A DNA stretch of 64,000 nt from an uncultured Bacteroidaceae bacterium. Its GTDB lineage: Bacteria > Bacteroidota > Bacteroidia > Bacteroidales > SM23-62. Below the pieces are notes generated by a model. The model was not told the origin of the DNA. It made no database searches and saw nothing but the letters and a program-made list of their open reading frames with translations. A program made the translations under genes and the position numbers. Location of the stretch: the NCBI GenBank assembly GCA_964420035.1, contig CAYQQR010000009.1:32055-96054 (forward strand), given 5' to 3'. Every line of letters begins with the position of its first letter. Positions within the stretch are counted from its first letter, which is position 1. This document shows, one piece after another, positions 1-64,000 of this stretch.

Positions 1-427
1 GAATTTCTCCCTTTAAGCGGTATTTGAACCGGTCCTTGTAGCCTCTTAAGAACAATGCCGGGTTCGTGGTCAGAAGATCCTCTGCATTGGGATCAGGCTC
101 ACTTACATATACTTCCCGGACCTCTTTGTTGTAGTTCCACATGGTCTCACCGTCGAAGAATATCTCGGTCGCTCCATAGCTTAGCCTGAATTTGATGTCA
201 TCCATGGCTAAGGTACCCTCCTTGCTCGTGGTTTCACCGGTTTGTTGGGATTCATAGACATAATCGAATACCAGCCTGAACGGATAGTTCTTCTCGTTTT
301 GCTTATTCAGATTATCCAGTATTTCTGCTGCTGCAGGATCTTGCTGGCCGTATCCAAAAAGGAATGTCGTTGCCCATATGAGGCAGGACCATATGATAGC
401 TTTATTTGTCACTTTCTGTGCTTTCAT
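1..427 (-). CDS. LolA-like outer-membrane lipoprotein carrier protein (3' end runs off window start)
   Basis: Not in the ORF track because there is no in-window stop. Hand translation from ATG at 427: MKAQKVTNKAIIWSCLIWATTFLFGYGQQDPAAAEILDNLNKQ...GTLAMDDIKFRLSYGATEIFFDGETMWNYNKEVREVYVSEPD. It has a signal peptide and a LolA-like strand pattern. The ftsK-lolA order is typical of Bacteroidota. The start overlaps the ftsK stop by 26 nt. Confidence 0.6.
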   Translation of the reverse strand, partial: MKAQKVTNKAIIWSCLIWATTFLFGYGQQDPAAAEILDNLNKQNEKNYPFRLVFDYVYESQQTGETTSKEGTLAMDDIKFRLSYGATEIFFDGETMWNYNKEVREVYVSEPDPNAEDLLTTNPALFLRGYKDRFKYRLKGEI

Positions 428-2774
428 GAGAATCGTTCAAATATTGTTCCAGACTGTACTCGTCCTGGAATTTCACCTGCCGGGCCTTGCTGCCTTCATA
501 GGGACCGACGATCCCGGCTGCTTCCAGCTGGTCGATGATACGTCCGGCCCGGTTGTAGCCTATGGAAAATTTTCGCTGTATAAGGGAAGTGGAGCCTTGC
601 TGATGCTGCACGACCAACCTTGCAGCATCTTCAAATAGTTCGTCTCTTTTACCGTTATCCATATCACCGAATCCGGATTCATCCTCTTCCTTAACTTCCG
701 GCAGGAGGAAAGCAGAGTTAAAGCTTTGTTGTTCGCTAACGAAATCGGTGATGACATCAATTTCGCTTGTGTCAATAAAGGCACATTGCAGGCGGGTGAG
801 TTCACTGCCATGGGAGATCAACATATCACCGCGACCCACCAACTGGTTGGCACCCGGGGTGTCCAGTATGGTCCTGGAATCCACCATTGCCGTAACTTTG
901 AAGGCGATGCGGGCGGGGAAATTAGCCTTTATGGTACCCGTGATAATGTTGGTTGACGGTCGCTGTGTGGCAATGATCAGGTGGATGCCGACGGCCCGGG
1001 CCAATTGTGCCAGCCGGGCCAGGGGTGTCTCAATTTCACGTCCAGCCGTCATTATAAGGTCGGCGAACTCATCAACGATCATCACAATATAGGGCAGGTA
1101 GCGATGACCTTTTTGCGGATTCAGTTGACGGGAAATGAATTTCTGATTGTATTCCTTAATATTCCTGACCTTAGCCTTTTTGAGGAGATTGTATCGCTGG
1201 TCCATCTCAATGGTCAGGGATTGAAGCGTCCGGATAACGTGTTTGACATCATTGACTATGGGTTCTTCGATATCCGGCAACTTAGCCAGGAAATGTTTTT
1301 CTATCTTGCTGTATAAGGTAAGTTCAACCTTTTTGGGGTCGATCATGACGAATTTTAGCTGGGCCGGATGCATACGGTAAAGCAGCGAAGCAATGATGGC
1401 ATTCAGTCCGACCGATTTACCCTGGCCGGTAGCTCCGGCAATTAATAAATGGGGCATCCTGGTCAGATCGAACATGTAGGTTTCGTTGGAAATGGTCTTG
1501 CCCAGGCCGATAGCCAGGTCAAATTTCGATTCCCTGAATTTTTTCGAAGATATGATGGAACGCATGGATACGATTTCCGGATTTTGATTGGGTACTTCTA
1601 TCCCAATGGTGCCCCTTCCCGGTATGGGTGCGATGATCCTTATCCCGAGGGCCGCCAGGCTTAAGGCAATGTCATCTTCAAGATTTTTGATCTTTGAAAT
1701 ACGGATTCCCGGTGCCGGCACGATTTCATAAAGGGTGATGGTGGGACCGATGGTAGCTTTGATCTTATCGATCTGTATCTTATAATTCCCCAGGGTCTCC
1801 ACGATACGGTTCTTGTTACTGATCAGTTCTTCATTGCTTACTTCAGAATTTCCCATGGAATGATCTTCCAGAAGCTCCAATGGGGGGTACTGGTAACGGG
1901 ACAGTTCCAGGGTGGGATCGAAATCTTCCCGGTCCTGACCGGTGAATTCCCCACTTTGCGTAAGCTCCTCCTTGAGTTGTTCGACGGTCAGTTTCACACC
2001 CCCTTCCTGTTCAGCCAGGTCACGGGTGGCAAAGCGCAGTTCTTCAGGGACTTCTTCCTCTTGTACAGCTCCGTTTTTTTCAAGGCCTTCGGGTTCACTG
2101 ATTTTTTCTTTCTGTTTTTCTTCAAAATTGTCCGATTCATCATTTGGCTCTTCAGTATCTTCTGTATCTTCAGCAGCCACCTGCCGTATTAAGAATTGGA
2201 TAAGACGGTTTACTGATGGGTATGAGGACAGCACGATAAAGGTAAACCAAACAAAAATAATCAATAAGAGCGCTCCGGTGCGTCCCAAAATGGTATTAAG
2301 CCATTCACTCATATAATATCCGTGTGCCCCGCCCGGTCCGCTTCCCAGAAAGCCGGAGGCTTCAGCGAAAATATATCCCATGGTAACGGAAATAATGATC
2401 ATCGCGGAAAGAGCAATCAGGACAGTCCTTCTTAGAGGCAGAAGCCGTATTCCAAATAGTCTTGTCCCGGCAATGAACAGCAGAAAGGGCACCAAAAGGG
2501 AGGACAAGCCGAACCATTTATGGATAAATACATTGGAAAGCCATGCACCGGCTCTTCCTGCCCAGTTTTCAGCACGAAGGTCCAGTCCGGAAGTTATATG
2601 CTCCCAGTCGAAGCTCTGATCCACCTTCCAGGTAAAAAGATAAGAAACAAAGGACAGGGTCATGTAGAATGAGAACAGGATAATAAAGGATCCCAATACC
2701 ATCTTGATCCTTTCATCCCTGAACAATAACAGGATACCGTTTCTCTTGTTTCTTTTTTTTGTTTTGACCGGCAT
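402..2774 (-). CDS. ftsK: DNA translocase FtsK/SpoIIIE
   Basis: 790 aa with N-terminal TM helices, an acidic linker, Walker A (AGATGQGKSVGLN), Walker B (IVMIVDEFADL) and a C-terminal gamma winged helix (STSLIQRKFSIGYNRAGRIIDQLEAAGIVGP). Confidence 0.95.
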   Translation of the reverse strand: MPVKTKKRNKRNGILLLFRDERIKMVLGSFIILFSFYMTLSFVSYLFTWKVDQSFDWEHITSGLDLRAENWAGRAGAWLSNVFIHKWFGLSSLLVPFLLFIAGTRLFGIRLLPLRRTVLIALSAMIIISVTMGYIFAEASGFLGSGPGGAHGYYMSEWLNTILGRTGALLLIIFVWFTFIVLSSYPSVNRLIQFLIRQVAAEDTEDTEEPNDESDNFEEKQKEKISEPEGLEKNGAVQEEEVPEELRFATRDLAEQEGGVKLTVEQLKEELTQSGEFTGQDREDFDPTLELSRYQYPPLELLEDHSMGNSEVSNEELISNKNRIVETLGNYKIQIDKIKATIGPTITLYEIVPAPGIRISKIKNLEDDIALSLAALGIRIIAPIPGRGTIGIEVPNQNPEIVSMRSIISSKKFRESKFDLAIGLGKTISNETYMFDLTRMPHLLIAGATGQGKSVGLNAIIASLLYRMHPAQLKFVMIDPKKVELTLYSKIEKHFLAKLPDIEEPIVNDVKHVIRTLQSLTIEMDQRYNLLKKAKVRNIKEYNQKFISRQLNPQKGHRYLPYIVMIVDEFADLIMTAGREIETPLARLAQLARAVGIHLIIATQRPSTNIITGTIKANFPARIAFKVTAMVDSRTILDTPGANQLVGRGDMLISHGSELTRLQCAFIDTSEIDVITDFVSEQQSFNSAFLLPEVKEEDESGFGDMDNGKRDELFEDAARLVVQHQQGSTSLIQRKFSIGYNRAGRIIDQLEAAGIVGPYEGSKARQVKFQDEYSLEQYLNDSHESTESDK

Positions 2775-2826
2775 GGGTAATCAACGGGTTTAATTCGAAG
2801 AACAAAGATAGAAAGCAATTCGCTTT

Positions 2827-3510
2827 TTATTCAAGCAACATCTGTAAAATACTTTCCATATCCGTTCTCGAGATGGTGATGTATTCATCAGGGACCTTGA
2901 ATTGCCTGGCGGGGATCTTTTTGGGTTCCACCCTGGAGGCACGGAGATGCATTCTCACGTTGAGCAGGTCAATCTGGAATTCCATCAGTGTTCCTTCCAC
3001 CTCCCGGAAGGGATTCATTGCATTGGGCGAATCAACATCTATCCTATTGGTATAATAGACCATGAACCTGCTGGTGTCGGAACCGGAAAGCACTGCCTGC
3101 ATAGCCTTGCATTCCAGCCCGGCCAGGGTTTTAACCGTGTCAACAGGGACCAGTTTCATTTGATCCATGGTCCCATAACAGCAGGGCAATTCACCCTTTT
3201 TGCCGTAATAGACATATTTCTTATCTGAAAATTTCAGCAATGTTGCAGTGGTACTGTTTTTCAGATCGGTAATGTTGGTTACTGAAAAAATGCCGAGAAA
3301 TCCCTCTATGGTATTACTGGTCATGTGTTTATTGAATAAGAGGACCATTTTCCTGGGCAGCATCCATTCGGAATAATTCTTTAAATTCTCTTCTATATAG
3401 CTAAGCTTATATTCAATAATACCTTCTTTGATCTTCTTTTCTTTTTCTCTCCTTTCGCCGCAGGAAAAAGTCAGTAATACTAACAACACACTGATCAGGC
3501 TAACGCGCAT
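2827..3510 (-). CDS. hypothetical lipoprotein
   Basis: 227-aa ORF with a lipobox signal (LLVLLTFSC). No recognisable family. Confidence 0.6.
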   Translation of the reverse strand: MRVSLISVLLVLLTFSCGERREKEKKIKEGIIEYKLSYIEENLKNYSEWMLPRKMVLLFNKHMTSNTIEGFLGIFSVTNITDLKNSTTATLLKFSDKKYVYYGKKGELPCCYGTMDQMKLVPVDTVKTLAGLECKAMQAVLSGSDTSRFMVYYTNRIDVDSPNAMNPFREVEGTLMEFQIDLLNVRMHLRASRVEPKKIPARQFKVPDEYITISRTDMESILQMLLE

Positions 3511-3661
3511 GAATATTTTACAGTAAGATGAATGCTCTAAAATACTAATTCTAATTGGAAATTAGCGACTTTGAATGGGCGGACCGAAAGTCGGTATGAT
3601 ATAATATTAAAGACTGTTGTTAAACAATGGTTTTGGCATTATTCTGAGATTGCGAATTGAT

Positions 3662-3669
3662 TAGTTTTG
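3662..3669 (+). promoter_or_regulatory. candidate Bacteroidota -7 promoter box (TAGTTTTG, consensus TAnnTTTG) upstream of arcC
   Basis: Exact match to the TAnnTTTG pattern, 10 nt before the first ATG of arcC. Confidence 0.35.
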
Positions 3670-3679
3670 TATCCTCAAT

Positions 3680-4645
3680 ATGAACAGGATGAATAAACTT
3701 GCTGTAGTCGCGCTGGGTGGTAATGCACTCCTGAGAGGAGACCAGGCAGGAACCATTGAGGAACAGGAACAAAATACCACCGATACACTGGAAAACCTGG
3801 TCTTTTTATTGAACGAAGACTACAATCTGGTTCTCAGTCATGGCAACGGTCCCCAGGTGGGGAATATCATCATGCGCAATGATGCAGGGGAACAGGTCTA
3901 TGGCATACCCCAGATGCCTATTGATATTTGTGTTGCTGATTCACAGGGTGGTATCGGCTATATGATCGAAAGGATGCTTTTGAATGTCCTGAACAAGCAT
4001 AAGATCGACAGGGAAGTGGTAACCCTGGTTACCCAGGTCGTTGTCAACAAGGATGATTCTGCCTTTAAGGACCCCGCCAAACGCGTAGGAAAGATATATA
4101 CCCGGGAAAAAGCCGACAGGCTGCAACGGAAAAAGGGATGGATATTCAAGGAAGAGTTAAAAAAGGAAGGGGGCCGGCGCAGGGTTGTACCTTCGCCGCA
4201 TCCTGTAAGGATCATGAATGAAAAGGTTGTTGAAAATATGGCCCGGCAGGGTATTATTGTCATTGCATCGGGTGGAGGGGGCATACCTGTATACATTGAT
4301 GAAAAAGGGGATATACGGCCCTCGGAAGCCGTTATCGATAAAGACCTGGCGTCTTCATTGATGGCAGCTCGTATCGGAGCCGATGAATTTTATATTCTTA
4401 CCGATGTGCCCTATGTTTATCTGAATTATAAAAAACCGAATCAACAAATCGTTGAATTCCTTGACCACGAGGATACTACGCGCTTTCTGAATGAAGGGAT
4501 GTTCGGGGAAGGATCCATGGCGCCGAAGATACGGGCCTGTCTTCAGTTTATTGAGCAAGGGGGTCAGAAATCGGTCATTACCGAAGCCTTCAAGCTGGAA
4601 GACAAGCGCTACGGAACCAAAATTACCATGCAGTACGATTCTTAG
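3680..4645 (+). CDS. arcC: carbamate kinase
   Basis: 321 aa. The N-terminus KLAVVALGGNALL, HGNGPQVG, and overall length and shape match the carbamate kinase family. The start could instead be the ATG at 3689. Confidence 0.9.
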   Translation: MNRMNKLAVVALGGNALLRGDQAGTIEEQEQNTTDTLENLVFLLNEDYNLVLSHGNGPQVGNIIMRNDAGEQVYGIPQMPIDICVADSQGGIGYMIERMLLNVLNKHKIDREVVTLVTQVVVNKDDSAFKDPAKRVGKIYTREKADRLQRKKGWIFKEELKKEGGRRRVVPSPHPVRIMNEKVVENMARQGIIVIASGGGGIPVYIDEKGDIRPSEAVIDKDLASSLMAARIGADEFYILTDVPYVYLNYKKPNQQIVEFLDHEDTTRFLNEGMFGEGSMAPKIRACLQFIEQGGQKSVITEAFKLEDKRYGTKITMQYDS

Positions 4646-4717
4646 TGGCCGGTTTCTGGTTTCTGGCTGCTGGTCGTTGGCAATGCTTCCAACGGCAGGC
4701 GACAAGCCACCAGAAAC
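4646..4717. repeat. period-7 micro-tandem array forming an imperfect hairpin (GGTTTCT word)
   Basis: Begins directly after the arcC stop: tggccgg|tttctgg|tttctgg|ctgctgg|tcgttgg. The opposed arm ends in ccagaaac (4710-4717) and is followed by a T-rich tract. Confidence 0.8.
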
Positions 4718-4765
4718 ATTTTGAATAATTTTCAAATTATTAAAATCCAAAGTATTTTCTTTTAC

Positions 4766-4773
4766 TACTTTTG
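4766..4773 (+). promoter_or_regulatory. candidate -7 promoter box (TACTTTTG) upstream of argF
   Basis: Matches TAnnTTTG. Its position argues against the TTG at 4771 as the start and favours ATG 4783 or 4792. Confidence 0.35.
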
Positions 4774-4782
4774 CAGTCTAAA

Positions 4783-5793
4783 ATGACAATTATGGCTTTT
4801 AACCTACGCAACCGGCACTTTTTGAAACTCCTTGATTTTACTCCGGATGAGATACGTTTTTTACTGGACCTTTCTTTTACGCTCAAGCGGGCTAAATACA
4901 GCGGTACCGAACAGCACCGGCTGAAGGGCAAGAATATTGCCCTGATCTTTGAGAAAACCTCTACCCGTACCCGCTGTGCTTTTGAAGTGGCTGCCTATGA
5001 TCAGGGTGCCCATGTTTCTTATCTGGGACCCACGGGCTCACAGATCGGTAATAAAGAATCGATGAAAGATACGGCCAGGGTCCTGGGCCGTATGTACGAC
5101 GGAATCGAATACCGGGGCTTTGGTCAGAAGATTATAGAACAACTGGCCAAATATGCCGGGGTACCCGTCTGGAACGGTCTTACCGACGAGTTTCATCCAA
5201 CCCAGGTGTTGGCTGATTTGATGACCATGCAGGAACATTGCGACAAACCCCTTTCAGATATCAAATTTGCCTACCTGGGGGATGCCCGGAACAACATGGG
5301 CAATTCACTCATGGTGGGCGCTGCCCAGATGGGTATGGATTTCAGGGCCGTTGCTCCCAGGCAGAATCAACCCTCTGAAGAGCTGGTCAAATCGTGTGGG
5401 GAAATTGCATCAACAACCGGTGCTTCCGTTACTCTAACAGATGACCCGGGGAAAGGGGTGAAGGATGTTGACTTTTTGTATACCGATGTATGGGTTTCCA
5501 TGGGAGAACCTGAAGAGGTGTGGGAACAACGGATAGAATTAATGAAGGACTACCAGGTTAATTCAGAGCTCCTGAAAAAGACGGGTAATCCCAAAGTTAA
5601 GTTCCTGCATTGTTTACCGGCCTTTCATAACAGGGAAACAAAAGTAGGAGAGGAGATATACAATAAATTTGGCCTGGAATCCATGGAGGTTACCGAAGAC
5701 GTATTCGAATCAAAGTACTCTATTGTTTTCGAAGAAGCCGAAAACCGCGTCCATACCATTAAAGCGGTTATGGTGGCCACCCTGGGTGAATGA
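4783..5793 (+). CDS. argF: ornithine carbamoyltransferase
   Basis: Motifs [13 protein letters not shown] and HCLPAFH. The C-terminus [21 protein letters not shown] is close to enterobacterial ArgF/ArgI. Start is ambiguous (4771 TTG, 4783 or 4792 ATG). Confidence 0.92.
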
Positions 5794-5930
5794 GTCTGGT
5801 TTCTGGCCTCTGGCCTTTGACCTTACACCCACACCCAATCCCCACACCCTCATTCTGAATTCTGAATTAATAAGGCTACTTCCTACTTCCATTAATTTCT
5901 CCCCTCATTTTGTGAATTGTGGATTTTTTT
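5794..5930. repeat. period-7 micro-tandem array containing copy 1 (core) of the dispersed CACACCC element
   Basis: From 5801: ttctggc|ctctggc|ctttgac|cttacac|ccacacc|caatccc|cacaccc|tcattct|gaattct|gaattaa. Continues as ctacttc|ctacttc|cattaat. Confidence 0.8.
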
Positions 5931-5969
5931 TTCATAACTTGTATGAAGTTCAACATTTTACACGTTCAA

Positions 5970-6224
5970 ATGATCTTATATGTCGGTAACATAGCTTATT
6001 CATTATCTGACGAGGACCTGAAAAAAGTATTTGAAGAATATGGAGAAGTTAATGCGGCTAAAATCGTCAGATACAAAAGCAGCGGCAGATCAAAGGGTTA
6101 TGGTTTTGTTGAAATGCTCAATGAAGAGGAAGCGGAAAAGGCTATTGGCGAACTGGAAGGCAAGATCGTTCAGGGCCGGAATTTGAGAGTAGCTAAAGCA
6201 AAAATCCAGACCTTCACGGAGTAA
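5970..6224 (+). CDS. RRM-type RNA-binding protein
   Basis: RNP2 (ILYVGNI) and RNP1 (KGYGFVEM) motifs. The size of about 85 aa is typical of bacterial Rbp proteins. Start placed at the internal ATG (MILYVGN). Confidence 0.85.
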   Translation: MILYVGNIAYSLSDEDLKKVFEEYGEVNAAKIVRYKSSGRSKGYGFVEMLNEEEAEKAIGELEGKIVQGRNLRVAKAKIQTFTE

Positions 6225-6280
6225 GTCTGGTTTTCATCACCCTGTTTTTCAGGACCGGATTCAACAGGGGTCTTTATTAC

Positions 6281-6769
6281 TCAGGCTGTAAAAAACGCTC
6301 TGACAAAGTAATATGTCATAGTCAGGGATGCGGCTAGTTTTAATCCAACACCAGTCAGAAAACCCAGGAAGGAACCAAAGCCGGCTCTGAATGCCTGCCC
6401 GGATTCCTTACCGTCAATTACTTCACCAATAACGGCACCGACGAAAGGTCCCACGATAATTCCCAGGGGTGGGAAAAAGAATAATCCGAGGACAAGACCG
6501 ATCACGGCTCCCCAGATCCCCTTTTTTGATCCTCCGAAACGTTTTGTTCCCCACATGGGCACGATATAGTCCAAAACGGTAACCAGGATGGCCAGAAAGG
6601 CAAAAAACAATAAAAATGCAGCACTGAAATCGCCCCAGCGGGTGAAATGCAACATCAACAGTCCCGCGAAACTCACCGGCGGACCCGGGATCACGGGTAA
6701 GACGCATCCCAGAATGCCCAGGATGATCAATATTATACCTAATCCAACAAGCAGGAAATCTACAACCAT
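6281..6769 (-). CDS. DUF456 family membrane protein
   Basis: 162 aa with 4 TM helices. LGCVLPVIPGPPVSFAG and GGSKKGIWGA patterns are typical of DUF456. Confidence 0.7.
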   Translation of the reverse strand: MVVDFLLVGLGIILIILGILGCVLPVIPGPPVSFAGLLMLHFTRWGDFSAAFLLFFAFLAILVTVLDYIVPMWGTKRFGGSKKGIWGAVIGLVLGLFFFPPLGIIVGPFVGAVIGEVIDGKESGQAFRAGFGSFLGFLTGVGLKLAASLTMTYYFVRAFFTA

Positions 6770-6785
6770 TTCGGTATTGTCAGGT

Positions 6786-6846
6786 GTTGCGCGTTACGGG
6801 TAAGAAATCAAAAACCACGCGTAACCCGTAACCCGAAACACGTAAC
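6786..6846. repeat. period-7 array (CGTAACC word) with hairpin potential
   Basis: acgcgta|acccgta|acccgaa|acacgta|acgatat. The upstream gttacgggt (about 6802) is complementary to acccgtaac. Confidence 0.75.
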
Positions 6847-6852
6847 GATATT

Positions 6853-7203
6853 TTACATCTTCAATCTTACATCTTCAATCACCGTGTACCCCACTTTCTC
6901 AATAGCCCCTGCAATCTCTTCCGGGGTGGTTTTGGTTTTATCGTAACTGACTTTCGCTACCGAACCAAGGTGTGAAGCTTTCACTTCTTTGATCCCTTCT
7001 AATGAGGCTACAGATTCCTGCACGGTTTCTTCACAACCGGTACAGGTCATGCCGTGAACCGTAAATTCTGTTTCAATAAGGTTTTCAGGAGCGATTGCAA
7101 TGCTTTCGGCGGTCCCTTCAGATTCATCCTGCTTTTTCTGCTCTGACTGACAGGACAAAATGAAAACAGGGAGGAGCATGAATAAGATAAACTTTATCAT
7201 CAT
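6853..7203 (-). CDS. heavy-metal-associated (HMA) domain lipoprotein, copper-chaperone-like
   Basis: Lipobox FILSC and the GMTCTGCEETV metal-binding CxxC motif. Confidence 0.8.
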   Translation of the reverse strand: MMIKFILFMLLPVFILSCQSEQKKQDESEGTAESIAIAPENLIETEFTVHGMTCTGCEETVQESVASLEGIKEVKASHLGSVAKVSYDKTKTTPEEIAGAIEKVGYTVIEDVRLKM

Positions 7204-7342
7204 AATGTTCTTTTATTGTAAGCGGTAAAAATATACAATTATTCCGAAGGGCAGAACAAAGAAAAAATGTTCCGCGTTCAGCTTTTTGCTTCCTAAGTTG
7301 TAATTCCATATATTTATTTCTTATCGGTTCCTTCTGTGTATC

Positions 7343-8107
7343 TTGGAAGACTACGACAATATATTGAATAAGCTTAGCGATTTTCTGGGTAAGAATCCGG
7401 GAAACCTCAATATCCTTGAGGAGCAGATTGACGTTGACTTGCAGATGGAATATTTTGAGAAATCGAAGAACCGTAATAAAGACCTTGATCCAGAACAGAT
7501 TCTGGGTCGGAAAGATGAGATTTATAATACGAATGAACCGGAAGCTAAACGAAAAGAGCTTTTTACACAACTGGCGGCCCTGGAGAATGTAGAAGCATTT
7601 CGTGTGCTCGAGTCTTATGTGAAATCATCCTGCAAGGAACTCAGAAATTGGGCCATCCTGGCTTTTCAGGAGAGCAGGATGTTGTTGGAAAGCAAATTCC
7701 TGGATGAAAGCCAGGTTTTCATTTCCACCGGATTGGGTGGGAAAGGTGAAAAACTGAGGTATTTCATTGTGCTTATTAAGCACAACGATAAACAGTTCTC
7801 CCCCTTGCAGAAGAAAATAACCAGGAGTGAGCTTCGTTATTGTTTTTCCCTCTATGACAGTGATGTGGAAAAGATACAATTTACCGGACGTTTCTGTACC
7901 ATTGTGGCATTTATCCCTTTGCAGGCCAACATAAAAACGGTTATACGCGACTGCATAGAGGAAACAAACATTTTTGGCAATTTTTTGATGAAGAATTTTA
8001 TTGTGACCAATGTAAAAATGATGGACCGGGGAGAGATAGAAGAATTTATTGATAAGAATAACTCATCAGCAATTAATCCGCCTTCGCGGTCCGCTTCGGC
8101 GGACTAG
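7343..8107 (+). CDS. hypothetical protein
   Basis: 254-aa ORF with a coding-like composition and no recognised motif. The track start is TTG and the first ATG is at 7445. The last ~9 codons lie in a GC-rich hairpin module. Confidence 0.5.
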   Translation: MEDYDNILNKLSDFLGKNPGNLNILEEQIDVDLQMEYFEKSKNRNKDLDPEQILGRKDEIYNTNEPEAKRKELFTQLAALENVEAFRVLESYVKSSCKELRNWAILAFQESRMLLESKFLDESQVFISTGLGGKGEKLRYFIVLIKHNDKQFSPLQKKITRSELRYCFSLYDSDVEKIQFTGRFCTIVAFIPLQANIKTVIRDCIEETNIFGNFLMKNFIVTNVKMMDRGEIEEFIDKNNSSAINPPSRSASAD

Positions 8108-8204
8108 AAGGTATGGGATAATTGGCTTCACCGAGCTCGTAAACCCGGTTCCCCGGAGCTTGCTCCGGAATTCAGGGTCCAGGGCTTGCCCTGGGGTCCA
8201 TACC
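8089..8204 (+). repeat. cluster of three GC-rich short-loop hairpins enclosed by a 7-bp outer helix
   Basis: gtccgc-ttcg-gcggac (8089-8104), ccggag-cttg-ctccgg (8153-8168), ccaggg-cttg-ccctgg (8179-8194), with outer ggtatgg (8110-8116) pairing ccatacc (8198-8204). Confidence 0.6.
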
Positions 8205-8225
8205 AATTGATTAAAAGCTATTGCA

Positions 8226-8525
8226 ATGGCGAAGGACACGATGATCAATATGGCTGTTCAGTTTTTACCCCGTTCCAAAGGCATGCATAGCTATGACCTT
8301 GTTGATGAAGCAATTGAGGTTATAGAGGAATCCGGACTGAAACACAGGGTTTGCCCCTTTGAAACCGTTGTGGAAGGTCACTGGGATGAGCTTATGAAAC
8401 TCCTGGAAGCAATGAAGGAGCGGTGTTTTGCAGAAGGAGCTTTGGAAATCCTGGTCAACATCAAGCTGCAGATGAAAAAGGATGCTGATGTTCACATAGA
8501 AGACAAAATGCAGAAATACTCTTGA
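8226..8525 (+). CDS. MTH1187/YkoF-family (DUF77) thiamine-binding-like protein
   Basis: About 99 aa with the pattern MAVQFLP...SY..VDEAIEVI..SGL......FETVVEG.WDE, characteristic of the MTH1187 family. Confidence 0.7.
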   Translation: MAKDTMINMAVQFLPRSKGMHSYDLVDEAIEVIEESGLKHRVCPFETVVEGHWDELMKLLEAMKERCFAEGALEILVNIKLQMKKDADVHIEDKMQKYS

Positions 8526-8559
8526 GCTAACCGCCACTTGGACGATTAACAAAACACCC

Positions 8560-8645
8560 CTCGATTGCCGAACCAAGACTGCATGCCCGACAGGCAGGGA
8601 ACCAAGTTCCGATAGCTATCGGGAAAGGAACTAAGGAACCTGGGA
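8560..8645. repeat. intergenic word array (GGAACC word) with a perfect 14-bp palindrome
   Basis: ccgatagctatcgg (8609-8622), flanked by gggaacc, aggaact, aaggaacc and tgggaact. Lies between convergent genes. Confidence 0.65.
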
Positions 8646-8649
8646 ACTC

Positions 8650-9042
8650 CTAAGATTTATCCTCAAGATCCTCGAAATCTACATCACTGGAATAGTTCTC
8701 GGAAACGGTTTCTTCAACCTGATTCGTTTTTTCCTCCTTGTCTTCGGGTAATTCTGTCATTTCAGGAGCTGAGTCCCGAATGAATTGAATGGCTTCGGCC
8801 AATCCCTCCGAAAACTTGTCGAAATCTTCCTTGTAGAGAAATAACTTGTGTTTTTCGTAGAAAAATCGACCATCCCGGTTGAATCTTTTTTTACTTTCGG
8901 TAATGGTCAGGTAATAATCATTTCTTCGGGTCGCTTTAACATCGAAGAAATACGTTCTTTTTCCCGCCCTGACAGGCTTGGCGAAAATCTCTTCACGTTC
9001 TGAATTTTGCGCGTCAGTTTTCTCTGTTCCTTCGGACATCAT
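8650..9042 (-). CDS. DUF3276 (PUR-alpha-like) nucleic-acid-binding protein
   Basis: The block VRAGKRTYFFDVKATRRNDYYLTITESKKRF....FYEKHKLFLYKEDF.KF is typical of Bacteroidota DUF3276. Confidence 0.75.
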   Translation of the reverse strand: MMSEGTEKTDAQNSEREEIFAKPVRAGKRTYFFDVKATRRNDYYLTITESKKRFNRDGRFFYEKHKLFLYKEDFDKFSEGLAEAIQFIRDSAPEMTELPEDKEEKTNQVEETVSENYSSDVDFEDLEDKS

Positions 9043-9221
9043 GCATTAGTTTAGTTAATGGTTGTCAATTGTTTTCAAAAATAAAAAAATATTTATGAAA
9101 AAGTCATAATTTAGTCGCTTTTGAGCCCTTGTAGCTTAAATAACTCTTATTTAGATAGTTTCAAAAAAAGGACTTGATTGAAGTTTATTTCATCTTTACC
9201 TTTACGAGGTTCTTTTAAATT

Positions 9222-10169
9222 ATGCTTAGCAGGAGATATTTAAGAATAAAAACCTTTCAGATCCTTTATGCCCACTATCGTTCGGGCATAAAAACCATAA
9301 ATCAGTCTGAAAAGGAACTGCTTCACAGCATTGAGAAATCCAGACAGCTTTATTATTTGTTACTGATCTTACTGGTGGACATGGTGCAATACATCCGGGA
9401 AAGGATTGACCTGGCCCGGCAAAAACGGATTCGCGGACCTGAAGACATCAATCCCAATACCCGCTTCGTGAATAATAAATTAATCACACTTATCGAGGAC
9501 AATGTCCACCTGAGAAAAATCATAGAGCAGGAAAAACACTCCTGGGTAAATCATCCGGAAATGATCAGGAAGCTATTTGAGCTCTTTGCTGATACTGATA
9601 TCTACAAAGAATACATGGCAGGTCCGGAGCCCGGTTTTGCTGAAGATAAGAAGGTAGTGATTGATTTTTACAGGTACGTGGTTTATAATTACGAGGACCT
9701 GTACCAGGTGCTTGAGGAAATGAGCATTTACTGGAATGATGAGGCAGATTTCATGATTGAAATGCTTATCAAGGTGATCAAAAAATGCAAGAGTGAAGAT
9801 ACTGAACCGGATTGGTTGGCTTATCCATCAATAGACAAGGAAGATATAGACTTTGTAAAGAAGCTGTTCAGAAAAAGTATTCTTAAGGAAGAAGATTATA
9901 CCGGCTTGATCAATAGCTCGGTAAAAAACTGGGAGCTTGAAAGAATTGCTTTCGTCGACAGATTATTAATGCAAATAGCCATTACCGAGATAACCGAATT
10001 TCCTAACATTCCCACCAAGGTCAGTTTGAATGAGTACATTGAAATTGCCAAATATTACAGCACCATTAAAAGCAGTAACTTCATTAATGGGATTCTGGAC
10101 AACATCATTCAAAAATTAAAAAAAGACAATAAACTTTTCAAAAGCGGCCGGGGATTGATAGGAGAATAA
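9222..10169 (+). CDS. nusB: transcription antitermination factor NusB (long Bacteroidota form)
   Basis: N-terminal RRYLRIKTFQILYAH and a C-terminal NusB core (WELERIAFVDRLLMQIAITEI..FPNIPTKVSLNEYIEIAKYYS..KSSNFINGILD). Confidence 0.85.
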   Translation: MLSRRYLRIKTFQILYAHYRSGIKTINQSEKELLHSIEKSRQLYYLLLILLVDMVQYIRERIDLARQKRIRGPEDINPNTRFVNNKLITLIEDNVHLRKIIEQEKHSWVNHPEMIRKLFELFADTDIYKEYMAGPEPGFAEDKKVVIDFYRYVVYNYEDLYQVLEEMSIYWNDEADFMIEMLIKVIKKCKSEDTEPDWLAYPSIDKEDIDFVKKLFRKSILKEEDYTGLINSSVKNWELERIAFVDRLLMQIAITEITEFPNIPTKVSLNEYIEIAKYYSTIKSSNFINGILDNIIQKLKKDNKLFKSGRGLIGE

Positions 10170-10222
10170 TGATGTTGCCAGGGTTGGTTTTTATTACTTA
10201 CTTTGCATGATCATTTGACAAT

Positions 10223-10651
10223 ATGAACCGGTATATTGGGTTTATTCTATTGCTTTTGTCCGGACTCTTCTCATGCCAGATGCCTGACGAGAAGAATAAT
10301 TCGGCAGAAAATCAGACTGTGCAGGGAGGACATCCGGAGATAGATTTCATTACGGTGCAACATGATTTTGGTGAGATCACCGAAGGTGAAAAGGTGGCCT
10401 ACAGCTATTTTTTCACCAATACCGGGGAAGCTCCCCTTATTATCAACCGGGTAGATGCCGGTTGTGGTTGCACGGCTCCCGAATGGACCGATGAACCCGT
10501 ATCAGCCGGTGAAAAAGGTTTTGTAAAAGTGGTATTCGACAGCAGTGACCGATGGGGAAGGCAGAATAAATCAGTTAGTGTCAGAAGCAATGCCGTCGAT
10601 AATCCGGTCGTGGTCCTTCGTTTTACAGCGGAAATAATCAATACGCAATAA
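10223..10651 (+). CDS. DUF1573 domain lipoprotein
   Basis: Lipobox LFSC and the hallmark GCGCTAPEW motif. Confidence 0.85.
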   Translation: MNRYIGFILLLLSGLFSCQMPDEKNNSAENQTVQGGHPEIDFITVQHDFGEITEGEKVAYSYFFTNTGEAPLIINRVDAGCGCTAPEWTDEPVSAGEKGFVKVVFDSSDRWGRQNKSVSVRSNAVDNPVVVLRFTAEIINTQ

Positions 10652-10674
10652 TTTTATTTACTAATTAAGAAAAA

Positions 10675-10992
10675 ATGGATCTATTTATTCTATTGCAAGC
10701 ACAGCAGCCGGGAGGGAATCCTTTAACATCCTTTTTACCCCTAATCCTGATCATACTGGTATTTTATTTCTTCATGATCCGGCCCCAGGTAAGAAGGCAA
10801 AAAGAGCTGAAGAATTACAGGAGACAGTTGTCCAAAGGAGACAAGATTGTCACCACAGGTGGAATCTATGGAAAAGTAACAGACGTTAAAGAACAGTCGG
10901 TGACGGTTGAGATCTCAGATAATATCCGGGTAAAGATTGATAAAAACGCGGTTTTGAGAGACACTTCAGATCTGGGTAGTCAGCAAAAATAA
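10675..10992 (+). CDS. yajC: preprotein translocase subunit YajC
   Basis: 105 aa with a single TM helix. FFMIRPQVRRQKE and GDKIVTTGGIYGKV motifs. Confidence 0.9.
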   Translation: MDLFILLQAQQPGGNPLTSFLPLILIILVFYFFMIRPQVRRQKELKNYRRQLSKGDKIVTTGGIYGKVTDVKEQSVTVEISDNIRVKIDKNAVLRDTSDLGSQQK

Positions 10993-10993
10993 A

Positions 10994-11030
10994 TGGTTCT
11001 CGGTTCTCGGTTAATTGTTCCGGGTTTTTA
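10994..11030. repeat. period-7 array (GGTTCTC word) after the yajC stop
   Basis: ggttctc|ggttctc|ggttaat|tgttccg|ggttttt. Confidence 0.7.
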
Positions 11031-11063
11031 ATCAAGTTCTGATTCTTTGATGAACTTTTGTAT

Positions 11064-12092
11064 ATGGAGGATAAAAAACGTCGGGATAGTATTGAGTCCA
11101 GGTTGTTCAGGCCTTTTTTCCGACTGACGCAAAGGGAAAAGGTGAAACTGACCAGGCGCCTCTCCATTTTTGTATTTTTTGTTCTCGTATCCGTTTTACT
11201 CTGGTTTATCAATGCGCTGGGAAAGGACTACAATACAGAACTTAGCTATCCGGTTCGTTATGTGAATATGCCCCGTAACAAAATACTGGTTAATAATCCA
11301 CCGGATCAACTCATTATTACTGTCAATGGATACGGCTATACCCTGCTTCGCTATAAGCTGGGTGCCCGTGAATTACCTCTTGTATTCAATGTTAATTCAT
11401 TTGCACTGAACCGCGTTGATACCGGTCAGGGTGACTATTTTTTCATTTTGTCGGATTTTGCCAAGGGCCGGCTCGAAAGTCAACTGCCGGGTGAATTCGA
11501 GATACTTGATATCCAACCTGATTCTTTGGTATTTCATTTAACCGATATATCCAGAAAAATGGTACCTGTGCGATCCCTGGTGGAAATCGAACTGGAGAAA
11601 CAGTTCATGCTCCGGGGTAAACCGAAAATTGAACCGGACAGCATACAGGTGGGCGGTCCCCAAAATATTATAGATACCCTGAATGCAGTATATACTGAAG
11701 AAATAAAAATCCGTTCCCTGGATAAATCAACCTCTCTGACCGTTGAACTGAAGCCTGTTCCGAAAGTTCAATTTGGAGTTCCAGGAGTAAACCTGAGCCT
11801 GCAAGTCGAAAAATATACAGAATCCGGTTTTAAGGTTCCACTCGAGACCATCAATGTTCCCGATTCTCTTGTCATGAAAACTTTCCCATCTGCAGTAGAT
11901 GTTTCATTTTACGTGGGACTTGATAATTATGAGTCTGTGCAACCCGGCTTATTTCATGCATATGTAGATTATAAAAACATTGAGGATTTGACAGAAAACC
12001 GAATTCCCGTAGTTCTTGACCGGGTTCCGGAAGCTGTTTCCAACGTGAAGTACGGTCCTAGAGAGGTAGAGTTTATCATCGAGAAAAAATGA
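11064..12092 (+). CDS. YbbR-like domain protein
   Basis: N-terminal TM helix followed by repeated beta-rich YbbR-type segments. The position upstream of coaE is common in Bacteroidota. Start taken at the first ATG (track start 11058 is TTG). Confidence 0.6.
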   Translation: MEDKKRRDSIESRLFRPFFRLTQREKVKLTRRLSIFVFFVLVSVLLWFINALGKDYNTELSYPVRYVNMPRNKILVNNPPDQLIITVNGYGYTLLRYKLGARELPLVFNVNSFALNRVDTGQGDYFFILSDFAKGRLESQLPGEFEILDIQPDSLVFHLTDISRKMVPVRSLVEIELEKQFMLRGKPKIEPDSIQVGGPQNIIDTLNAVYTEEIKIRSLDKSTSLTVELKPVPKVQFGVPGVNLSLQVEKYTESGFKVPLETINVPDSLVMKTFPSAVDVSFYVGLDNYESVQPGLFHAYVDYKNIEDLTENRIPVVLDRVPEAVSNVKYGPREVEFIIEKK

Positions 12093-12685
12093 AAATCCTG
12101 GGGATTACGGGAGGAATAGGTAGCGGCAAAAGCCTGGTAAGTTCTGTCTTTGTCCGGTTGGGAGTGCCTGTTTATTATGCCGATAAGGCCGGAAAACAAA
12201 TATTGGCAGGGAATCCTGAAGTTAAGGAAAAAGTCGTGGAAATACTGGGTCTGGAAAGTTATTCCGGTGAAAAGCCAAATAATAAGTATATTGCCAACCG
12301 CGTGTTCAATGATGGAAGTAAACTGGAAGAATTGAACCGAATCATTCACCCGGCCGTTCGTCAGGATTTCCTCGAGTGGCTGAAACAACAGTTTCAAAAT
12401 AAATATGTTATTGAGGAAGCGGCCATTCTGTTTGAATCGGGAGCATGGAAATTCATGGATAAGATCCTTGCAGTTATTGCTCCGGATGAACTTCGAATAA
12501 AACGAGTCATGAAACGGGACGGAGTGAGCAGGCAAGATGTTCTAAGAAGAATGGAGCAACAGTGGCCACAGGATGAATTGGCCAAACGTTGTGATTTTTT
12601 GATACATAATGACGGTAGTCAGTTAATATTGCCCCAAATTCTTCAGATACACGATAAAATGTCGAATAAAAACCAGGAAGGATAA
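12089..12685 (+). CDS. coaE: dephospho-CoA kinase
   Basis: P-loop ILGITGGIGSGKS and a length of about 198 aa. ATGA overlap with the upstream gene. Confidence 0.9.
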   Translation: MKILGITGGIGSGKSLVSSVFVRLGVPVYYADKAGKQILAGNPEVKEKVVEILGLESYSGEKPNNKYIANRVFNDGSKLEELNRIIHPAVRQDFLEWLKQQFQNKYVIEEAAILFESGAWKFMDKILAVIAPDELRIKRVMKRDGVSRQDVLRRMEQQWPQDELAKRCDFLIHNDGSQLILPQILQIHDKMSNKNQEG

Positions 12686-12688
12686 TTG

Positions 12689-13414
12689 ATGGCAAAATTT
12701 GGCAAGTGGATTGGTGCAGGACTGGGTTGGGCTTTCGGGGGTCCCATAGGGGGCTTGCTGGGCTTTGCTGTCGGTTCTATGTTTGACGCAACAAGTTTCA
12801 GTACCGGTGAGGTGAAGCAGGAACACAGGACCACTACCGGCGATTTTGTCATGAGTCTCCTGGTTTTGGTCGCTGCCATGATGAAGGCCGATGGCAGGGT
12901 TACCCGGTCAGAACTCAACTACGTTAAATCCTACTTTATCCGGTCTTTTGGTGAGGCTTCAGCACGGGAGGCTGTTCGCATGCTCGGGGACCTGGTCAAA
13001 CAAAACATACCTGTAGGCGATGTCAGCAGACAAATTAGAAAAAGCCTTGATTATTCCTCTCGATTGCAATTACTGCATTTCCTGTATGGTATCTCACAGG
13101 CCGACCAACGGATCCATCCTGAAGAGATCAGACTGATCGATCACATAGCCGTTCAGATGGGTATCAGTGAAGCCGACCGGAATTCCATCAAATCCATGTT
13201 CGTTAAATCAACCGATGCTGCCTATAAAATATTGGAAATCGATCCTTCAGCCCATGATGAAGAAGTGAAAAAAGCCTACAGGAAAATAGCCAACAAATAC
13301 CATCCGGATAAGGTTTCTTATCTTGGGGAAGAATTTAAGGAAGTTGCCCATGAAAAATTTCAAAAAGTGAATGAAGCATATAATGTCATTAAAGAAGAAC
13401 GGGGAATTTCTTAG
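12689..13414 (+). CDS. TerB-like domain plus C-terminal J-domain co-chaperone (DjlA-like)
   Basis: Gly-rich membrane N-terminus, a TerB-like middle region, and a C-terminal J domain (AYKILEIDPSAHDEEVKKAYRKIANKYHPDK). Confidence 0.8.
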   Translation: MAKFGKWIGAGLGWAFGGPIGGLLGFAVGSMFDATSFSTGEVKQEHRTTTGDFVMSLLVLVAAMMKADGRVTRSELNYVKSYFIRSFGEASAREAVRMLGDLVKQNIPVGDVSRQIRKSLDYSSRLQLLHFLYGISQADQRIHPEEIRLIDHIAVQMGISEADRNSIKSMFVKSTDAAYKILEIDPSAHDEEVKKAYRKIANKYHPDKVSYLGEEFKEVAHEKFQKVNEAYNVIKEERGIS

Positions 13415-13500
13415 GTCACAGAGTAAAATTGAGTTACACGAAGCAGTTTGATCATTTTTCTCTGTGGTTCTCCTTTTTCTCTGTGCTTCTGTGAATCCTA
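13415..13500. repeat. period-7 array (CTCTGTG word) with opposed cacagag arm
   Basis: ctctgtg|gttctcc|tttttct|ctgtgct|tctgtga. The complementary cacagag lies at 13417-13423. Confidence 0.65.
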
Positions 13501-13533
13501 AAGCAATTAATAAATAAATCAAACAATCAATAA

Positions 13534-13992
13534 ATGCTCAAAGATTATCTGGCCATATCAGGACAGCCCGGTCTGTTTAAATTCATATCCGATGCACGGA
13601 ACGGGATCATCGTGGAATCCCTTCTGACCGGCAAAAGAATGCATGTAAGCGCTGCCGCACAGGTCAGCTCCCTGGAAGATATTGCTGTTTACACCGAAAC
13701 GGAAGACCTGCCTCTCAGGGAAGTCTTAAAGAAGATCCTTGAAAAAGAGGAGGGAGGCCCGTCCATCAACCACAAATCGGATCCGGAAACATTGAGATTC
13801 TACTTCAGGACAATTCTTCCGGAATATGATCCGTCCCGGGTTTACGTGTCTGACATAAAAAAGGTGATCCAATGGTATAATATCCTGCAGGAGAAAGAAC
13901 TATTGAACTTTAAAGAGGAAAAAGCAAAAGAAGAAGAAAAAACAAAAAAAGAAGAGAAAACCGAAAAGGCGGAAGAGAAAAAAAATCAATAA
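13534..13992 (+). CDS. DUF5606 domain protein
   Basis: The N-terminus LKDYLAISGQPGLFKFIS.ARNGIIVESL..GKR is typical of this Bacteroidota family. Lys/Glu-rich tail. Confidence 0.65.
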   Translation: MLKDYLAISGQPGLFKFISDARNGIIVESLLTGKRMHVSAAAQVSSLEDIAVYTETEDLPLREVLKKILEKEEGGPSINHKSDPETLRFYFRTILPEYDPSRVYVSDIKKVIQWYNILQEKELLNFKEEKAKEEEKTKKEEKTEKAEEKKNQ

Positions 13993-14130
13993 AGAAAAAG
14001 TAATTGACTCTCCTGGCGGCAAGCAGCAAGGAACCTTTAGCCCGGCGGAGCCAATCATCGATTAATTGTTTATTTTAATGGTGCTCGCTTACCCCGCGGC
14101 AGAGCAACGGGGAACGCGCTCGCGTAATTC

Positions 14131-14177
14131 AATTTAGAATTTCGTTTCGAATCTCGAATTTAGAATTTAGAATTTCC
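14131..14177. repeat. AGAATTT heptamer array overlapping the mazG stop codon
   Basis: aatttagaatttcgtttcgaatctcgaatttagaatttagaatttcc. The last four mazG codons and the stop (NSKF*) are encoded by the array. Confidence 0.8.
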
Positions 14178-14945
14178 ATCTTTTGCTTCCTCCCAAATCT
14201 TATCCATTTCCCCAAGGGTCATGTCTTTGAGTGACCGGCCCTTGAGCAGGGTTTGTTCTTCCAGGTAGTTAAATCGCTGAATGAACTTTTTATTCGTTTT
14301 TTCAAGGGCGGTTTCCGGATCAATGCCGTATAATCGTGCCGCGTTGATCAGGGAAAAGAAAAGATCGCCGAATTCCTGTTCCGTTTTTTCCTTGTCACCG
14401 CTTTCCACCTCATCTTTTAATTCCTCTATTTCTTCACATACTTTGTCCCATATCTGGTATCTTTTATCCCAATCAAATCCTACGGCTCTTGCTTTTTCCT
14501 GTATACGGCTGGCCTTGATCATGCTGGGAAGTCCTTCAGGGACGCCGCTGAGGACTTTTTTCCCTTCCCGCATCTTTAATTCTTCCCAGTTTTTTTTCAC
14601 ATCCCGATCGTCCTTCACCACTACATCGCCATAAATATGCGGATGCCGGTAAACCAGTTTCTGGTTCAGGGATTGCATGACATCGGCTATGTCAAAGGCT
14701 TTTTTTTCTTCGGCAATCTTTGCATAGAATACAATATGCAACATCAGGTCACCCAGCTCCTTGCATATATCTTGCAGATCCTGCCTGGTGATGGCCTCGG
14801 CCAGTTCGTAAGTTTCTTCAATGGTCAGGCTCCGAAGGGATTCCAGGGTTTGTTTCCGGTCCCAGGGGCATTTCTCCCTGAGCTCGTTCATGATCTCCAG
14901 TAGTTCTCTGAAAGCTGTTAATCTTTCTTCCATGGAATTTTTCAT
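14160..14945 (-). CDS. mazG: nucleoside triphosphate pyrophosphohydrolase MazG
   Basis: Tandem MazG domains with LREKCPWDRKQT, EETYEL and ELGD(L) motifs. 261 aa. Confidence 0.9.
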   Translation of the reverse strand: MKNSMEERLTAFRELLEIMNELREKCPWDRKQTLESLRSLTIEETYELAEAITRQDLQDICKELGDLMLHIVFYAKIAEEKKAFDIADVMQSLNQKLVYRHPHIYGDVVVKDDRDVKKNWEELKMREGKKVLSGVPEGLPSMIKASRIQEKARAVGFDWDKRYQIWDKVCEEIEELKDEVESGDKEKTEQEFGDLFFSLINAARLYGIDPETALEKTNKKFIQRFNYLEEQTLLKGRSLKDMTLGEMDKIWEEAKDGNSKF

Positions 14946-14948
14946 ACT

Positions 14949-15725
14949 TCAATCTTTAAATTTAACCCGTACATTCGAGTTGACCTGTAAACTCAGTAAA
15001 TCTGCAGCATTGCCCCGGTTGATTGCTATCTCCAATAATCCGCAGGAATTAAACAGGGCCAGTAATTCACCGGGCGGGCTCTCGTGATAGAAATGATTGA
15101 TCTTACTGATCTTATAGTGATTGCTGTGGATGAATATTTCGAATTTCTTTCCTTTGCCCACCCTGTTGAACAAATCCTGGCTGATATTGGTTATGGCGTT
15201 TTTAAAACTGTCAATATGGATCACACTGCCGTTGATCACCTTATCGTCGATAACGGCACGCATCGGGGTAGATTTCTGATAATCCCTGACCGCTTTGCCC
15301 AGTTGTTCCATTCTTTCTCCCTTCGCCAGCCTGCATGCTGCCCGTGCAAATACATCCAGACCAATAAAACTGGTAGCTTCACCGGGTGTTTCCAGGGCAA
15401 TGATCTTCGCGGGATCCTCTCTGCACAGCAATCCGAAAACACCACTATCTGAGGCAAGGAAATATTGATCCTGGTAGGCTACTGCCAGATAATGCTTACC
15501 GGATTCTACTTCACTGTTCACGGCTATGATATGAATGGTTCCGGCCGGGAAATGCGGATAGGAATTACGGAGTATGAAAGCCGCCTGTCCAATGTTGAAG
15601 GATTGAATGTTATGGGATACATCAACGACCGTAGCCTCAGGATAATCTTTCAGAATCCTGCCTTTCAGGACCGCGAGATAAAAATCTTCTCGGTTCCAGT
15701 CGGATGTTATCGTAATAATCGGCAT
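14949..15725 (-). CDS. SAM hydrolase / SAM-dependent halogenase family protein (DUF62)
   Basis: The N-terminus IITITSDWN and overall length of about 258 aa fit the family, along with the later GTIHIIAV and LLEIAIN blocks. Confidence 0.75.
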   Translation of the reverse strand: MPIITITSDWNREDFYLAVLKGRILKDYPEATVVDVSHNIQSFNIGQAAFILRNSYPHFPAGTIHIIAVNSEVESGKHYLAVAYQDQYFLASDSGVFGLLCREDPAKIIALETPGEATSFIGLDVFARAACRLAKGERMEQLGKAVRDYQKSTPMRAVIDDKVINGSVIHIDSFKNAITNISQDLFNRVGKGKKFEIFIHSNHYKISKINHFYHESPPGELLALFNSCGLLEIAINRGNAADLLSLQVNSNVRVKFKD

Positions 15726-15815
15726 AGCCCCTTTGGTAGCTTTAGCTTTATTGGATTATGAGAAAAATAAACTTATTTTGTAGTCTTCAAAAGTAAATAT
15801 TCTTCCGCAATATTA

Positions 15816-16769
15816 ATGATGGAGAAAAGCATATATTTGGAAGGTGTCGATCCGGTTTGGTTTTGGGGTGTGAAGAACGAAAGGTTCAAGAAGTTGCAGG
15901 ACACTTTTCCGAAGCTCAAGATCGTGACTCGCGGCAACGAACTTAAAATAGCAGGAGAACCAGGTGAGGTCGAGCGATTTGAGCAGACTGTCGATCAGCT
16001 CATTGAATACTTTCAGCGATTTAACAGAATTGACGAATCGGATGTGGAGAATATTATACACGGCAATGATGCTCAGGAAATTCAGAAAAGGGAAATACCT
16101 GAAGATACTTTGCTTTTTGGAGAATCGGGAAAACCCATCCGGGCCCGTACCGTCAATCAGAAAAAACTTGTAGAGGAATCCAGAAAGCATGACCTGGTTT
16201 TCGCAATCGGACCGGCCGGTACCGGCAAGACTTACACGGCTATTGCCCTCGCGGTTCGTGCTTTGAAGTACAGGGAAGTAAAACGCATCATACTCACAAG
16301 GCCGGCCGTTGAAGCCGGTGAAAAGTTGGGATTCTTACCCGGGGACTATAAGGAAAAATTGGATCCATACCTGCAACCGCTCTATGATGCCCTGGACGAT
16401 ATGATCCCATCGAAGAAGCTGAAATATCTGCTTGAAGACAAAACCATACAGATTGCCCCCCTTGCCTATATGCGCGGCAGGACCCTGGATAATGCCTTTG
16501 TAATCCTGGACGAGGCTCAAAATGCTACAGAAAGCCAGCTGAAAATGTTTTTGACCCGTATGGGACGAACCGCAAAATTCATCTTAACAGGAGATATAAC
16601 CCAAATCGATTTACCGGACAAAAAAGATTCCGGGTTGGTTTATACTTTAAATCTGCTCAAAAATGTCAAGGGACTGAGCACTGTTTATTTTGACGACCGG
16701 GATATTATTCGCCACAAACTTGTAAAATATATTGTAGCAGCATACAATAAGAATCCCGAAAAAGATTAA
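15816..16769 (+). CDS. phoH: PhoH-family ATPase
   Basis: Walker A (GPAGTGKTY), ILTRPAVEAGEKLGFLPG and AFVILDEAQN motifs. Confidence 0.9.
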   Translation: MMEKSIYLEGVDPVWFWGVKNERFKKLQDTFPKLKIVTRGNELKIAGEPGEVERFEQTVDQLIEYFQRFNRIDESDVENIIHGNDAQEIQKREIPEDTLLFGESGKPIRARTVNQKKLVEESRKHDLVFAIGPAGTGKTYTAIALAVRALKYREVKRIILTRPAVEAGEKLGFLPGDYKEKLDPYLQPLYDALDDMIPSKKLKYLLEDKTIQIAPLAYMRGRTLDNAFVILDEAQNATESQLKMFLTRMGRTAKFILTGDITQIDLPDKKDSGLVYTLNLLKNVKGLSTVYFDDRDIIRHKLVKYIVAAYNKNPEKD

Positions 16770-16787
16770 TTTTTTAAACCAGATAAG

Positions 16788-17735
16788 ATGAATGAAGCAC
16801 TTGTAAAAACAAATTTTCATTTCAAGAACCAGAAAGATGTCTATCACGGAAAGGTCCGGGATGTATATAACATCAATGATGAATTTCTGGTTATGGTCGT
16901 TAGCGACCGTATATCTGCCTTTGATATCGTCCTGCCCAGGGGAATTCCTTTTAAAGGTCAGGTGCTGAACCAGATAGCCAATAAATTTCTGGATGCCACC
17001 AAAGATATTGTTCCCAACTGGAAACTGGCATCACCCGATCCGATGGTCATGGTGGGTCATTATGCCAAACCTTATAAGGTAGAAATGGTGATCCGGGCTT
17101 ATCTGACAGGACATGCATGGAGGGAATACCGTTCGGGAAAAAGATCACTTTGCGGTGTGCCCTTGCCGGAAAACCTGGATGAGCATGATCGATTGCCCGA
17201 ACTCATACTCACACCGACCACCAAGGCAGAAACCGGGCATGATGAGGATATCAGCCGGGACGAGATTCTGGATCAGGGCCTGGTACCTGAAGAGGATTAC
17301 CTCCAGTTGGAATCCTATACCCGAAAATTATTCGAACGGGGAACCCAAATGGCCGCAGATAAGGGATTGATCCTCGTGGATACCAAATATGAATTTGGCA
17401 AAAAAGATGGTACAATTTATTTGATCGATGAGATACATACACCCGATTCTTCGCGTTATTTTTATAAAGACGGTTACGAGGATCGTCAGGAGCGAGGCGA
17501 ACAACAAAAACAACTTTCAAAGGAATTTGTGCGCCAGTGGCTGATCGAACGGGATTTTCAGGGTAAGGAAGGCCAGGTGGTTCCTGAAATGCCGGATGAT
17601 TTCATTCAGAGTGTCTCGGAAAGATACATTGAGTTGTATGAAAAAATTACGGGTGAGAGCTTTCAGAAAGAGGATACCTCGGATATTCAAGCAAGAATTG
17701 AAAGAAACATAAATAATTATTTACAAAGCTTATAG
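16788..17735 (+). CDS. purC: phosphoribosylaminoimidazole-succinocarboxamide synthase (long form)
   Basis: [15 protein letters not shown] and [11 protein letters not shown] motifs. 315 aa. Confidence 0.9.
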
Positions 17736-17742
17736 CTGATAA

Positions 17743-19734
17743 ATGCTTTGCCGCTCCTTCCTCATATTGGTCATCTTATTGAAAATGGCCCAATTGACCT
17801 GTGCTCAGGAGCCGGATAAACCACCGGTCAAAAAATCTGAGAATAAGGTTATACTGGAAGGGAAAGTTTATTACATCCATATCGTTCAGGAGGGACAGAC
17901 CCTTTATTCCATTGCAAGGGCATATGGAGTTACAGAAAGAGATATCGTTCTTGAGAATCCGGATGCTTTTGCAGGACTGCGAACCGGTCAGGTCCTTAAA
18001 ATACCTGAAGAGTCTGTCGTTGAGGAAGTTGAGATTAAGCCTTCCGAGAAATACCTTTACCACGTTATCAAACAAGGAGAGACCCTTTATTTTCTTTCGA
18101 GAAAATACGGGATTCCGGTCGGGACGATAGAAGAACATAACCCCGAGGTAAAATACAGTGATCTGCAAATCGACCAGGTCATCCGTATCCCACGGATCAG
18201 ACAGGATACGATAAAGACCCCGGCAGACAGTACTCCCCAACCCGATTCAACACAGTACGAACAGCATTTTGTTAAGCCGGGACAAACCCTTTTCTCCATT
18301 TCCGGAAAATACGGGGTTTCCATTGAGGACCTTATCGCTGTAAACCCAAGTTTGCAGGAAAAAGAGCTTCAATCCGGTCAATGGATCAATATTCCGGTTC
18401 CATTGATATATGAGTCGCCTGCTGATTCAATGCTTGCGGGAATACTCCCCGGAGATTCCATCCAAATCCACGAACTGCCCGAATATGATCCCCTGAGCTT
18501 TGAAATTATGGAAAGAAAGGTGGATTGCCAGCCTTTGGAGGGCAAACGGCGCTATCTGAACAGGGAATACAATATTGCCCTTCTGTTGCCCCTGATGATC
18601 GAGTCAAATGAGATGCGGGATACCCTGTTCACCAGGGAACAAGATAAAAGCAACCGGGAGAACGTACAAGCCTATTCACTATTGGATCCCAGGAGTGTCA
18701 ATGCCATAGAATTCTATGAGGGCTTTTTGCTCGCGATCGATAGCATAAAGAAAAAGGGCTTGAATATTAACCTCCATGTTTTTGATACAGAAAGAAGTCC
18801 GCAAAACGTGCGGGCAATCCTTTCTAAACCGGATATGACTGACATGGATCTAATCGTGGGGCCCTTCTATTCCTTTAATGTGGAGATTGTTACAGGTTTT
18901 GCCCTGTTTCATCACATCCCCATGGTAAGCCCGGTTTCAACCGACAGGCAGTTCATCAATGGAAATCCTTACGTTTTTCAGTTTTGTCCCTCGGAGATTA
19001 TCGAGACCAAAGCTGCGGCAGAATTTTTGAAAAACCAGGCCGATAAGAACATCCTTATCATCTATTCGGGCGATTCTGCTGAATTGGATATAATCAGGCG
19101 CTATAAGGCCGAGATCCTTAAATCAATGATATTCCAAAGGCCCCTGGAACAAATCGCCTTCAGTACTGTAATCGCCAATGATACCTCAGAGGTGGACCTG
19201 TCTGAATATCTAACCAAGGACAAGGCCAACCTGGTCCTTATCCCTTCAAGCAGCGAGCCTTATGTAAGCACGATAATGGCCCGGCTAAATTTCCAGGAGC
19301 TGGATTATGATATCACCGTATTTGGTCTGCCGGCCTGGGTAAACTTCATAAACATAGACCTGGACTATTTTCACAGGCTCAAGGCCCATTATTTGACCCC
19401 ATTTTATTTTAAACCAGGGGATAAAGAGCTCTGGCCCTTTATGGATAAGACCAGAACGCTGCTGGATCATATTGCCTACAGAACTACGACCAAAGGCTAT
19501 AATTTTTTATATCTGGGATTTGATGTCGGTTACCTTTTCCTTGATGCCTTTATCCGATATGGAGAACATATGCATCACTGTTTCGAAAGGCAAGGCATGA
19601 AATTGTTGTTATCCGATTATCACTTTGAACGGGGCAATCCTTTCAGCGGCTATGAAAACAAGTCCATTCAGTTCGTTGCTTATGATACCGACTTCATGAT
19701 AAGGGTTATCCCCGCCAGGGATTACAGGTACTGA
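17743..19734 (+). CDS. LysM-repeat protein with type-1 periplasmic-binding-protein-like domain
   Basis: Signal peptide, three LysM repeats (HIVQEGQTLYSIARAYGV, HVIKQGETLYFLSRKYGI, HFVKPGQTLFSISGKYGV), then a roughly 400-aa PBP-like region. Confidence 0.75.
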   Translation: MLCRSFLILVILLKMAQLTCAQEPDKPPVKKSENKVILEGKVYYIHIVQEGQTLYSIARAYGVTERDIVLENPDAFAGLRTGQVLKIPEESVVEEVEIKPSEKYLYHVIKQGETLYFLSRKYGIPVGTIEEHNPEVKYSDLQIDQVIRIPRIRQDTIKTPADSTPQPDSTQYEQHFVKPGQTLFSISGKYGVSIEDLIAVNPSLQEKELQSGQWINIPVPLIYESPADSMLAGILPGDSIQIHELPEYDPLSFEIMERKVDCQPLEGKRRYLNREYNIALLLPLMIESNEMRDTLFTREQDKSNRENVQAYSLLDPRSVNAIEFYEGFLLAIDSIKKKGLNINLHVFDTERSPQNVRAILSKPDMTDMDLIVGPFYSFNVEIVTGFALFHHIPMVSPVSTDRQFINGNPYVFQFCPSEIIETKAAAEFLKNQADKNILIIYSGDSAELDIIRRYKAEILKSMIFQRPLEQIAFSTVIANDTSEVDLSEYLTKDKANLVLIPSSSEPYVSTIMARLNFQELDYDITVFGLPAWVNFINIDLDYFHRLKAHYLTPFYFKPGDKELWPFMDKTRTLLDHIAYRTTTKGYNFLYLGFDVGYLFLDAFIRYGEHMHHCFERQGMKLLLSDYHFERGNPFSGYENKSIQFVAYDTDFMIRVIPARDYRY

Positions 19735-21059
19735 TCGATATAGCGTTTCACATCAAATTTCCGCTTGCAACCCTTATAACTCATATAACGGATCTTGCCG
19801 AAGACGGGCCGCTTGCTCCATGCCCGGTCATGAACGCCTCCGATCGACCATGCACATCCAACGTAACCGTTGGGATCCCTTCCGTCGAGTTCATATTTGT
19901 CATTCAGATAAATGCTAAAGGACAGGGCATCCTCGGGTGTCGGGGTCCATTCCAGTATCTTCTTGGCCCAATACATACGCGTGTAGCCATGCATTTTACC
20001 GGTTTTTATCATTTGAAGCTGGGCCGCGTTCCACAAAGGGTCATGCGTTTTGCCCTCTTCGAATTCATGACGTTCATAAAGGTATTCCCGCTCATCTTTT
20101 CGATGCTCATTCAGGGAGTTTCGTGCCCAATCCGGGAATCCTTTGAAATTGTCATAATCAGGATTATAGAAACAGAAATTATCCGACAATTCCCGCCGGA
20201 TGATCAATTCCTCAAGGAAGGCATCGACCGCTTCCTGATCCTGCCCGCTTTTAATGACCTCAATGGTAATCCTTTGTGCTGAGATCTGGCCGAAATGGAG
20301 GTAAGGCGACAGATGGGATGCCGCATCCCGGTTGGGATCATTCCTCTGATCCCGGTATTTTGAAAGCCGGTTGTGAATGAAATCCTCCAGCTGTTTTTGC
20401 GCTGCGGCTTCACCCGGAATTAACCAATCCACTTCAGGGACCGATTCGTCCGCTTTGAGGCCGGAACGAACCTGATCCCAATCAACTTTCTCATTCTGAT
20501 TTGCACCGGAGCTACGGGAAGGAAGTTCCGGAAACGCATCCAGAAAATATTCCAGTTTGCGTTTTATCTTGGGCCGGATGGTGTAGGCTGCGAATTCTGT
20601 TTTGTCCGATGTTGTTCTGGCAGGGACGATGTTATGACTGTCCACTTCATAGAGGGGAATCTCTAAGTGATCCCCTATCTCTTTTTTCCAGGCCCTTTTG
20701 ATCTTTAAAGGATCAAAGTCACACACCAGGGCTGCACAATCAACAGAATTCAGAAAATCGGGCAATACTTCGCCAGGTTCACCCTGCAAAAGGAAAAAGG
20801 GGATATTGCGGTCCACGAGTTTTAATTCGACTTCCTGTAATCCCTGAAGCATGAACCCGTATTGCCGCATAGCAGCCCCCTGGAATTCAGGGACCAGGAT
20901 AAAGACCACACCCAGCTTCATTTGGTTTTCTTTGGCCAGTTGACTGGCAAAGACCAGGCTCCAGTTGTCCTGTACCCGCTGATCACGGCTCATCCAGTAA
21001 AGAATAATTTCACCTTTTAATCGGCCTTCTTTAAGTAGTCGTACACGTTCCGGTATCAT
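19722..21059 (-). CDS. phr: class II CPD deoxyribodipyrimidine photolyase
   Basis: 445 aa with a C-terminal FAD-binding block (MHGYTRMYWAKKILEW...ELDGRDPNGYVGCAWSIGGVHDRAW). Confidence 0.9.
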   Translation of the reverse strand: MIPERVRLLKEGRLKGEIILYWMSRDQRVQDNWSLVFASQLAKENQMKLGVVFILVPEFQGAAMRQYGFMLQGLQEVELKLVDRNIPFFLLQGEPGEVLPDFLNSVDCAALVCDFDPLKIKRAWKKEIGDHLEIPLYEVDSHNIVPARTTSDKTEFAAYTIRPKIKRKLEYFLDAFPELPSRSSGANQNEKVDWDQVRSGLKADESVPEVDWLIPGEAAAQKQLEDFIHNRLSKYRDQRNDPNRDAASHLSPYLHFGQISAQRITIEVIKSGQDQEAVDAFLEELIIRRELSDNFCFYNPDYDNFKGFPDWARNSLNEHRKDEREYLYERHEFEEGKTHDPLWNAAQLQMIKTGKMHGYTRMYWAKKILEWTPTPEDALSFSIYLNDKYELDGRDPNGYVGCAWSIGGVHDRAWSKRPVFGKIRYMSYKGCKRKFDVKRYIDQYL

Positions 21060-23269
21060 GAAATCTCCTTTTTGTCCCGGGCATTGACAAATGCCACTTC
21101 ACCCATATCCTCATATCCCAGAAAAATATCCTTACCCCTGTGTTTGATCTGATCGGTGTGAAAGCCAATCATCACCAGGCCGGCATCCCGGGAGTGCTGA
21201 AGGATCAATTGCCTGGGCGCCTTGTTTTCCCGGATAGGAATCAGTTGAATATTATGTTCGGCCACGGGTAAGCGGCCGTTCCGGATGGTTTCGAGCAGGG
21301 CTTCGCGGGTTTCTTTTTCCTTACCGGCCTGGCAGATCTCGATAATCTTGATTTCTCCGCTTTTCCAGTCCTTGTGACCGGATATGATATATCCTATCAG
21401 GATCATCAGGTTGGCATTGTATACATCGGTGCTTTTGATCCAAATGTGTATTCCTTGTTCGTAATTTATTTCACGATCGGAACTGCCCAGGATACATACA
21501 TCCAGATTGGCCGCGGTGGCCAGGGCAAAATTGTCGACGATCTGCTCCAGATTGGTGGCATTTGATTTATCGAATTCAAACACCACCATATTGTTTTCCA
21601 TTCCTGAGATGCCCGGAAGCTGGACAATCTGGGCAATTGCAGAGGTGTAGGAGGGAGAGATAAGGGTATCAACATATACATTACTCTCCCGGGAATGGGT
21701 AAGCTTGATCAGTTGATCCAGGGTTTGTGCGGCTTCCTCCTGCATTTTCCGGGAGTAATAGCCCTGGATGAGGTGAATATAGGTGGCAAAGCCATATTTT
21801 TCTGCCACCCAATCCAGAAAGCGTATGGCGTTTTGCCTTAAAAAACTGTCGCTTGAAACGGAAACGATGGAAGGACGCCAGCGGGAACTGATGTCGGCTC
21901 TCTTGGACTTCTGTATGTAGATGGATAAGTTCCTGTTTATCTGGAAGAGTGCATTTTCAAATATAATCTGAATACCCGCCCGCTCCTTGTGTTTATGAGC
22001 GATGTAAATATAGAGGAGGATCATCAATACGATTGCCAGGAAGGCGTAAAAAGGATTCATCAGGAACATCAGGAAAAAACACATGATAAAACCAGACAGG
22101 GAAAAATACCACCGGCTTCTGAAGGTGGGCCGGTATGCGGGATCGGATCCGAAATGGTAAAGAAAAGAGATCAGGCAAAGGGACCCGTAGGTCACCATAA
22201 AGAACATCGATATGATGCGGGCGACGGCATCGACACTGCCCAGGGCAACAAAAACAATGGCAATCAAAGAGGTTATAAGTGTGGCGTTAAATGGTTCGTT
22301 GGTCGGGCCTTTTCCTCTTGAAAGAAATCTGTTCATTCCTGCCGTCGGCAGCGAATTATCCCCAGCTAGTGCCTGCAATGTCCTTGGTGCTACCAGGATG
22401 GAACCTATGGCCGATGAAATGGTGGATGCAGCAAGTCCGACGGGAATAATGAACTTGCCCCCCAGGGCAATCTTTGCCATAATGAGTTGCTCGCCGCGCA
22501 GGTCTTCCGGACTGGCTGAAACAGCAAGCTTCCAGATAATGAATATGTAAGTGATCATTCCAATAAACGTGGCCAGTATTGTACCGAGGGGAATGGATTT
22601 ACCGGGATTTTTGAGATCCCCGGAAAGACCAACACCGGCAGTCATGCCCGTAAATCCCGGAAAGATGATGGCAAATACCAGGAAGAAATCCGATAAACGG
22701 TCGCGGGAAATGCTAAACAGGCTGGTTTCATGGGTAACTTGATAATCGGTTTTCCCCAGGAAAAATAAGGTCAGTGATATTACCAGGAGGGATACAACGA
22801 TATAGAGCATCTTGACACCCATGGATGCACCCCGGGTCAGGATGACGATGCCCAGGAGGAGCATGGCAGGCAGGGAGATCACCTGGCGGGGAAGCATGAT
22901 TCCTAAATATTCCCCGGCCCACTGAAAGACAAAACTGAAGGCTTCGGTAAAGGCAATAACATAAAAAGCGACACTGATGGCCTGGGAAAAGTACAGGGAG
23001 ATTCCAACGGTTGCACCTATGTTGAGCCCAAAGGAACGGGAAACAATGAAATACTCTCCACCGCCTTCCACTTTCTGATTGGTTGCAATCTCCGACAAGG
23101 CAAGTGCCGTGGGAATGGTAACCAGGTGACCCAGGAAAATGATCAGTAAAACGCCGACAAAACCGACCGTGCCGACAGCATAACCGAAACGCAGAAATAG
23201 GATGGCGCCAAGGATGGTTGAAATAGCGGTCAGAAAGACCGGTGCTGTTCCGAATGATTTCTTCGACAT
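21056..23269 (-). CDS. APC-superfamily transporter with SLC12 (cation-chloride cotransporter)-like C-terminal domain
   Basis: 737 aa: about 12 TM helices with an amino-acid-permease-like N-terminal half, plus a roughly 300-aa soluble C-terminal domain. Its stop overlaps the phr start (ATGA). Confidence 0.7.
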   Translation of the reverse strand: MSKKSFGTAPVFLTAISTILGAILFLRFGYAVGTVGFVGVLLIIFLGHLVTIPTALALSEIATNQKVEGGGEYFIVSRSFGLNIGATVGISLYFSQAISVAFYVIAFTEAFSFVFQWAGEYLGIMLPRQVISLPAMLLLGIVILTRGASMGVKMLYIVVSLLVISLTLFFLGKTDYQVTHETSLFSISRDRLSDFFLVFAIIFPGFTGMTAGVGLSGDLKNPGKSIPLGTILATFIGMITYIFIIWKLAVSASPEDLRGEQLIMAKIALGGKFIIPVGLAASTISSAIGSILVAPRTLQALAGDNSLPTAGMNRFLSRGKGPTNEPFNATLITSLIAIVFVALGSVDAVARIISMFFMVTYGSLCLISFLYHFGSDPAYRPTFRSRWYFSLSGFIMCFFLMFLMNPFYAFLAIVLMILLYIYIAHKHKERAGIQIIFENALFQINRNLSIYIQKSKRADISSRWRPSIVSVSSDSFLRQNAIRFLDWVAEKYGFATYIHLIQGYYSRKMQEEAAQTLDQLIKLTHSRESNVYVDTLISPSYTSAIAQIVQLPGISGMENNMVVFEFDKSNATNLEQIVDNFALATAANLDVCILGSSDREINYEQGIHIWIKSTDVYNANLMILIGYIISGHKDWKSGEIKIIEICQAGKEKETREALLETIRNGRLPVAEHNIQLIPIRENKAPRQLILQHSRDAGLVMIGFHTDQIKHRGKDIFLGYEDMGEVAFVNARDKKEIS

Positions 23270-23381
23270 GCTTACATTGATTACTGATAAAAATATATAA
23301 TATATCGCGGGAAATAACGGTCAGGAAAGAATATTTTATACAGATAATATTATTTTCGTGAATTCTTTAAAACCCCTTGCT

Positions 23382-24293
23382 ATGGCGTTCCTTACCAGAG
23401 AAAAATTGTTTTCCGCCCGGTGGTTCAGGACTTATTTATTGATCATGACCGGTTCTTTTATCCTGGCCTCAGGTTTCGTGTTTTTTATCACCCCGCATAA
23501 GATCGTCCCGGGCGGAGTGTATGGTATCAGTATTGTCATTCATTATGTGACCGAGGGATTATTCAGCTTTGCGCCCAAAGGTTTTCCCATAGGTTTAATG
23601 GGCCTGATTCTGAATGTTCCCCTGACGATAATGGGTATCCGGATTCTCGGTCCGCGCTTTGGCGTTAAAACCATTACCGGATTTATACTTACATCGGCCT
23701 TTATCGATCTTATTACCCTCTGGTGGGGAAACCGGCCTCTGGCTGAAGGCGATCCACTCCTGTCTTCCATTTTTGGAGGGGTCCTCATCGGTTTAGGACT
23801 GGGCCTGATCTTTAGAAGTAAAGCCACCAGCGGCGGCTCCGACATCATAGCCATGGTTATTTCCAAATATACCCGCGCACCCGTAGGTCAAACCCTCATT
23901 CTTGTCGATTCTATAATTGTGCTCATCGGGCTCATTGTTTTCAAAGACTGGAAGATCCCGCTTTATTCATGGCTGGTTATCTACATTAGCGGCAGAGTTA
24001 TTGATACCACCTTACAGGGAATTCATTATGACAAAGCCCTTTTTATTGTTTCCGATTATTATGAAACCATACGGGATAAGCTTATCAGGGACCTGGACCG
24101 GGGAGGAACCCTGATCAATGCCCAGGGCATGTGGGAAGGTAAGGAACGGAAGATCATCTTCACCAACGTGAACAGGAGGGAACTGGCCATATTGCAGGAA
24201 TTTATCCGTGAAGTGGATCAAAAGGCTTTCATGACCGTCATTGATGCCAGCGAGGTGATTGGTCTGGGATTCAAACCCCTGGAAGAGAAATAG
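23382..24293 (+). CDS. YitT-family membrane protein (DUF2179 C-terminal domain)
   Basis: Multiple TM helices, GGVYGIS and SGGSDI motifs, and a C-terminal DUF2179-like region. The track start at 23358 is GTG, so the first ATG is used. Confidence 0.8.
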   Translation: MAFLTREKLFSARWFRTYLLIMTGSFILASGFVFFITPHKIVPGGVYGISIVIHYVTEGLFSFAPKGFPIGLMGLILNVPLTIMGIRILGPRFGVKTITGFILTSAFIDLITLWWGNRPLAEGDPLLSSIFGGVLIGLGLGLIFRSKATSGGSDIIAMVISKYTRAPVGQTLILVDSIIVLIGLIVFKDWKIPLYSWLVIYISGRVIDTTLQGIHYDKALFIVSDYYETIRDKLIRDLDRGGTLINAQGMWEGKERKIIFTNVNRRELAILQEFIREVDQKAFMTVIDASEVIGLGFKPLEEK

Positions 24294-25292
24294 TTATTCT
24301 TCAATATCGGAAATATCGGGTCGCACCCACCGTTTTCTGCGCACATTTGTTTCTCCAAGTTTGATACCAACCATAAGCTCATGTGCACCGCCCGCGTAAT
24401 TACGTATTTCATTCAGGGAAGCATCATAGGCATAGCCGAAATAGAGAGCATCCACTGAGACCCCGGCCATGGTCACAAAGGTATTGTTCGTGCGGTAGGA
24501 AATGCCTAACCAGTAATCACGTTGGTAGAATAAGCGGGTATTGATATCCACCTGAACAGTATTGGCTGTAAATTTGGTCAGCATAGAAGGTTCCAGGACC
24601 AGGGATCCGGACAAGCTAAATTTATACCCTGCCGTCAGATTTATATGACGAAGGGTCTTGTAGTTTTCAAATTTTTCTTTGCCTAACTTCAGGTTCGAAC
24701 CGAAAACTTCCATAACGGATAATCCGGCATAAAACTTATTTGCATACAGGTAAACTCCGAAATTAGCATCCGGCACAAAGAACGCGTGCCGGTTGGACAT
24801 CAGCAATGGATCATTTTCCTGGTAAATTTCAGTATCCCCCGCATCCAGTTTATACTGATAGGCTGATCCTGAAATACCGAAAGATAACTGGGTAAGGTTA
24901 TTCAACCGGAGGTGATAGGCATAAGTGAGCTGCAGGCCGGTGCGGCTCACGATACCGTTCCGGTCGTTGTAGACCATACCACCCAGACCAACATTACCAC
25001 TCCTGCTTTTACGTTCCGGTTTTTTTTGAACTTTCCGCAGTTTAAAAATATAGCTGTCTTCCAGTATGCGGGTCTGGGCACTAAACATTATGGTGCGCGG
25101 TGCATTGATGAATCCAGGGTACTGCTGCCGGGCCGTCAGATTGAAGATAGTATATCCATTCTGTCCTGCATAAGCCGGATTTACAAGGAACTTATTCATC
25201 ATATACTGGCTGAACATGGGCATCTGCTGGCTCCATCCCATGCCATTTGCCAAAAGGAAAAAACTAAAGACGCAATACAATATTCTCTTCAT
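24294..25292 (-). CDS. PorP/SprF-family type IX secretion system membrane protein
   Basis: Signal peptide followed by the QQMPMFSQYMMNKFLVNPAYAG hallmark. The 332-aa beta-barrel size fits. Lies immediately downstream of a type-B CTD cargo gene. Confidence 0.9.
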   Translation of the reverse strand: MKRILYCVFSFFLLANGMGWSQQMPMFSQYMMNKFLVNPAYAGQNGYTIFNLTARQQYPGFINAPRTIMFSAQTRILEDSYIFKLRKVQKKPERKSRSGNVGLGGMVYNDRNGIVSRTGLQLTYAYHLRLNNLTQLSFGISGSAYQYKLDAGDTEIYQENDPLLMSNRHAFFVPDANFGVYLYANKFYAGLSVMEVFGSNLKLGKEKFENYKTLRHINLTAGYKFSLSGSLVLEPSMLTKFTANTVQVDINTRLFYQRDYWLGISYRTNNTFVTMAGVSVDALYFGYAYDASLNEIRNYAGGAHELMVGIKLGETNVRRKRWVRPDISDIEE

Positions 25293-25295
25293 GCC

Positions 25296-28200
25296 TTATC
25301 GTACAATAGTGATGTTACCAATGACAGGTGCTGTACCGTTATTAAGCTTTATGACATAATGGTATGAATCCATGGGCAGTTCCCTGCCATTGAAGGTTCC
25401 ATCCCATTCTTCATCATAACCTTTCGAATAGAAGACCCGTTTACCCCAACGGTCAAATACTTCCACCTCAGCATCAGGATAGGCCTCAATGCCTGTTATT
25501 ACCCAGGTATCATTGGCTTCGTCGCCGTTAGGTGTGATGATACCGGGAATGGTCAGACAAAACTCATTGTCATAACCCACGCTGATATCGAATTCCTCTT
25601 CACAGTTGTTATTATCTGTTACCAGCAAGTCGTAGGTTCCGGGCAACAGATCGTTCAGCGTACGGTCCGTTGATCCGGTTTGCCACAAATAGGAATAGGG
25701 TGGAACGCCTCCTTCGGCACTTACGCTGATGCTTCCATCCGCGATGTCGGGGCAGAAAGCATTCTCTGTTGACCGGTTTATGTTGATTGGGTCGGGCTGC
25801 TCAATCTCAACAGAAGCCACGGAACTGCAGTTGTTGGCATCGGTAACGGTAAGGGTGTAGGTTCCAGCCGTGAGGTTCAGGTTTTCGGGACCTTCGGTAC
25901 CGTCAGACCAGGAATAGCTGTAATTGCCTCCACCACCGGATGCACTTGCCATCGCACTGCCCGTAGCTTCGCCATAACATGACACGTCGGTATGGCTCAC
26001 CGTAAGCTGAGGTAGTTGATGAACAGTAACGTTTACCGGATCGGATAACGGACCGGAATGACCGTGGTCATCCAGAATGAGAACAGAATAGCTGCCGGAT
26101 TCACTGACGGTAATACTTTGCGTGGTGGCACCGGTTGACCATAAGTAATTTTCTCCTTCCGAGCTGGTCAGTACTACCTGCCCGCCGGCACAGAATTCAG
26201 TCGGACCATCTGCCTGAATAACCGGTTTTCCAAGGCTTTTTACGGTCACTTTCACTTCATCTGAAGGCACTGAGATACAGCCAAAGCTGTTCCGCACCTG
26301 CACCGAATAGGTGCCGGATGTTTTAACGGTAATGCTTTGGGTGGTTTGATCCCCGGGTGACCAGAGGTATTCATCAGCCGGGGAACCGGTGAGTTTGACG
26401 CTGTCTCCTTCGAAAAATTCCAGAGGACCGTCCGCAGTTATCGTAGGCTTATCCGGGGTCGGGTTCTCCGTGACCGTGAAGGGATCGGATGCAGGACTCT
26501 CACATCCTTCTGTATTGTATGCCTTCAGGGTGTAGCTTCCTGCAGTAACCTCTATAGTTTGGCTGGTTTCTCCGGTCGACCAGAGATATCCTGCTGCTGC
26601 CGGTCCCGTCAGGACTGCAAAATTTCCTTCACAATATTCTGTATCTCCTGTAATAACCGGTTTATCCGGGATGGGAGCCAGGCTGGTTACAACCGGGTCA
26701 GATGGTTCACTTATGCAGCCCGCTGCATTTAAAACCTGAACCGTGTAACTGCCGGACGTTAGTACGTGTATCTCCCGGCCGGTGGCCCCGTTGGACCAGA
26801 GGTACCCGTCCGCATCGGGCGCGGATAGCTTCACGCTGTCCCCGTCGCAGAAGGTGGTAGGTCCGGAGGCTGTTATATCGGGTTTAGCAGGCAGGGGATG
26901 TACGCTTACGTTGACTGCATCGGAAGGATCGCTGAAACAACCATATTCGTCTGAAACCCTTACCGTATAATTACCGCTTGTCTTTACCGTGATTGATGGA
27001 GTAGTTTCGCCGTTGGACCATAAGTAATCGACTCCAGGTGATGAACTGAGAACCACGCTATCTCCCTCGCAGAATTCCGTATCACCGCCTGCCGTAATGG
27101 TGGGTTTCGCCGGCTTGGGCATCACGGTGATCCTGACTGTATCAGTGTCAGTGGCACCGGAAGAAGTTTCTTCTACAATTACCGTATAGGTGGTGGTAAC
27201 CGACGGGTTAGCCTTTGGATTGGCTATGGATGGATCATCAAGGCTATCCACAGGGGTCCAGGAGTAGGTATAGGGTCCGCGTCCGATTACATTTACACCA
27301 AGTTGTGCATAAGATCCTGCACATTCTGAAATGGTATCCTTATCGGTGAATGCATTTACCTCAATGTCATCGTCTATGATGGTGTAGCGATGCAATGAAT
27401 CATTGCCAAGTATAACTTCTTCAGGATCAGGTGCATAAAGGCGAATTATAAAATACTCGTCGGGAACCTCAGCCAGGTCGTCATCCTGGATCAGGGGAAT
27501 GATCTCCGTTGTTTTCTGTCCTGCATTAAAATTGAGACTGCCCGGATTAAGATTATAATCTACATTACCACCCGTGGCGGTCCCTGATTTAACAGCGTAT
27601 TGAATGCTGACAGCCTGGGAGACAGCATAGTTCATCGAAACAGGAATGATGGGATTAGCTACCGTTTCCAATCCCGAAGATGAAGGGGCATCAAATTCAA
27701 TGATGGGCTTAACCTTACCAATAGTTATATGGTCGCCGTCATTGAGTATAACCCCGTTGGCAACGTATTCATTACCTACGGATACCAGTCCGTAGGCAGC
27801 AGCGCCGCTCGAAAAGTTGCCGTCACTGTCCACCCAAAGGTTCAGAGAGAGAAACCCCGGGTCCATCGAAGGTAGCAGGGAATCATTAATGCCGATGTTT
27901 ACAGCGCCAAGTCCATCCGGAGCCGTAATATCCACAATCCATTCCCGTGCCAGTCTGCGGACATTCGCGTCCCCGTTGGGAGCTTCGGAATCCGTCCAGG
28001 CATTGATGTCTCCGTTGTTATGTCCGAAGATAAGGAATTCATTGTCTTCGAGATCCGTTGCTCCGCCAATGGATAAGATTCCGGCTGATTGTGCCTTTGA
28101 GTGGAGATCGTTCTGGTTGATCCTGCCAATACCGGCTACGTCATAGCCATGGCTCAACTCATGGGCGTAGCGGTCGTCCCCGCCGATGTTCAGATCATAT

Positions 28201-29765
28201 TTGGCCGCCAGGTAGTTGTTGACAATAATTTTCTGGGTCTGGTTAAGATTGCGCGTGTAGACAATCGCTTCAGCAAGATCGGCATGAAGATATTTGTCCA
28301 TATCTTTCGAACTACCCAGGCTAAACGATCCGTCGGTGGTAACAGCAGAACCGTAGTCGCTGACGGTCTGACCGGATGCATTTATGTCCAGTTCATGATA
28401 GCTTGAACTGGTGTTGTGCGTTGCATGAATTATGGCGGCCGTTCCGTTGCTGATCACCGGTCCGTAAAACTTGCTCTCCAGTGTATAGCTGTAGTACCGG
28501 TTATCACTTTCTCTGCTGAAAGAAACCGTATTGTTGTTATTCAGGTTTCCAAGGCTAAGCAGGGTTTGATCCTGGGAGGCATTAAAGGAAGTTACGGAAA
28601 TAAATTCCAGTGGTGCGGATAAATTACCCAGTTCCCGGAAATAATGATCATCATTACCGTCGAAACGAATAACGGGCAATCCATTAACGCTGTTTTCAAA
28701 TAAGCTGGGTTGATTGGCTGCGCTTGACTGGACCAGGTGGGAATCGTTACCGCTATGATCCTGCCATGTCTTTACGGGTGTATTGTTTAAAGCAGGATTA
28801 TCGCTATTATCCAGTGCGCCTGCATCGGCTTTAAACCATAATTCGTTTGAAAGGGCATTGCCTACACCTCCCGGTCCGGTATATCCTTCTATGGCCGCAG
28901 CAGGATCGGTTGCACAGATACCGAATGTTCCGCTCTTTGCCTGGTCGCCGAAAACCCGAATATAGATGGTTTCGCCCGGTGTGCCGGAATAAAAGAGCGT
29001 GGGCATGCCTCCTCCTGCATCGTCACAATCCACTTCCTGGATAAAATTGTTGCAGTCAGTTGCCCTGTATAGTACAACCACTGCCCAGGTCAGGGTTCCG
29101 GGGTAGGATGCTATTTTTAGTTCTCCGGAGGCGGGGACCACTGCACTGAACCAGACATCACCTCCAAAAAACTTATGGCAGGACGGATTGCCCAGTCCGC
29201 GCGTATCCCAGGAGCCTTTATTGTTGTATACTCCCGGTGAGCAGACGTTGCCAACCGGAAGGTCGATTGCATTGCATGGATCATTGTTCGGAGGGGGAGG
29301 GTTGGCGCTGATCTCCGACCACCAGCCGTTCTCAGTCAGGGAAGCTTCGTTTGAATGAAAGCCAAAGGTGATACAGCCGTCGGGTGAAGTAAAACTGAAT
29401 TGCGGGGTATCGTCATTATATGCCACATAACTCGCCCCGGGATAATTGATGCTCATGTAATCATAGAGGAGGTATTCTGTGCTTCCTTGCGGTGGAGGAA
29501 AGGTGCCGCGGTAATCGGTGGCAAAACTGTCAAATTCAACCGTAATTGGATTTCCGTTTTCAGAGCAGAAAGTAACGGTCCAATCCTCACCTGCACTGTA
29601 ATTGTCCCATCCACCGGCGTCATAAAAATGACCGGTATTGGTAATCACCGTTTCCCCGTCAGAGAAAGGGTTGTTCAGCCAATAATCATCTGAGCCTGAT
29701 TGCCCGGATGTTCCGGTAGTTAAAATAAGGGTTGAAATTAAAACAACCAGTAAACACCGGATCAT
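25296..29765 (-). CDS. giant T9SS cargo/adhesin with type-B (gliding-motility-associated) C-terminal domain
   Basis: Signal peptide from ATG 29765 (MIRCLLVVLISTLILTTG). Contains a CUB-like N-terminal module, a LamG-like region, a Calx-beta-like segment, five Ig-like repeats and two SprB-type repeats (CYGEATGS.., CPDIADGS..). The terminal ITPNGDEANDTWVI...FDRWGKRVF block marks a type-B CTD. Confidence 0.9.
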   Translation of the reverse strand: MIRCLLVVLISTLILTTGTSGQSGSDDYWLNNPFSDGETVITNTGHFYDAGGWDNYSAGEDWTVTFCSENGNPITVEFDSFATDYRGTFPPPQGSTEYLLYDYMSINYPGASYVAYNDDTPQFSFTSPDGCITFGFHSNEASLTENGWWSEISANPPPPNNDPCNAIDLPVGNVCSPGVYNNKGSWDTRGLGNPSCHKFFGGDVWFSAVVPASGELKIASYPGTLTWAVVVLYRATDCNNFIQEVDCDDAGGGMPTLFYSGTPGETIYIRVFGDQAKSGTFGICATDPAAAIEGYTGPGGVGNALSNELWFKADAGALDNSDNPALNNTPVKTWQDHSGNDSHLVQSSAANQPSLFENSVNGLPVIRFDGNDDHYFRELGNLSAPLEFISVTSFNASQDQTLLSLGNLNNNNTVSFSRESDNRYYSYTLESKFYGPVISNGTAAIIHATHNTSSSYHELDINASGQTVSDYGSAVTTDGSFSLGSSKDMDKYLHADLAEAIVYTRNLNQTQKIIVNNYLAAKYDLNIGGDDRYAHELSHGYDVAGIGRINQNDLHSKAQSAGILSIGGATDLEDNEFLIFGHNNGDINAWTDSEAPNGDANVRRLAREWIVDITAPDGLGAVNIGINDSLLPSMDPGFLSLNLWVDSDGNFSSGAAAYGLVSVGNEYVANGVILNDGDHITIGKVKPIIEFDAPSSSGLETVANPIIPVSMNYAVSQAVSIQYAVKSGTATGGNVDYNLNPGSLNFNAGQKTTEIIPLIQDDDLAEVPDEYFIIRLYAPDPEEVILGNDSLHRYTIIDDDIEVNAFTDKDTISECAGSYAQLGVNVIGRGPYTYSWTPVDSLDDPSIANPKANPSVTTTYTVIVEETSSGATDTDTVRITVMPKPAKPTITAGGDTEFCEGDSVVLSSSPGVDYLWSNGETTPSITVKTSGNYTVRVSDEYGCFSDPSDAVNVSVHPLPAKPDITASGPTTFCDGDSVKLSAPDADGYLWSNGATGREIHVLTSGSYTVQVLNAAGCISEPSDPVVTSLAPIPDKPVITGDTEYCEGNFAVLTGPAAAGYLWSTGETSQTIEVTAGSYTLKAYNTEGCESPASDPFTVTENPTPDKPTITADGPLEFFEGDSVKLTGSPADEYLWSPGDQTTQSITVKTSGTYSVQVRNSFGCISVPSDEVKVTVKSLGKPVIQADGPTEFCAGGQVVLTSSEGENYLWSTGATTQSITVSESGSYSVLILDDHGHSGPLSDPVNVTVHQLPQLTVSHTDVSCYGEATGSAMASASGGGGNYSYSWSDGTEGPENLNLTAGTYTLTVTDANNCSSVASVEIEQPDPININRSTENAFCPDIADGSISVSAEGGVPPYSYLWQTGSTDRTLNDLLPGTYDLLVTDNNNCEEEFDISVGYDNEFCLTIPGIITPNGDEANDTWVITGIEAYPDAEVEVFDRWGKRVFYSKGYDEEWDGTFNGRELPMDSYHYVIKLNNGTAPVIGNITIVR
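26019..27113 (-). repeat. five tandem divergent ~71-75-codon Ig-like repeats inside the adhesin gene
   Basis: Each unit follows P(A/D)KP.I.A.G...FC.GDSV.L......YLWS.G.T...I.V..SG.Y.V.......C.S..SD.V.V.V. Confidence 0.85.
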
Positions 29766-30111
29766 ATGAAGAGGAGAACCGGATGAAGAGTGCTTTGACT
29801 CAAACAGGATATGATACAAAGGATCGTCCATAGACAGACCGGTTGAAATTCAAAATTAATAACAATAGCTCATTTAGATGTTCCGAAGTGGATAAAAACA
29901 GCATGGTAAAAATCAATATTCCATTAATAAACTCTGCTATCGGAGGAAGAGTTTAAATCGAATGATTAATTTATAAAGGAAGACGGGAAAAAAATGGAAA
30001 ATGTTGCTTTAGCGAAACAAAACAATCTCTCCGTACATGAGCAGAATATTATAACATGCGTTCATCGTTATCTTAAAATCATTATTTTTGAACTAATCCA
30101 GAGTATTCAGC

Positions 30112-31542
30112 ATGACTAAATATTTTATCGTTCTTATCCTGTTCTTTGCTCTGCCCTTATACTCTTTTACCCAGGATATCCCGAAGAATGACTGGGATAC
30201 AAGTTATTTTGAGCCCGGGGATGACGACTTTAATCTGATACTGGCCAGCGAACGGGGTAATCTGAAAGCCGTTAAGTTCCTTTTGGATCGGGGCGCTTAC
30301 GTGAATGCCATGACTATGGACCGGGTTACGGCCCTGATGTATGCCAGTCAGAACGGTCACCCGGATGTTGCAGAATACCTTATTCAAAACGGGGCCAATA
30401 TAAATGCAATCCCTTTCAATGGAATTACCGCCTTGATAAGTGCTGCACAGCAAGGTCACAGGGAGATGGTGGACCTGTTGATCAATAATGATGCTGTTTT
30501 GGATGCGCGGGATGATTTTGGGGCTACGGCCCTGATGTATGCTTCAGCTTATAATTATGTCAGGATTGTAGAAAGTTTGCTGCATTCGGGAGCCAGTTTG
30601 GATACTTCTGATTATCAAGGAACGCGTGCAGAACATGCTGCTGCGTATGGGAACAGTCTGGAATCCCTGCAGGTCTTGTTGGAATGGGGCGGACAGGTCG
30701 ATTGTGAGGATAAACCGGGTAATACACCGCTCGTGCTGGCTGCTCAGGAAGGACATGTAGAAATGGCAAAGTACTTAATTGGGCAGGGCGCAAAAATTGA
30801 TCATACCAACACAGGAGGGATGTCCCCTTTGGCTACCGCAGTAAATAATGGGAACGAAGTTATGGTTGACTTTTTGCTGGAAAAGGGTGCAGATCCAAAG
30901 AGAAAAATCAGTCCTGCCAAAAATATCTATAGCCTTGCCCTGGAAAGCAACGAACCCATGATCATTGAAAGGCTGGATTATTATGATGTTAAGCCGAACA
31001 GGGTCCCGGCTTTTACCTATTTGACAACCGGAATAATACAAAATTTCAATTTCTGGGATATTTTATTCGGTCCGCGGGTAGGCCTACATGACACCAAATA
31101 TAATTTACGTGTCGAAACCGGTTTTCAATTCAGGCCCTGGGCCAAACGGATTCTTATTGACAGGGATGAAAATATCTCGTACCAGTACTGGGAGCGCAGG
31201 TACAATATAGGAGGAGCAATATTCAAAGATTTTGATCTGTCAAATATTTCGAACAAGAATTACGGTCTTTATACCGGGGTACAGGTGAACTATTCGTTCA
31301 GGCGTTATCGGGGGATCGGCGACCATCCTTCTGATCAGTTTATTTTTTCACCTGCTGCAGGTGTTTTCCTCCGTCTGGACAAACAGTTCGATTTTCGGCT
31401 GGGATACCAGTACCTTGATTTTGGCACATATAAAGTCTCCCCGCACAGGATCAATCTCGGATTTACATATTATTTAAATTTGCTGAAGAAGAAGTTTGAA
31501 AACACGATAATAAGATGGTACCAACCCGGCGGCTCAGGATAA
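30112..31542 (+). CDS. secreted ankyrin-repeat protein fused to a predicted outer-membrane beta-barrel-like C-terminal domain
   Basis: Signal peptide, then about 7 ankyrin repeats (G.T.L..A...GH...V..LL..GA). The C-terminal ~190 aa has alternating-hydrophobic strands ending RINLGFTYYL. Confidence 0.7.
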   Translation: MTKYFIVLILFFALPLYSFTQDIPKNDWDTSYFEPGDDDFNLILASERGNLKAVKFLLDRGAYVNAMTMDRVTALMYASQNGHPDVAEYLIQNGANINAIPFNGITALISAAQQGHREMVDLLINNDAVLDARDDFGATALMYASAYNYVRIVESLLHSGASLDTSDYQGTRAEHAAAYGNSLESLQVLLEWGGQVDCEDKPGNTPLVLAAQEGHVEMAKYLIGQGAKIDHTNTGGMSPLATAVNNGNEVMVDFLLEKGADPKRKISPAKNIYSLALESNEPMIIERLDYYDVKPNRVPAFTYLTTGIIQNFNFWDILFGPRVGLHDTKYNLRVETGFQFRPWAKRILIDRDENISYQYWERRYNIGGAIFKDFDLSNISNKNYGLYTGVQVNYSFRRYRGIGDHPSDQFIFSPAAGVFLRLDKQFDFRLGYQYLDFGTYKVSPHRINLGFTYYLNLLKKKFENTIIRWYQPGGSG

Positions 31543-31553
31543 TAACCGGATTA

Positions 31554-31982
31554 ATGCTCAAGCAGCTCATCCTTGTTTTGTTAGCAGGACTATGGGCATG
31601 TGACGAGTATATTGGTTTTTCGGTTGATTGCAGCGAATGCATTTCAATAAAACCGGACAGTGCCAATTTGATCATTGAACTGTCCATAACCGAAGAATAT
31701 CCTGAAGTAGCAGTGAAAATTTTTTCCGGCGAAATTGAAGGCGAAATTGAAAAGGATTTTATCTTGTATGAGGATAAAGTCTCAGAATCACCCTATTATG
31801 CATTTGTTCCTGTCGACAAGTTTTATTCCGTTGAGGCGGTTTATGAAAAAGCTTCCGGGGAAAAGATTCTTGCCTATGACGGAGATAAGCTGAAAGTAAA
31901 ACATGTTCCCGAGGCTTGTGACGTTGAATGTTGGATTGTGACCGGGGGTGAATTGGATACGCGATTGAAATACGACAAATAA
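31554..31982 (+). CDS. hypothetical lipoprotein
   Basis: Lipobox LAGLWAC at the internal ATG. 142 aa, no recognised family. Confidence 0.55.
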   Translation: MLKQLILVLLAGLWACDEYIGFSVDCSECISIKPDSANLIIELSITEEYPEVAVKIFSGEIEGEIEKDFILYEDKVSESPYYAFVPVDKFYSVEAVYEKASGEKILAYDGDKLKVKHVPEACDVECWIVTGGELDTRLKYDK

Positions 31983-32009
31983 TCACTTTGTACCCGAGTT
32001 CGTTCTTTT

Positions 32010-32582
32010 ATGCATCAGGAAAAGAACCAGGAGATAATTAAAGGTTTTATCGAGAATGACAATACCGTCCTGACCCGGGTATACCATGAATATTATCCAT
32101 TTGTAGAGAGATTGATCCTGAATGCCTATGGGGATAAAGATGCTGCCCGTGAGATTTTCCATCAAAGCCTGATGATCATTTACCAAAGGATTCAGAAGGC
32201 GCCCCTGGTGCTGGGTTGTGCGTTTTCAACTTATTTGTATGCCATAGCAAGGAATTTGTGGTATAAAGAATTGAAGGAAAGAAGCAGGTTTGTCGGGATC
32301 CAGCATGGAAATGAACCTGCAGCAACATACATCAGTCTGGATGCAGAACAAATCCAGCGAAGGGATAAAATCCTGGAATTTCACCTTTCAAAATTGAGTA
32401 AAGACTGTCAAAAAATTCTGGAAATGCATTTTTCCGGGAAAACACTGGCTGATATTTGCACCGTTTTAGGATATAGAGATGTACACTATGCATCTGACAG
32501 AAAATACAGGTGCAGAAAAAGTCTTATGAACAGGATCCGGAAGGATCCGGAATATCAAGCATTAAAAGATGAGTTACGATAA
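32010..32582 (+). CDS. sigma-70 family (ECF-like) RNA polymerase sigma factor
   Basis: 190 aa. Region-2-like segment (FSTYLYAIARNLWYKELKE) and a region-4 HTH-like segment (GKTLADICTVLGY). Confidence 0.75.
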   Translation: MHQEKNQEIIKGFIENDNTVLTRVYHEYYPFVERLILNAYGDKDAAREIFHQSLMIIYQRIQKAPLVLGCAFSTYLYAIARNLWYKELKERSRFVGIQHGNEPAATYISLDAEQIQRRDKILEFHLSKLSKDCQKILEMHFSGKTLADICTVLGYRDVHYASDRKYRCRKSLMNRIRKDPEYQALKDELR

Positions 32583-33411
32583 GGAAATACAGGATTATCT
32601 GGAGGGCCGGTTATCCCCGGAAGAGGAAGAGGAATTCAGAAAACGCCTTTCTGCCGACAGGATGCTGAAGCGCTTGTATGAAGAATACCTCACGTTAAAC
32701 CGGCATCTCAGGGATTATTATAAAAGGAAGAAAGTAAAAGATGAAGGGCCAGGGGAAGGTGAGGACCTTGCCAGGGAGAGCATAGCTGAATATGAGAAGG
32801 AAGGACAGAAGAAAGAATCTGCACCGGAGATGGATCGTTTCAATCAGCGATTGAGACTCATTGAAAAGGACTTCCATTCCGTATATTCCCGCAGGGTTGA
32901 CCGGCAGCGAAGGAGGTTCATTTATTGGATGGCCGCTGCCCTGGTGGTAGCTATAATCGGGTCTTATTTGCTGGTATTCAGTCATGAGGACCCGGGAAAG
33001 CGGATGTTTACCCAGAATTATGATGGTTTCAGTCCGGGGGATTTTGAGCATAGCAGGGTACGTGGTGACCGGAATGTCCGGTTTCTGGAATTGTACAGGA
33101 ACGAAGAGTATGGGGAAATGATCACCCTTTTCGAAGCATTCGGAACCAACAGCCGTTTTGTTCGATACCTGACCGCGCACGCCTTCATTGCTGAAGAAAA
33201 ATATGAGTCTGCAAAGCTGCTCCTGGATTCCATGCCTGAAGGTTCTGATATGCTCCAGCCTCATATATACTGGAATTTAGCTCTTCTGGAACTCCGGGAT
33301 GGTGATTGGGAGCGGGCAGCGTTCCACCTGGAAAAACTTGTAAGAACCGGGGGACCATATGCTGCCCGGGCCCGTAATCTGCTGCGAAAAGTGAAACGGC
33401 AGATTGATTAA
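32569..33411 (+). CDS. membrane-anchored TPR-like protein, putative anti-sigma/regulatory partner
   Basis: Overlaps the sigma gene by 14 nt. N-terminus DYLEGRLSPEEEEEF (anti-sigma-like but lacking HxxxCxxC), one TM helix (FIYWMAAALVVAIIGSYLLVF), and a helical-repeat C-terminus. Confidence 0.55.
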   Translation: MSYDKEIQDYLEGRLSPEEEEEFRKRLSADRMLKRLYEEYLTLNRHLRDYYKRKKVKDEGPGEGEDLARESIAEYEKEGQKKESAPEMDRFNQRLRLIEKDFHSVYSRRVDRQRRRFIYWMAAALVVAIIGSYLLVFSHEDPGKRMFTQNYDGFSPGDFEHSRVRGDRNVRFLELYRNEEYGEMITLFEAFGTNSRFVRYLTAHAFIAEEKYESAKLLLDSMPEGSDMLQPHIYWNLALLELRDGDWERAAFHLEKLVRTGGPYAARARNLLRKVKRQID

Positions 33412-33444
33412 TTTTTTTTATTTTTAGCCAATAAGCCTGCACAT

Positions 33445-35631
33445 ATGCCTTCCTTTCCGTTTTTTAAACAACTGGATGCCAAAGATTGCGGGCCCACCTG
33501 CCTGAGGATGCTTGCAAAATATTACGGGAAGAATTATTCCCTTCAGACCCTGAGGGATAAAAGCTACATATCCCGTGAAGGCGTATCCATGCTGAGTATC
33601 AGTGAAGCTGCCGAATCAATCGGCTTCAGAACGGTGGGCGTGAGCGTCGATTTTGATAAGCTTGCAGAAGCTCCCTTACCGGCTATTGTACATTGGAAGC
33701 AACGCCATTTCGTCGTGGTTTACAAGATACAAAAAGATAAGGTATGGGTGGCTGATCCGGCTTTTGGAACGATTAAATACAGCTACGAAGAATTCATTCG
33801 TCACTGGGCAAGTACCGAAAAAGAAGGCAAAAAAGCAGGTATGGTCCTCCTGCTTGAACCCACGCCCGATTTTTACAAGGAGCCGGGAGAAAAGCTGAAA
33901 AAAACGAATTTCAGGTTTTTATTCTCCTACCTTAAACCTTATCGTAAGTTCCTTTTCCAGCTGCTCCTGGTGATGCTGGTGGGAAGCATTATTCAGCTAA
34001 TATTGCCCTTTCTGACCCAGTCCATCGTTGATTTTGGTATCAATAACCAGGATATCGCGTTCATTTACCTGATCCTCATTTTCCAGTTTGTATTCATCCT
34101 CAGTCGAATGATGGTGGATTTTGTGAGAGGATGGATCCTGTTGCATTTAAGTACCCGGGTGAATATTTCCCTGATCTCTGATTTTCTGGTTAAAATGATG
34201 CGGCTCTCACTGGGTTTCTTTGACGTAAAGCTGATCGGGGATATTCTCCAGCGAATCGGGGACCATCGAAGAATAGAATCCTTTTTAACTGTTTCTTCGC
34301 TTAATATACTCTTTTCCATGATCAACCTGCTGGTCTTTGGCATCGTGCTGGCTCTATACAATCTCAAGATCCTGATAATCTTTATCCTGGGGAGTACCTT
34401 GTATTTTCTCTGGATAAATTTTTTCATGAAGCGCAGGAGAGCATTGGATCACAGGCGTTTTTCACAGCTTTCGGATAACCAAACCGCTGTTATCCAGTTG
34501 ATACAGGGAATTCAGGATATTAAACTCAATCACGCCGAAAAGCGTAAAAGGTGGGAATGGGAGAATATACAGGCCGGATTGTTCCGGATCAATGTCAAGA
34601 CCCTTTCCTTAAATCAATATCAACAGGCCGGTGGGATATTCATCAATGAAGCAAAGAACGTGCTGATCACCTTTATCGCAGCCGTTGCCGTGGTCAACGG
34701 CAATATGACCCTGGGTATGATGCTCGCCGTATCCTATATCATCGGTCAGCTCAACAGTCCCATTGAGCAGATGATTAATTTCCTGCATGCATCCCAGGAT
34801 GCTAAGATCAGCCTGGAGCGTCTGGGTGAGATCCATGAGCTGGATGATGAGGACAAAGATAAACCCGCGGGCTTTTTCATGCTCCCTGAAGATAAAAGCA
34901 TCCGTATCAAAGAACTTTCCTTCCAATATGAAGGCCCGTATTCACGTAAGGTCCTTGAGGATATCAATTTGGAGATACCCGGGAACAAAGTTACCGCCAT
35001 CGTCGGGAACAGCGGAAGCGGTAAAACCACATTGATCAAATTATTGTTGTCTTTCTATCCTCCTGTTAAGGGAGAGATCGGTGTTGGCGATACCCGCCTG
35101 AACGTCATGAACCCAATGCAGTGGCGCTCCCATTGCGGGGTGGTAATGCAGGATGGTTACTTGTTTTCCGACACCATTGCCAGGAATATTGCCATGGCTG
35201 AAGAGGAAATAGATAAGGAAAAACTGATGCAGGCCGTGCGTATTGCCAACATTCACGGGTTTATTGAACAGTTGCCCATGGGTTATAATACCATGGTCGG
35301 CCAAAAAGGTCAAAGTCTGAGCGGAGGAGAAAAGCAGAGAATCCTTATTGCCAGGGCGGTGTACAAGAATCCGGACTTTCTTTTTATCGATGAAGGGACG
35401 AGTTCACTGGATGCCAATAATGAACGGGTGATCATGGATAATTTGAAGGAGTTTTTTAAAGGTAAAACTGTAATCGTTGTGGCACACCGGCTCAGTACGG
35501 TCAAAGATGCCGACCAGATTGCCGTTTTGGAAAAGGGTCAATTGGTTGAGTTGGGCCATCACGAGGAACTCAGTAAGAAAAAAGGACCCTATTACCACCT
35601 GGTCAAGAACCAACTGGAATTTGGAGCATAA
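33445..35631 (+). CDS. peptidase-C39-domain ABC transporter (bacteriocin/double-glycine peptide exporter type)
   Basis: N-terminal C39 domain with Cys (QLDAKDCGPTCL), His (HWKQRHFVVV) and Asp (VADP). Six TM helices. NBD with Walker A (GNSGSGKTT), signature (LSGGEKQR) and Walker B (LFIDEGTSSLD). Confidence 0.92.
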   Translation: MPSFPFFKQLDAKDCGPTCLRMLAKYYGKNYSLQTLRDKSYISREGVSMLSISEAAESIGFRTVGVSVDFDKLAEAPLPAIVHWKQRHFVVVYKIQKDKVWVADPAFGTIKYSYEEFIRHWASTEKEGKKAGMVLLLEPTPDFYKEPGEKLKKTNFRFLFSYLKPYRKFLFQLLLVMLVGSIIQLILPFLTQSIVDFGINNQDIAFIYLILIFQFVFILSRMMVDFVRGWILLHLSTRVNISLISDFLVKMMRLSLGFFDVKLIGDILQRIGDHRRIESFLTVSSLNILFSMINLLVFGIVLALYNLKILIIFILGSTLYFLWINFFMKRRRALDHRRFSQLSDNQTAVIQLIQGIQDIKLNHAEKRKRWEWENIQAGLFRINVKTLSLNQYQQAGGIFINEAKNVLITFIAAVAVVNGNMTLGMMLAVSYIIGQLNSPIEQMINFLHASQDAKISLERLGEIHELDDEDKDKPAGFFMLPEDKSIRIKELSFQYEGPYSRKVLEDINLEIPGNKVTAIVGNSGSGKTTLIKLLLSFYPPVKGEIGVGDTRLNVMNPMQWRSHCGVVMQDGYLFSDTIARNIAMAEEEIDKEKLMQAVRIANIHGFIEQLPMGYNTMVGQKGQSLSGGEKQRILIARAVYKNPDFLFIDEGTSSLDANNERVIMDNLKEFFKGKTVIVVAHRLSTVKDADQIAVLEKGQLVELGHHEELSKKKGPYYHLVKNQLEFGA

Positions 35632-35632
35632 T

Positions 35633-36934
35633 ATGGTTGAAGAAAAAGAAAAAAGGGATAAGATACAGGTTAAAAGCGATGAGGTCCAGGATATCCTGGG
35701 CCAGGTTCCCGGATGGATCCCCCGGCGGGGAGCAATTATTATCGCTGTTTTTGTTCTGCTTATCCTTCTTTTTACTTTTGTTTTCCGTTACCCCGATACC
35801 CGCGTTGCAGAGATAGTCATCACCACCGAGATCTCACCTGCTCCAATCGTAGCGCGGGCCAGCGGTAAACTGGAACGGCTGTTTACGGCTGAAAAAGATA
35901 CGGTACAACCCGGTACCACACTGGGGGTGATAGAAAATCCGGCAAGTTTTGAAAGTGTGCAAAAATTAAAAAGCCGGATATCACAAACTGACCGGGGCAT
36001 GATACTCAGCCCGGATTCATTTTTGATACGGGACCTAGGAGAGATACAATCGGCCTATGCAGCTTATGTGAAGGCTTTCCGTGATCTCGGAAATTTCATA
36101 CAACTGGATTATCACAGCCGCAAGATTGAATCCCTGAGCTCAGAGATCAATCAGTATAAGGAATACCTGAATACAGTGAAGCAGCAACTTTCCATACTGG
36201 AACAGGATTATGGGATTGCCAGAAATCAGTTTGAACGGGATTCACTTCTTTTTGCACGTGAAGTTATTCCCAGGGCCAATTTTGATCAATCCAGGGCAGA
36301 GCTGCTTCAAAAACAACTGGTGGTGGAAGATGCCCGGGTCAAGATTTCCACTACAAAGATAGAGATCAGCAAACTGGAGCAGAAAATCCTGGATATGAGC
36401 CTGCAGCGACAGGACGAATCCAAAAAGCTTGAGAATGCCATGCAGGAGGCTTATGATAAGTTACGAGGTGAAATATCCATATGGGAAAAGAAATATTTGC
36501 TTATATCCCCTGTCGAGGGTGTGGTTACCTTCAATCGTTTCTGGAGCCCGAACCAAAATGTGTCCCTTGGCGATAAGGTCATGACCCTTATTCCCCTGCA
36601 TCCGGGAGAAATCATCGGGAAGGTCAAACTTCCCCAGGAAGGTGCAGGCAAAGTGGAGGTGGGGCAGACCGTAAATATTCGGCTCAGTGATTATCCCCAT
36701 ATGGAGTTTGGTATGTTGCGGGGGATCATCCGGGGCATATCCCTGGTTGCCGAGGAAAACGCTTATTCCGTCGAGGTCACCCTTCCGGACGGACTCGTCA
36801 CATACTACGACAAGGAAATTGAATTCACCCAGGAACTGAGCGGAAGAGCAGAGATCCTTACCGATAAGCGGAAACTGATAGAAAGGATTGTGGATCCGAT
36901 CCGTTCCGTTATTTCAGAACAACAAAATCTTTGA
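35633..36934 (+). CDS. HlyD-family secretion (membrane fusion) protein
   Basis: ATG lies 2 nt after the ABC stop. N-terminal TM helix, a long coiled-coil region and a C-terminal beta domain. The track ORF starting at 35477 is an artefactual N-terminal extension overlapping the ABC gene. Confidence 0.85.
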   Translation: MVEEKEKRDKIQVKSDEVQDILGQVPGWIPRRGAIIIAVFVLLILLFTFVFRYPDTRVAEIVITTEISPAPIVARASGKLERLFTAEKDTVQPGTTLGVIENPASFESVQKLKSRISQTDRGMILSPDSFLIRDLGEIQSAYAAYVKAFRDLGNFIQLDYHSRKIESLSSEINQYKEYLNTVKQQLSILEQDYGIARNQFERDSLLFAREVIPRANFDQSRAELLQKQLVVEDARVKISTTKIEISKLEQKILDMSLQRQDESKKLENAMQEAYDKLRGEISIWEKKYLLISPVEGVVTFNRFWSPNQNVSLGDKVMTLIPLHPGEIIGKVKLPQEGAGKVEVGQTVNIRLSDYPHMEFGMLRGIIRGISLVAEENAYSVEVTLPDGLVTYYDKEIEFTQELSGRAEILTDKRKLIERIVDPIRSVISEQQNL

Positions 36935-36979
36935 AGTTCCTTAGTTCAATAGAGTAACGCGAGGGCAAAGATTTTGACC

Positions 36980-38311
36980 CTATCTGGCTAATTGGGTGAG
37001 AATGGCTTCGTACAGCTCCTGTTTTCCTGAGATCATATCCGGTTCTCCTTTTTCCAGGGCGATCTGGCGCATGTCCTCCAGGCTGAGTTTTCCTTCTTCG
37101 AACTCTTTTCCTTTTCCCAGGTCAAAGCTGGCATATCTTTCCTTTCGCATCTTTTTGCAGGGGCTGTGCTGCAGGATGGTATCCGCGGCCATCAGGGCCC
37201 TCGTGAAGGTATCCATACCTGCAATATGGGCAATGAAAAGATCTTCCAGGTCGGTGCTGTTCCTGCGCAATTTGGCATCGAAATTAACCCCACCGGTTTT
37301 AAACCCTCCGGCTTCCAGGATCACCAGCATGGCCTCGGTCAATTCATATACATTGATGGGAAACTGGTCGGTATCCCAGCCATTCTGGTAATCCCCACGA
37401 TTGGCATCAATGCTTCCCAGCAGACCGGCATCCGCGGCAACTTGCAGCTCGTGCTGGAAAGTATGACCGGCCAGGGTGGCGTGGTTGACTTCAATATTCA
37501 GTTTAAAATCCTTATCCAGACCGTAGTGTCTCAGGAAACCCACGACGGTGGCCGCGTCATAATCATATTGATGTTTGGTGGGTTCCATGGGTTTGGGCTC
37601 TATCAAAAGGGTTCCTTTGAATCCCTGCTTCCGTGCATAGTCGCGGGCCATGTGCAGAAACCGTGCTAAATGATCCTGTTCTCTTTTCATATCGGTATTC
37701 AACAGCGACATATAGCCTTCCCGTCCTCCCCAGAAAACATAGTTCTGGCCGTCCAGGGCTATGGTGGCATCCAGGGCATTCTTCACCTGGGTAGCTGCGC
37801 GGGTGATCACATGGAAATCGGGATTGGTGGCGGCGCCGTTCATATACCTGGGGTGGGAAAACAGGTTGGCTGTTCCCCACAGGAGTTTGACCCCGGTGGC
37901 CTCCTGTTTCTCTTTGGCGAGTTTAACCATCGACTGCAATCTTTCTTCGGATTCTTTGATGCCGGAGCCTTCTTCAACCATATCAAAATCGTGAAAGCAG
38001 TAAAAGGGAATACCCATCTTGGTGATGAATTCAAAAGCGGCATCCATTTTAGCCCTGGCTCGTTCCATGGGATCATTGCTGACAGCCCAGGGAAAGAATT
38101 TTGTGCCTTCCCCAAAAGGGTCCCCGCCGGTTGCCGTGAAGGAATGCCAGTAGGCTACCGCGAAGCGAAAAAATTCTTTCAAACTCTTTCCGGCAACCAC
38201 CTTGTTCTCGTCGTAATACTTGAAAGCCAAAGGATTATCCGAATCTTTGCCTTCATACTTTATTTTCCCCGTGAAGGGAAAATATTCTTTATTACCGGTG
38301 TAATAATCCAT
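36980..38311 (-). CDS. xylA: xylose isomerase
   Basis: 443 aa. The N-terminus [24 protein letters not shown] and the FCFHD, WGGREG and LLIEPKP motifs. Confidence 0.95.
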
Positions 38312-38333
38312 AGTGTTTTAATGATTTAGCTGT

Positions 38334-39812
38334 TTATATTTCCATTTCTTTTTTCCATAGTGCAAAGGTTTCGCGACAGACCTCCTCCTGGGCCGGGTCA
38401 GGTTCAATGATTTCCTTAAATTCAAGCTGCTCAATTGCTTCCCCGGGGGAATGATAAATACCGGCTCCGATTCCTGCACCCAGGGCAGCTCCACGGGAAC
38501 CGTCGGTGTTGTAAAGCTTTATGGTGGCTCCGGTAAGAGATGCCAGGGTTTGCCTGAAGACCGGACTCAGGAAAAGGTTGGCCTGACCGGCACGGATCAC
38601 CTTGTAGTTGATCTCCAGGCCCTTCATGATCTCCATGCCGTATTTAAAGGAATAAGCAATACCTTCCTGCCCGGAACGAATGAGATGCGGGGTCCGATGA
38701 ATATTGAAATTAAGTTTCTTTATGGTGGCTCCGGGGTCCTGGTTCTTAAGCATTCTTTCCGCTCCGTTGCCGAAGGGATAAAACAAAAGGCCTTCCGAAC
38801 CTGCAGGGGCCCGGGCCGACAGCTCGTTCATCTCAGGATAACTCAGCAGGCTCTTTCCGATCTGCCGTTTCAACCAACTGTACAAAATACCGGTACCGTT
38901 GATGCAAAGAAGCACACCCAGCCTGTTTTGTTCCCGGGTATGATTGACATGGGCAAAGGTGTTGACCCTGGATTCCGGGTCGTATTTCACTTTTTCACTG
39001 ACACCGTATACAACACCCGAGGTTCCAGCCGTGGCAGCTACCTCTCCGGGATGCATGACCCCCAAAGAAAAAGCATTGTTGGACTGATCCCCGGCACGGT
39101 AGGATACGGGTGTTCCTGGATGCAGACCCAGTTCTTGCGCCGCGATTTCGGTTAGTTTTCCGTGTAAAGAAAAAACAGGAACAATTTCCGGAATGATGTC
39201 TTCCTTGAAGCCATAATGCTCCAGCAGGAAAGAAGCAAGGCGGTTTTCTTTGAAATCCCATAAGATCCCCTCAGAAAGACCCGAAATGGTGGTATTCATT
39301 TCGCCGGTCATCCGGTAGGCAATATAGTCGCCGGGAAGCATAATTTTGTGGACTTTTTCTGCCACTTCCGGTTCGTTCTCTTTGACCCATCTGAGCTTGG
39401 AAGCGGTGAAATTACCCGGGGAGTTCAGAAGATGTTCCAGGCAATGGACCGGTCCAAGGGACTGAAAGGCTTTATCCCCGATTTCAACGGCCCGGCTGTC
39501 GCACCAGATGATAGCGGGACGGACCACCAGGCCGTCCTGGTCGACAGGCACCAGACCGTGCATCTGGTAGGATATCCCTATGGCCTTGATATCTGAAGGT
39601 GCTATTCGCGCATCCTGCAATACTTTTTGTGTGGAAAGCTTAAGGTTTTTCCACCACAGGTCAGGATGCTGTTCAGCCCAACCCGGCCTGGGGGCATCGA
39701 TGGGCATTTCATCCCCGGGGAAAAAAGCACTGGCCATGGTTTTACCACCGGATGCATCAACCAGGGAAGCTTTGACTGAAGAACTGCCGATATCATAACC
39801 CAAAAGCATCAT
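38334..39812 (-). CDS. xylB: xylulokinase (FGGY family)
   Basis: LGYDIGSSSVKASL N-terminus, 492 aa, adjacent to xylA. Confidence 0.85.
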   Translation of the reverse strand: MMLLGYDIGSSSVKASLVDASGGKTMASAFFPGDEMPIDAPRPGWAEQHPDLWWKNLKLSTQKVLQDARIAPSDIKAIGISYQMHGLVPVDQDGLVVRPAIIWCDSRAVEIGDKAFQSLGPVHCLEHLLNSPGNFTASKLRWVKENEPEVAEKVHKIMLPGDYIAYRMTGEMNTTISGLSEGILWDFKENRLASFLLEHYGFKEDIIPEIVPVFSLHGKLTEIAAQELGLHPGTPVSYRAGDQSNNAFSLGVMHPGEVAATAGTSGVVYGVSEKVKYDPESRVNTFAHVNHTREQNRLGVLLCINGTGILYSWLKRQIGKSLLSYPEMNELSARAPAGSEGLLFYPFGNGAERMLKNQDPGATIKKLNFNIHRTPHLIRSGQEGIAYSFKYGMEIMKGLEINYKVIRAGQANLFLSPVFRQTLASLTGATIKLYNTDGSRGAALGAGIGAGIYHSPGEAIEQLEFKEIIEPDPAQEEVCRETFALWKKEMEI

Positions 39813-39906
39813 GTTAAATCTTTTTAATTTAAATCCGTTCTTAATAAGTGGAATATGCGATTTATGATGAACATGGACCTGTGAATATACTAATTTTGTA
39901 AGGTAT

Positions 39907-41268
39907 ATGACGACAAAAGGGACCTATTTCGCGGGACGACCGGTAGCCTTTAATGTGATGTCCAAACCCATCGGACCCGTCTGCAACTTACACTGTGCCT
40001 ATTGCTATTACCTGGAAAAGAAAAACCTGTATCAAAAGGTAAAAAATTTCAGGATGAAAGAAGATGTGCTGGAGCATTTTACTAAGCAATATATTGATGC
40101 CCAGGAAGTACCTGTAGTAACTTTCGTTTGGCAGGGCGGTGAACCCACCCTGCTGGGCGTGGATTATTTCCGGAAGGCTGTGGAATTCCAAAAGCGCTAC
40201 GCGGGAAACAAGCGTATCGAGAATTCCTTCCAGACCAACGGTACCTTACTGAATGATGAATGGTGCAGGTTTTTTGCAAACAATAACTTTCTTGTTGGCA
40301 TCTCTATTGACGGTCCGAAGGAGTTGCATGATCCCTACCGAACGGGAAGAAGCGGGGAGCCCTCATGGGAGGAGGTGATGCGTGGCGTCAGGCTATTGAA
40401 GAAACACAGGGTGGAGTTCAACACCCTCAGCGTTGTCAATGATCTGAATGTCAATTATCCCCTGGATGTATATCACTTCCTGAAGAATATAGGCAGCGGT
40501 TTTATCCAATTCATCCCTATTGTTGAACGTATTGCCGATCAGCCAAAAGACGATGATTGCAACCTGGTTACCCCTTCTTTCGGCGAGCATGCACGTGTGG
40601 CAGAATGGTCGGTCGATCCGCGTAAATACGGTGATTTCCTGATAAAGATTTTCGATGAATGGGTCAGGCAGGATGTAGGGAAATATTTTGTGCAAATGTT
40701 CGATGCCACCCTGGCTAACTGGGTAGGGGAGATGGCCGGGTTGTGCGTTTTTAATGAAACCTGCGGACATGCCATGGCACTGGAGCATAACGGGGACCTT
40801 TATTCCTGTGACCACTTTGTCTACAAGGACTATTACCTGGGTAACATACTGGAAACCCCCTTGAAAAAATTGGCCCTGCTGGAAAAGCAGATGAAGTTTG
40901 GATATGACAAGCGCAATAGCCTTCCCAGGTTTTGCCAGGAGTGCGAATACCGTTTTGCCTGTCACGGAGAATGTCCCAAAAACAGGATTTCATTGACCCC
41001 CGACGGGGAGAAAGGACTGAATTACCTGTGCCCCGCTTTTAAGAAATTCTTTGCACATGTTCATCCCTATATGCAATATATGGGTGATCAACTGGAGAAG
41101 AAACAATCACCGGCGAATGTGATGAACTGGGTCCGGTACCTGGATGGGAAAAAGCAGCAAAAGGTACACGCTACAGTGCAAATGCCGGGGAAAGCAGGAA
41201 GAAATGACCCTTGTCCCTGTGGCAGTGGTAAGAAATACAAGAACTGTTGTATGAAGAAAATGAATTAA
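39907..41268 (+). CDS. anaerobic sulfatase-maturating enzyme-like radical SAM/SPASM protein with C-terminal SEC-C motif
   Basis: CNLHCAYCY (Cx3Cx2C), GGEPTL, and SPASM cysteine clusters (CVFNETCGH...YSCDHF; CQECEYRFACHGECPKNR). The extra tail ends GRNDPCPCGSGKKYKNCC. Confidence 0.85.
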   Translation: MTTKGTYFAGRPVAFNVMSKPIGPVCNLHCAYCYYLEKKNLYQKVKNFRMKEDVLEHFTKQYIDAQEVPVVTFVWQGGEPTLLGVDYFRKAVEFQKRYAGNKRIENSFQTNGTLLNDEWCRFFANNNFLVGISIDGPKELHDPYRTGRSGEPSWEEVMRGVRLLKKHRVEFNTLSVVNDLNVNYPLDVYHFLKNIGSGFIQFIPIVERIADQPKDDDCNLVTPSFGEHARVAEWSVDPRKYGDFLIKIFDEWVRQDVGKYFVQMFDATLANWVGEMAGLCVFNETCGHAMALEHNGDLYSCDHFVYKDYYLGNILETPLKKLALLEKQMKFGYDKRNSLPRFCQECEYRFACHGECPKNRISLTPDGEKGLNYLCPAFKKFFAHVHPYMQYMGDQLEKKQSPANVMNWVRYLDGKKQQKVHATVQMPGKAGRNDPCPCGSGKKYKNCCMKKMN

Positions 41269-41277
41269 GCAGGGAAA

Positions 41278-43050
41278 TTATGATTCCGCCGCCGGGAGGA
41301 AGAAATAGAAGCTAGTGCCTTTATCAGTCTTGCTCTCCAGGCTTAGTTCGGCACCGTGCTTTTTAAGGAAATCCTTTGAAATAACCAAACCCAGGCCGGT
41401 TCCCTCTTCTCCGCCCGTCCCCTTTCTGCTCAATTTCTTGTCAACGCGAAACAACTTATCCTGGTCTTCGGGTTTGATCCCCACCCCTGTATCGGCGACC
41501 ATTATCTTAACATCGGTGTCTGTTTTTTCGGCGGTCACATTGATCTTGCCTCCCGGTCGGGTGAATTTTATTGCATTGCTGACCATGTTGCGCAAAACGG
41601 TTGATATCATGTTCCGGTCTGCTATCACCGCTGTGTCGTCACTATTGTGCTGAAATTCGATATTCTTTGATTCAAGGTTGGAACGGTATAGACTGTGGAT
41701 TTCTTGAATAAGGTCATTGATCTGAAAAGGAGCAGGCTCATAAGAAATCTTGCCGGTTTGGTTTCTGGCCCATTGCAGCAGGTTTTCCAGAATCTCAAAT
41801 GCACCGTGGGCCGATTCATTGATCAAACCAATATATTCTCTCATCTTTTCTTTATCCAGTATTCCGTGATTCTGAGCGATCAGATCGGTGAAGCCCATGA
41901 TGGAATGAAAAGGATTCCTGAGATCATGCGCTATGATAGAAAATAGTTTGTCCTTGGTCTTGTTGATCTTTTGAAGCTCGTCGCGTTGCCGGGCTATTTC
42001 TTCTGTTTGTCTGCTGATCTCCTCTTCCGCTTTTTTTAATGCAGTGATGTCCGCATCGATCAATACATATTTATGTATGTTGCCATCCTTATCCAGGATG
42101 GGGGAAAGATTCGTCTGGGTCCAGAGCAGGCCCGTTCTCATTTTGCACTGATTCTGATAGGTGACAGGCTTTTTGGTCCTGTTGATCTCGTCGAGAATCT
42201 CATTAATCTTCGGGTTGGAACTGGTTTGCCTGAGGTTACTGCCATTTTCCTCAATATATTCCTCAAGGGTATAGCCATAAACCCGGGTGAAACTTTCATT
42301 GACCCATTCAAAATCTGCATCCTTGTTGAGGATGATCACTACATTGTTGGTTTTGGATGCTGCGATGGAGAGTTTGCTGAGTTCGGCATTGGCTTCCTGG
42401 AGGGATTCTGCCTGTGCATTTAATTCCTCTGTCTGCTGATGAATCTCCTCCCTGGATTCCTGCAGTTCTGCATTCGATTGTTTCAATTTCTCCGTTTGGG
42501 CTATGAGATTCTTTTCTGCCTTTTTCCTTTCTGTTATGTCCCTGCCAATGCCCGCGATGCCGGTTACCTTTCCGTGCTGGTCCTTGACCGGTATTTTGGT
42601 GGTTAGAACATATATGGTCCTGTTTTTCTCATCCCGGCCCTCTTCTTCTGTATTGATGATGGATTTGCCATTTGCAATGATCTCCTGTTCGTCCCAGTAA
42701 TATTTATTGGCCAGTTCCTTTGGATAAAAGTCGGAATCAGATTTGCCGATAAGGTTCACCGGACTTCTGACTCCAAGGGTATCGGCAAGCTTTTGGTTGG
42801 CTACAATGAACTTGCTGTTCGTATCTTTTACATAGATGAAATCCGGGATGTGGTCGATCAGGGTCCGCAGCAGGACAGATTCTTCAAATGGATCTGCAGA
42901 AGCCCCGTGCTTAACGGTAAATTTTTGCTTATGCTGTTTTCGGTAAAAGTACAATGTAGTGGCAGCAAGCACCAGTACAGCAATAACAAGCATGAACACC
43001 ACAAGCGCAGAAAACCCGTTCATCTGCCATTGTGCCATGAGGGAGGACAT
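41278..43050 (-). CDS. PAS-domain sensor histidine kinase
   Basis: N-terminal TM helix, two PAS-like segments, coiled coils, HisKA H-box (FSIIAHDLRNPF) and HATPase_c (DTGVGI, GTGLGL). Confidence 0.85.
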   Translation of the reverse strand: MSSLMAQWQMNGFSALVVFMLVIAVLVLAATTLYFYRKQHKQKFTVKHGASADPFEESVLLRTLIDHIPDFIYVKDTNSKFIVANQKLADTLGVRSPVNLIGKSDSDFYPKELANKYYWDEQEIIANGKSIINTEEEGRDEKNRTIYVLTTKIPVKDQHGKVTGIAGIGRDITERKKAEKNLIAQTEKLKQSNAELQESREEIHQQTEELNAQAESLQEANAELSKLSIAASKTNNVVIILNKDADFEWVNESFTRVYGYTLEEYIEENGSNLRQTSSNPKINEILDEINRTKKPVTYQNQCKMRTGLLWTQTNLSPILDKDGNIHKYVLIDADITALKKAEEEISRQTEEIARQRDELQKINKTKDKLFSIIAHDLRNPFHSIMGFTDLIAQNHGILDKEKMREYIGLINESAHGAFEILENLLQWARNQTGKISYEPAPFQINDLIQEIHSLYRSNLESKNIEFQHNSDDTAVIADRNMISTVLRNMVSNAIKFTRPGGKINVTAEKTDTDVKIMVADTGVGIKPEDQDKLFRVDKKLSRKGTGGEEGTGLGLVISKDFLKKHGAELSLESKTDKGTSFYFFLPAAES

Positions 43051-43097
43051 ATGGTTTAAATGGATAGCCTAAACTGAATATAAAGGTAATGAAAATA

Positions 43098-44393
43098 CTA
43101 GAAACCAAAAACCCGGGGAAGCCATAGACTGAGTTCCGGCAGGTAGGTGATAAGCATCAATACAGAGATCATGGCTATAAACAAGGGTATGAGGGGCCTG
43201 ATGACCTGCCCGATACCGATCCTGGCCACGGAGCAGCCGATGAACAATACCGATCCCACCGGCGGGGTGCATAAGCCCACACTCAGGTTCAGCACCATCA
43301 TGATACCGAAATGTATGGGATTCATACCCATGTCCACAACAACAGGCAGGAATATGGGGGTGAAAATCAATACCGCGGGGGTCATATCCATAAAAATCCC
43401 GACAAAGAGCAGGATCATGTTGATGATTATGAGTACAACGATCTTGTTGGAAGAAAGAGACAACAGGCCTTTACTGACTTCCTGGGGAATGTTTTCATAG
43501 GACATGATCCAGGATAGTCCAATGGAGGTACCTACCAGTAAAAGGACAATAGCGGTGGTCTCAACCGTTTTGAGCAATACGTCGGGCAGGTCCCTGATCT
43601 TGATCTCTTTATAGATAAAAGACAGGATCAGGGTATACAATACGGCTACCGCTGAAGCTTCAGTGGCTGTGAATATGCCGGCAATGATGCCGCCGATAAC
43701 AATGATCAGAAGCATCAGGGAAGGAATGGCGTCCAGGAACTTGATGATCTTGTAACGCGAACCGGTTTTTTCTGCTATCGGATAATTTTTTCGATAGGCA
43801 AAGGCACCGGCTACAGCCATCAGGGTGAGACCCGTGAGAATACCCGGGACATAACCTGCAAGAAACAGCGCGGCAATGGAAACACCCCCACTGGCCAGAG
43901 AATAAACAATAAGGATGTTGCTGGGCGGGATAGAAAGACCGGTGGTTGCCGAGGTAACGTTCACGGCTGTACTGAACGACTTATCATATCCTTCCTCGAC
44001 CATCTTGGGATGCATAAAACTTCCGATAGCGGACGCGGCGGCAGCAGCAGAACCCGAAATAGCGCCAAAGAGCATGTTGGCAATAATATTCACAAAAGCC
44101 AATCCGCCGGGTAAGCGACCCACTATGACCTTGGCAAAGTCGATGAGTTTGATGGCGATACCCCCGCGATTCATGAGCTGGCCGGCCAAAATAAAAAAGG
44201 GTATGGCCAGAAGGGCAAAACTGTCCAGCCCGGTGGCCATCCTTTGGGCCAGGGTCGTGAATGCCGGAATGGGGAGTATGCTGACCAGCATGGTTATAAT
44301 CCCCGAAAGACCTATGCTGTAGGCTATCGGCACTCCAATAGCCAGTAGTATAACGAAGCTGGAAACAAGAATTATAATGCCCTGTAGTTCCAT
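43098..44393 (-). CDS. dctM: TRAP transporter large permease subunit
   Basis: 431 aa, polytopic, typical DctM pattern (LLAIPFFILAG.LM..GG). Confidence 0.9.
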   Translation of the reverse strand: MELQGIIILVSSFVILLAIGVPIAYSIGLSGIITMLVSILPIPAFTTLAQRMATGLDSFALLAIPFFILAGQLMNRGGIAIKLIDFAKVIVGRLPGGLAFVNIIANMLFGAISGSAAAAASAIGSFMHPKMVEEGYDKSFSTAVNVTSATTGLSIPPSNILIVYSLASGGVSIAALFLAGYVPGILTGLTLMAVAGAFAYRKNYPIAEKTGSRYKIIKFLDAIPSLMLLIIVIGGIIAGIFTATEASAVAVLYTLILSFIYKEIKIRDLPDVLLKTVETTAIVLLLVGTSIGLSWIMSYENIPQEVSKGLLSLSSNKIVVLIIINMILLFVGIFMDMTPAVLIFTPIFLPVVVDMGMNPIHFGIMMVLNLSVGLCTPPVGSVLFIGCSVARIGIGQVIRPLIPLFIAMISVLMLITYLPELSLWLPRVFGF

Positions 44394-44419
44394 AAAACCT
44401 AGGTGATGAAAAATGAAAA

Positions 44420-44476
44420 ATAAAACCGTAACCCGTATCCCGTAACTTGTAACATTTAGAATTTAGAATTTAGATT
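44420..44476. repeat. CGTAACC + AGAATTT heptamer arrays in the dctQ-dctM spacer, overlapping the dctQ stop
   Basis: aaccgta|acccgta|tcccgta|acttgta|acattta|gaattta|gaattta|gattcat. The dctQ C-terminus ESKF* is encoded by the array. Confidence 0.8.
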
Positions 44477-44942
44477 CATCCATTTCTCCAAGTAATATTT
44501 CCGCAACCGCATAATAGACTATAATGACCCCGCTCACCGGAAGCACCAGGTAAACATAACCCAGCGGTATTTCCAGGGCAGAGGATATTTGGTTCAGTTT
44601 TAAGGTTATATAGACCAGCCTGATCCCGCCTATGATCATCACCAGCAAACCGAAAACAGCAATACAGGCGTTGATAAAAGCATCCAGATATTTTCTTCTT
44701 TCCGGAGATAATTTTCTGGGCAGCAAATCGATGGCAAGATGCCGTTTACGCCCGGTGGCGTATGCTGCACCAAATAATCCTACCCAGATCAGGAGAAATC
44801 CGGCCAACTCATCGGTCCATGAACTGGGCTCTCTCATAATATAACGGGAGGTGACCTGCCACAGGACATCCACCACCAAAACGGCCATAATCAGGACCAC
44901 GAGATATCCGAGCCATTTGTCAACCAGCCGTCTGAACTTCAT
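44463..44942 (-). CDS. dctQ: TRAP transporter small permease subunit
   Basis: 159 aa with 4 TM helices, located between dctP and dctM. Confidence 0.85.
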   Translation of the reverse strand: MKFRRLVDKWLGYLVVLIMAVLVVDVLWQVTSRYIMREPSSWTDELAGFLLIWVGLFGAAYATGRKRHLAIDLLPRKLSPERRKYLDAFINACIAVFGLLVMIIGGIRLVYITLKLNQISSALEIPLGYVYLVLPVSGVIIVYYAVAEILLGEMDESKF

Positions 44943-44950
44943 GATTTAAA

Positions 44951-45934
44951 TTATTGCAGGGACTGTATTTCCCGGATCAGGGTGTAGATCTCGGGTTCGT
45001 CCTTGTATTGTTCATATACTATTTTGGCCCTTTCTGCAAAGGGTTGTTTATCCGGATGTATGATCCTGATACCTGCTTCCTCAACAGCCTTCAGCGAAGC
45101 TTGCTCCGATTCAATCCATAGTTTTCTCTGATGTTTTGCCGATTCCCGGGCCGCTTGCTGGAGCCATTCCTGCTCCTGTTCCGTCAGTTCATCCCAAATG
45201 ATCTTGCTGATCAGTAACACATCGGGAATGGTACTGTGTTCGTCCAGGCTATAATATTTGCAGACTTCATAGTGATGCGACAGGTAGAAGCTGGGCGGGT
45301 TGTTTTCGGCGCCGTCAACCACACCCCCCTGCAAGGCTGTATATAACTCTCCCCATGAGATGGGTGTGGGCGAACCGCCGAGGGCCTTGACCATGTTTAC
45401 CGCGGTCGGACTCTTCATCACCCGTATCTTCAATCCCCGCAGGTCATCCGGATGATGAACAGGGGTTTCCTTGGTATAAAAAGATCGGCTGCCGGCATCG
45501 TAAAAGGTCAGGCCACGCAACCAAAAAGGTTCACTGGACAAAAGGAGCTTTTCCCCGACTTCCCCTTCCATAACCCGGTAGGCGTGTTCCCGGCTCTTGA
45601 TGATATAGGGGAGGGTAAGGGCCTTGTATTTTGGGGTAAAGCCTTCCATGATGGCGGCGGAAACCTTGGTCATGGCCAGAGAACCGATCTGCAACAACTC
45701 AACACATTCCCTTTCCGATCCAAGCTGCGCACTGGCGTAGATATGTATTTCCATCCTTCCTCCCGAAAGCTCACGCAAGCGCTCAGCCATGTACTCCATT
45801 CCTTTGTGGACCGAATGGGAGGGGTCCAGGCCATGACCCAGCTTTAAGATGGTTTTTTCCTGTTGATGACAGGAAGCGGAAATCATGAGAAAAAGAATAA
45901 GAATAGGAATAAAAGGTGTACGCGGCTTTATCAT
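44951..45934 (-). CDS. dctP: TRAP transporter substrate-binding protein (DctP family)
   Basis: 327-aa lipoprotein (ISASC) of DctP-like size and order. The kduI/eda context suggests a uronate or keto-deoxy-sugar-acid substrate; that assignment is inference. Confidence 0.85.
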   Translation of the reverse strand: MIKPRTPFIPILILFLMISASCHQQEKTILKLGHGLDPSHSVHKGMEYMAERLRELSGGRMEIHIYASAQLGSERECVELLQIGSLAMTKVSAAIMEGFTPKYKALTLPYIIKSREHAYRVMEGEVGEKLLLSSEPFWLRGLTFYDAGSRSFYTKETPVHHPDDLRGLKIRVMKSPTAVNMVKALGGSPTPISWGELYTALQGGVVDGAENNPPSFYLSHHYEVCKYYSLDEHSTIPDVLLISKIIWDELTEQEQEWLQQAARESAKHQRKLWIESEQASLKAVEEAGIRIIHPDKQPFAERAKIVYEQYKDEPEIYTLIREIQSLQ

Positions 45935-45939
45935 TGGGA

Positions 45940-46620
45940 TCAGTAGCGTGTTTTCCTGTATTTCTTGATGAGGTTAAGGGCATATTTGGTCCTTTCCTCA
46001 ATGGCAAGAAAATCAGCTTTTTGAATATCCTCTTTTCGTATAAGTTTAGAACCCATACCCACACAATAAACTCCGGCCTCGAACCATGCTTTCAGGTTTT
46101 GTTCTTCCGGAGCAACATCCCCCGTGGGCATGATAAAAGACCAGGGCAAAGGTCCCCTGAGTGCCTTCACAAAGCCCGGTCCGCCGACCGAACTCCCCGG
46201 GAATATCTTTACAACTTCAGCACCCAGCTCATGGGCCCTGGAAATCTCTGTGGCAGACCCGCAACCCGGCACCCAGGCCACCTTGCGGCTGTTACAAACC
46301 AAAGCAGTTTCTTCATGCATGATGGGCGATACGACGAAATTTGCCCCTAACTGCATGTACAATGCTGCAGTAGGAGCATCAATGACCGATCCCACACCCA
46401 GGATCATTTCAGGCAGTTCCTCAGCTGCATAACGGCTCAAAACACCAAATACCTCGTGGGCAAATTCGCCACGGTTGGTGAATTCGAATAATCTGACCCC
46501 TGCTTTATAACATGCATGCACAACCTGCTTGCATAATTCTGGATCGGGATGGTAAAAGACCGGGATCAATCCCGTTTCTCCCATTTGTATCACTACCCGG
46601 GTCTTACTGAATCGAGCCAT
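45940..46620 (-). CDS. eda: 2-dehydro-3-deoxyphosphogluconate / 4-hydroxy-2-oxoglutarate aldolase
   Basis: GLIPVFYH, VKIFPG and PTGDV(A) motifs of the KDPG aldolase family. Start taken at the internal ATG 46620. Confidence 0.8.
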   Translation of the reverse strand: MARFSKTRVVIQMGETGLIPVFYHPDPELCKQVVHACYKAGVRLFEFTNRGEFAHEVFGVLSRYAAEELPEMILGVGSVIDAPTAALYMQLGANFVVSPIMHEETALVCNSRKVAWVPGCGSATEISRAHELGAEVVKIFPGSSVGGPGFVKALRGPLPWSFIMPTGDVAPEEQNLKAWFEAGVYCVGMGSKLIRKEDIQKADFLAIEERTKYALNLIKKYRKTRY

Positions 46621-46719
46621 GGTAAATTTTTCGTGTGCGAACACGGTAAAGATAACTTATATTTCTATATTTACAATGTAGAAAGAATCCTATGTCAAAA
46701 TCTTTGAATATTAAATGTT

Positions 46720-47562
46720 ATGAATGTAAAGTATACAGAACGGTTTACCACCAATCCAACTGATTTCAAATCCTATGACACCCGGAGGATCCGGGAAGAT
46801 TTTCTTGTTGAGAACCTGATGGAAGATGATGCCATTAACCTGATTTACAGTCATTATGACCGCTTTATTGTGGGCGGTGCCGTGCCGCTGAAAAAGGGCC
46901 TGGTACTGGAGACCATCGATCCCCTGAAAAGCGAGCACTTTCTTGACAGGAGAGAGCTGGGCATCATCAATGTCGGCGGGGACGGTTATGTAAAAGCCGA
47001 TGGGACTGAATATGATCTGGGATACAAGGAAGCACTCTATCTCGGGAAAGAAAACAAGGAAGTCAGTTTTCACAGTAAAGATGCCAAAGACCCGGCTCAT
47101 TTTTATATCAATTCAGCACCGGCTCACCGCAAATATCCCAATAAACGGGTTACGCTGGAAGATGCGGAAGTTGCAGAATTGGGCTCGCTGGAATCTTCCA
47201 ATGCCCGAAAGATCAATAAACTGTTGGTGAACTCCGTTGTCGAAACCTGTCAGCTGCAGATGGGCATGACCGAGCTTAAGACAGGAAGCATATGGAATAC
47301 CATGCCGCCGCATACCCATACCCGGAGAATGGAGGTTTATTTCTATTTTGAAGTCCCGGAAGGACAAGCGGTTTGCCATTTTATGGGAGAACCCACGGAA
47401 ACCAGGCACCTGTGGCTGCAGAACGAGCAGGCAGCTATATCACCCGACTGGTCGATCCACGCGGGTGCCGGAACTTCCAATTATATCTTTATCTGGGGCA
47501 TGGCAGGAGAGAACCTGGACTATGGTGACATGGACGTGGCCCAGCCTACGGAACTTAAATAG
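46720..47562 (+). CDS. kduI: 5-dehydro-4-deoxy-D-glucuronate isomerase
   Basis: 280 aa. N-terminal [33 protein letters not shown] and a cupin metal site ([15 protein letters not shown]). Confidence 0.9.
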
Positions 47563-47563
47563 G

Positions 47564-47618
47564 ATTCAGGATGAGGCTGTGGGGATTGGGTGTGGGTGTG
47601 AAGAGCTTAAGAGCCAAA
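47564..47618 (-). repeat. dispersed 55-bp element, copy 2 (reverse orientation)
   Basis: The reverse complement tttggctcttaagctcttcacacccacacccaatccccacagcctcatcctgaat matches 61145-61199 at 52 of 55 positions. Starts 2 nt after the kduI stop. Confidence 0.9.
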
Positions 47619-47631
47619 TAGCAGCAGGGCT

Positions 47632-47708
47632 GTCATACAACAGTCATACGATGGTCATACGGTTGTCATACAATGGTCATACGGTTGTCATACAATGGTC
47701 ATGCGGTT
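47632..47708 (+). repeat. 7 x 11-bp tandem repeat (GTCATAC + 4 variable nt; 22-bp higher-order unit)
   Basis: gtcatacaaca gtcatacgatg gtcatacggtt gtcatacaatg gtcatacggtt gtcatacaatg gtcatgcggtt. Confidence 0.95.
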
Positions 47709-47782
47709 GTTTTTGGTTTCTGGCTACCAACGACCAGCAACAAGCAGCAAGTGACCAGAAACCAGAGGCCGGCCACCGGCCA
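47709..47782. repeat. period-7 array with opposed GGTTTCTGG / CCAGAAACC arms
   Basis: From 47734: ccagcaa|caagcag|caagtga|ccagaaa|ccagagg|ccggcca|ccggcca. ggtttctgg at about 47715 is complementary to ccagaaacc at about 47755. Confidence 0.8.
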
Positions 47783-47929
47783 TACCTTGGCAATGGAGAC
47801 TGACTTTAATGTGGACGCGGGATGCAGAAGCCTGTGCAAAAGTGAATCATGTACTAAAAAATAATGGAAATAAACTTGTCTGGAATATATCAGGCTGAAT
47901 CATGAATTCTGAATTAAATATACTTTTAA

Positions 47930-49141
47930 ATGAAAACATCAATTCTGATTTTTGTTGTATTATTGTTTGTAGCTGCTTGCAAGCTTCCCGAACGATACTT
48001 TACGGTAGTCAACGACCTCGACATGAAGCGTGTGGACGCATTGATCGAGATTCCCGGTTCTGAATTTGAAAAGTATATGGGCACTGTGCTGCCCGGGAAA
48101 TTTCTTTTGCTCAGGGATGAAAAGGGAGATACCATACCCTACCAGTTGCTTGACCTGGATGGTCAGCCGGGATGGGAGGAGATGGTCATCGTCACGAATC
48201 TCGAAGCTCAGGAAAGTAAACAGATCTATGTAGAATACATTGATTCCATGCCTCAATTTGATACACGGACCAACATACGTTTTTCACCCAAGGGAAGGCC
48301 GGAAGTGGAACTGGACTCGGCCATTCGGCTGGAAACCACAGAAACTGCTGAAACACAGCAATATTTCCAGTTCGAGGGAACAGGATGGGAGAATGACAAA
48401 GTAGGATTCAGGAACTATTTCGATCAGCGGAATGCATTTGACATTTTCGGAAAAACAACTTCGGCAATGGTTTTGGATGAGGTCGGATTAACCGGGGATT
48501 ATCATGCTTTGCAGGAATGGGGCATGGATATACTGAAGGTGGGTAATTCCCTGGGGCTGGGAAGCCTGGCCCTCTGGAGCAATGATAGTCTTTACCGTCT
48601 CGGGGATAATGGAGCAGGTAGCTTCAGGTTAATCTCAGAAGGATCCCTCCGGTCGGTTTTTGAGTTCAACCACAATAACTGGAAGGCTCATGATCAATCC
48701 TATGATGTTCAGTGCCTTGTTGAGATTACTGCAGGTCAGTACTTCTTTACCCTTGAAACATCATTTGACAGCCTGAAGGGGGCCCTGCCGGTTACCGGTC
48801 TCGTCAATATGAAGGCTTCAGATTATTTCTCGGGCAAGCTGGGAGAACATCAGCTATTGTTTTCCTATGATGAACAAGCTGAAGATACCTCAGGGCTGGG
48901 AATGGCCCTTATGGTTGAACCAGAATTATTTGCTGGGTTTTCCGAAACCCCTGACAGCGGACGGGGTATCACTCAAAGCTGGTGTTTAAAACTGGAACAC
49001 CGGGATGGACAAAGTTTCAAATGCCATATCTTTGCCTGCTGGGCACGGTCAACAGACCAATTTAAAGATAAAGACGGCTTCACGGCTTATCTCAAAGAAT
49101 GGTCCGCCCGGCTCAGGAATCCGGTAAAGGTGAAATGGTAA
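47930..49141 (+). CDS. DUF4861 domain lipoprotein (pectin/uronate-locus associated)
   Basis: Lipobox VAAC. The internal block FEGTGWENDKVGFRNYFDQRNAFDIFGK resembles DUF4861. The position next to kduI is typical. Confidence 0.6.
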   Translation: MKTSILIFVVLLFVAACKLPERYFTVVNDLDMKRVDALIEIPGSEFEKYMGTVLPGKFLLLRDEKGDTIPYQLLDLDGQPGWEEMVIVTNLEAQESKQIYVEYIDSMPQFDTRTNIRFSPKGRPEVELDSAIRLETTETAETQQYFQFEGTGWENDKVGFRNYFDQRNAFDIFGKTTSAMVLDEVGLTGDYHALQEWGMDILKVGNSLGLGSLALWSNDSLYRLGDNGAGSFRLISEGSLRSVFEFNHNNWKAHDQSYDVQCLVEITAGQYFFTLETSFDSLKGALPVTGLVNMKASDYFSGKLGEHQLLFSYDEQAEDTSGLGMALMVEPELFAGFSETPDSGRGITQSWCLKLEHRDGQSFKCHIFACWARSTDQFKDKDGFTAYLKEWSARLRNPVKVKW

Positions 49142-51378
49142 GGCATTCAATCCAAACATCCTTTGTCTTCTGCCTAGTTTCCCTTGTTTTCAGCCAATGT
49201 GGGGAAAAAGGTCCTGTATCTGTTAACCTAAGCAGCATTGATCAAAAGGTAGATTCTGTACTGGCCCTGATGACCCTGGAAGAAAAGATTGGTCAGATGA
49301 GTCTGACCAGCGCCCCGGGAGAAGTAACCGGTCCCATTCTCGCGGATGAGGATGAACTGAGGGCCATTGAGCAGGGCCTGCTGGGTAATCTGTACAATGT
49401 ACTGGGAGCAGAGAGGATAAGGATGGCCCAGGAAATAGCCGTGAACAATTCCAGGCTCAGGATCCCGCTGAGTTTCAGTATGGATGTGATCCATGGTTTC
49501 AGGACCGTTTTTCCGGTTCCCCTGGGAGAGGCGGCAAGCTGGGACCTGATGGCTATAGGGAAATCCGCACGTATTGCAGCTACAGAGGCGGCTGCATCGG
49601 GGATTAACTGGACCTATGCCCCCATGGTGGACCTCTGCCGTGATCCCCGCTGGGGAAGGATAGCCGAAGGAGCCGGTGAAGATAAGTACCTGGCTTCCCT
49701 GATCGCCAGGGCTCGTGTCAAAGGCTTTCAGGGCAATGACCCGGGCAGCATCCGTACCATTGCGGCAACTGCCAAACATTATGCAGGTTATGGTGCCGCG
49801 CGAGGAGGAAGGGATTACAATACGGTTGATGTTTCAAAACACTTCATGCACGAATACTACCTGGTCCCTTTTAAAGCAGCCGCTGATGAAGGCGTTGCTT
49901 CCATCATGCTTGCCTTTAATGAATGGAACGGAATACCGGCAACGGCTAATGAATACCTGGTGCGGGAAGTATTGCGTGAAAGCTGGCAATACCCCGGCAT
50001 TACGGTTTCCGACTGGAATTCCATTGGCGAAATGGTGGTCCACGGTTATGCCGGGGATGAAAAAGATGCTGCAAACAAAGCATTACAGGCAGGTTGCGAT
50101 ATGGAGCTGGTATCCAAAACCTACCGGGAAAATCTAAAAGACCTGGTAGAATCCGGAGCGGTTCCTGTCTTGTTAATCGATAATGCCGTTCGCAGGATAC
50201 TGAAACTGAAATTTGAACTCGGACTTTTTGATGATCCATACCGCTACTGTGACCGTAAGCGGGAAGATACCACCCTGCTCCACCCGGATCATATAGCCCA
50301 TGCAAGGGATATGGCCCGGAAAAGCATCGTTCTGTTAAAGAACGAGGGACCGGTACTGCCCCTGTCTAAAGGGCTGCGCCGGATCGCCGTGATCGGTCCG
50401 CTGGCCGCCGACAAAGATGCCCCGCTGGGCAGCTGGCGGGCCGCGGGTTCTCCGGATGATGTGGTAAGCCTGCTTGAAGGAATAAGAAAGAAGGTATCCG
50501 GTAGAACCCGTGTGGTCTATTCAAAGGGATGCGAAATTGAAGGAAGGGATGGCAGCGGCATACCGGTTGCCGTAAGCGCTACACGTTATGCTGATGTCAT
50601 AATTGCAGCAGTGGGAGAGGGTACCTGGATGAGCGGGGAGGCAGCAAGCCGGGGATTCCTGGATCTGCCCGGAAGACAGCAGGACCTCCTGGAAGCCCTC
50701 GTAAATACCGGTAAACCTGTCGTGGTGGTGCTGATGAACGGCAGACCCCTGGACCTGCGGTGGATGGATAAAAACGCCGCTGCCATACTGGAAACCTGGT
50801 TCAGCGGGGTGCAAGCCGGGAATGCCATAGCCGATGTTCTTTTCGGGGATTACAATCCCACGGGCCGCTTACCTGTGAGTTTCCCCTACGCGGTTGGACA
50901 GATCCCGGTCCATTACGACAGGAAGAGTACAGGCAGGCCCTACGATTCTACCAGCCGTTTCTGGAGCCGCTACATCGATATGCCCAATGAAGCCCTGTAT
51001 CCTTTTGGGTTTGGACTGAGCTACAGCGAAGTGGAATATCTGAATTTGGAAATTGACCGCGATGCGATGCATATGTTCGATACCCTTGGTGTTACACTGC
51101 GCGTTGCGAATAAAGGAAAAAGAGCGACAGAAGAAACGGTTCAGCTCTATATCCATGATGAACTGGCATCCCTGACCAGGCCCGATATGGAGCTTGTTGC
51201 TTTTAAAAAAAGCATGATACCCGCGGGAGATACCGTTGTGCTTCGCTTTGGCATTACGATGAGAGATCTGTCTTACCTTCATAAGGACCTGGTTTACCGG
51301 GCCGATCCCGGCAGCTTCCAGGTCTTCGCCGGACCCAATTCCAGGGACCTGCTTGAAGCCCGGTTTATATTGTACTAA
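49135..51378 (+). CDS. glycoside hydrolase family 3 (beta-glucosidase BglX-like)
   Basis: KIGQM, the GINWTYAPMVDLCRDPRWGRIAEGAGED block, KHYAGYG, and the GFxxSDW-type block (ITVSDW). Start at ATG 49135, overlapping the previous stop (ATGGTAA). Confidence 0.9.
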   Translation: MVRHSIQTSFVFCLVSLVFSQCGEKGPVSVNLSSIDQKVDSVLALMTLEEKIGQMSLTSAPGEVTGPILADEDELRAIEQGLLGNLYNVLGAERIRMAQEIAVNNSRLRIPLSFSMDVIHGFRTVFPVPLGEAASWDLMAIGKSARIAATEAAASGINWTYAPMVDLCRDPRWGRIAEGAGEDKYLASLIARARVKGFQGNDPGSIRTIAATAKHYAGYGAARGGRDYNTVDVSKHFMHEYYLVPFKAAADEGVASIMLAFNEWNGIPATANEYLVREVLRESWQYPGITVSDWNSIGEMVVHGYAGDEKDAANKALQAGCDMELVSKTYRENLKDLVESGAVPVLLIDNAVRRILKLKFELGLFDDPYRYCDRKREDTTLLHPDHIAHARDMARKSIVLLKNEGPVLPLSKGLRRIAVIGPLAADKDAPLGSWRAAGSPDDVVSLLEGIRKKVSGRTRVVYSKGCEIEGRDGSGIPVAVSATRYADVIIAAVGEGTWMSGEAASRGFLDLPGRQQDLLEALVNTGKPVVVVLMNGRPLDLRWMDKNAAAILETWFSGVQAGNAIADVLFGDYNPTGRLPVSFPYAVGQIPVHYDRKSTGRPYDSTSRFWSRYIDMPNEALYPFGFGLSYSEVEYLNLEIDRDAMHMFDTLGVTLRVANKGKRATEETVQLYIHDELASLTRPDMELVAFKKSMIPAGDTVVLRFGITMRDLSYLHKDLVYRADPGSFQVFAGPNSRDLLEARFILY

Positions 51379-51390
51379 AAAACGATTATT

Positions 51391-52121
51391 ATGAAAAAGT
51401 CAATATTCTATCTATTCCTGTTCAGTCTTGTAACGGGCTCTCTGCTATTCAACGCCTGCCAAAAAAATAAAGCTCCGACCTGGATCATCTCCAAGCCGGG
51501 TCAAATGTGGCAGGTTGCGGAATATACCCCTTCTGCCAGTACCCCTGATTTTACAGTCCGCATTACCGGTGAGGCACAGGAGATCACGGCATGGGGTGCC
51601 TGTTTTAATGAACCGGGGTGGACGGCACTGCAAAGCACAGGGCAGGAGCAAAGAGAACAATTGCTGAAAGAGTTCTACCATCCTGAAGAAGGATTGCGTT
51701 TTACGGTGTGCCGGATGCCTATAGAGGCCAACGACTATGCTACGGAATGGTATTCCCTGAATGATTCAGCAGGAGATATGGAAATGGAGCATTTCAGCAT
51801 TGAACGGGACTGGAAAAATCTTATTCCCTATATCAAAGCAGCTATGGAGTATAATCCGGAACTGAAGATCTGGGGTTCCCCCTGGTGCCCCCCGGCCTGG
51901 ATGAAAGTCAATAAGCACTATGCCTGCCGGCCTGCTGAAGTCAATAACCTGCCGGAATCGGGGGCAGGGCAGGAGGGAAGGACCCAGTTTATCATGGAGC
52001 AGGAATACCTGGAAGCCTACGCGGACTATTTCTCGAATCTGTAGAAACGGGAGATGACAAACTGGGGGTTGACTTGCCGGCACGGTCCTTCCAGACACTG
52101 CTGGTTCCCGGTGTTAAATAG
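51391..52121 (+). pseudogene. GH30-like glycoside hydrolase with large internal deletion and frameshift
   Basis: The N-terminal 217 aa look GH30-like (ITAWGACFNEPGW, WGSPWCPPAWMK, EAYADYF) and stop at 52044. A different frame at 52047-52121 reads TGDDKLGVDLPARSFQTLLVPGVK*, which looks like a GH30 C-terminus. About 250 codons are absent, including the expected catalytic Glu region. Confidence 0.7.
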
Positions 52122-52179
52122 GAGTAAGTTTTGTTATTATGCTTTAGAAACATTATGTTTGTAAAACATAATTAAAGAA

Positions 52180-53550
52180 GTGGAGTTCATTAACAGAAAA
52201 AGAGAACTTGATAGAATCAGGCGCTTGCTTGCCAAAAAAGAAAGTATGTTGTTTGTCCTTTATGGCAGGAGGAGACTTGGCAAGACAAGGTTATTGCAAC
52301 AAATAAGAAATGGAAGTGTTATTTATTTTACTGCTGATCAAAGTGAAATGCCACTGCAGATTTCATCTTTTTCCAAAATCATCGGAAATTATATAAAAGG
52401 TTTTGATTCAGTTATTTATCCCAATTGGGAAAGCTGTTTACAGGCACTTATTGATCGGTTAGTCAGGAAAGTAACCATTGTTTTTGATGAATTCCCTTAT
52501 TTGGTAAAGAATGCTCCGGAACTACCCAGTATCGTCCAAAAACTATTTGACAATCGTTCCGGGTTATCATTCCATCTGTGGCTGTGTGGATCATCACAAC
52601 AGATGATGCATAATCTTGTAATTAATGTTAATTCACCGCTGTATGGAAGGGCTAATGAGATAATCAAGCTTTCACCAATGAGTATTTATTACCTTCAGGA
52701 AGCGATCGGGTGCTCATTTATTGAAGCGGTTGAAGAGTATTCTATCTGGGGTGGGATTCCCCGTTACTGGGAATTGCGCGTACAGGAAAAAAGCATGAAG
52801 AAGGCGATCATCAATCATATCCTCGACAGCAACGGCATTCTTCATGAAGAACCATTACGGTTATTCCTTGATGACAGCAGGGATACCGTACAGATGTATA
52901 CCCTCGTTACGCTTATAGCCTCAGGTATGCATCGGCTATCTGGGATCGCTTCAAGGATCGGAAAACCGGCAACGCATCTCCACAGGCCACTACAGCGATT
53001 GATAAATCTGGGATATCTTAAGAGAGAAATCCCTTTTGGAACCTCTCCGCGAAAAGCAAAGAGAACATTGTACAAAGTTGCCGACCCTTTCATTAATTTC
53101 TATTTCACTTATGTGGTCCCGGATAAAACATCCCTGGAATCAGGAATGGCTGAACGGGTATATGAAGATGTTATTGTGCCCGGTTTTGCAGAATATTGTT
53201 CCGGATTTTGGGAAGATATTTGCAGGGCTTCGATTCCTTTACTTTTTGGAGAAAAGCTTTTTTCTCCGGCTTCTCGTTGGTGGAGCACCCCTGGTGGAGA
53301 AAACCATTTTGAGATTGACATCGTGTCGTCTTCAAGGGATAAAAATGAAATGATCGTTGCAGAAGCTAAATGGTCTGAATCTGTTAATATCAACTCATTA
53401 TGTCATCAAATGGATATTAAGATTGAGCATTTACCCGGAAAAGACAATAAAAAAATTCAAAAAGTACTTTTCCTAAAGTATAAACCTGAATACGTCCCTC
53501 CGGGTTATTCAGTTTTTACACCCGAAGATGTGATAAATGCCTTTCAATGA
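52180..53550 (+). CDS. AAA-type ATPase with C-terminal DUF234 (Arch_ATPase family, COG1672-like)
   Basis: GTG start. FINRKRELDRI...LYGRRRLGKTRLL P-loop, DEF Walker B (IVFDEFPYL), and a DUF234-like C-terminus (FE.DIV.......IVAEAKW). Visibly more AT-rich than its flanks. Confidence 0.8.
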   Translation: MEFINRKRELDRIRRLLAKKESMLFVLYGRRRLGKTRLLQQIRNGSVIYFTADQSEMPLQISSFSKIIGNYIKGFDSVIYPNWESCLQALIDRLVRKVTIVFDEFPYLVKNAPELPSIVQKLFDNRSGLSFHLWLCGSSQQMMHNLVINVNSPLYGRANEIIKLSPMSIYYLQEAIGCSFIEAVEEYSIWGGIPRYWELRVQEKSMKKAIINHILDSNGILHEEPLRLFLDDSRDTVQMYTLVTLIASGMHRLSGIASRIGKPATHLHRPLQRLINLGYLKREIPFGTSPRKAKRTLYKVADPFINFYFTYVVPDKTSLESGMAERVYEDVIVPGFAEYCSGFWEDICRASIPLLFGEKLFSPASRWWSTPGGENHFEIDIVSSSRDKNEMIVAEAKWSESVNINSLCHQMDIKIEHLPGKDNKKIQKVLFLKYKPEYVPPGYSVFTPEDVINAFQ

Positions 53551-53563
53551 AACACTTTATACA

Positions 53564-53594
53564 GTGAGGGCATGACCGCCGGTCATACCCTCAC
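53564..53594 (+). terminator. strong hairpin after the ATPase gene
   Basis: gtgagggcatgacc-gcc-ggtcataccctcac gives 13 bp plus one mismatch. No U-tract follows; instead the CCTTAAA word module is next (53595-53612). Confidence 0.5.
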
Positions 53595-53706
53595 ACCTTA
53601 AATCCTTAAAACAAAAATCTCCTTCTTTTACTTGTAATTTTGATTTCTGTAATATATTTGAATCATAATTGAGTGCGGCATCGCTTGGTGCTTAATGGAT
53701 TGAACA

Positions 53707-53952
53707 ATGAAAAAGAAGACAAACAAACCTGTGGCTGAAGACAGGGAAATAAAAGCTCCCGTTCCCAAATCAAACGGCAAAAGGGAAAAGAAACCTTCGA
53801 TCTACGATGATTTCGAGGAGGAACTGGATCCTGACATTGAAGAGTTCCAGAGGGAACTCGAAGACATGCGCTTCGACGAATCCTGGAGCGAGGAAGAAGA
53901 TGATAGGTCCGACGATGGCTGGGACCGGTTCGACGAGGAAGACGAACGTTGA
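53707..53952 (+). CDS. small bipolar protein (basic N-terminus, extremely acidic C-terminus), hypothetical
   Basis: 81-aa ORF: MKKKTNKP...KREKKPSIYDDFEEELDPDIEEFQRELEDMRFDESWSEEEDDRSDDGWDRFDEEDER. Confidence 0.45.
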   Translation: MKKKTNKPVAEDREIKAPVPKSNGKREKKPSIYDDFEEELDPDIEEFQRELEDMRFDESWSEEEDDRSDDGWDRFDEEDER

Positions 53953-54011
53953 TTTGAAGATCCCGGATCATTCCCTTAACTTCAGGAGGTATTAACCCAA
54001 ACTTTTTAATT

Positions 54012-55457
54012 ATGATCTCCCTGCAAAACCGGACCTTTGAAGCCGGTCTGGGCATTGGGATCATTGCATCCCAATGCCTCCTGACTTCCTGTGGCCGGAC
54101 TGCTGAAAAAAAGCAGGACCCGGTTCCCCGGACCAACATTATTTACATTATGGCCGACGACCTGGGTTACCACGACCTGGGCTGCTTCGGTCAGGAAAAG
54201 ATCAGGACCCCCAATATCGATAAAATGGCAGCCGAGGGCCTGACCTTTACCCGGCATTACGCGGGAACCTCTGTATGTGCCCCTTCCCGCTGTGTTTTGA
54301 TGACCGGCCTTCATACCGGGCACTGCTACGTCCGGGGCAATATGGAAGCCGATCCCTACGGTCAGCTGGCCCTGTCGGATGAAGAGGTCACCGTGGCGGA
54401 ACTGCTCAAGAAAGCAGGCTATGTTACAGGCCAGTTCGGTAAATGGGGCCTGGGCGTTCAGCATACGGAAGGGGATCCGCGGAACCAGGGTTTCGACGAA
54501 TTCTTCGGTTATCACGGGCAGGTGCATGCCCATAATTCCTTCCCGGAATACCTGTACCATAACCGGGATACGGTGTGGCTGGACAATGAAGTGGTCTATA
54601 TGCCCGAAGATCACTGGACCCGCGGATTGGGAAGTTATGCCACGGAAAAGGTGGATTACTCCAACGACCTGATACAGGAGGCCGCCATGAAGTTCATTAA
54701 GGAAAACAAAGATACCCTCTTTTTTGCCTATCTGCCTTTTACCATTCCCCACAACAACGGTGAAGCCCCCGAGGGGTACAAGATGGAATCGCCCGGGCTG
54801 GGGATCTATGAGGACAAGGACTGGGACCGCGAAGATAAAGCCTACGCGGCCATGATCACCCGCCTGGACCGGTACGTGAGCGAACTGATGGATTATCTCA
54901 AGCAAACCGGTCTGGATAAAAATACCCTGGTCATATTCACCAGCGACAACGGCGGACAGCATACGGGCTTTTTTGATTCCAATGCACCCCTCAGGGGGAT
55001 GAAACGCGATCTGTATGAAGGGGGGATCCGGGTCCCCACCATAGCCTGGTGGCCCGGGACCATTACACCGGGAACCAGCACGGAGCATGTATCGGCATTC
55101 TGGGATTTTCTGCCCACCGCATGCGAAATTGCCGGTGTGGACATACCCGATCATACAGATGGTATATCTTACCTGCCAGTATTAAAAGGAGAGGAACAGG
55201 GAAAACACGACTATCTCTACTGGGAATTCCATGAGCAGGGAGGAAAGCAGGCCATACGCGTGAACCGCTGGAAGGCGGTCAGGCTCAATGTGGGTGAGGA
55301 CCCCGATGCACCCCTGGAACTGTATGATCTGGTTGAGGACATTGATGAAAGCGATAACATAGCTTCAGCACATCCGGAGCTGGTCAGGAAAATGGATTCA
55401 TTGATGGAGGTGAGCCGCACTACCTCGGAACATTTTAACTTCGGATGGGACCAGTAA
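54012..55457 (+). CDS. Cys-type sulfatase (arylsulfatase family) lipoprotein
   Basis: Lipobox LLTSC. Formylglycine motif SVCAPSRCVLMTG. The N-terminal NIIYIMADDLGYHDLGCFG and the GKWGLG motif. Confidence 0.92.
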   Translation: MISLQNRTFEAGLGIGIIASQCLLTSCGRTAEKKQDPVPRTNIIYIMADDLGYHDLGCFGQEKIRTPNIDKMAAEGLTFTRHYAGTSVCAPSRCVLMTGLHTGHCYVRGNMEADPYGQLALSDEEVTVAELLKKAGYVTGQFGKWGLGVQHTEGDPRNQGFDEFFGYHGQVHAHNSFPEYLYHNRDTVWLDNEVVYMPEDHWTRGLGSYATEKVDYSNDLIQEAAMKFIKENKDTLFFAYLPFTIPHNNGEAPEGYKMESPGLGIYEDKDWDREDKAYAAMITRLDRYVSELMDYLKQTGLDKNTLVIFTSDNGGQHTGFFDSNAPLRGMKRDLYEGGIRVPTIAWWPGTITPGTSTEHVSAFWDFLPTACEIAGVDIPDHTDGISYLPVLKGEEQGKHDYLYWEFHEQGGKQAIRVNRWKAVRLNVGEDPDAPLELYDLVEDIDESDNIASAHPELVRKMDSLMEVSRTTSEHFNFGWDQ

Positions 55458-57895
55458 TGAAATACGGCAACTTCGACGACAGGCAAAAAGAATATGTGAT
55501 CCATACCCCCAGGACGCCGTGGCCCTGGATCAACTATCTCGGTAATGAATCCTTCTTTTCCCTGGTCTCCAATACCATGGGCGGGTACAGCTTTTATCGC
55601 GATGCCCGCTTCCGAAGGATTACCCGCTACATCTATAACCATCATAACCTGGATTCCCACGGCAAGTTTTTTTATATCAAAGAGGGAAACCTGGTGTGGA
55701 ACCCCGGCTGGAAGCCGGTAAAGACAGAACTTGATCATTATGAATGCCGGCACGGGTTGGGATACAGCAGGTTCAGCGGGACAATAAATGGTCTGGCCGC
55801 GGAAGTTTTGTGTTTCGTACCCATTGGGACCACTGCCGAGATCAATGCCCTGCGGCTCATGAACAAATCTAAGCGCCGCAAAGTGTTCAGCCTCTATTCT
55901 TACGTTGAGTTCTGTTTGTGGAACGCCCTGGACGATATGACCAACTACCAGCGAACCCTGTCCACAGGAAGAGCGGAAAAAATGGGTCGGGCCCTTGTAC
56001 ACTTCACCGATTACAAGGACAGGAGAAATCATTTTGCCTACCATTATGCCAACCGGCCGGCCAGCGGCTACGACTGCGACAGGGAAACATTCACGGGCAT
56101 GCATAACGGCCTGGATGCCCCGGAACAGGTTCTGAAAGGAAGCTCGGGCCGTTCCATGGCTTACGGCTGGAACCCGGTGGCCGTGCAGCACTTCGATCTT
56201 CACCTGAAACCCGGCGAGGAAACCGACCTGGTCTTTGTCCTGGGATATGGAGAAAACAGGGGAGATACTAAGTGGAACCCGGACGGGAGCATGAACCTGG
56301 AGCCCATGAATAAAGTTGTGAACCACTTTAAGAACAAAGAAGCAGTCGATAAGGCGTTTGAAGAGCTGAAGGAATACTGGTCGGGATTGCTCGGCGGCTA
56401 CCGGGTGAATAGCGGTAATCAACATGTGGACCGCATGGTGAATATCTGGAACCCCTACCAGTGTATGGTCACTTTCAACATGTCGCGCAGTGCTTCCTAT
56501 TTCGAGACCGGTATAGGGCGCGGACTGGGATTCAGGGATTCCAACCAGGACCTGCTGGGCTTCGTGCACCAGGTACCGGAAAGGGCCAGGCAAAGACTGT
56601 TGGACCTGGCTGCAACCCAGTTGCCGGACGGGGGAGCTTATCACCAGTACCAGCCCCTGACCAAAAGAGGCAATGACGAAATTGGCGGTGATTTCAATGA
56701 TGATCCTTTATGGCTGATATGCGGTACCGTGGCTTATTTGAAGGAAACGGGCGATTTCAGCATTCTGGAAGAACAAGTTCCCTTCGATCACGATCCGGAG
56801 CAGGCCGACAGCCTTTTCGAACATTTGAAAAGATCCTTTTATCACGTGGTGAACAACCTGGGTCCGCACGGATTGCCCCTCATAGGTCGCGCCGACTGGA
56901 ACGATTGTATGAACCTGAACATTTTCAATTTTGATCCCGATGTATCTTTCCAGAACGGGCCGCTCAAAAGAGACGGCAAAACAGCTGAATCCATGATGAT
57001 CGCCGGGGCCTTTGTTCTTTATGGCAGGGAATATGCCGATCTGTGTGGATTCCTGGGAAAAAAGGATGAGGCCACTAAAGCCCGGGAACATATCGAAGAT
57101 ATGATCAAAAATGTAGATAAACACGGCTGGGACGGTTCCTGGTTCCTTCGGGCCTATGACGCGGACGGAAACAAGGTGGGCAGTAAGGAAAACCCTGAAG
57201 GCAGGATCTTCATAGAATCCCAGGGATTCTGCGGTATGGCAGGGATAGGGAAGGAGGACGGCCGTCTGCAAAAAACACTGGATGCCGTAAAGCAATACCT
57301 CGACACCCATTACGGGATCGTTCTTTGCAATCCGGCATTTACCCGTTACTATCCCGAATACGGGGAGATATCCACCTACATACCCGGATACAAGGAAAAT
57401 GCAGGCATATTCTGCCACAACAATCCCTGGATCATGATCGCGGAAACTCTCCTGGGACGGGGACAGGAAGCCTATGATTACTGGGAAAAGATCAGTCCCT
57501 CCTACCTGGAGCCCGTCAGCGACCAGCATCGTATGGAACCTTATGTTTATGCCCAGATGATCGCCGGAAAAGATGCAGTCAAACCCGGAGAGGCCAAGAA
57601 TTCCTGGCTCACCGGGACTGCTGCCTGGAACTATGTTGCCATCACCCAATACATCCTGGGGATCCGGCCGGATTATGACGGCTTGGTCATCAATCCATGC
57701 ATACCGGCTGAATGGGAGGGTTTTAAGGTGAGAAGGCTTTTCCGTGGTTCCTTATTCGGGATAGAAGTCAGCAATCCCAACCATGTTTCAAAAGGGATAC
57801 GTGAGATCAGGGTCAATGGTAAAAAGAATGAAAGTAACAAGATTTCAATACAAAAAAATATAAAGGAGTACAATGTCGAAATAATAATGGGCTAA
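55457..57895 (+). CDS. GH94 cellobiose/chitobiose-type phosphorylase
   Basis: The N-terminus MKYGNFDDRQKEYVIHTPRTPWPWINYLGNESFFSLVSNTMGGYSFYRDARFRRITRY closely parallels characterised cellobiose phosphorylases. About 812 aa. The ATG shares 1 nt with the sulfatase stop (TAATG). Confidence 0.88.
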   Translation: MKYGNFDDRQKEYVIHTPRTPWPWINYLGNESFFSLVSNTMGGYSFYRDARFRRITRYIYNHHNLDSHGKFFYIKEGNLVWNPGWKPVKTELDHYECRHGLGYSRFSGTINGLAAEVLCFVPIGTTAEINALRLMNKSKRRKVFSLYSYVEFCLWNALDDMTNYQRTLSTGRAEKMGRALVHFTDYKDRRNHFAYHYANRPASGYDCDRETFTGMHNGLDAPEQVLKGSSGRSMAYGWNPVAVQHFDLHLKPGEETDLVFVLGYGENRGDTKWNPDGSMNLEPMNKVVNHFKNKEAVDKAFEELKEYWSGLLGGYRVNSGNQHVDRMVNIWNPYQCMVTFNMSRSASYFETGIGRGLGFRDSNQDLLGFVHQVPERARQRLLDLAATQLPDGGAYHQYQPLTKRGNDEIGGDFNDDPLWLICGTVAYLKETGDFSILEEQVPFDHDPEQADSLFEHLKRSFYHVVNNLGPHGLPLIGRADWNDCMNLNIFNFDPDVSFQNGPLKRDGKTAESMMIAGAFVLYGREYADLCGFLGKKDEATKAREHIEDMIKNVDKHGWDGSWFLRAYDADGNKVGSKENPEGRIFIESQGFCGMAGIGKEDGRLQKTLDAVKQYLDTHYGIVLCNPAFTRYYPEYGEISTYIPGYKENAGIFCHNNPWIMIAETLLGRGQEAYDYWEKISPSYLEPVSDQHRMEPYVYAQMIAGKDAVKPGEAKNSWLTGTAAWNYVAITQYILGIRPDYDGLVINPCIPAEWEGFKVRRLFRGSLFGIEVSNPNHVSKGIREIRVNGKKNESNKISIQKNIKEYNVEIIMG

Positions 57896-57916
57896 CTCCC
57901 TTTGAAACAGTTTATA

Positions 57917-59185
57917 ATGAAAGAGATTTTTATAACCATACTGGTTCTTGCTATTTCGCCCGGGATGCTTGCCCAGGAAATCAATTACGGTGAATCCCGG
58001 GTTCCGGACTATGAATTACCCGAACTGCTTGTCGTGTACTGCGGCAAAGAAGTAAGATCTTCCGTTGCCTGGGAAATGGTTCGAAGGCAGGAGATCATGA
58101 AGCATTTCGAAAAACTTGTATATGGACAACCGCCCCGCGGCGAATTCGAGCTGGAGGTTGTCAGGACAGAGGATTATACCCCGGCCCTCCAGGGCAGAGC
58201 GGTCCGTAAACAGGTTGAGCTTAAAGTTGCCCGGAATGGAAAAAGTCAGAGCATGGATCTACTGATCTACCTGCCGGCCGGTGCGGACGGTCCTGTGCCG
58301 CTTTTCCTGGGTTTTAATTTTTACGGGAACCACACGATCATTAAAGATACGGCCCTGTGGATCCCCGGTTCCTGGGTCAGGAACATCCCTGATTTCGACA
58401 TACTGGATAACCGGGCCACCGAATACTCCCGCGGCTTGCGTAATTACCGCTGGCCGGTGGACAGGATCCTGTCCAGGGGATACGGATTGGCGGTCCTGTA
58501 TTACGGGGACATTGACCCGGATTATGACGACGGATATCAAAACGGAGTACATGCCCTGTACCCTGAAAAACCAGGGGATGGTTCATACTGGGGCTCTATT
58601 GCCGCCTGGGCCTGGGGACTGTCCCGGGCTATGGATTACCTCCAGGAGGATCCCAGGATCGATGGTAAAAAGGTTGCAGTGATCGGTCATTCAAGACTTG
58701 GAAAAACCGCACTCTGGGCCGGGGCGCGGGATGAACGTTTTGCCCTGGTGATCTCCAATAATTCCGGTTGCGGCGGTGCGGCGCTTTCCCGCAGGATGTT
58801 CGGCGAAACCGTGGAAAGGATCAACGCCACATTCTCCCACTGGTTCTGCAGTAATTTTCATAAGTACAACGACCGGGTCGCTGACCTGCCCGTGGACCAG
58901 CATATGCTGATCGCCCTGATCGCACCCCGGCCGGTCTATGTGGCCAGTGCAGAGGATGATCTCTGGGCCGATCCCTACGGGGAATATCTTTCCTGTTATC
59001 ATGCAGCGAAAGTCTATGAACTCTATGATGCCGCACCGGAATGGTCCCCGGACCCTCCCAGAGTGAATCAGGTACTCATGGACGGTAATATGGGATATCA
59101 CAAGCGCAGCGGTGTGCATAATCTGACCTTCTGGGATTGGGAACAGTACCTGGATTTCGCGGACAGGCATTTCTCCGGTGAGTAA
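57917..59185 (+). CDS. CE15-like glucuronoyl esterase
   Basis: Signal peptide and the serine-nucleophile block GHSRLGKTALWAGARDERFALVISNNSGCGGAAL. Size about 420 aa. Confidence 0.65.
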   Translation: MKEIFITILVLAISPGMLAQEINYGESRVPDYELPELLVVYCGKEVRSSVAWEMVRRQEIMKHFEKLVYGQPPRGEFELEVVRTEDYTPALQGRAVRKQVELKVARNGKSQSMDLLIYLPAGADGPVPLFLGFNFYGNHTIIKDTALWIPGSWVRNIPDFDILDNRATEYSRGLRNYRWPVDRILSRGYGLAVLYYGDIDPDYDDGYQNGVHALYPEKPGDGSYWGSIAAWAWGLSRAMDYLQEDPRIDGKKVAVIGHSRLGKTALWAGARDERFALVISNNSGCGGAALSRRMFGETVERINATFSHWFCSNFHKYNDRVADLPVDQHMLIALIAPRPVYVASAEDDLWADPYGEYLSCYHAAKVYELYDAAPEWSPDPPRVNQVLMDGNMGYHKRSGVHNLTFWDWEQYLDFADRHFSGE

Positions 59186-59204
59186 AGAAAATACATAAAC
59201 TATT

Positions 59205-59270
59205 ATTCCTACTGCCGCTGCTGCCGCTCTTTGGCTCTTTAGTATTGCCTCCCTGCCTTCCTGTATTATT
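59205..59270. repeat. period-7 array between convergent genes
   Basis: ttcctac|tgccgct|gctgccg|ctctttg|gctcttt|agtattg|cctccct|gccttcc. Shares ctctttggctc with 61141-61151. Confidence 0.65.
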
Positions 59271-59319
59271 TACATTGTATTTCCAGAAGAATAGTGTTGA
59301 CAAGAATCTTAAATTGTAT

Positions 59320-60192
59320 TTATCTTCCCCAATATTCCTTCCACATATTTTCAATTAATGGTAAGGGTGTTATTCTTCTGCTTTTTAAAATCAACCAGGA
59401 ACATAACAACATCAGTATCAATGCGGGAATCCCCGCTTCGGGACCATAAGCCCCTCCTGTAATTAATTCAGGTCCCTTGTCCCTTACCTCCATCAAAGAG
59501 GAGGATACGGAGGTGCCGCTTACAGGCATTGAGAATATATTCCTCATGAAAAAGTTCCAGCCAAAATGCAGTCCGGAAGGAAGTAAAAGTGACCTGGTTT
59601 TTACATAACAAATGGCATGCATACCGCCAAACACACTCAGGTTAATACCTGTCAGCCAATTGGAATGGGGAGTTAAAAGATGTCCAATACCAAAAACAAC
59701 TGATGTTACCAGGATAGCAATGAATAAAGTGGTCCCTTCAATGAGATTTTGAAGAATATATCCCCGAAAGAATAATTCCTCAAATGCAGTCTGAAAGACT
59801 GAAGTTATTAATGCTATGACCAGGATATCTTTCAGTAAAGGATACGAAAAGGGTTTTAGTTCAACCTCAATGTACCCCGGTATAACATAAATCAGGAATA
59901 ACAATAAAACAAGCACAAATCCTATTGTCACTCCAATCAGATATTCTTTCAGGGCCCTTGAACGGAGATAGAATCCAATTGTAATGATCGGCCTGCCATC
60001 CAGGAACCTGGCCGCTATGAATGAAAAGCCCAACAAAAGCGAGAAAATTATTATGTACCTGATCAACAACTCTTCCCAAAAGAGGATAGTCAAATAATAC
60101 AGGGAAGGGAAGACTACCAGCAGAAATATCAGAAGTCTCCAGCCAGTTCTGAGACGGTGGTTTTGTTTAAATATATCCCTGATCCGTTTCAT
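59320..60192 (-). CDS. CPBP-family intramembrane glutamic endopeptidase (CAAX protease/Abi family)
   Basis: Polytopic, with the EELFFRGY motif and a downstream FGIGH histidine motif. Confidence 0.8.
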   Translation of the reverse strand: MKRIRDIFKQNHRLRTGWRLLIFLLVVFPSLYYLTILFWEELLIRYIIIFSLLLGFSFIAARFLDGRPIITIGFYLRSRALKEYLIGVTIGFVLVLLLFLIYVIPGYIEVELKPFSYPLLKDILVIALITSVFQTAFEELFFRGYILQNLIEGTTLFIAILVTSVVFGIGHLLTPHSNWLTGINLSVFGGMHAICYVKTRSLLLPSGLHFGWNFFMRNIFSMPVSGTSVSSSLMEVRDKGPELITGGAYGPEAGIPALILMLLCSWLILKSRRITPLPLIENMWKEYWGR

Positions 60193-60387
60193 ATGGACAA
60201 GTTACGAAATCATGCAATAAACCCTTGCTCAAGAAGCCCGGAAGTCTGTTTGTAGTTTTTCAGGACTGCCAATGCAAACTGCTACTGTCACTGTTCCATG
60301 GACGAACCACCAATTCGTTTATTTTATTAATCCTGAGGCAATGAGACGTTGAGACTCTGAGACAAATTCTATCTTTGTTAAAAAAAT

Positions 60388-61125
60388 ATGACCATGAAAA
60401 ACCTGATATTTTTCCTGATAACATTTTTTCTGGTTTCCTGTACCACGGAGACTCCGAAAAAGATCCTGGTGGTTACCGGCGGACATTCATACGATACCAC
60501 GGCGTTCGTGGAAATGTTCCGTTCCATGGAAGGAATTGAATTTGATACTGTCATCCAGCCCCGGGCCAACCGGGTGATCACTTCTGATACCATTGATCAC
60601 TACGATGCCCTGGTTTTCTACGATATGTGGCAGGATATCACCGGACCGGAGAAACAGGCTTATCTGAACCTTCTGGAAAAGGGCATGGGCATGGTCTTTC
60701 TGCATCACTCCCTGGTGTCCTACCAGGAATGGCCGGAATTTCGCGAGATCATCGGGGGCCGGTACATTAACGATATCATCCCGGAAGATTCCCTGCGCAT
60801 GTCGGGTTTTAAACACGATATCGACCTGGAATACCGGATAGTGGACCCCCTGCATCCGGTGACTTCAGGAATGCGGGTGTTCAATCTGCATGATGAAGGA
60901 TACATTGATTTCGAGGTAGGGGAGGGGATGGCCCCCCTGCTCACAACCCAGCACCCCGACAGCGATTCCCTGGTCGGCTGGACCCATGAATACCGCAATT
61001 TCAGTATCGTATACCTTCAACCCGGTCATGATAAGCAGGCCTTCGAATATCCCAACTATCGAAAACTGGTAAAGCAGGCGATAGAATATGTGGCAGGGAA
61101 CCAGGGGCTGCTCGCTCCGCTGTAA
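60388..61125 (+). CDS. ThuA-domain lipoprotein
   Basis: Lipobox LVSC. KILVVTGGHSYDTTAFVEMF and LFLHH-type blocks typical of ThuA-like proteins. Confidence 0.6.
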   Translation: MTMKNLIFFLITFFLVSCTTETPKKILVVTGGHSYDTTAFVEMFRSMEGIEFDTVIQPRANRVITSDTIDHYDALVFYDMWQDITGPEKQAYLNLLEKGMGMVFLHHSLVSYQEWPEFREIIGGRYINDIIPEDSLRMSGFKHDIDLEYRIVDPLHPVTSGMRVFNLHDEGYIDFEVGEGMAPLLTTQHPDSDSLVGWTHEYRNFSIVYLQPGHDKQAFEYPNYRKLVKQAIEYVAGNQGLLAPL

Positions 61126-61410
61126 CTATGTTGCTCTTCTGCTCTTTGGCTCTTAAGCTCTTCACACCCACACCCAATCCCCACACCCTCATTTTGAATC
61201 GCGGATTTCGTTCAGGATTTCTGATTTAGAATTTAGAATTTCTTCCTCGCGTCCTTCGCGCCTTCTTTGCGCTCTTCGCGGTTCAATATTTTAGCGTCTC
61301 AATGTCTCAGGTCCAGGGACCAGTGGCCAGGGACCATAAGCCAGGAACAACTGCATGACTGCCTCCTGCCACCCCAAATCTTTAAATCCTAAAATCACTT
61401 AAAGCCTAAA
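61126..61410. repeat. long composite spacer of concatenated period-7 words, including copy 3 of the 55-bp element (61145-61199)
   Basis: tgctctt|ctgctct|ttggctc|ttaagct|cttcaca|cccacac|ccaatcc|ccacacc|ctcattt ... gatttag|aatttag|aatttct|tcctcgc|gtccttc|gcgcctt|ctttgcg|ctcttcg ... cagggac|cagtggc|cagggac|cataagc|caggaac ... aaatcct|aaaatca|cttaaag|cctaaaa. Confidence 0.85.
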
Positions 61411-61457
61411 ACTGGCATATTCTTTGCATCACATTACCGGACCCATTCTTCTTCATC

Positions 61458-61895
61458 ATGAAAAAATTCATCATTCTGTTATTGGGAATGCTCATGACCT
61501 CCGGGGCCTTCTCCCAGGTATTCACCTATCGCTACAATCCCTACACGGGTATGAACAAAGACCAGCTGGAGCTGGCCCTGGAACAGGCCCATAAAATGAA
61601 ACGCAACGGTATGATCTGGACCGGGGTGGGGACCGGTATGCTGGTCGGCGGAGGCATCATGATGCCGGACGGGATTCAGGGCCTGACCGGTGATGGAACC
61701 TACGATGCCCTGAACTTCGGGGCCGGACTGGGAATCATGACCCTAAGCGGTTTTCCTCTGGGATACGGACTCTATGCCTGGATCGCCGGAAACGAAAGAG
61801 CCAACATGATCGAGATCGAACTGCTGGCTTTTGATAAGGGGAAGCTCAAGCTTGAACCCACAAAAAACGGGATAGGATTGGTGTATAAGTTTTGA
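61458..61895 (+). CDS. hypothetical secreted/membrane protein
   Basis: Signal peptide MKKFIILLLGMLMTSGAFSQ and two Gly-rich hydrophobic segments. Confidence 0.5.
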   Translation: MKKFIILLLGMLMTSGAFSQVFTYRYNPYTGMNKDQLELALEQAHKMKRNGMIWTGVGTGMLVGGGIMMPDGIQGLTGDGTYDALNFGAGLGIMTLSGFPLGYGLYAWIAGNERANMIEIELLAFDKGKLKLEPTKNGIGLVYKF

Positions 61896-61976
61896 TTATG
61901 GTAACTTGTCGCAGGCTTCTGGAACTAAATTTGCATGAAACAGGGTGGATTATTGGATTAAAAACTATACTATACC

Positions 61977-62192
61977 ATGATACAACATGACCCCAGACCC
62001 GGCAGAATCGTTTTGTTCATGTGGCTGCTGACCGTACTGATCAGTATATTTTCAGGGATACTATCGTGGAACCTGGTAGACCCGGACAGTTTCTGGGGCG
62101 GACTGCTCTTCCTGATCCTTTGGGGAATTCTCTCCAAGCTGGGGCATTTTATCTGCTTCAGCTTTCTCATTGATATATTCAGGAGATGGTAG
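61977..62192 (+). CDS. hypothetical small two-TM membrane protein
   Basis: 71-aa ORF with two hydrophobic helices. No other support. Confidence 0.3.
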   Translation: MIQHDPRPGRIVLFMWLLTVLISIFSGILSWNLVDPDSFWGGLLFLILWGILSKLGHFICFSFLIDIFRRW

Positions 62193-62269
62193 TTTGTACT
62201 GGACTTTTGTGACTTTAAGCTTATAATTAGGATTTTACAGTTTCCCGTTCGCCCAAATACTCGGGATCA

Positions 62270-62340
62270 CTGCTTCTCACTTCGCTGATACTTACTGCTT
62301 CCTGCTACTTACTACTTCTCCTAATAATTACTAACTTTCA
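62270..62340. repeat. period-7 array (TACTGCT/TACTACT word)
   Basis: cactgct|tctcact|tcgctga|tacttac|tgcttcc|tgctact|tactact|tctccta|ataatta|ctaactt. Confidence 0.7.
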
Positions 62341-62343
62341 TAC

Positions 62344-62850
62344 ATGATTCGGTGCGCAACATTTCTATTCATCGCTCGTGTTTTACTTCTCGCTAAACCA
62401 GCAATGGCGGATGTCTTTCCCGTTTCCTCAAAAACCCTCGGGGGAATTTCTTTTTCCATTGAGCTCCTGGGCTCTTATGAGATCGGGTTGGGATCGGATT
62501 TTGCCTTGCTGGCCTGGGGTGGGGGAGCCACGGTGTTCTCGCCTTACGGTGCGGAATTTTTTGCCGGGCCGGAAGCGGCATTGGAAGTAAGAAAATACTT
62601 CGCGAGAAAGGATAACATGGCCTGGGCATTCAGCTTTTATTCCGGGGTAGCCTACAATTACCTGGATGAACCCTACGGGGCATTTACACCAGGAATAAAA
62701 CTGACCCGGAAAATCTCCCACAACCGGCTGATGCAGTCGGAACCCTATATCAGTCTGTCCTATCCCTTCTACTCAGACGGGGAACGACCCTACCTGCCGG
62801 TCCTGACCTTCGGGTATCGCTTTGTTCTGGAATGGGGCCCCAAGGTATAA
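62344..62850 (+). CDS. hypothetical secreted protein (possible small beta-barrel)
   Basis: Signal peptide and alternating aromatic/Gly strands. 168 aa. Confidence 0.45.
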   Translation: MIRCATFLFIARVLLLAKPAMADVFPVSSKTLGGISFSIELLGSYEIGLGSDFALLAWGGGATVFSPYGAEFFAGPEAALEVRKYFARKDNMAWAFSFYSGVAYNYLDEPYGAFTPGIKLTRKISHNRLMQSEPYISLSYPFYSDGERPYLPVLTFGYRFVLEWGPKV

Positions 62851-63082
62851 ACGATTAAGAGCATTAGAGCTGAAGTGCTGTTATGCAATCCTCATGCAGT
62901 TGACATGCGATTGCCATACGATTGTTTCTGGCTATTAATAAAGATTACGGGAAACGTTAATAATACTACAGCCTGAAAGACTAGACCACTAGATCAGGGC
63001 AGAGACCATGCGGCAATCCCAGTACCGAATTCTCCTCCTCGCTGAGGACGGAACAATCTTAAAACCTTAAATCCTTAAAACT
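62851..63082. repeat. composite word-array spacer between convergent genes
   Basis: atgcaat|cctcatg|cagttga|catgcga|ttgccat|acgattg|tttctgg ... tcttaaa|accttaa|atcctta|aaacttc. The CCTTAAA word is also at 53595-53612 and 61381-61410. Confidence 0.65.
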
Positions 63083-64000
63083 TCAATCTTTTATACAACG
63101 TACCGACATGCCCCGGGCCTTGTTGGATTCATTATAGCCGTAAAGTGAAGCACTGGCGGAGCTGTAGTATAACTGGAAGGGGTATATGTTAGAATTCGGG
63201 GCTTCGGTGGAGGTCCAGAAATAGGCTGTTTCACGCAGGTGCCTGAAATTACCATCCGTAGTTCTTTCTCCTGCACCCCGTGCGCTGAAACGGCTTGTGT
63301 TCTTACCGATAACGGGTGGGTCGGATGCGTAATTCTTCCAATAAGTGGTGCCAATTTCCTTTAGTTTGGTACCCACGCCCGGACCGCCCTGAAGGAAGTT
63401 TTGCAGTTCACTGTATTCGGTCTGAGAGGGCAGGTGCCACCCGGCCGGACAGACCTCCTGGGCAGTTTCCCGGTTGTATAACCTTCCATAATCTTCAGCA
63501 TGGACCGTACTGTCATCATTATAGTACCAGGAACCTTCCGGGGTGCAGTAATTCAGGTTCTCAGCCATCCAGACCCGGTCGTTCAATTCGATGTACATAT
63601 AACTTTGACCGTCCCGTTCGTCGATGAATTCTCCCGCGGTATAGTCGATTGTTTCGCACGGACCGATGGCGATCCAGTTAATGTAGGCTATACCGGAATA
63701 GCTTGAACTGTCCTTCCAGAAAACAGTAAAACGATCTTCATTTACCTGTGTGACCTGCTCTGAAGTAGATCTTAAACCGCTGCAATTCGGTGTTAAGATA
63801 CATTCCAGGGAAAAGCTTACCATGGGAGGCCGGGAAAATTTTTTATTAAAATAAATGGTATACCGGTTGTCCAGGTCATCCGATAAATAAGTCTGACCAT
63901 CCCCAAATTTACCCTGATCGATGCAATATCCGTTGAAGCGGATCTCCCCGTTTACATCCATGGCCGCCTTGGGATCATCCGTTCCTATACCCACACGACC
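63083..64000 (-). CDS. FISUMP (Fibrobacter succinogenes major paralogous) domain protein, N-terminus outside the window
   Basis: The C-terminal block DERDGQSYMYIELNDRVWMAENLNY...YGRLYNRETAQEVCPAGWHLPSQTEYSELQNFL...AYFWTSTE fits FISUMP. The reading frame is open to the window end, and the track start at 63994 is a GTG inside the VGIGTDDPKAAMDVNG motif. Confidence 0.8.
   Translation of the reverse strand, partial: GRVGIGTDDPKAAMDVNGEIRFNGYCIDQGKFGDGQTYLSDDLDNRYTIYFNKKFSRPPMVSFSLECILTPNCSGLRSTSEQVTQVNEDRFTVFWKDSSSYSGIAYINWIAIGPCETIDYTAGEFIDERDGQSYMYIELNDRVWMAENLNYCTPEGSWYYNDDSTVHAEDYGRLYNRETAQEVCPAGWHLPSQTEYSELQNFLQGGPGVGTKLKEIGTTYWKNYASDPPVIGKNTSRFSARGAGERTTDGNFRHLRETAYFWTSTEAPNSNIYPFQLYYSSASASLYGYNESNKARGMSVRCIKD

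Follow-up and report, generated by a model that had tools for sequence, protein, structure and literature searches.

What are the short chains of similar heptamers that lie downstream of genes in this 64-kb stretch of DNA (the window) from an uncultured Bacteroidaceae bacterium, and how did they come to be there? Intergenic spacers 40 nt or longer were tested for periodicity, with 300 dinucleotide-preserving shuffles as the control. Across all spacers (4380 nt) the lag-7 value was 0.329 compared with 0.272 in shuffled sequence (z +8.5), with further excesses at lags 8 (z +6.0), 14 (z +4.2) and 6 (z +3.8). When the spacers were divided by class, the 3'-containing ones (tandem and convergent, 3071 nt) reached 0.342 at lag 7 versus 0.263 in the shuffles (z +9.4; lag 8, z +5.8), while the divergent promoter spacers (1309 nt) had no lag-7 excess over such shuffles (z +0.9). 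This agrees with a sequence-only reading of the window, which had placed period-7 arrays on the 3' side of genes and described most divergent promoter spacers as lacking them; the exception it named, the divergent spacer upstream of ThuA (60193-60387), holds one clear array, of period 8. Tested one by one, spacers reached significance for period 7 in 8 of 14 cases when tandem, 2 of 7 when convergent and 1 of 9 when divergent. The heptamer pattern at gene 3' ends is real and statistically strong.

Exact arrays, defined as lag-7 runs with at least eight matches, numbered ten in the window, and all ten fell within spacers, which make up about 7% of the sequence. Their density (1.56 per 10 kb) was about five times that in 80 other Bacteroidota loci totaling 1.22 Mb (0.34 per 10 kb), and the lag-7 effect size was about nine times as large. 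Non-exact repeats were also in excess beyond these arrays, as runs of 5-7 contained 97 matches at lag 7 versus 12-27 at control lags 5, 9 and 10 (lag 6, 7; lag 8, 135; lag 11, 54). The arrays are very short, with 2-4 copies (up to ~9 in a relative) of units of 7 nt and in some cases 8 or 11 nt; period 8 prevails over 7 at 13415, 53551, 60193, 61126 and 62851, and period 11 at 47563. TRF arrays occurred in 12 of the 22 3' spacers and made up ~20% of 3'-spacer bases, so the statement that arrays fill most spacers was too strong. Of the 15 sites originally listed, three (8108, 8526 and 59205) were not significant. Reading the spacers in a single 7-nt register gained nothing over the lag-7 statistic, because a period-7 array fits any register. 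By hand count, the array overlapped the stop codon or lay no more than ~8 nt from it in 9 of 13 array-bearing 3' spacers (Table 1).

Table 1. Repeat arrays and mosaics in the window (positions in nt; fold z, folding relative to shuffles).
Position	Strand	Feature	Repeat evidence	Context
4646-4717	+	YYYCTGG/GGTTTCT heptamer array (TGGCCGG TTTCTGG TTTCTGG CTGCTGG TCGTTGG)	TRF 4651-4674, period 7; spacer lag-7 p=0.002	Begins right after carbamate-kinase stop codon; long imperfect hairpin with inverted AGAAACC partner (4710-4717), then AUUUUG; fold -32.3 kcal/mol, z -3.15; homologous to 47755-47776(-) and L084
5794-5890	+	Mosaic: YYYCTGG x2-3 (5794-5816); C-rich F1 core CACACCC.. (5825-5850); ATTCTGA x2.4 (5852-5870); CTACTTC x2 (5876-5890)	TRF; lag-7 z 5.7, p=0.002	After OTCase stop codon
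6790-6846	+	CGTAACC array (6817-6846), inverted partial partner (6790-6803)	TRF 6820-6846; lag-7 z 5.2	83-nt spacer between HMA and DUF456 genes, both minus strand; fold z -2.2
6853-6880	-	Exact 14-nt tandem duplication, TTACATCTTCAATC x2	TRF period 14, 100%	3' end of HMA-domain gene; takes in stop codon, rewrites last residues, frame-changing
10995-11012	+	GGTTCTC x2.6	TRF; local lag-7 p=0.002	2 nt past yajC stop codon; identical in independent assembly L001
13455-13492	+	Pyrimidine-rich degenerate array TTCTCTGTG.., period 8-10	TRF 13458-13490; best lag 8, z 3.2	Flanked by TerB/DnaJ and DUF5606 genes
14131-14176	+	AATTTAG/ATTTAGA array	TRF 14131-14175	Enters 3' end of minus-strand mazG; encodes last residues (..GNSKF) and stop codon
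44401-44474	-	Three-array block, ~73 nt; sense strand TCTAAAT x3, GTTACGG-type x4, TTTCATT-type x3	TRF 44406-44425, 44426-44446, 44454-44474; lag-7 z 5.8	Between dctQ and dctM, directly ahead of ancestral TAG; DctQ tail thereby ..SKF and stop; unstructured, fold z +2.2; identical in L094 and L095
47563-47624	-	F1 composite, inverted: GCTCTT-type octamers and CACACCC-type core	54 nt at 96% to 61139-61192	Abuts KduI stop codon
47631-47710	+	GTCATACAATG/GTCATACGGTT array, period 11	TRF; best lag 11, z 7.1; higher-order period 22 at 95%	
47715-47776	+	Opposed GGTTTCT .. AGAAACC hairpin blocks, then CCAGAGG CCGGCCA CCGGCCA (reverse complement of 4646-type array)		Fold z -3.3; homologous to 4645-4666 and L084
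47903-47917	+	TGAATTCTGAATTAA module	Identical to 5856-5870 (spacer BLAST)	
53595-53612	+	ACCTTAAATCCTTAAAAC, period 8	Best lag 8, z 2.9; 18 nt identical to 63064-63081	Convergent spacer; adjoins ordinary strong hairpin (53564-53594)
60342-60363	+	TGAGACNN x2.8, period 8	TRF; lag 8 z 3.2	25 nt upstream of ThuA start codon; sole clear array in a divergent spacer; reverse complement GTCTCA again at 61290-61306
61132-61411	+	Densest mosaic: TGCTCTTC x4 (61132-61163); F1 core (61164-61199); ATTTAGA x2.6 (61224-61242); CTTCGCG-type octamers (61247-61283); GTCTCA x2 (61290-61306); CCAGGGA/14-mer (61313-61345); AAATCCTA x4.4 (61376-61411)	TRF; lag 7 z 4.5, lag 8 z 5.2	Downstream of ThuA; no folding excess, z -0.24
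62279-62330	+	Pyrimidine-rich array ACTTCGCTGATACTTACT, period 17; CTTACT/CTTCCT sub-units	TRF; local lag-7 p=0.002	Upstream of 62344 gene
62900-62924	+	TTGACATACGA x2.3, period 11	TRF	Related to 47631 array
63054-63088	+	CTTAAAAC/CCTTAAA array	TRF; 18 nt identical to 53595-53612	Overlaps stop codon of minus-strand gene 63083-63994

Different spacers draw on a common vocabulary (GGTTTCT/YYYCTGG, CGTAACC, ATTTAGA, CACACCC, CCTTAAA, ATTCTGA, GCTCTT, TGAGAC, GTCATAC). They shared 65 12-mers versus 2.8 expected (maximum 8 in 100 shuffles), and spacer-versus-spacer BLAST delimited recurring blocks in both orientations, which bears out the claim that the same words recur in unrelated spacers and on both strands. 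Relative to coding DNA, 3' spacers contained the words listed in that claim at ~4 to 100 times the density, and each recurrent word occurred in both orientations relative to transcription. Identical blocks of 18-54 nt were found at unrelated loci. The F1 block matched over 54 nt at 96% identity, inverted, between 47563-47624 and 61139-61192, and 36 nt of the 5794-5890 mosaic matched 61164-61199 at 97% and 47564-47599(-) at 94%. ATTTAGA blocks were identical over 18-19 nt at three loci (14131-14176, 44454-44471 and 61224-61242), and the CGTAACC element with an A-rich leader occupied three non-orthologous loci in two genomes (6817-6846, 44418-44448 and the upstream spacer of L084). The F1 core is a four-tract C-rich (G4/i-motif) motif, whose sense strand is C-rich and G-free at two of three loci, and it had no match in GTDB representative genomes or JGI metagenomes; it could be functional, which would count against reading the arrays as neutral padding. 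By eye, the 11-mer at 62900-62924 and the 47631 array have CATACGAT in common, and spacer BLAST gave no match there.

Any sequence can be sliced into heptamers, and two-copy heptamers arise by chance in AT-rich DNA, as in the mostly AT-rich matches of the 80 comparison loci. However, it is scarcely credible that the arrays reflect chance, composition, misassembly or decayed coding sequence, and this explanation is refuted as far as the analysis allows by the excess over dinucleotide shuffles, the confinement of all exact arrays to spacers, and periods of 7, 8 and 11 rather than 3, 6 or 9, the period of 7 having already been argued against a coding origin. Four independent short-read Logan contigs from two runs (L001, L094, L095 and L219) were identical to the window across arrays, arguing against an assembly chimera, and the same words appeared in a relative from another sample (L084). 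Contig L219 ends within the 61132-61411 mosaic. No short-term array instability was seen in the two-run contigs, which, being consensus contigs, are a weak test.

In the comparison with relatives, this genome was represented by its 64 kb and the closest relatives by two contigs of ~1 kb. Spacers of syntenic relatives measured 6-76 nt compared with 69-167 nt in the window. In the syntenic relative L085, array-free spacers of 53, 6 and 16 nt corresponded to 146, 83 and 52 nt in the window, the 6-nt spacer being the orthologue of the HMA-DUF456 spacer, and OTCase and DUF456 were separated by an array-free 76 nt where the window carries, in addition, an RRM gene and an array-bearing spacer of 188 nt. 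The dctQ-dctM spacer was 7 nt in L090 (DctQ 87% identical), 25 nt in L092 and L093, and 69 nt in the window, where the block sits directly before a retained ancestral TAGGT. The C-terminus of the HMA-domain protein is unlike that of its L085 orthologue, and MazG orthologues align up to residue 256 only, without the array-encoded tail. Downstream of OTCase in L084 (OTCase 89% identical), both flanks are conserved and the middle is replaced or expanded, with 8-9 YYYCTGG units and another module compared with 2-3 units, F1 and ATTCTGA in the window. In the closest relatives, at 87-89% protein identity, the same site has no array, or one with another copy number or module, and the same words are used at other sites; the related contig L091 has an octamer vocabulary of its own. 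The data show that this lineage has acquired the arrays as additional DNA, that close relatives differ in array copy number and in the modules they carry, and that identical blocks are present at unrelated loci in both orientations.

Opposed blocks do form hairpins (4652-4717, 47715-47763 and 6790-6840), but at only 3-4 loci in all rather than often, as had been proposed. Array-rich spacers folded no better, or worse, than shuffles, most having z values of 0 or above, and pure arrays are unstructured and of mixed orientation. Some arrays are good terminator-like hairpins, an observation that counts against the neutral-padding reading. With hairpins at few loci and no excess folding, the general role in termination or 3'-end protection that had been suggested is therefore unsupported. 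We consider it rather unlikely that the arrays act as RNA-level elements in 3' UTRs and between cistrons, whether as tandem sites for a single-strand RNA-binding protein of RRM or cold-shock type (about one protein to each heptamer), as signals for Rho loading or termination, or as stabilisers of mRNA. Such elements would fit arrays that begin at or overlap the stop codon, the mildly pyrimidine-rich sense strand of co-directional spacers (0.55 versus 0.47 in coding DNA), the G-free F1 strand, the accessibility expected of unstructured arrays, and the U-rich tails that follow three opposed-array hairpins; in addition, an RRM protein gene adjoins one array-rich spacer with none called at the matching L085 position, and CspB binding to heptamer repeats has been noted (PMC4679880). 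They are harder to reconcile with words that occur in both orientations relative to transcription, with the mostly non-negative folding scores, with a consensus scan of 1-16 kb that found no terminator-like site in any spacer, and with relatives at 87% and ~60-80% protein identity whose orthologous sites are array-free, the arrays thus not being conserved.

Blocks that recur identically or nearly so at unrelated loci, in either orientation (F1, ATTTAGA, CGTAACC with its leader), could also mark non-autonomous mobile elements, REP/BIME-like or MITE-like mosaics inserted downstream of genes by a RAYT-type HUH transposase, another transposase or a reverse transcriptase encoded elsewhere in the genome. 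The clean ~73-nt insertion at the dctQ-dctM junction relative to L090, the vocabulary common to a second genome at non-orthologous sites, and the mosaic make-up and BIME-like placement on 3' sides and in convergent spacers are consistent with this. Yet fixed element ends are lacking, the dctQ-dctM insertion has neither terminal inverted repeats nor a target-site duplication, copies of one word vary in length and flanks, and most blocks are direct repeats rather than palindromes. None of the 55 window genes encodes a transposase, RAYT or reverse transcriptase, although a 64-kb sample is weak evidence on this point, and we regard mobile elements as an unlikely source.

On balance we favor, with somewhat better than even confidence, lineage-specific STRR-like simple-sequence repeats that were resized by slippage, copied between loci, and purged except near stop codons. 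Arrays would arise, and change in length, when ~7-nt units slip during replication or align unequally, and a contribution of slippage, as proposed in the sequence-only reading, fits the exact tandem duplications (including the 14-nt one at 6853-6880) and the copy-number difference from L084. Slippage by itself does not account for the identical 18-54-nt blocks at unrelated loci or for the words shared with a second genome; we infer that whole blocks may now and then be copied elsewhere by recombination or template switching, with undefined ends. Selection would spare arrays only where they are harmless, at positions just past a stop codon or overlapping one, whether the neighboring genes are co-directional or convergent and even within an operon, and would purge them from coding DNA and promoter-bearing divergent spacers. 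We attribute their proximity to stop codons to ancestrally tiny spacers, though targeting or function could account for it instead.

These repeats have precedents. They resemble STRR in their 7-nt units, small reused vocabulary, both orientations and intergenic placement, so that the analogy drawn earlier is apt as a description. The accompanying statement that no such repeats were described in Bacteroidota was mistaken, as MacGregor 2015 (PMC4679880) reported TAACTGA and "larger assemblages of heptamer repeats" in intergenic regions of the Bacteroidetes genera Gramella, Aequorivita, Elizabethkingia, Flexibacter and Paludibacter. Heptamers in Xanthomonas and Nostoc are stop-codon-proximal, rare in divergent spacers and variable between relatives (Rehm 2015, PMC4692102), as are the window arrays, and polymerase slippage has been proposed to underlie heptamer abundance (Mrazek 2007, as cited in PMC4679880 and PMC4692102). 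Most arrays probably pad 3' UTRs as neutral or selfish DNA, and the few in opposed orientation that form hairpins may have been co-opted as terminators. The arrays thus belong to a kind of bacterial simple-sequence DNA already described, with close precedents in Nostoc, Xanthomonas and some Bacteroidetes, and the case of this bacterium is new.

The window has a G+C content of 46.5% and is ordinary chromosomal DNA of an uncultured member of the Bacteroidota. Pfam annotation identified housekeeping genes (FtsK, carbamate kinase, OTCase, nusB-yajC-coaE, PhoH and SAICAR synthetase) along with T9SS PorP/SprF with a CHU_C/SprB adhesin, a TRAP transporter, GH3, GH94 and a sulfatase. Among the genes of the 64-kb window, this annotation found neither a transposase or RAYT nor a reverse transcriptase. 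The closest matches of the NusB-like protein among 185,579 species representatives are only ~50% identical, all of them Bacteroidales or Bacteroidota MAGs, and its identity to the Marinifilum protein is 45%. The named matches of two other window proteins were to Prolixibacter, Prolixibacteraceae and Mariniphaga, and a DUF5606 homologue search gained no close genome, its best relative being 66-67% identical. Exact look-ups of the window's OTCase and RRM protein found neither on record. A GH30 ORF at 51391-52044 is only 217 aa long and aligns with the catalytic-domain profile (348 positions) just over positions 3-114. After it come a spacer of 135 nt and an ATPase/DUF234 gene (52180-53550), and the ORF may be a glycoside hydrolase truncated where an inserted gene interrupts it.

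Genes were defined as long ORFs plus Pfam matches, and spacers of at least 40 nt were tested against dinucleotide-preserving shuffles. Over all spacers, lag-7 identity was 0.329 compared to 0.272 in the shuffles (z +8.5). In spacers containing a gene 3' end (3071 nt) it was 0.342 compared to 0.263 (z +9.4), with further signals at lag 8 (z +5.8), lag 6 (z +4.6) and lag 14 (z +4.6), while divergent spacers (1309 nt) gave a lag-7 z of +0.9. Taken singly, 8 of 14 tandem, 2 of 7 convergent and 1 of 9 divergent spacers had a significant period of 7, and at several sites a period of 8 or 11 was dominant instead. TRF reported many arrays of 2-4 copies with periods of 7, 8 and 11, and array lengths in the window were 15-45 nt. 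All ten exact lag-7 runs of at least 8 matches lie inside spacers, and runs of at least 10 matches numbered five in the window where ~0.1 was expected. The excess extends beyond exact copies, as runs of 5-7 matches contributed 97 matches at lag 7, 135 at lag 8 and 54 at lag 11, compared to 12-27 at the control lags 5, 9 and 10 and 7 at lag 6. The words listed by the sequence-only reading had a density in 3' spacers ~4-100x that in coding DNA, and different spacers had 65 12-mers in common where 2.8 were expected.

These lag, TRF, exact-run, word-density and 12-mer statistics uphold the central claims of that reading, namely a period of ~7, a location on the 3' side of genes and a vocabulary shared on both strands; the array feature is real, statistically strong and lineage-specific. 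The claim that arrays fill most of the gene-3' spacers was too broad: TRF arrays cover ~20% of 3'-spacer bases and are present in 12 of 22 such spacers, and three of the listed array sites (8108, 8526 and 59205) have no significant period. The description of the spacers as one continuous 7-nt register is uninformative, since tandem arrays fit any register, and the sense-strand pyrimidine bias is mild (0.55) and not decisive.

BLAST among the spacers showed that they are mosaics of a few recurring modules (table below). Each block had copies at 2-4 loci of the 64 kb and also in L084, a contig of a relative from another sample. Because copies of one word vary in length and flanks, the modules have no fixed element ends, and every recurrent word was found in both orientations relative to transcription.

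Recurring modules in the spacers of the window (window coordinates)
Module	Position	Strand	Basis or remark
F1, 54-60-nt composite (GCTCTT-type octamers and CACACCC-type core)	61139-61199	+	BLAST among spacers
F1, second copy	47563-47624	-	96% identity; BLAST
F1, 36-nt part	5825-5860		BLAST
ATTTAGA blocks	14156, 44454, 61224		Identical over 18-19 nt
CGTAACC elements with common A-rich leader	6796-6846, 44400-44448		Also in a relative
YYYCTGG/GGTTTCT arrays	4646, 5794, 47715-47776	Both orientations	
ACCTTAAATCCTTAAAAC	53595, 63064		
TGAATTCTGAATTAA	5856, 47903		
CATAC-type 11-mers	47631, 62900		

The core of the composite block F1, CCCACACCCAATCCCCACACCC, has the four tracts of a canonical G-quadruplex/i-motif sequence and includes GGGGATT, the Nostoc-type heptamer. 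Its copies are C-rich on the plus strand at 5828-5849 and 61167-61188 and G-rich on that strand at 47573-47598, with the third copy lacking one tract. The four-tract motif is matched only by two F1 core copies, and the other words, which are without G or C tracts, are not G4-prone. An exact scan for the F1 core returned 0 matches in GTDB representative genomes and only 2 chance matches in JGI metagenomes, one on a cyanobacterial and one on a eukaryote-like contig. Scans of viral contigs gave 24 matches for (ATTTAGA)3, 14 for (CGTAACC)3 and 21 for (GGTTTCT)3, with 43, 2 and 19 for scrambled heptamer controls, and the viral contigs that were matched do not share the window's vocabulary. There was no sign of a phage vector; triple heptamers, scrambled controls included, are common in metagenomic DNA, which indicates that heptamer simple-sequence repeats are widespread.

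In 9 of 13 array-bearing 3' spacers (counted by hand), an array overlaps the stop codon or lies within ~8 nt of it, and at three genes, mazG, dctQ and the HMA gene, arrays extend into the coding end. The unrelated proteins MazG and DctQ, both encoded on the minus strand, have the same tail, ..SKF*, derived from (TCTAAAT)n at 14160-14176 and 44463-44474, whereas the orthologous proteins stop sooner or have other ends; protein C-termini are thus rewritten, and stop codons supplied, by the repeat DNA. In the HMA-domain gene, an exact 14-nt tandem duplication (TTACATCTTCAATC x2, 6853-6880) includes the stop codon and alters the frame of the last residues, as 14 is not a multiple of 3. That arrays abut stop codons is natural if the ancestral spacers were only 6-25 nt long, as they are in relatives.

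The relative L085 (NCBI GCA_054920435.1) is syntenic with the window over 400-7200, with proteins 33-81% identical, and its spacers are compact and array-free, measuring 53 nt against 146 in the window, 6 against 83 and 16 against 52. In place of the extra RRM gene and 188-nt array spacer of the window, L085 has a convergent terminator, clean and 76 nt long. The RRM gene (5982-6224, between OTCase and DUF456) encodes an RRM-domain RNA-binding protein of 80 aa and has the array-rich spacer upstream of it; none was called at the matching position in L085. In L084, which comes from run SRR31818008 and whose OTCase is 89% identical, arrays are present at both orthologous spacers, but they are different ones. 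The upstream spacer of L084 carries a CGTAACC element where the window has a GGTTTCT hairpin. Downstream of OTCase, the first 20 nt and last 33 nt are the same in both, while the middle consists of 8-9 YYYCTGG units and a CCAACTG-type array in L084 and of 2-3 YYYCTGG units with F1, ATTCTGA and CTACTTC in the window. The dctQ-dctM spacer is 7 nt long in L090 (run SRR17165169, DctQ 87% identical) and 25 nt in L092/L093, and in the window a three-array block of ~73 nt stands directly before the retained ancestral TAGGT. Compared by eye with the empty site in L090, the insertion at this one site (TCTAAAT... to ...TCATCACC) has no visible TIR or TSD. Unit number and sequence therefore differ between close relatives at matching loci, both at OTCase (L084) and at dctQ-dctM (L090), and words of the window are reused at non-orthologous sites in a second genome.

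A related contig, L091 (JGI 3300056889, DctQ 74% identical), retains the dctPQM-histidine-kinase-FGGY synteny of the window and has octamer arrays of its own (NNNTGGAA) after gene ends. Degenerate octamer arrays past gene ends occur in it at 2075-2130 and 9073-9115 (GTGTGAAG.. and GAAGATTG..), and an 803-nt spacer is full of GC-rich hairpins; the vocabulary differs from that of the window and the habit is similar. Exact period-7 arrays were one fifth as dense in 80 Bacteroidota loci (1.22 Mb) as in the window, and most of those in the 80 loci were AT-rich chance matches; the pooled lag-7 effect size was ~1/9 of the window's. At one Bacteroidota MAG contig (JBAXLI010000061.1; L076, 20914-20957) a telomere-like heptamer array, (TTAGGGA)x6, reaches the end of the fetched locus, ~380 nt before the contig end. 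The short or differently filled orthologous spacers in L085, L084, L090 and L092/L093 show that the arrays are gained DNA with quick turnover and a trait of the window's lineage and a few related ones.

Heptameric STRR repeats of heterocystous cyanobacteria were reportedly described by Mazel and colleagues in 1990. The STRRs have 7-nt units drawn from few words, which recur in either orientation at numerous scattered sites in intergenic DNA. The window resembles them in its tandem 7-nt unit, with 8- and 11-nt units in addition, and in reusing a few words at dispersed loci in both orientations within the 64 kb sampled. Unlike STRRs, its arrays are much shorter (2-4 units), with several words chained into mosaics, and its host is an uncultured member of the Bacteroidales, with uncultured Bacteroidales MAGs and Prolixibacter as nearest relatives and the T9SS genes PorP/SprF and CHU_C, rather than a heterocystous cyanobacterium. 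The STRR1-3 words CCCCAGT, TTGGTCA and CAACAGT are never tandem in the window, and TAACTGA occurs there as four single copies, none tandem. The comparison to STRRs drawn by the sequence-only reading is thus apt for unit size, word reuse and orientation but not for the words, as the vocabulary is the window's own; with the canonical words not tandem here, the window is an analogue and not a sequence member of the STRR or TAACTGA families.

The positional signature of the arrays is that of the GGGNATC and GGGGA(C/T)T heptameric repeats of Xanthomonas and Nostoc (Rehm et al. 2015, PMC4692102). Those repeats are in excess in non-coding DNA and where neighboring ORFs are co-directional, are scarcer than expected where ORFs diverge, and mostly lie 0-50 bp from a stop codon or overlap it, and inverted copies can form stem-loops (PMC4692102). 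They are highly variable in length and sequence among close relatives and not linked to IS elements, and no function was found for them (PMC4692102). The window arrays are likewise enriched between co-directional genes, poor between divergent ones and stop-codon-proximal, and differ among close relatives at the same locus (L084, L090). The Xanthomonas and Nostoc repeats form a single G-rich word family with a four-unit preference linked to the G-quadruplex (PMC4692102), unlike the window, in which only the F1 core has four tracts, including one GGGGATT.

The statement of the sequence-only reading that such repeats were undescribed in Bacteroidota was incorrect: according to MacGregor (2015, PMC4679880), five Bacteroidetes carry TAACTGA and "larger assemblages of heptamer repeats" between their genes, and such repeats also occur in Beggiatoaceae and cyanobacteria. 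Arrays in Gramella and Aequorivita are long, with up to 43 copies, and close relatives with the same gene neighborhood have shorter, repeat-free spacers (PMC4679880). The window shares with this system intergenic heptamer direct repeats in Bacteroidetes, assemblages per intergenic region and repeat-free relatives. The Beggiatoaceae TAACTGA repeats lie just upstream of start codons in fixed forward orientation (PMC4679880), whereas the window arrays follow stop codons in mixed orientation. As relayed in PMC4679880 and PMC4692102, Mrazek et al. (2007) found heptanucleotides to be the commonest class of long simple-sequence repeats (LSSR5-11), sporadic across lineages, and ascribed LSSRs not to a function but to slippage by the polymerase and an overall propensity for expansion. 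In the same accounts an LSSR is individually longer than expected by a genome-wide criterion; the window arrays are largely heptamers too but individually short, and over the 64 kb they appear significant only collectively.

The hairpins between opposed blocks proposed by the sequence-only reading are real, but only three loci have them. The one at 4652-4717 has a folding energy of -32.3 kcal/mol (z -3.15) and AUUUUG after it; the others are at 47715-47763 (z -3.3) and 6790-6840 (z -2.2). Array-rich stretches do not fold (44394-44476, z +2.2; 61126-61265, z -0.24; 5794-5900, z -1.5), most array spacers score a folding z of 0 or above, and the mean over all 3' spacers was -0.8, compared to -0.4 over divergent ones. 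U-rich tails follow the hairpin at 4652-4717 and a strong one at 53564-53594, the latter being ordinary sequence adjoining an array; most arrays have no hairpin. A consensus terminator scan over 1-16 kb found no terminator-like site within spacers. Rfam at gathering thresholds (window, L084 and L085) and ARAGORN (window) returned nothing, and the spacers are thus not known ncRNAs. Separately, in 8108-8225 a pair of neighboring 16-nt hairpins have a loop in common (CCGGAGCTTGCTCCGG, CCAGGGCTTGCCCTGG) and are enclosed by GGTATGG..CCATACC. This region lacks the period of 7; it matched no Rfam family, and a conserved ncRNA common to it and the tail of L085 was rejected, BLAST giving only 12-16-nt matches. 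As the arrays are mixed in orientation relative to transcription and non-conserved among relatives, we give an RNA-level function (protein binding, termination or stabilization) lower weight. A mobile element of the REP/BIME or MITE kind is also given lower weight. REPs, which form the REP/BIME mosaics of enterobacteria and pseudomonads, are imperfect palindromes of 20-40 nt recognized by RAYT transposases. The window arrays are similarly short, interspersed non-coding modules in varied order and orientation, after genes and between convergent genes; they differ in that most are direct micro-tandem repeats without a palindrome, and the modules have no fixed ends, no visible TIRs or TSD at the dctQ-dctM site and no mobilizing enzyme among the window genes. 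An artefact is excluded as far as is testable. The sequence-only reading had itself raised an assembly chimera at the arrays, but four independent short-read Logan contigs from two runs (SRR7048220 and SRR7048218) match the window without any difference across 8154-11974, 43703-45892 and 61300-62297. The contig covering 61300-62297 (L219) begins and stops within array regions, which suggests that the repeats fragment short-read assemblies and recur elsewhere in the genome. A 71-aa ORF at 61977-62192, which was also called as a gene on the Logan contig and whose product resembles a hydrophobic membrane protein of small size, lies within an apparent 448-nt spacer, which is therefore really two, of 81 and 151 nt.

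The best-supported account is that the arrays are an STRR-like family of heptameric simple-sequence repeats. Arrays would be made and resized by slippage or unequal alignment, blocks would be copied between loci by recombination or template switching, and selection would confine them to DNA just past stop codons. What the data show is the periodicity, the placement and the gain relative to relatives, together with one orthologous array that changed in unit number, duplications that are exact, and blocks that recur unaltered at loci with no relation to each other. Slippage alone gives no shared vocabulary, and the account leaves the copying step and the restricted vocabulary unexplained, the same gap that exists for cyanobacterial STRRs. 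We consider it improbable that an active sequence-specific process, in place of passive slippage and drift, writes or pastes heptamer arrays just downstream of translated regions. Such a process would fit the shared vocabulary, the reuse of words in the second genome and the multi-module block that arose exactly at the dctQ stop codon since the split from L090. Candidates would be a templated-synthesis or break-repair enzyme (a reverse transcriptase, primase-polymerase or template-switching polymerase) or a class of mobile element that has no ends; if real, the process would probably also underlie cyanobacterial STRRs and the heptamers of Xanthomonas and Nostoc.

As an STRR-like family, the arrays extend a known phenomenon to a new clade and reveal no new mechanism. 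They lengthen 3' UTRs, replace C-terminal and stop codons in housekeeping genes, alter the tails of DctQ, MazG and the HMA protein, and appear to break short-read assemblies. Heptameric repeat families have been known for decades in cyanobacteria, xanthomonads, Beggiatoaceae and a few Bacteroidetes, and to our knowledge neither their origin nor their function is established. This lineage is an unusually clean comparative case, as genomes whose proteins are 87-89% identical have orthologous sites that are empty, filled or resized: an empty site in L090, a filled site with three chained arrays and a sister genome with shared vocabulary. These sites could help to tell slippage from block copying, and the main value of the arrays is as comparative material on the old question of how heptamer families originate and spread.
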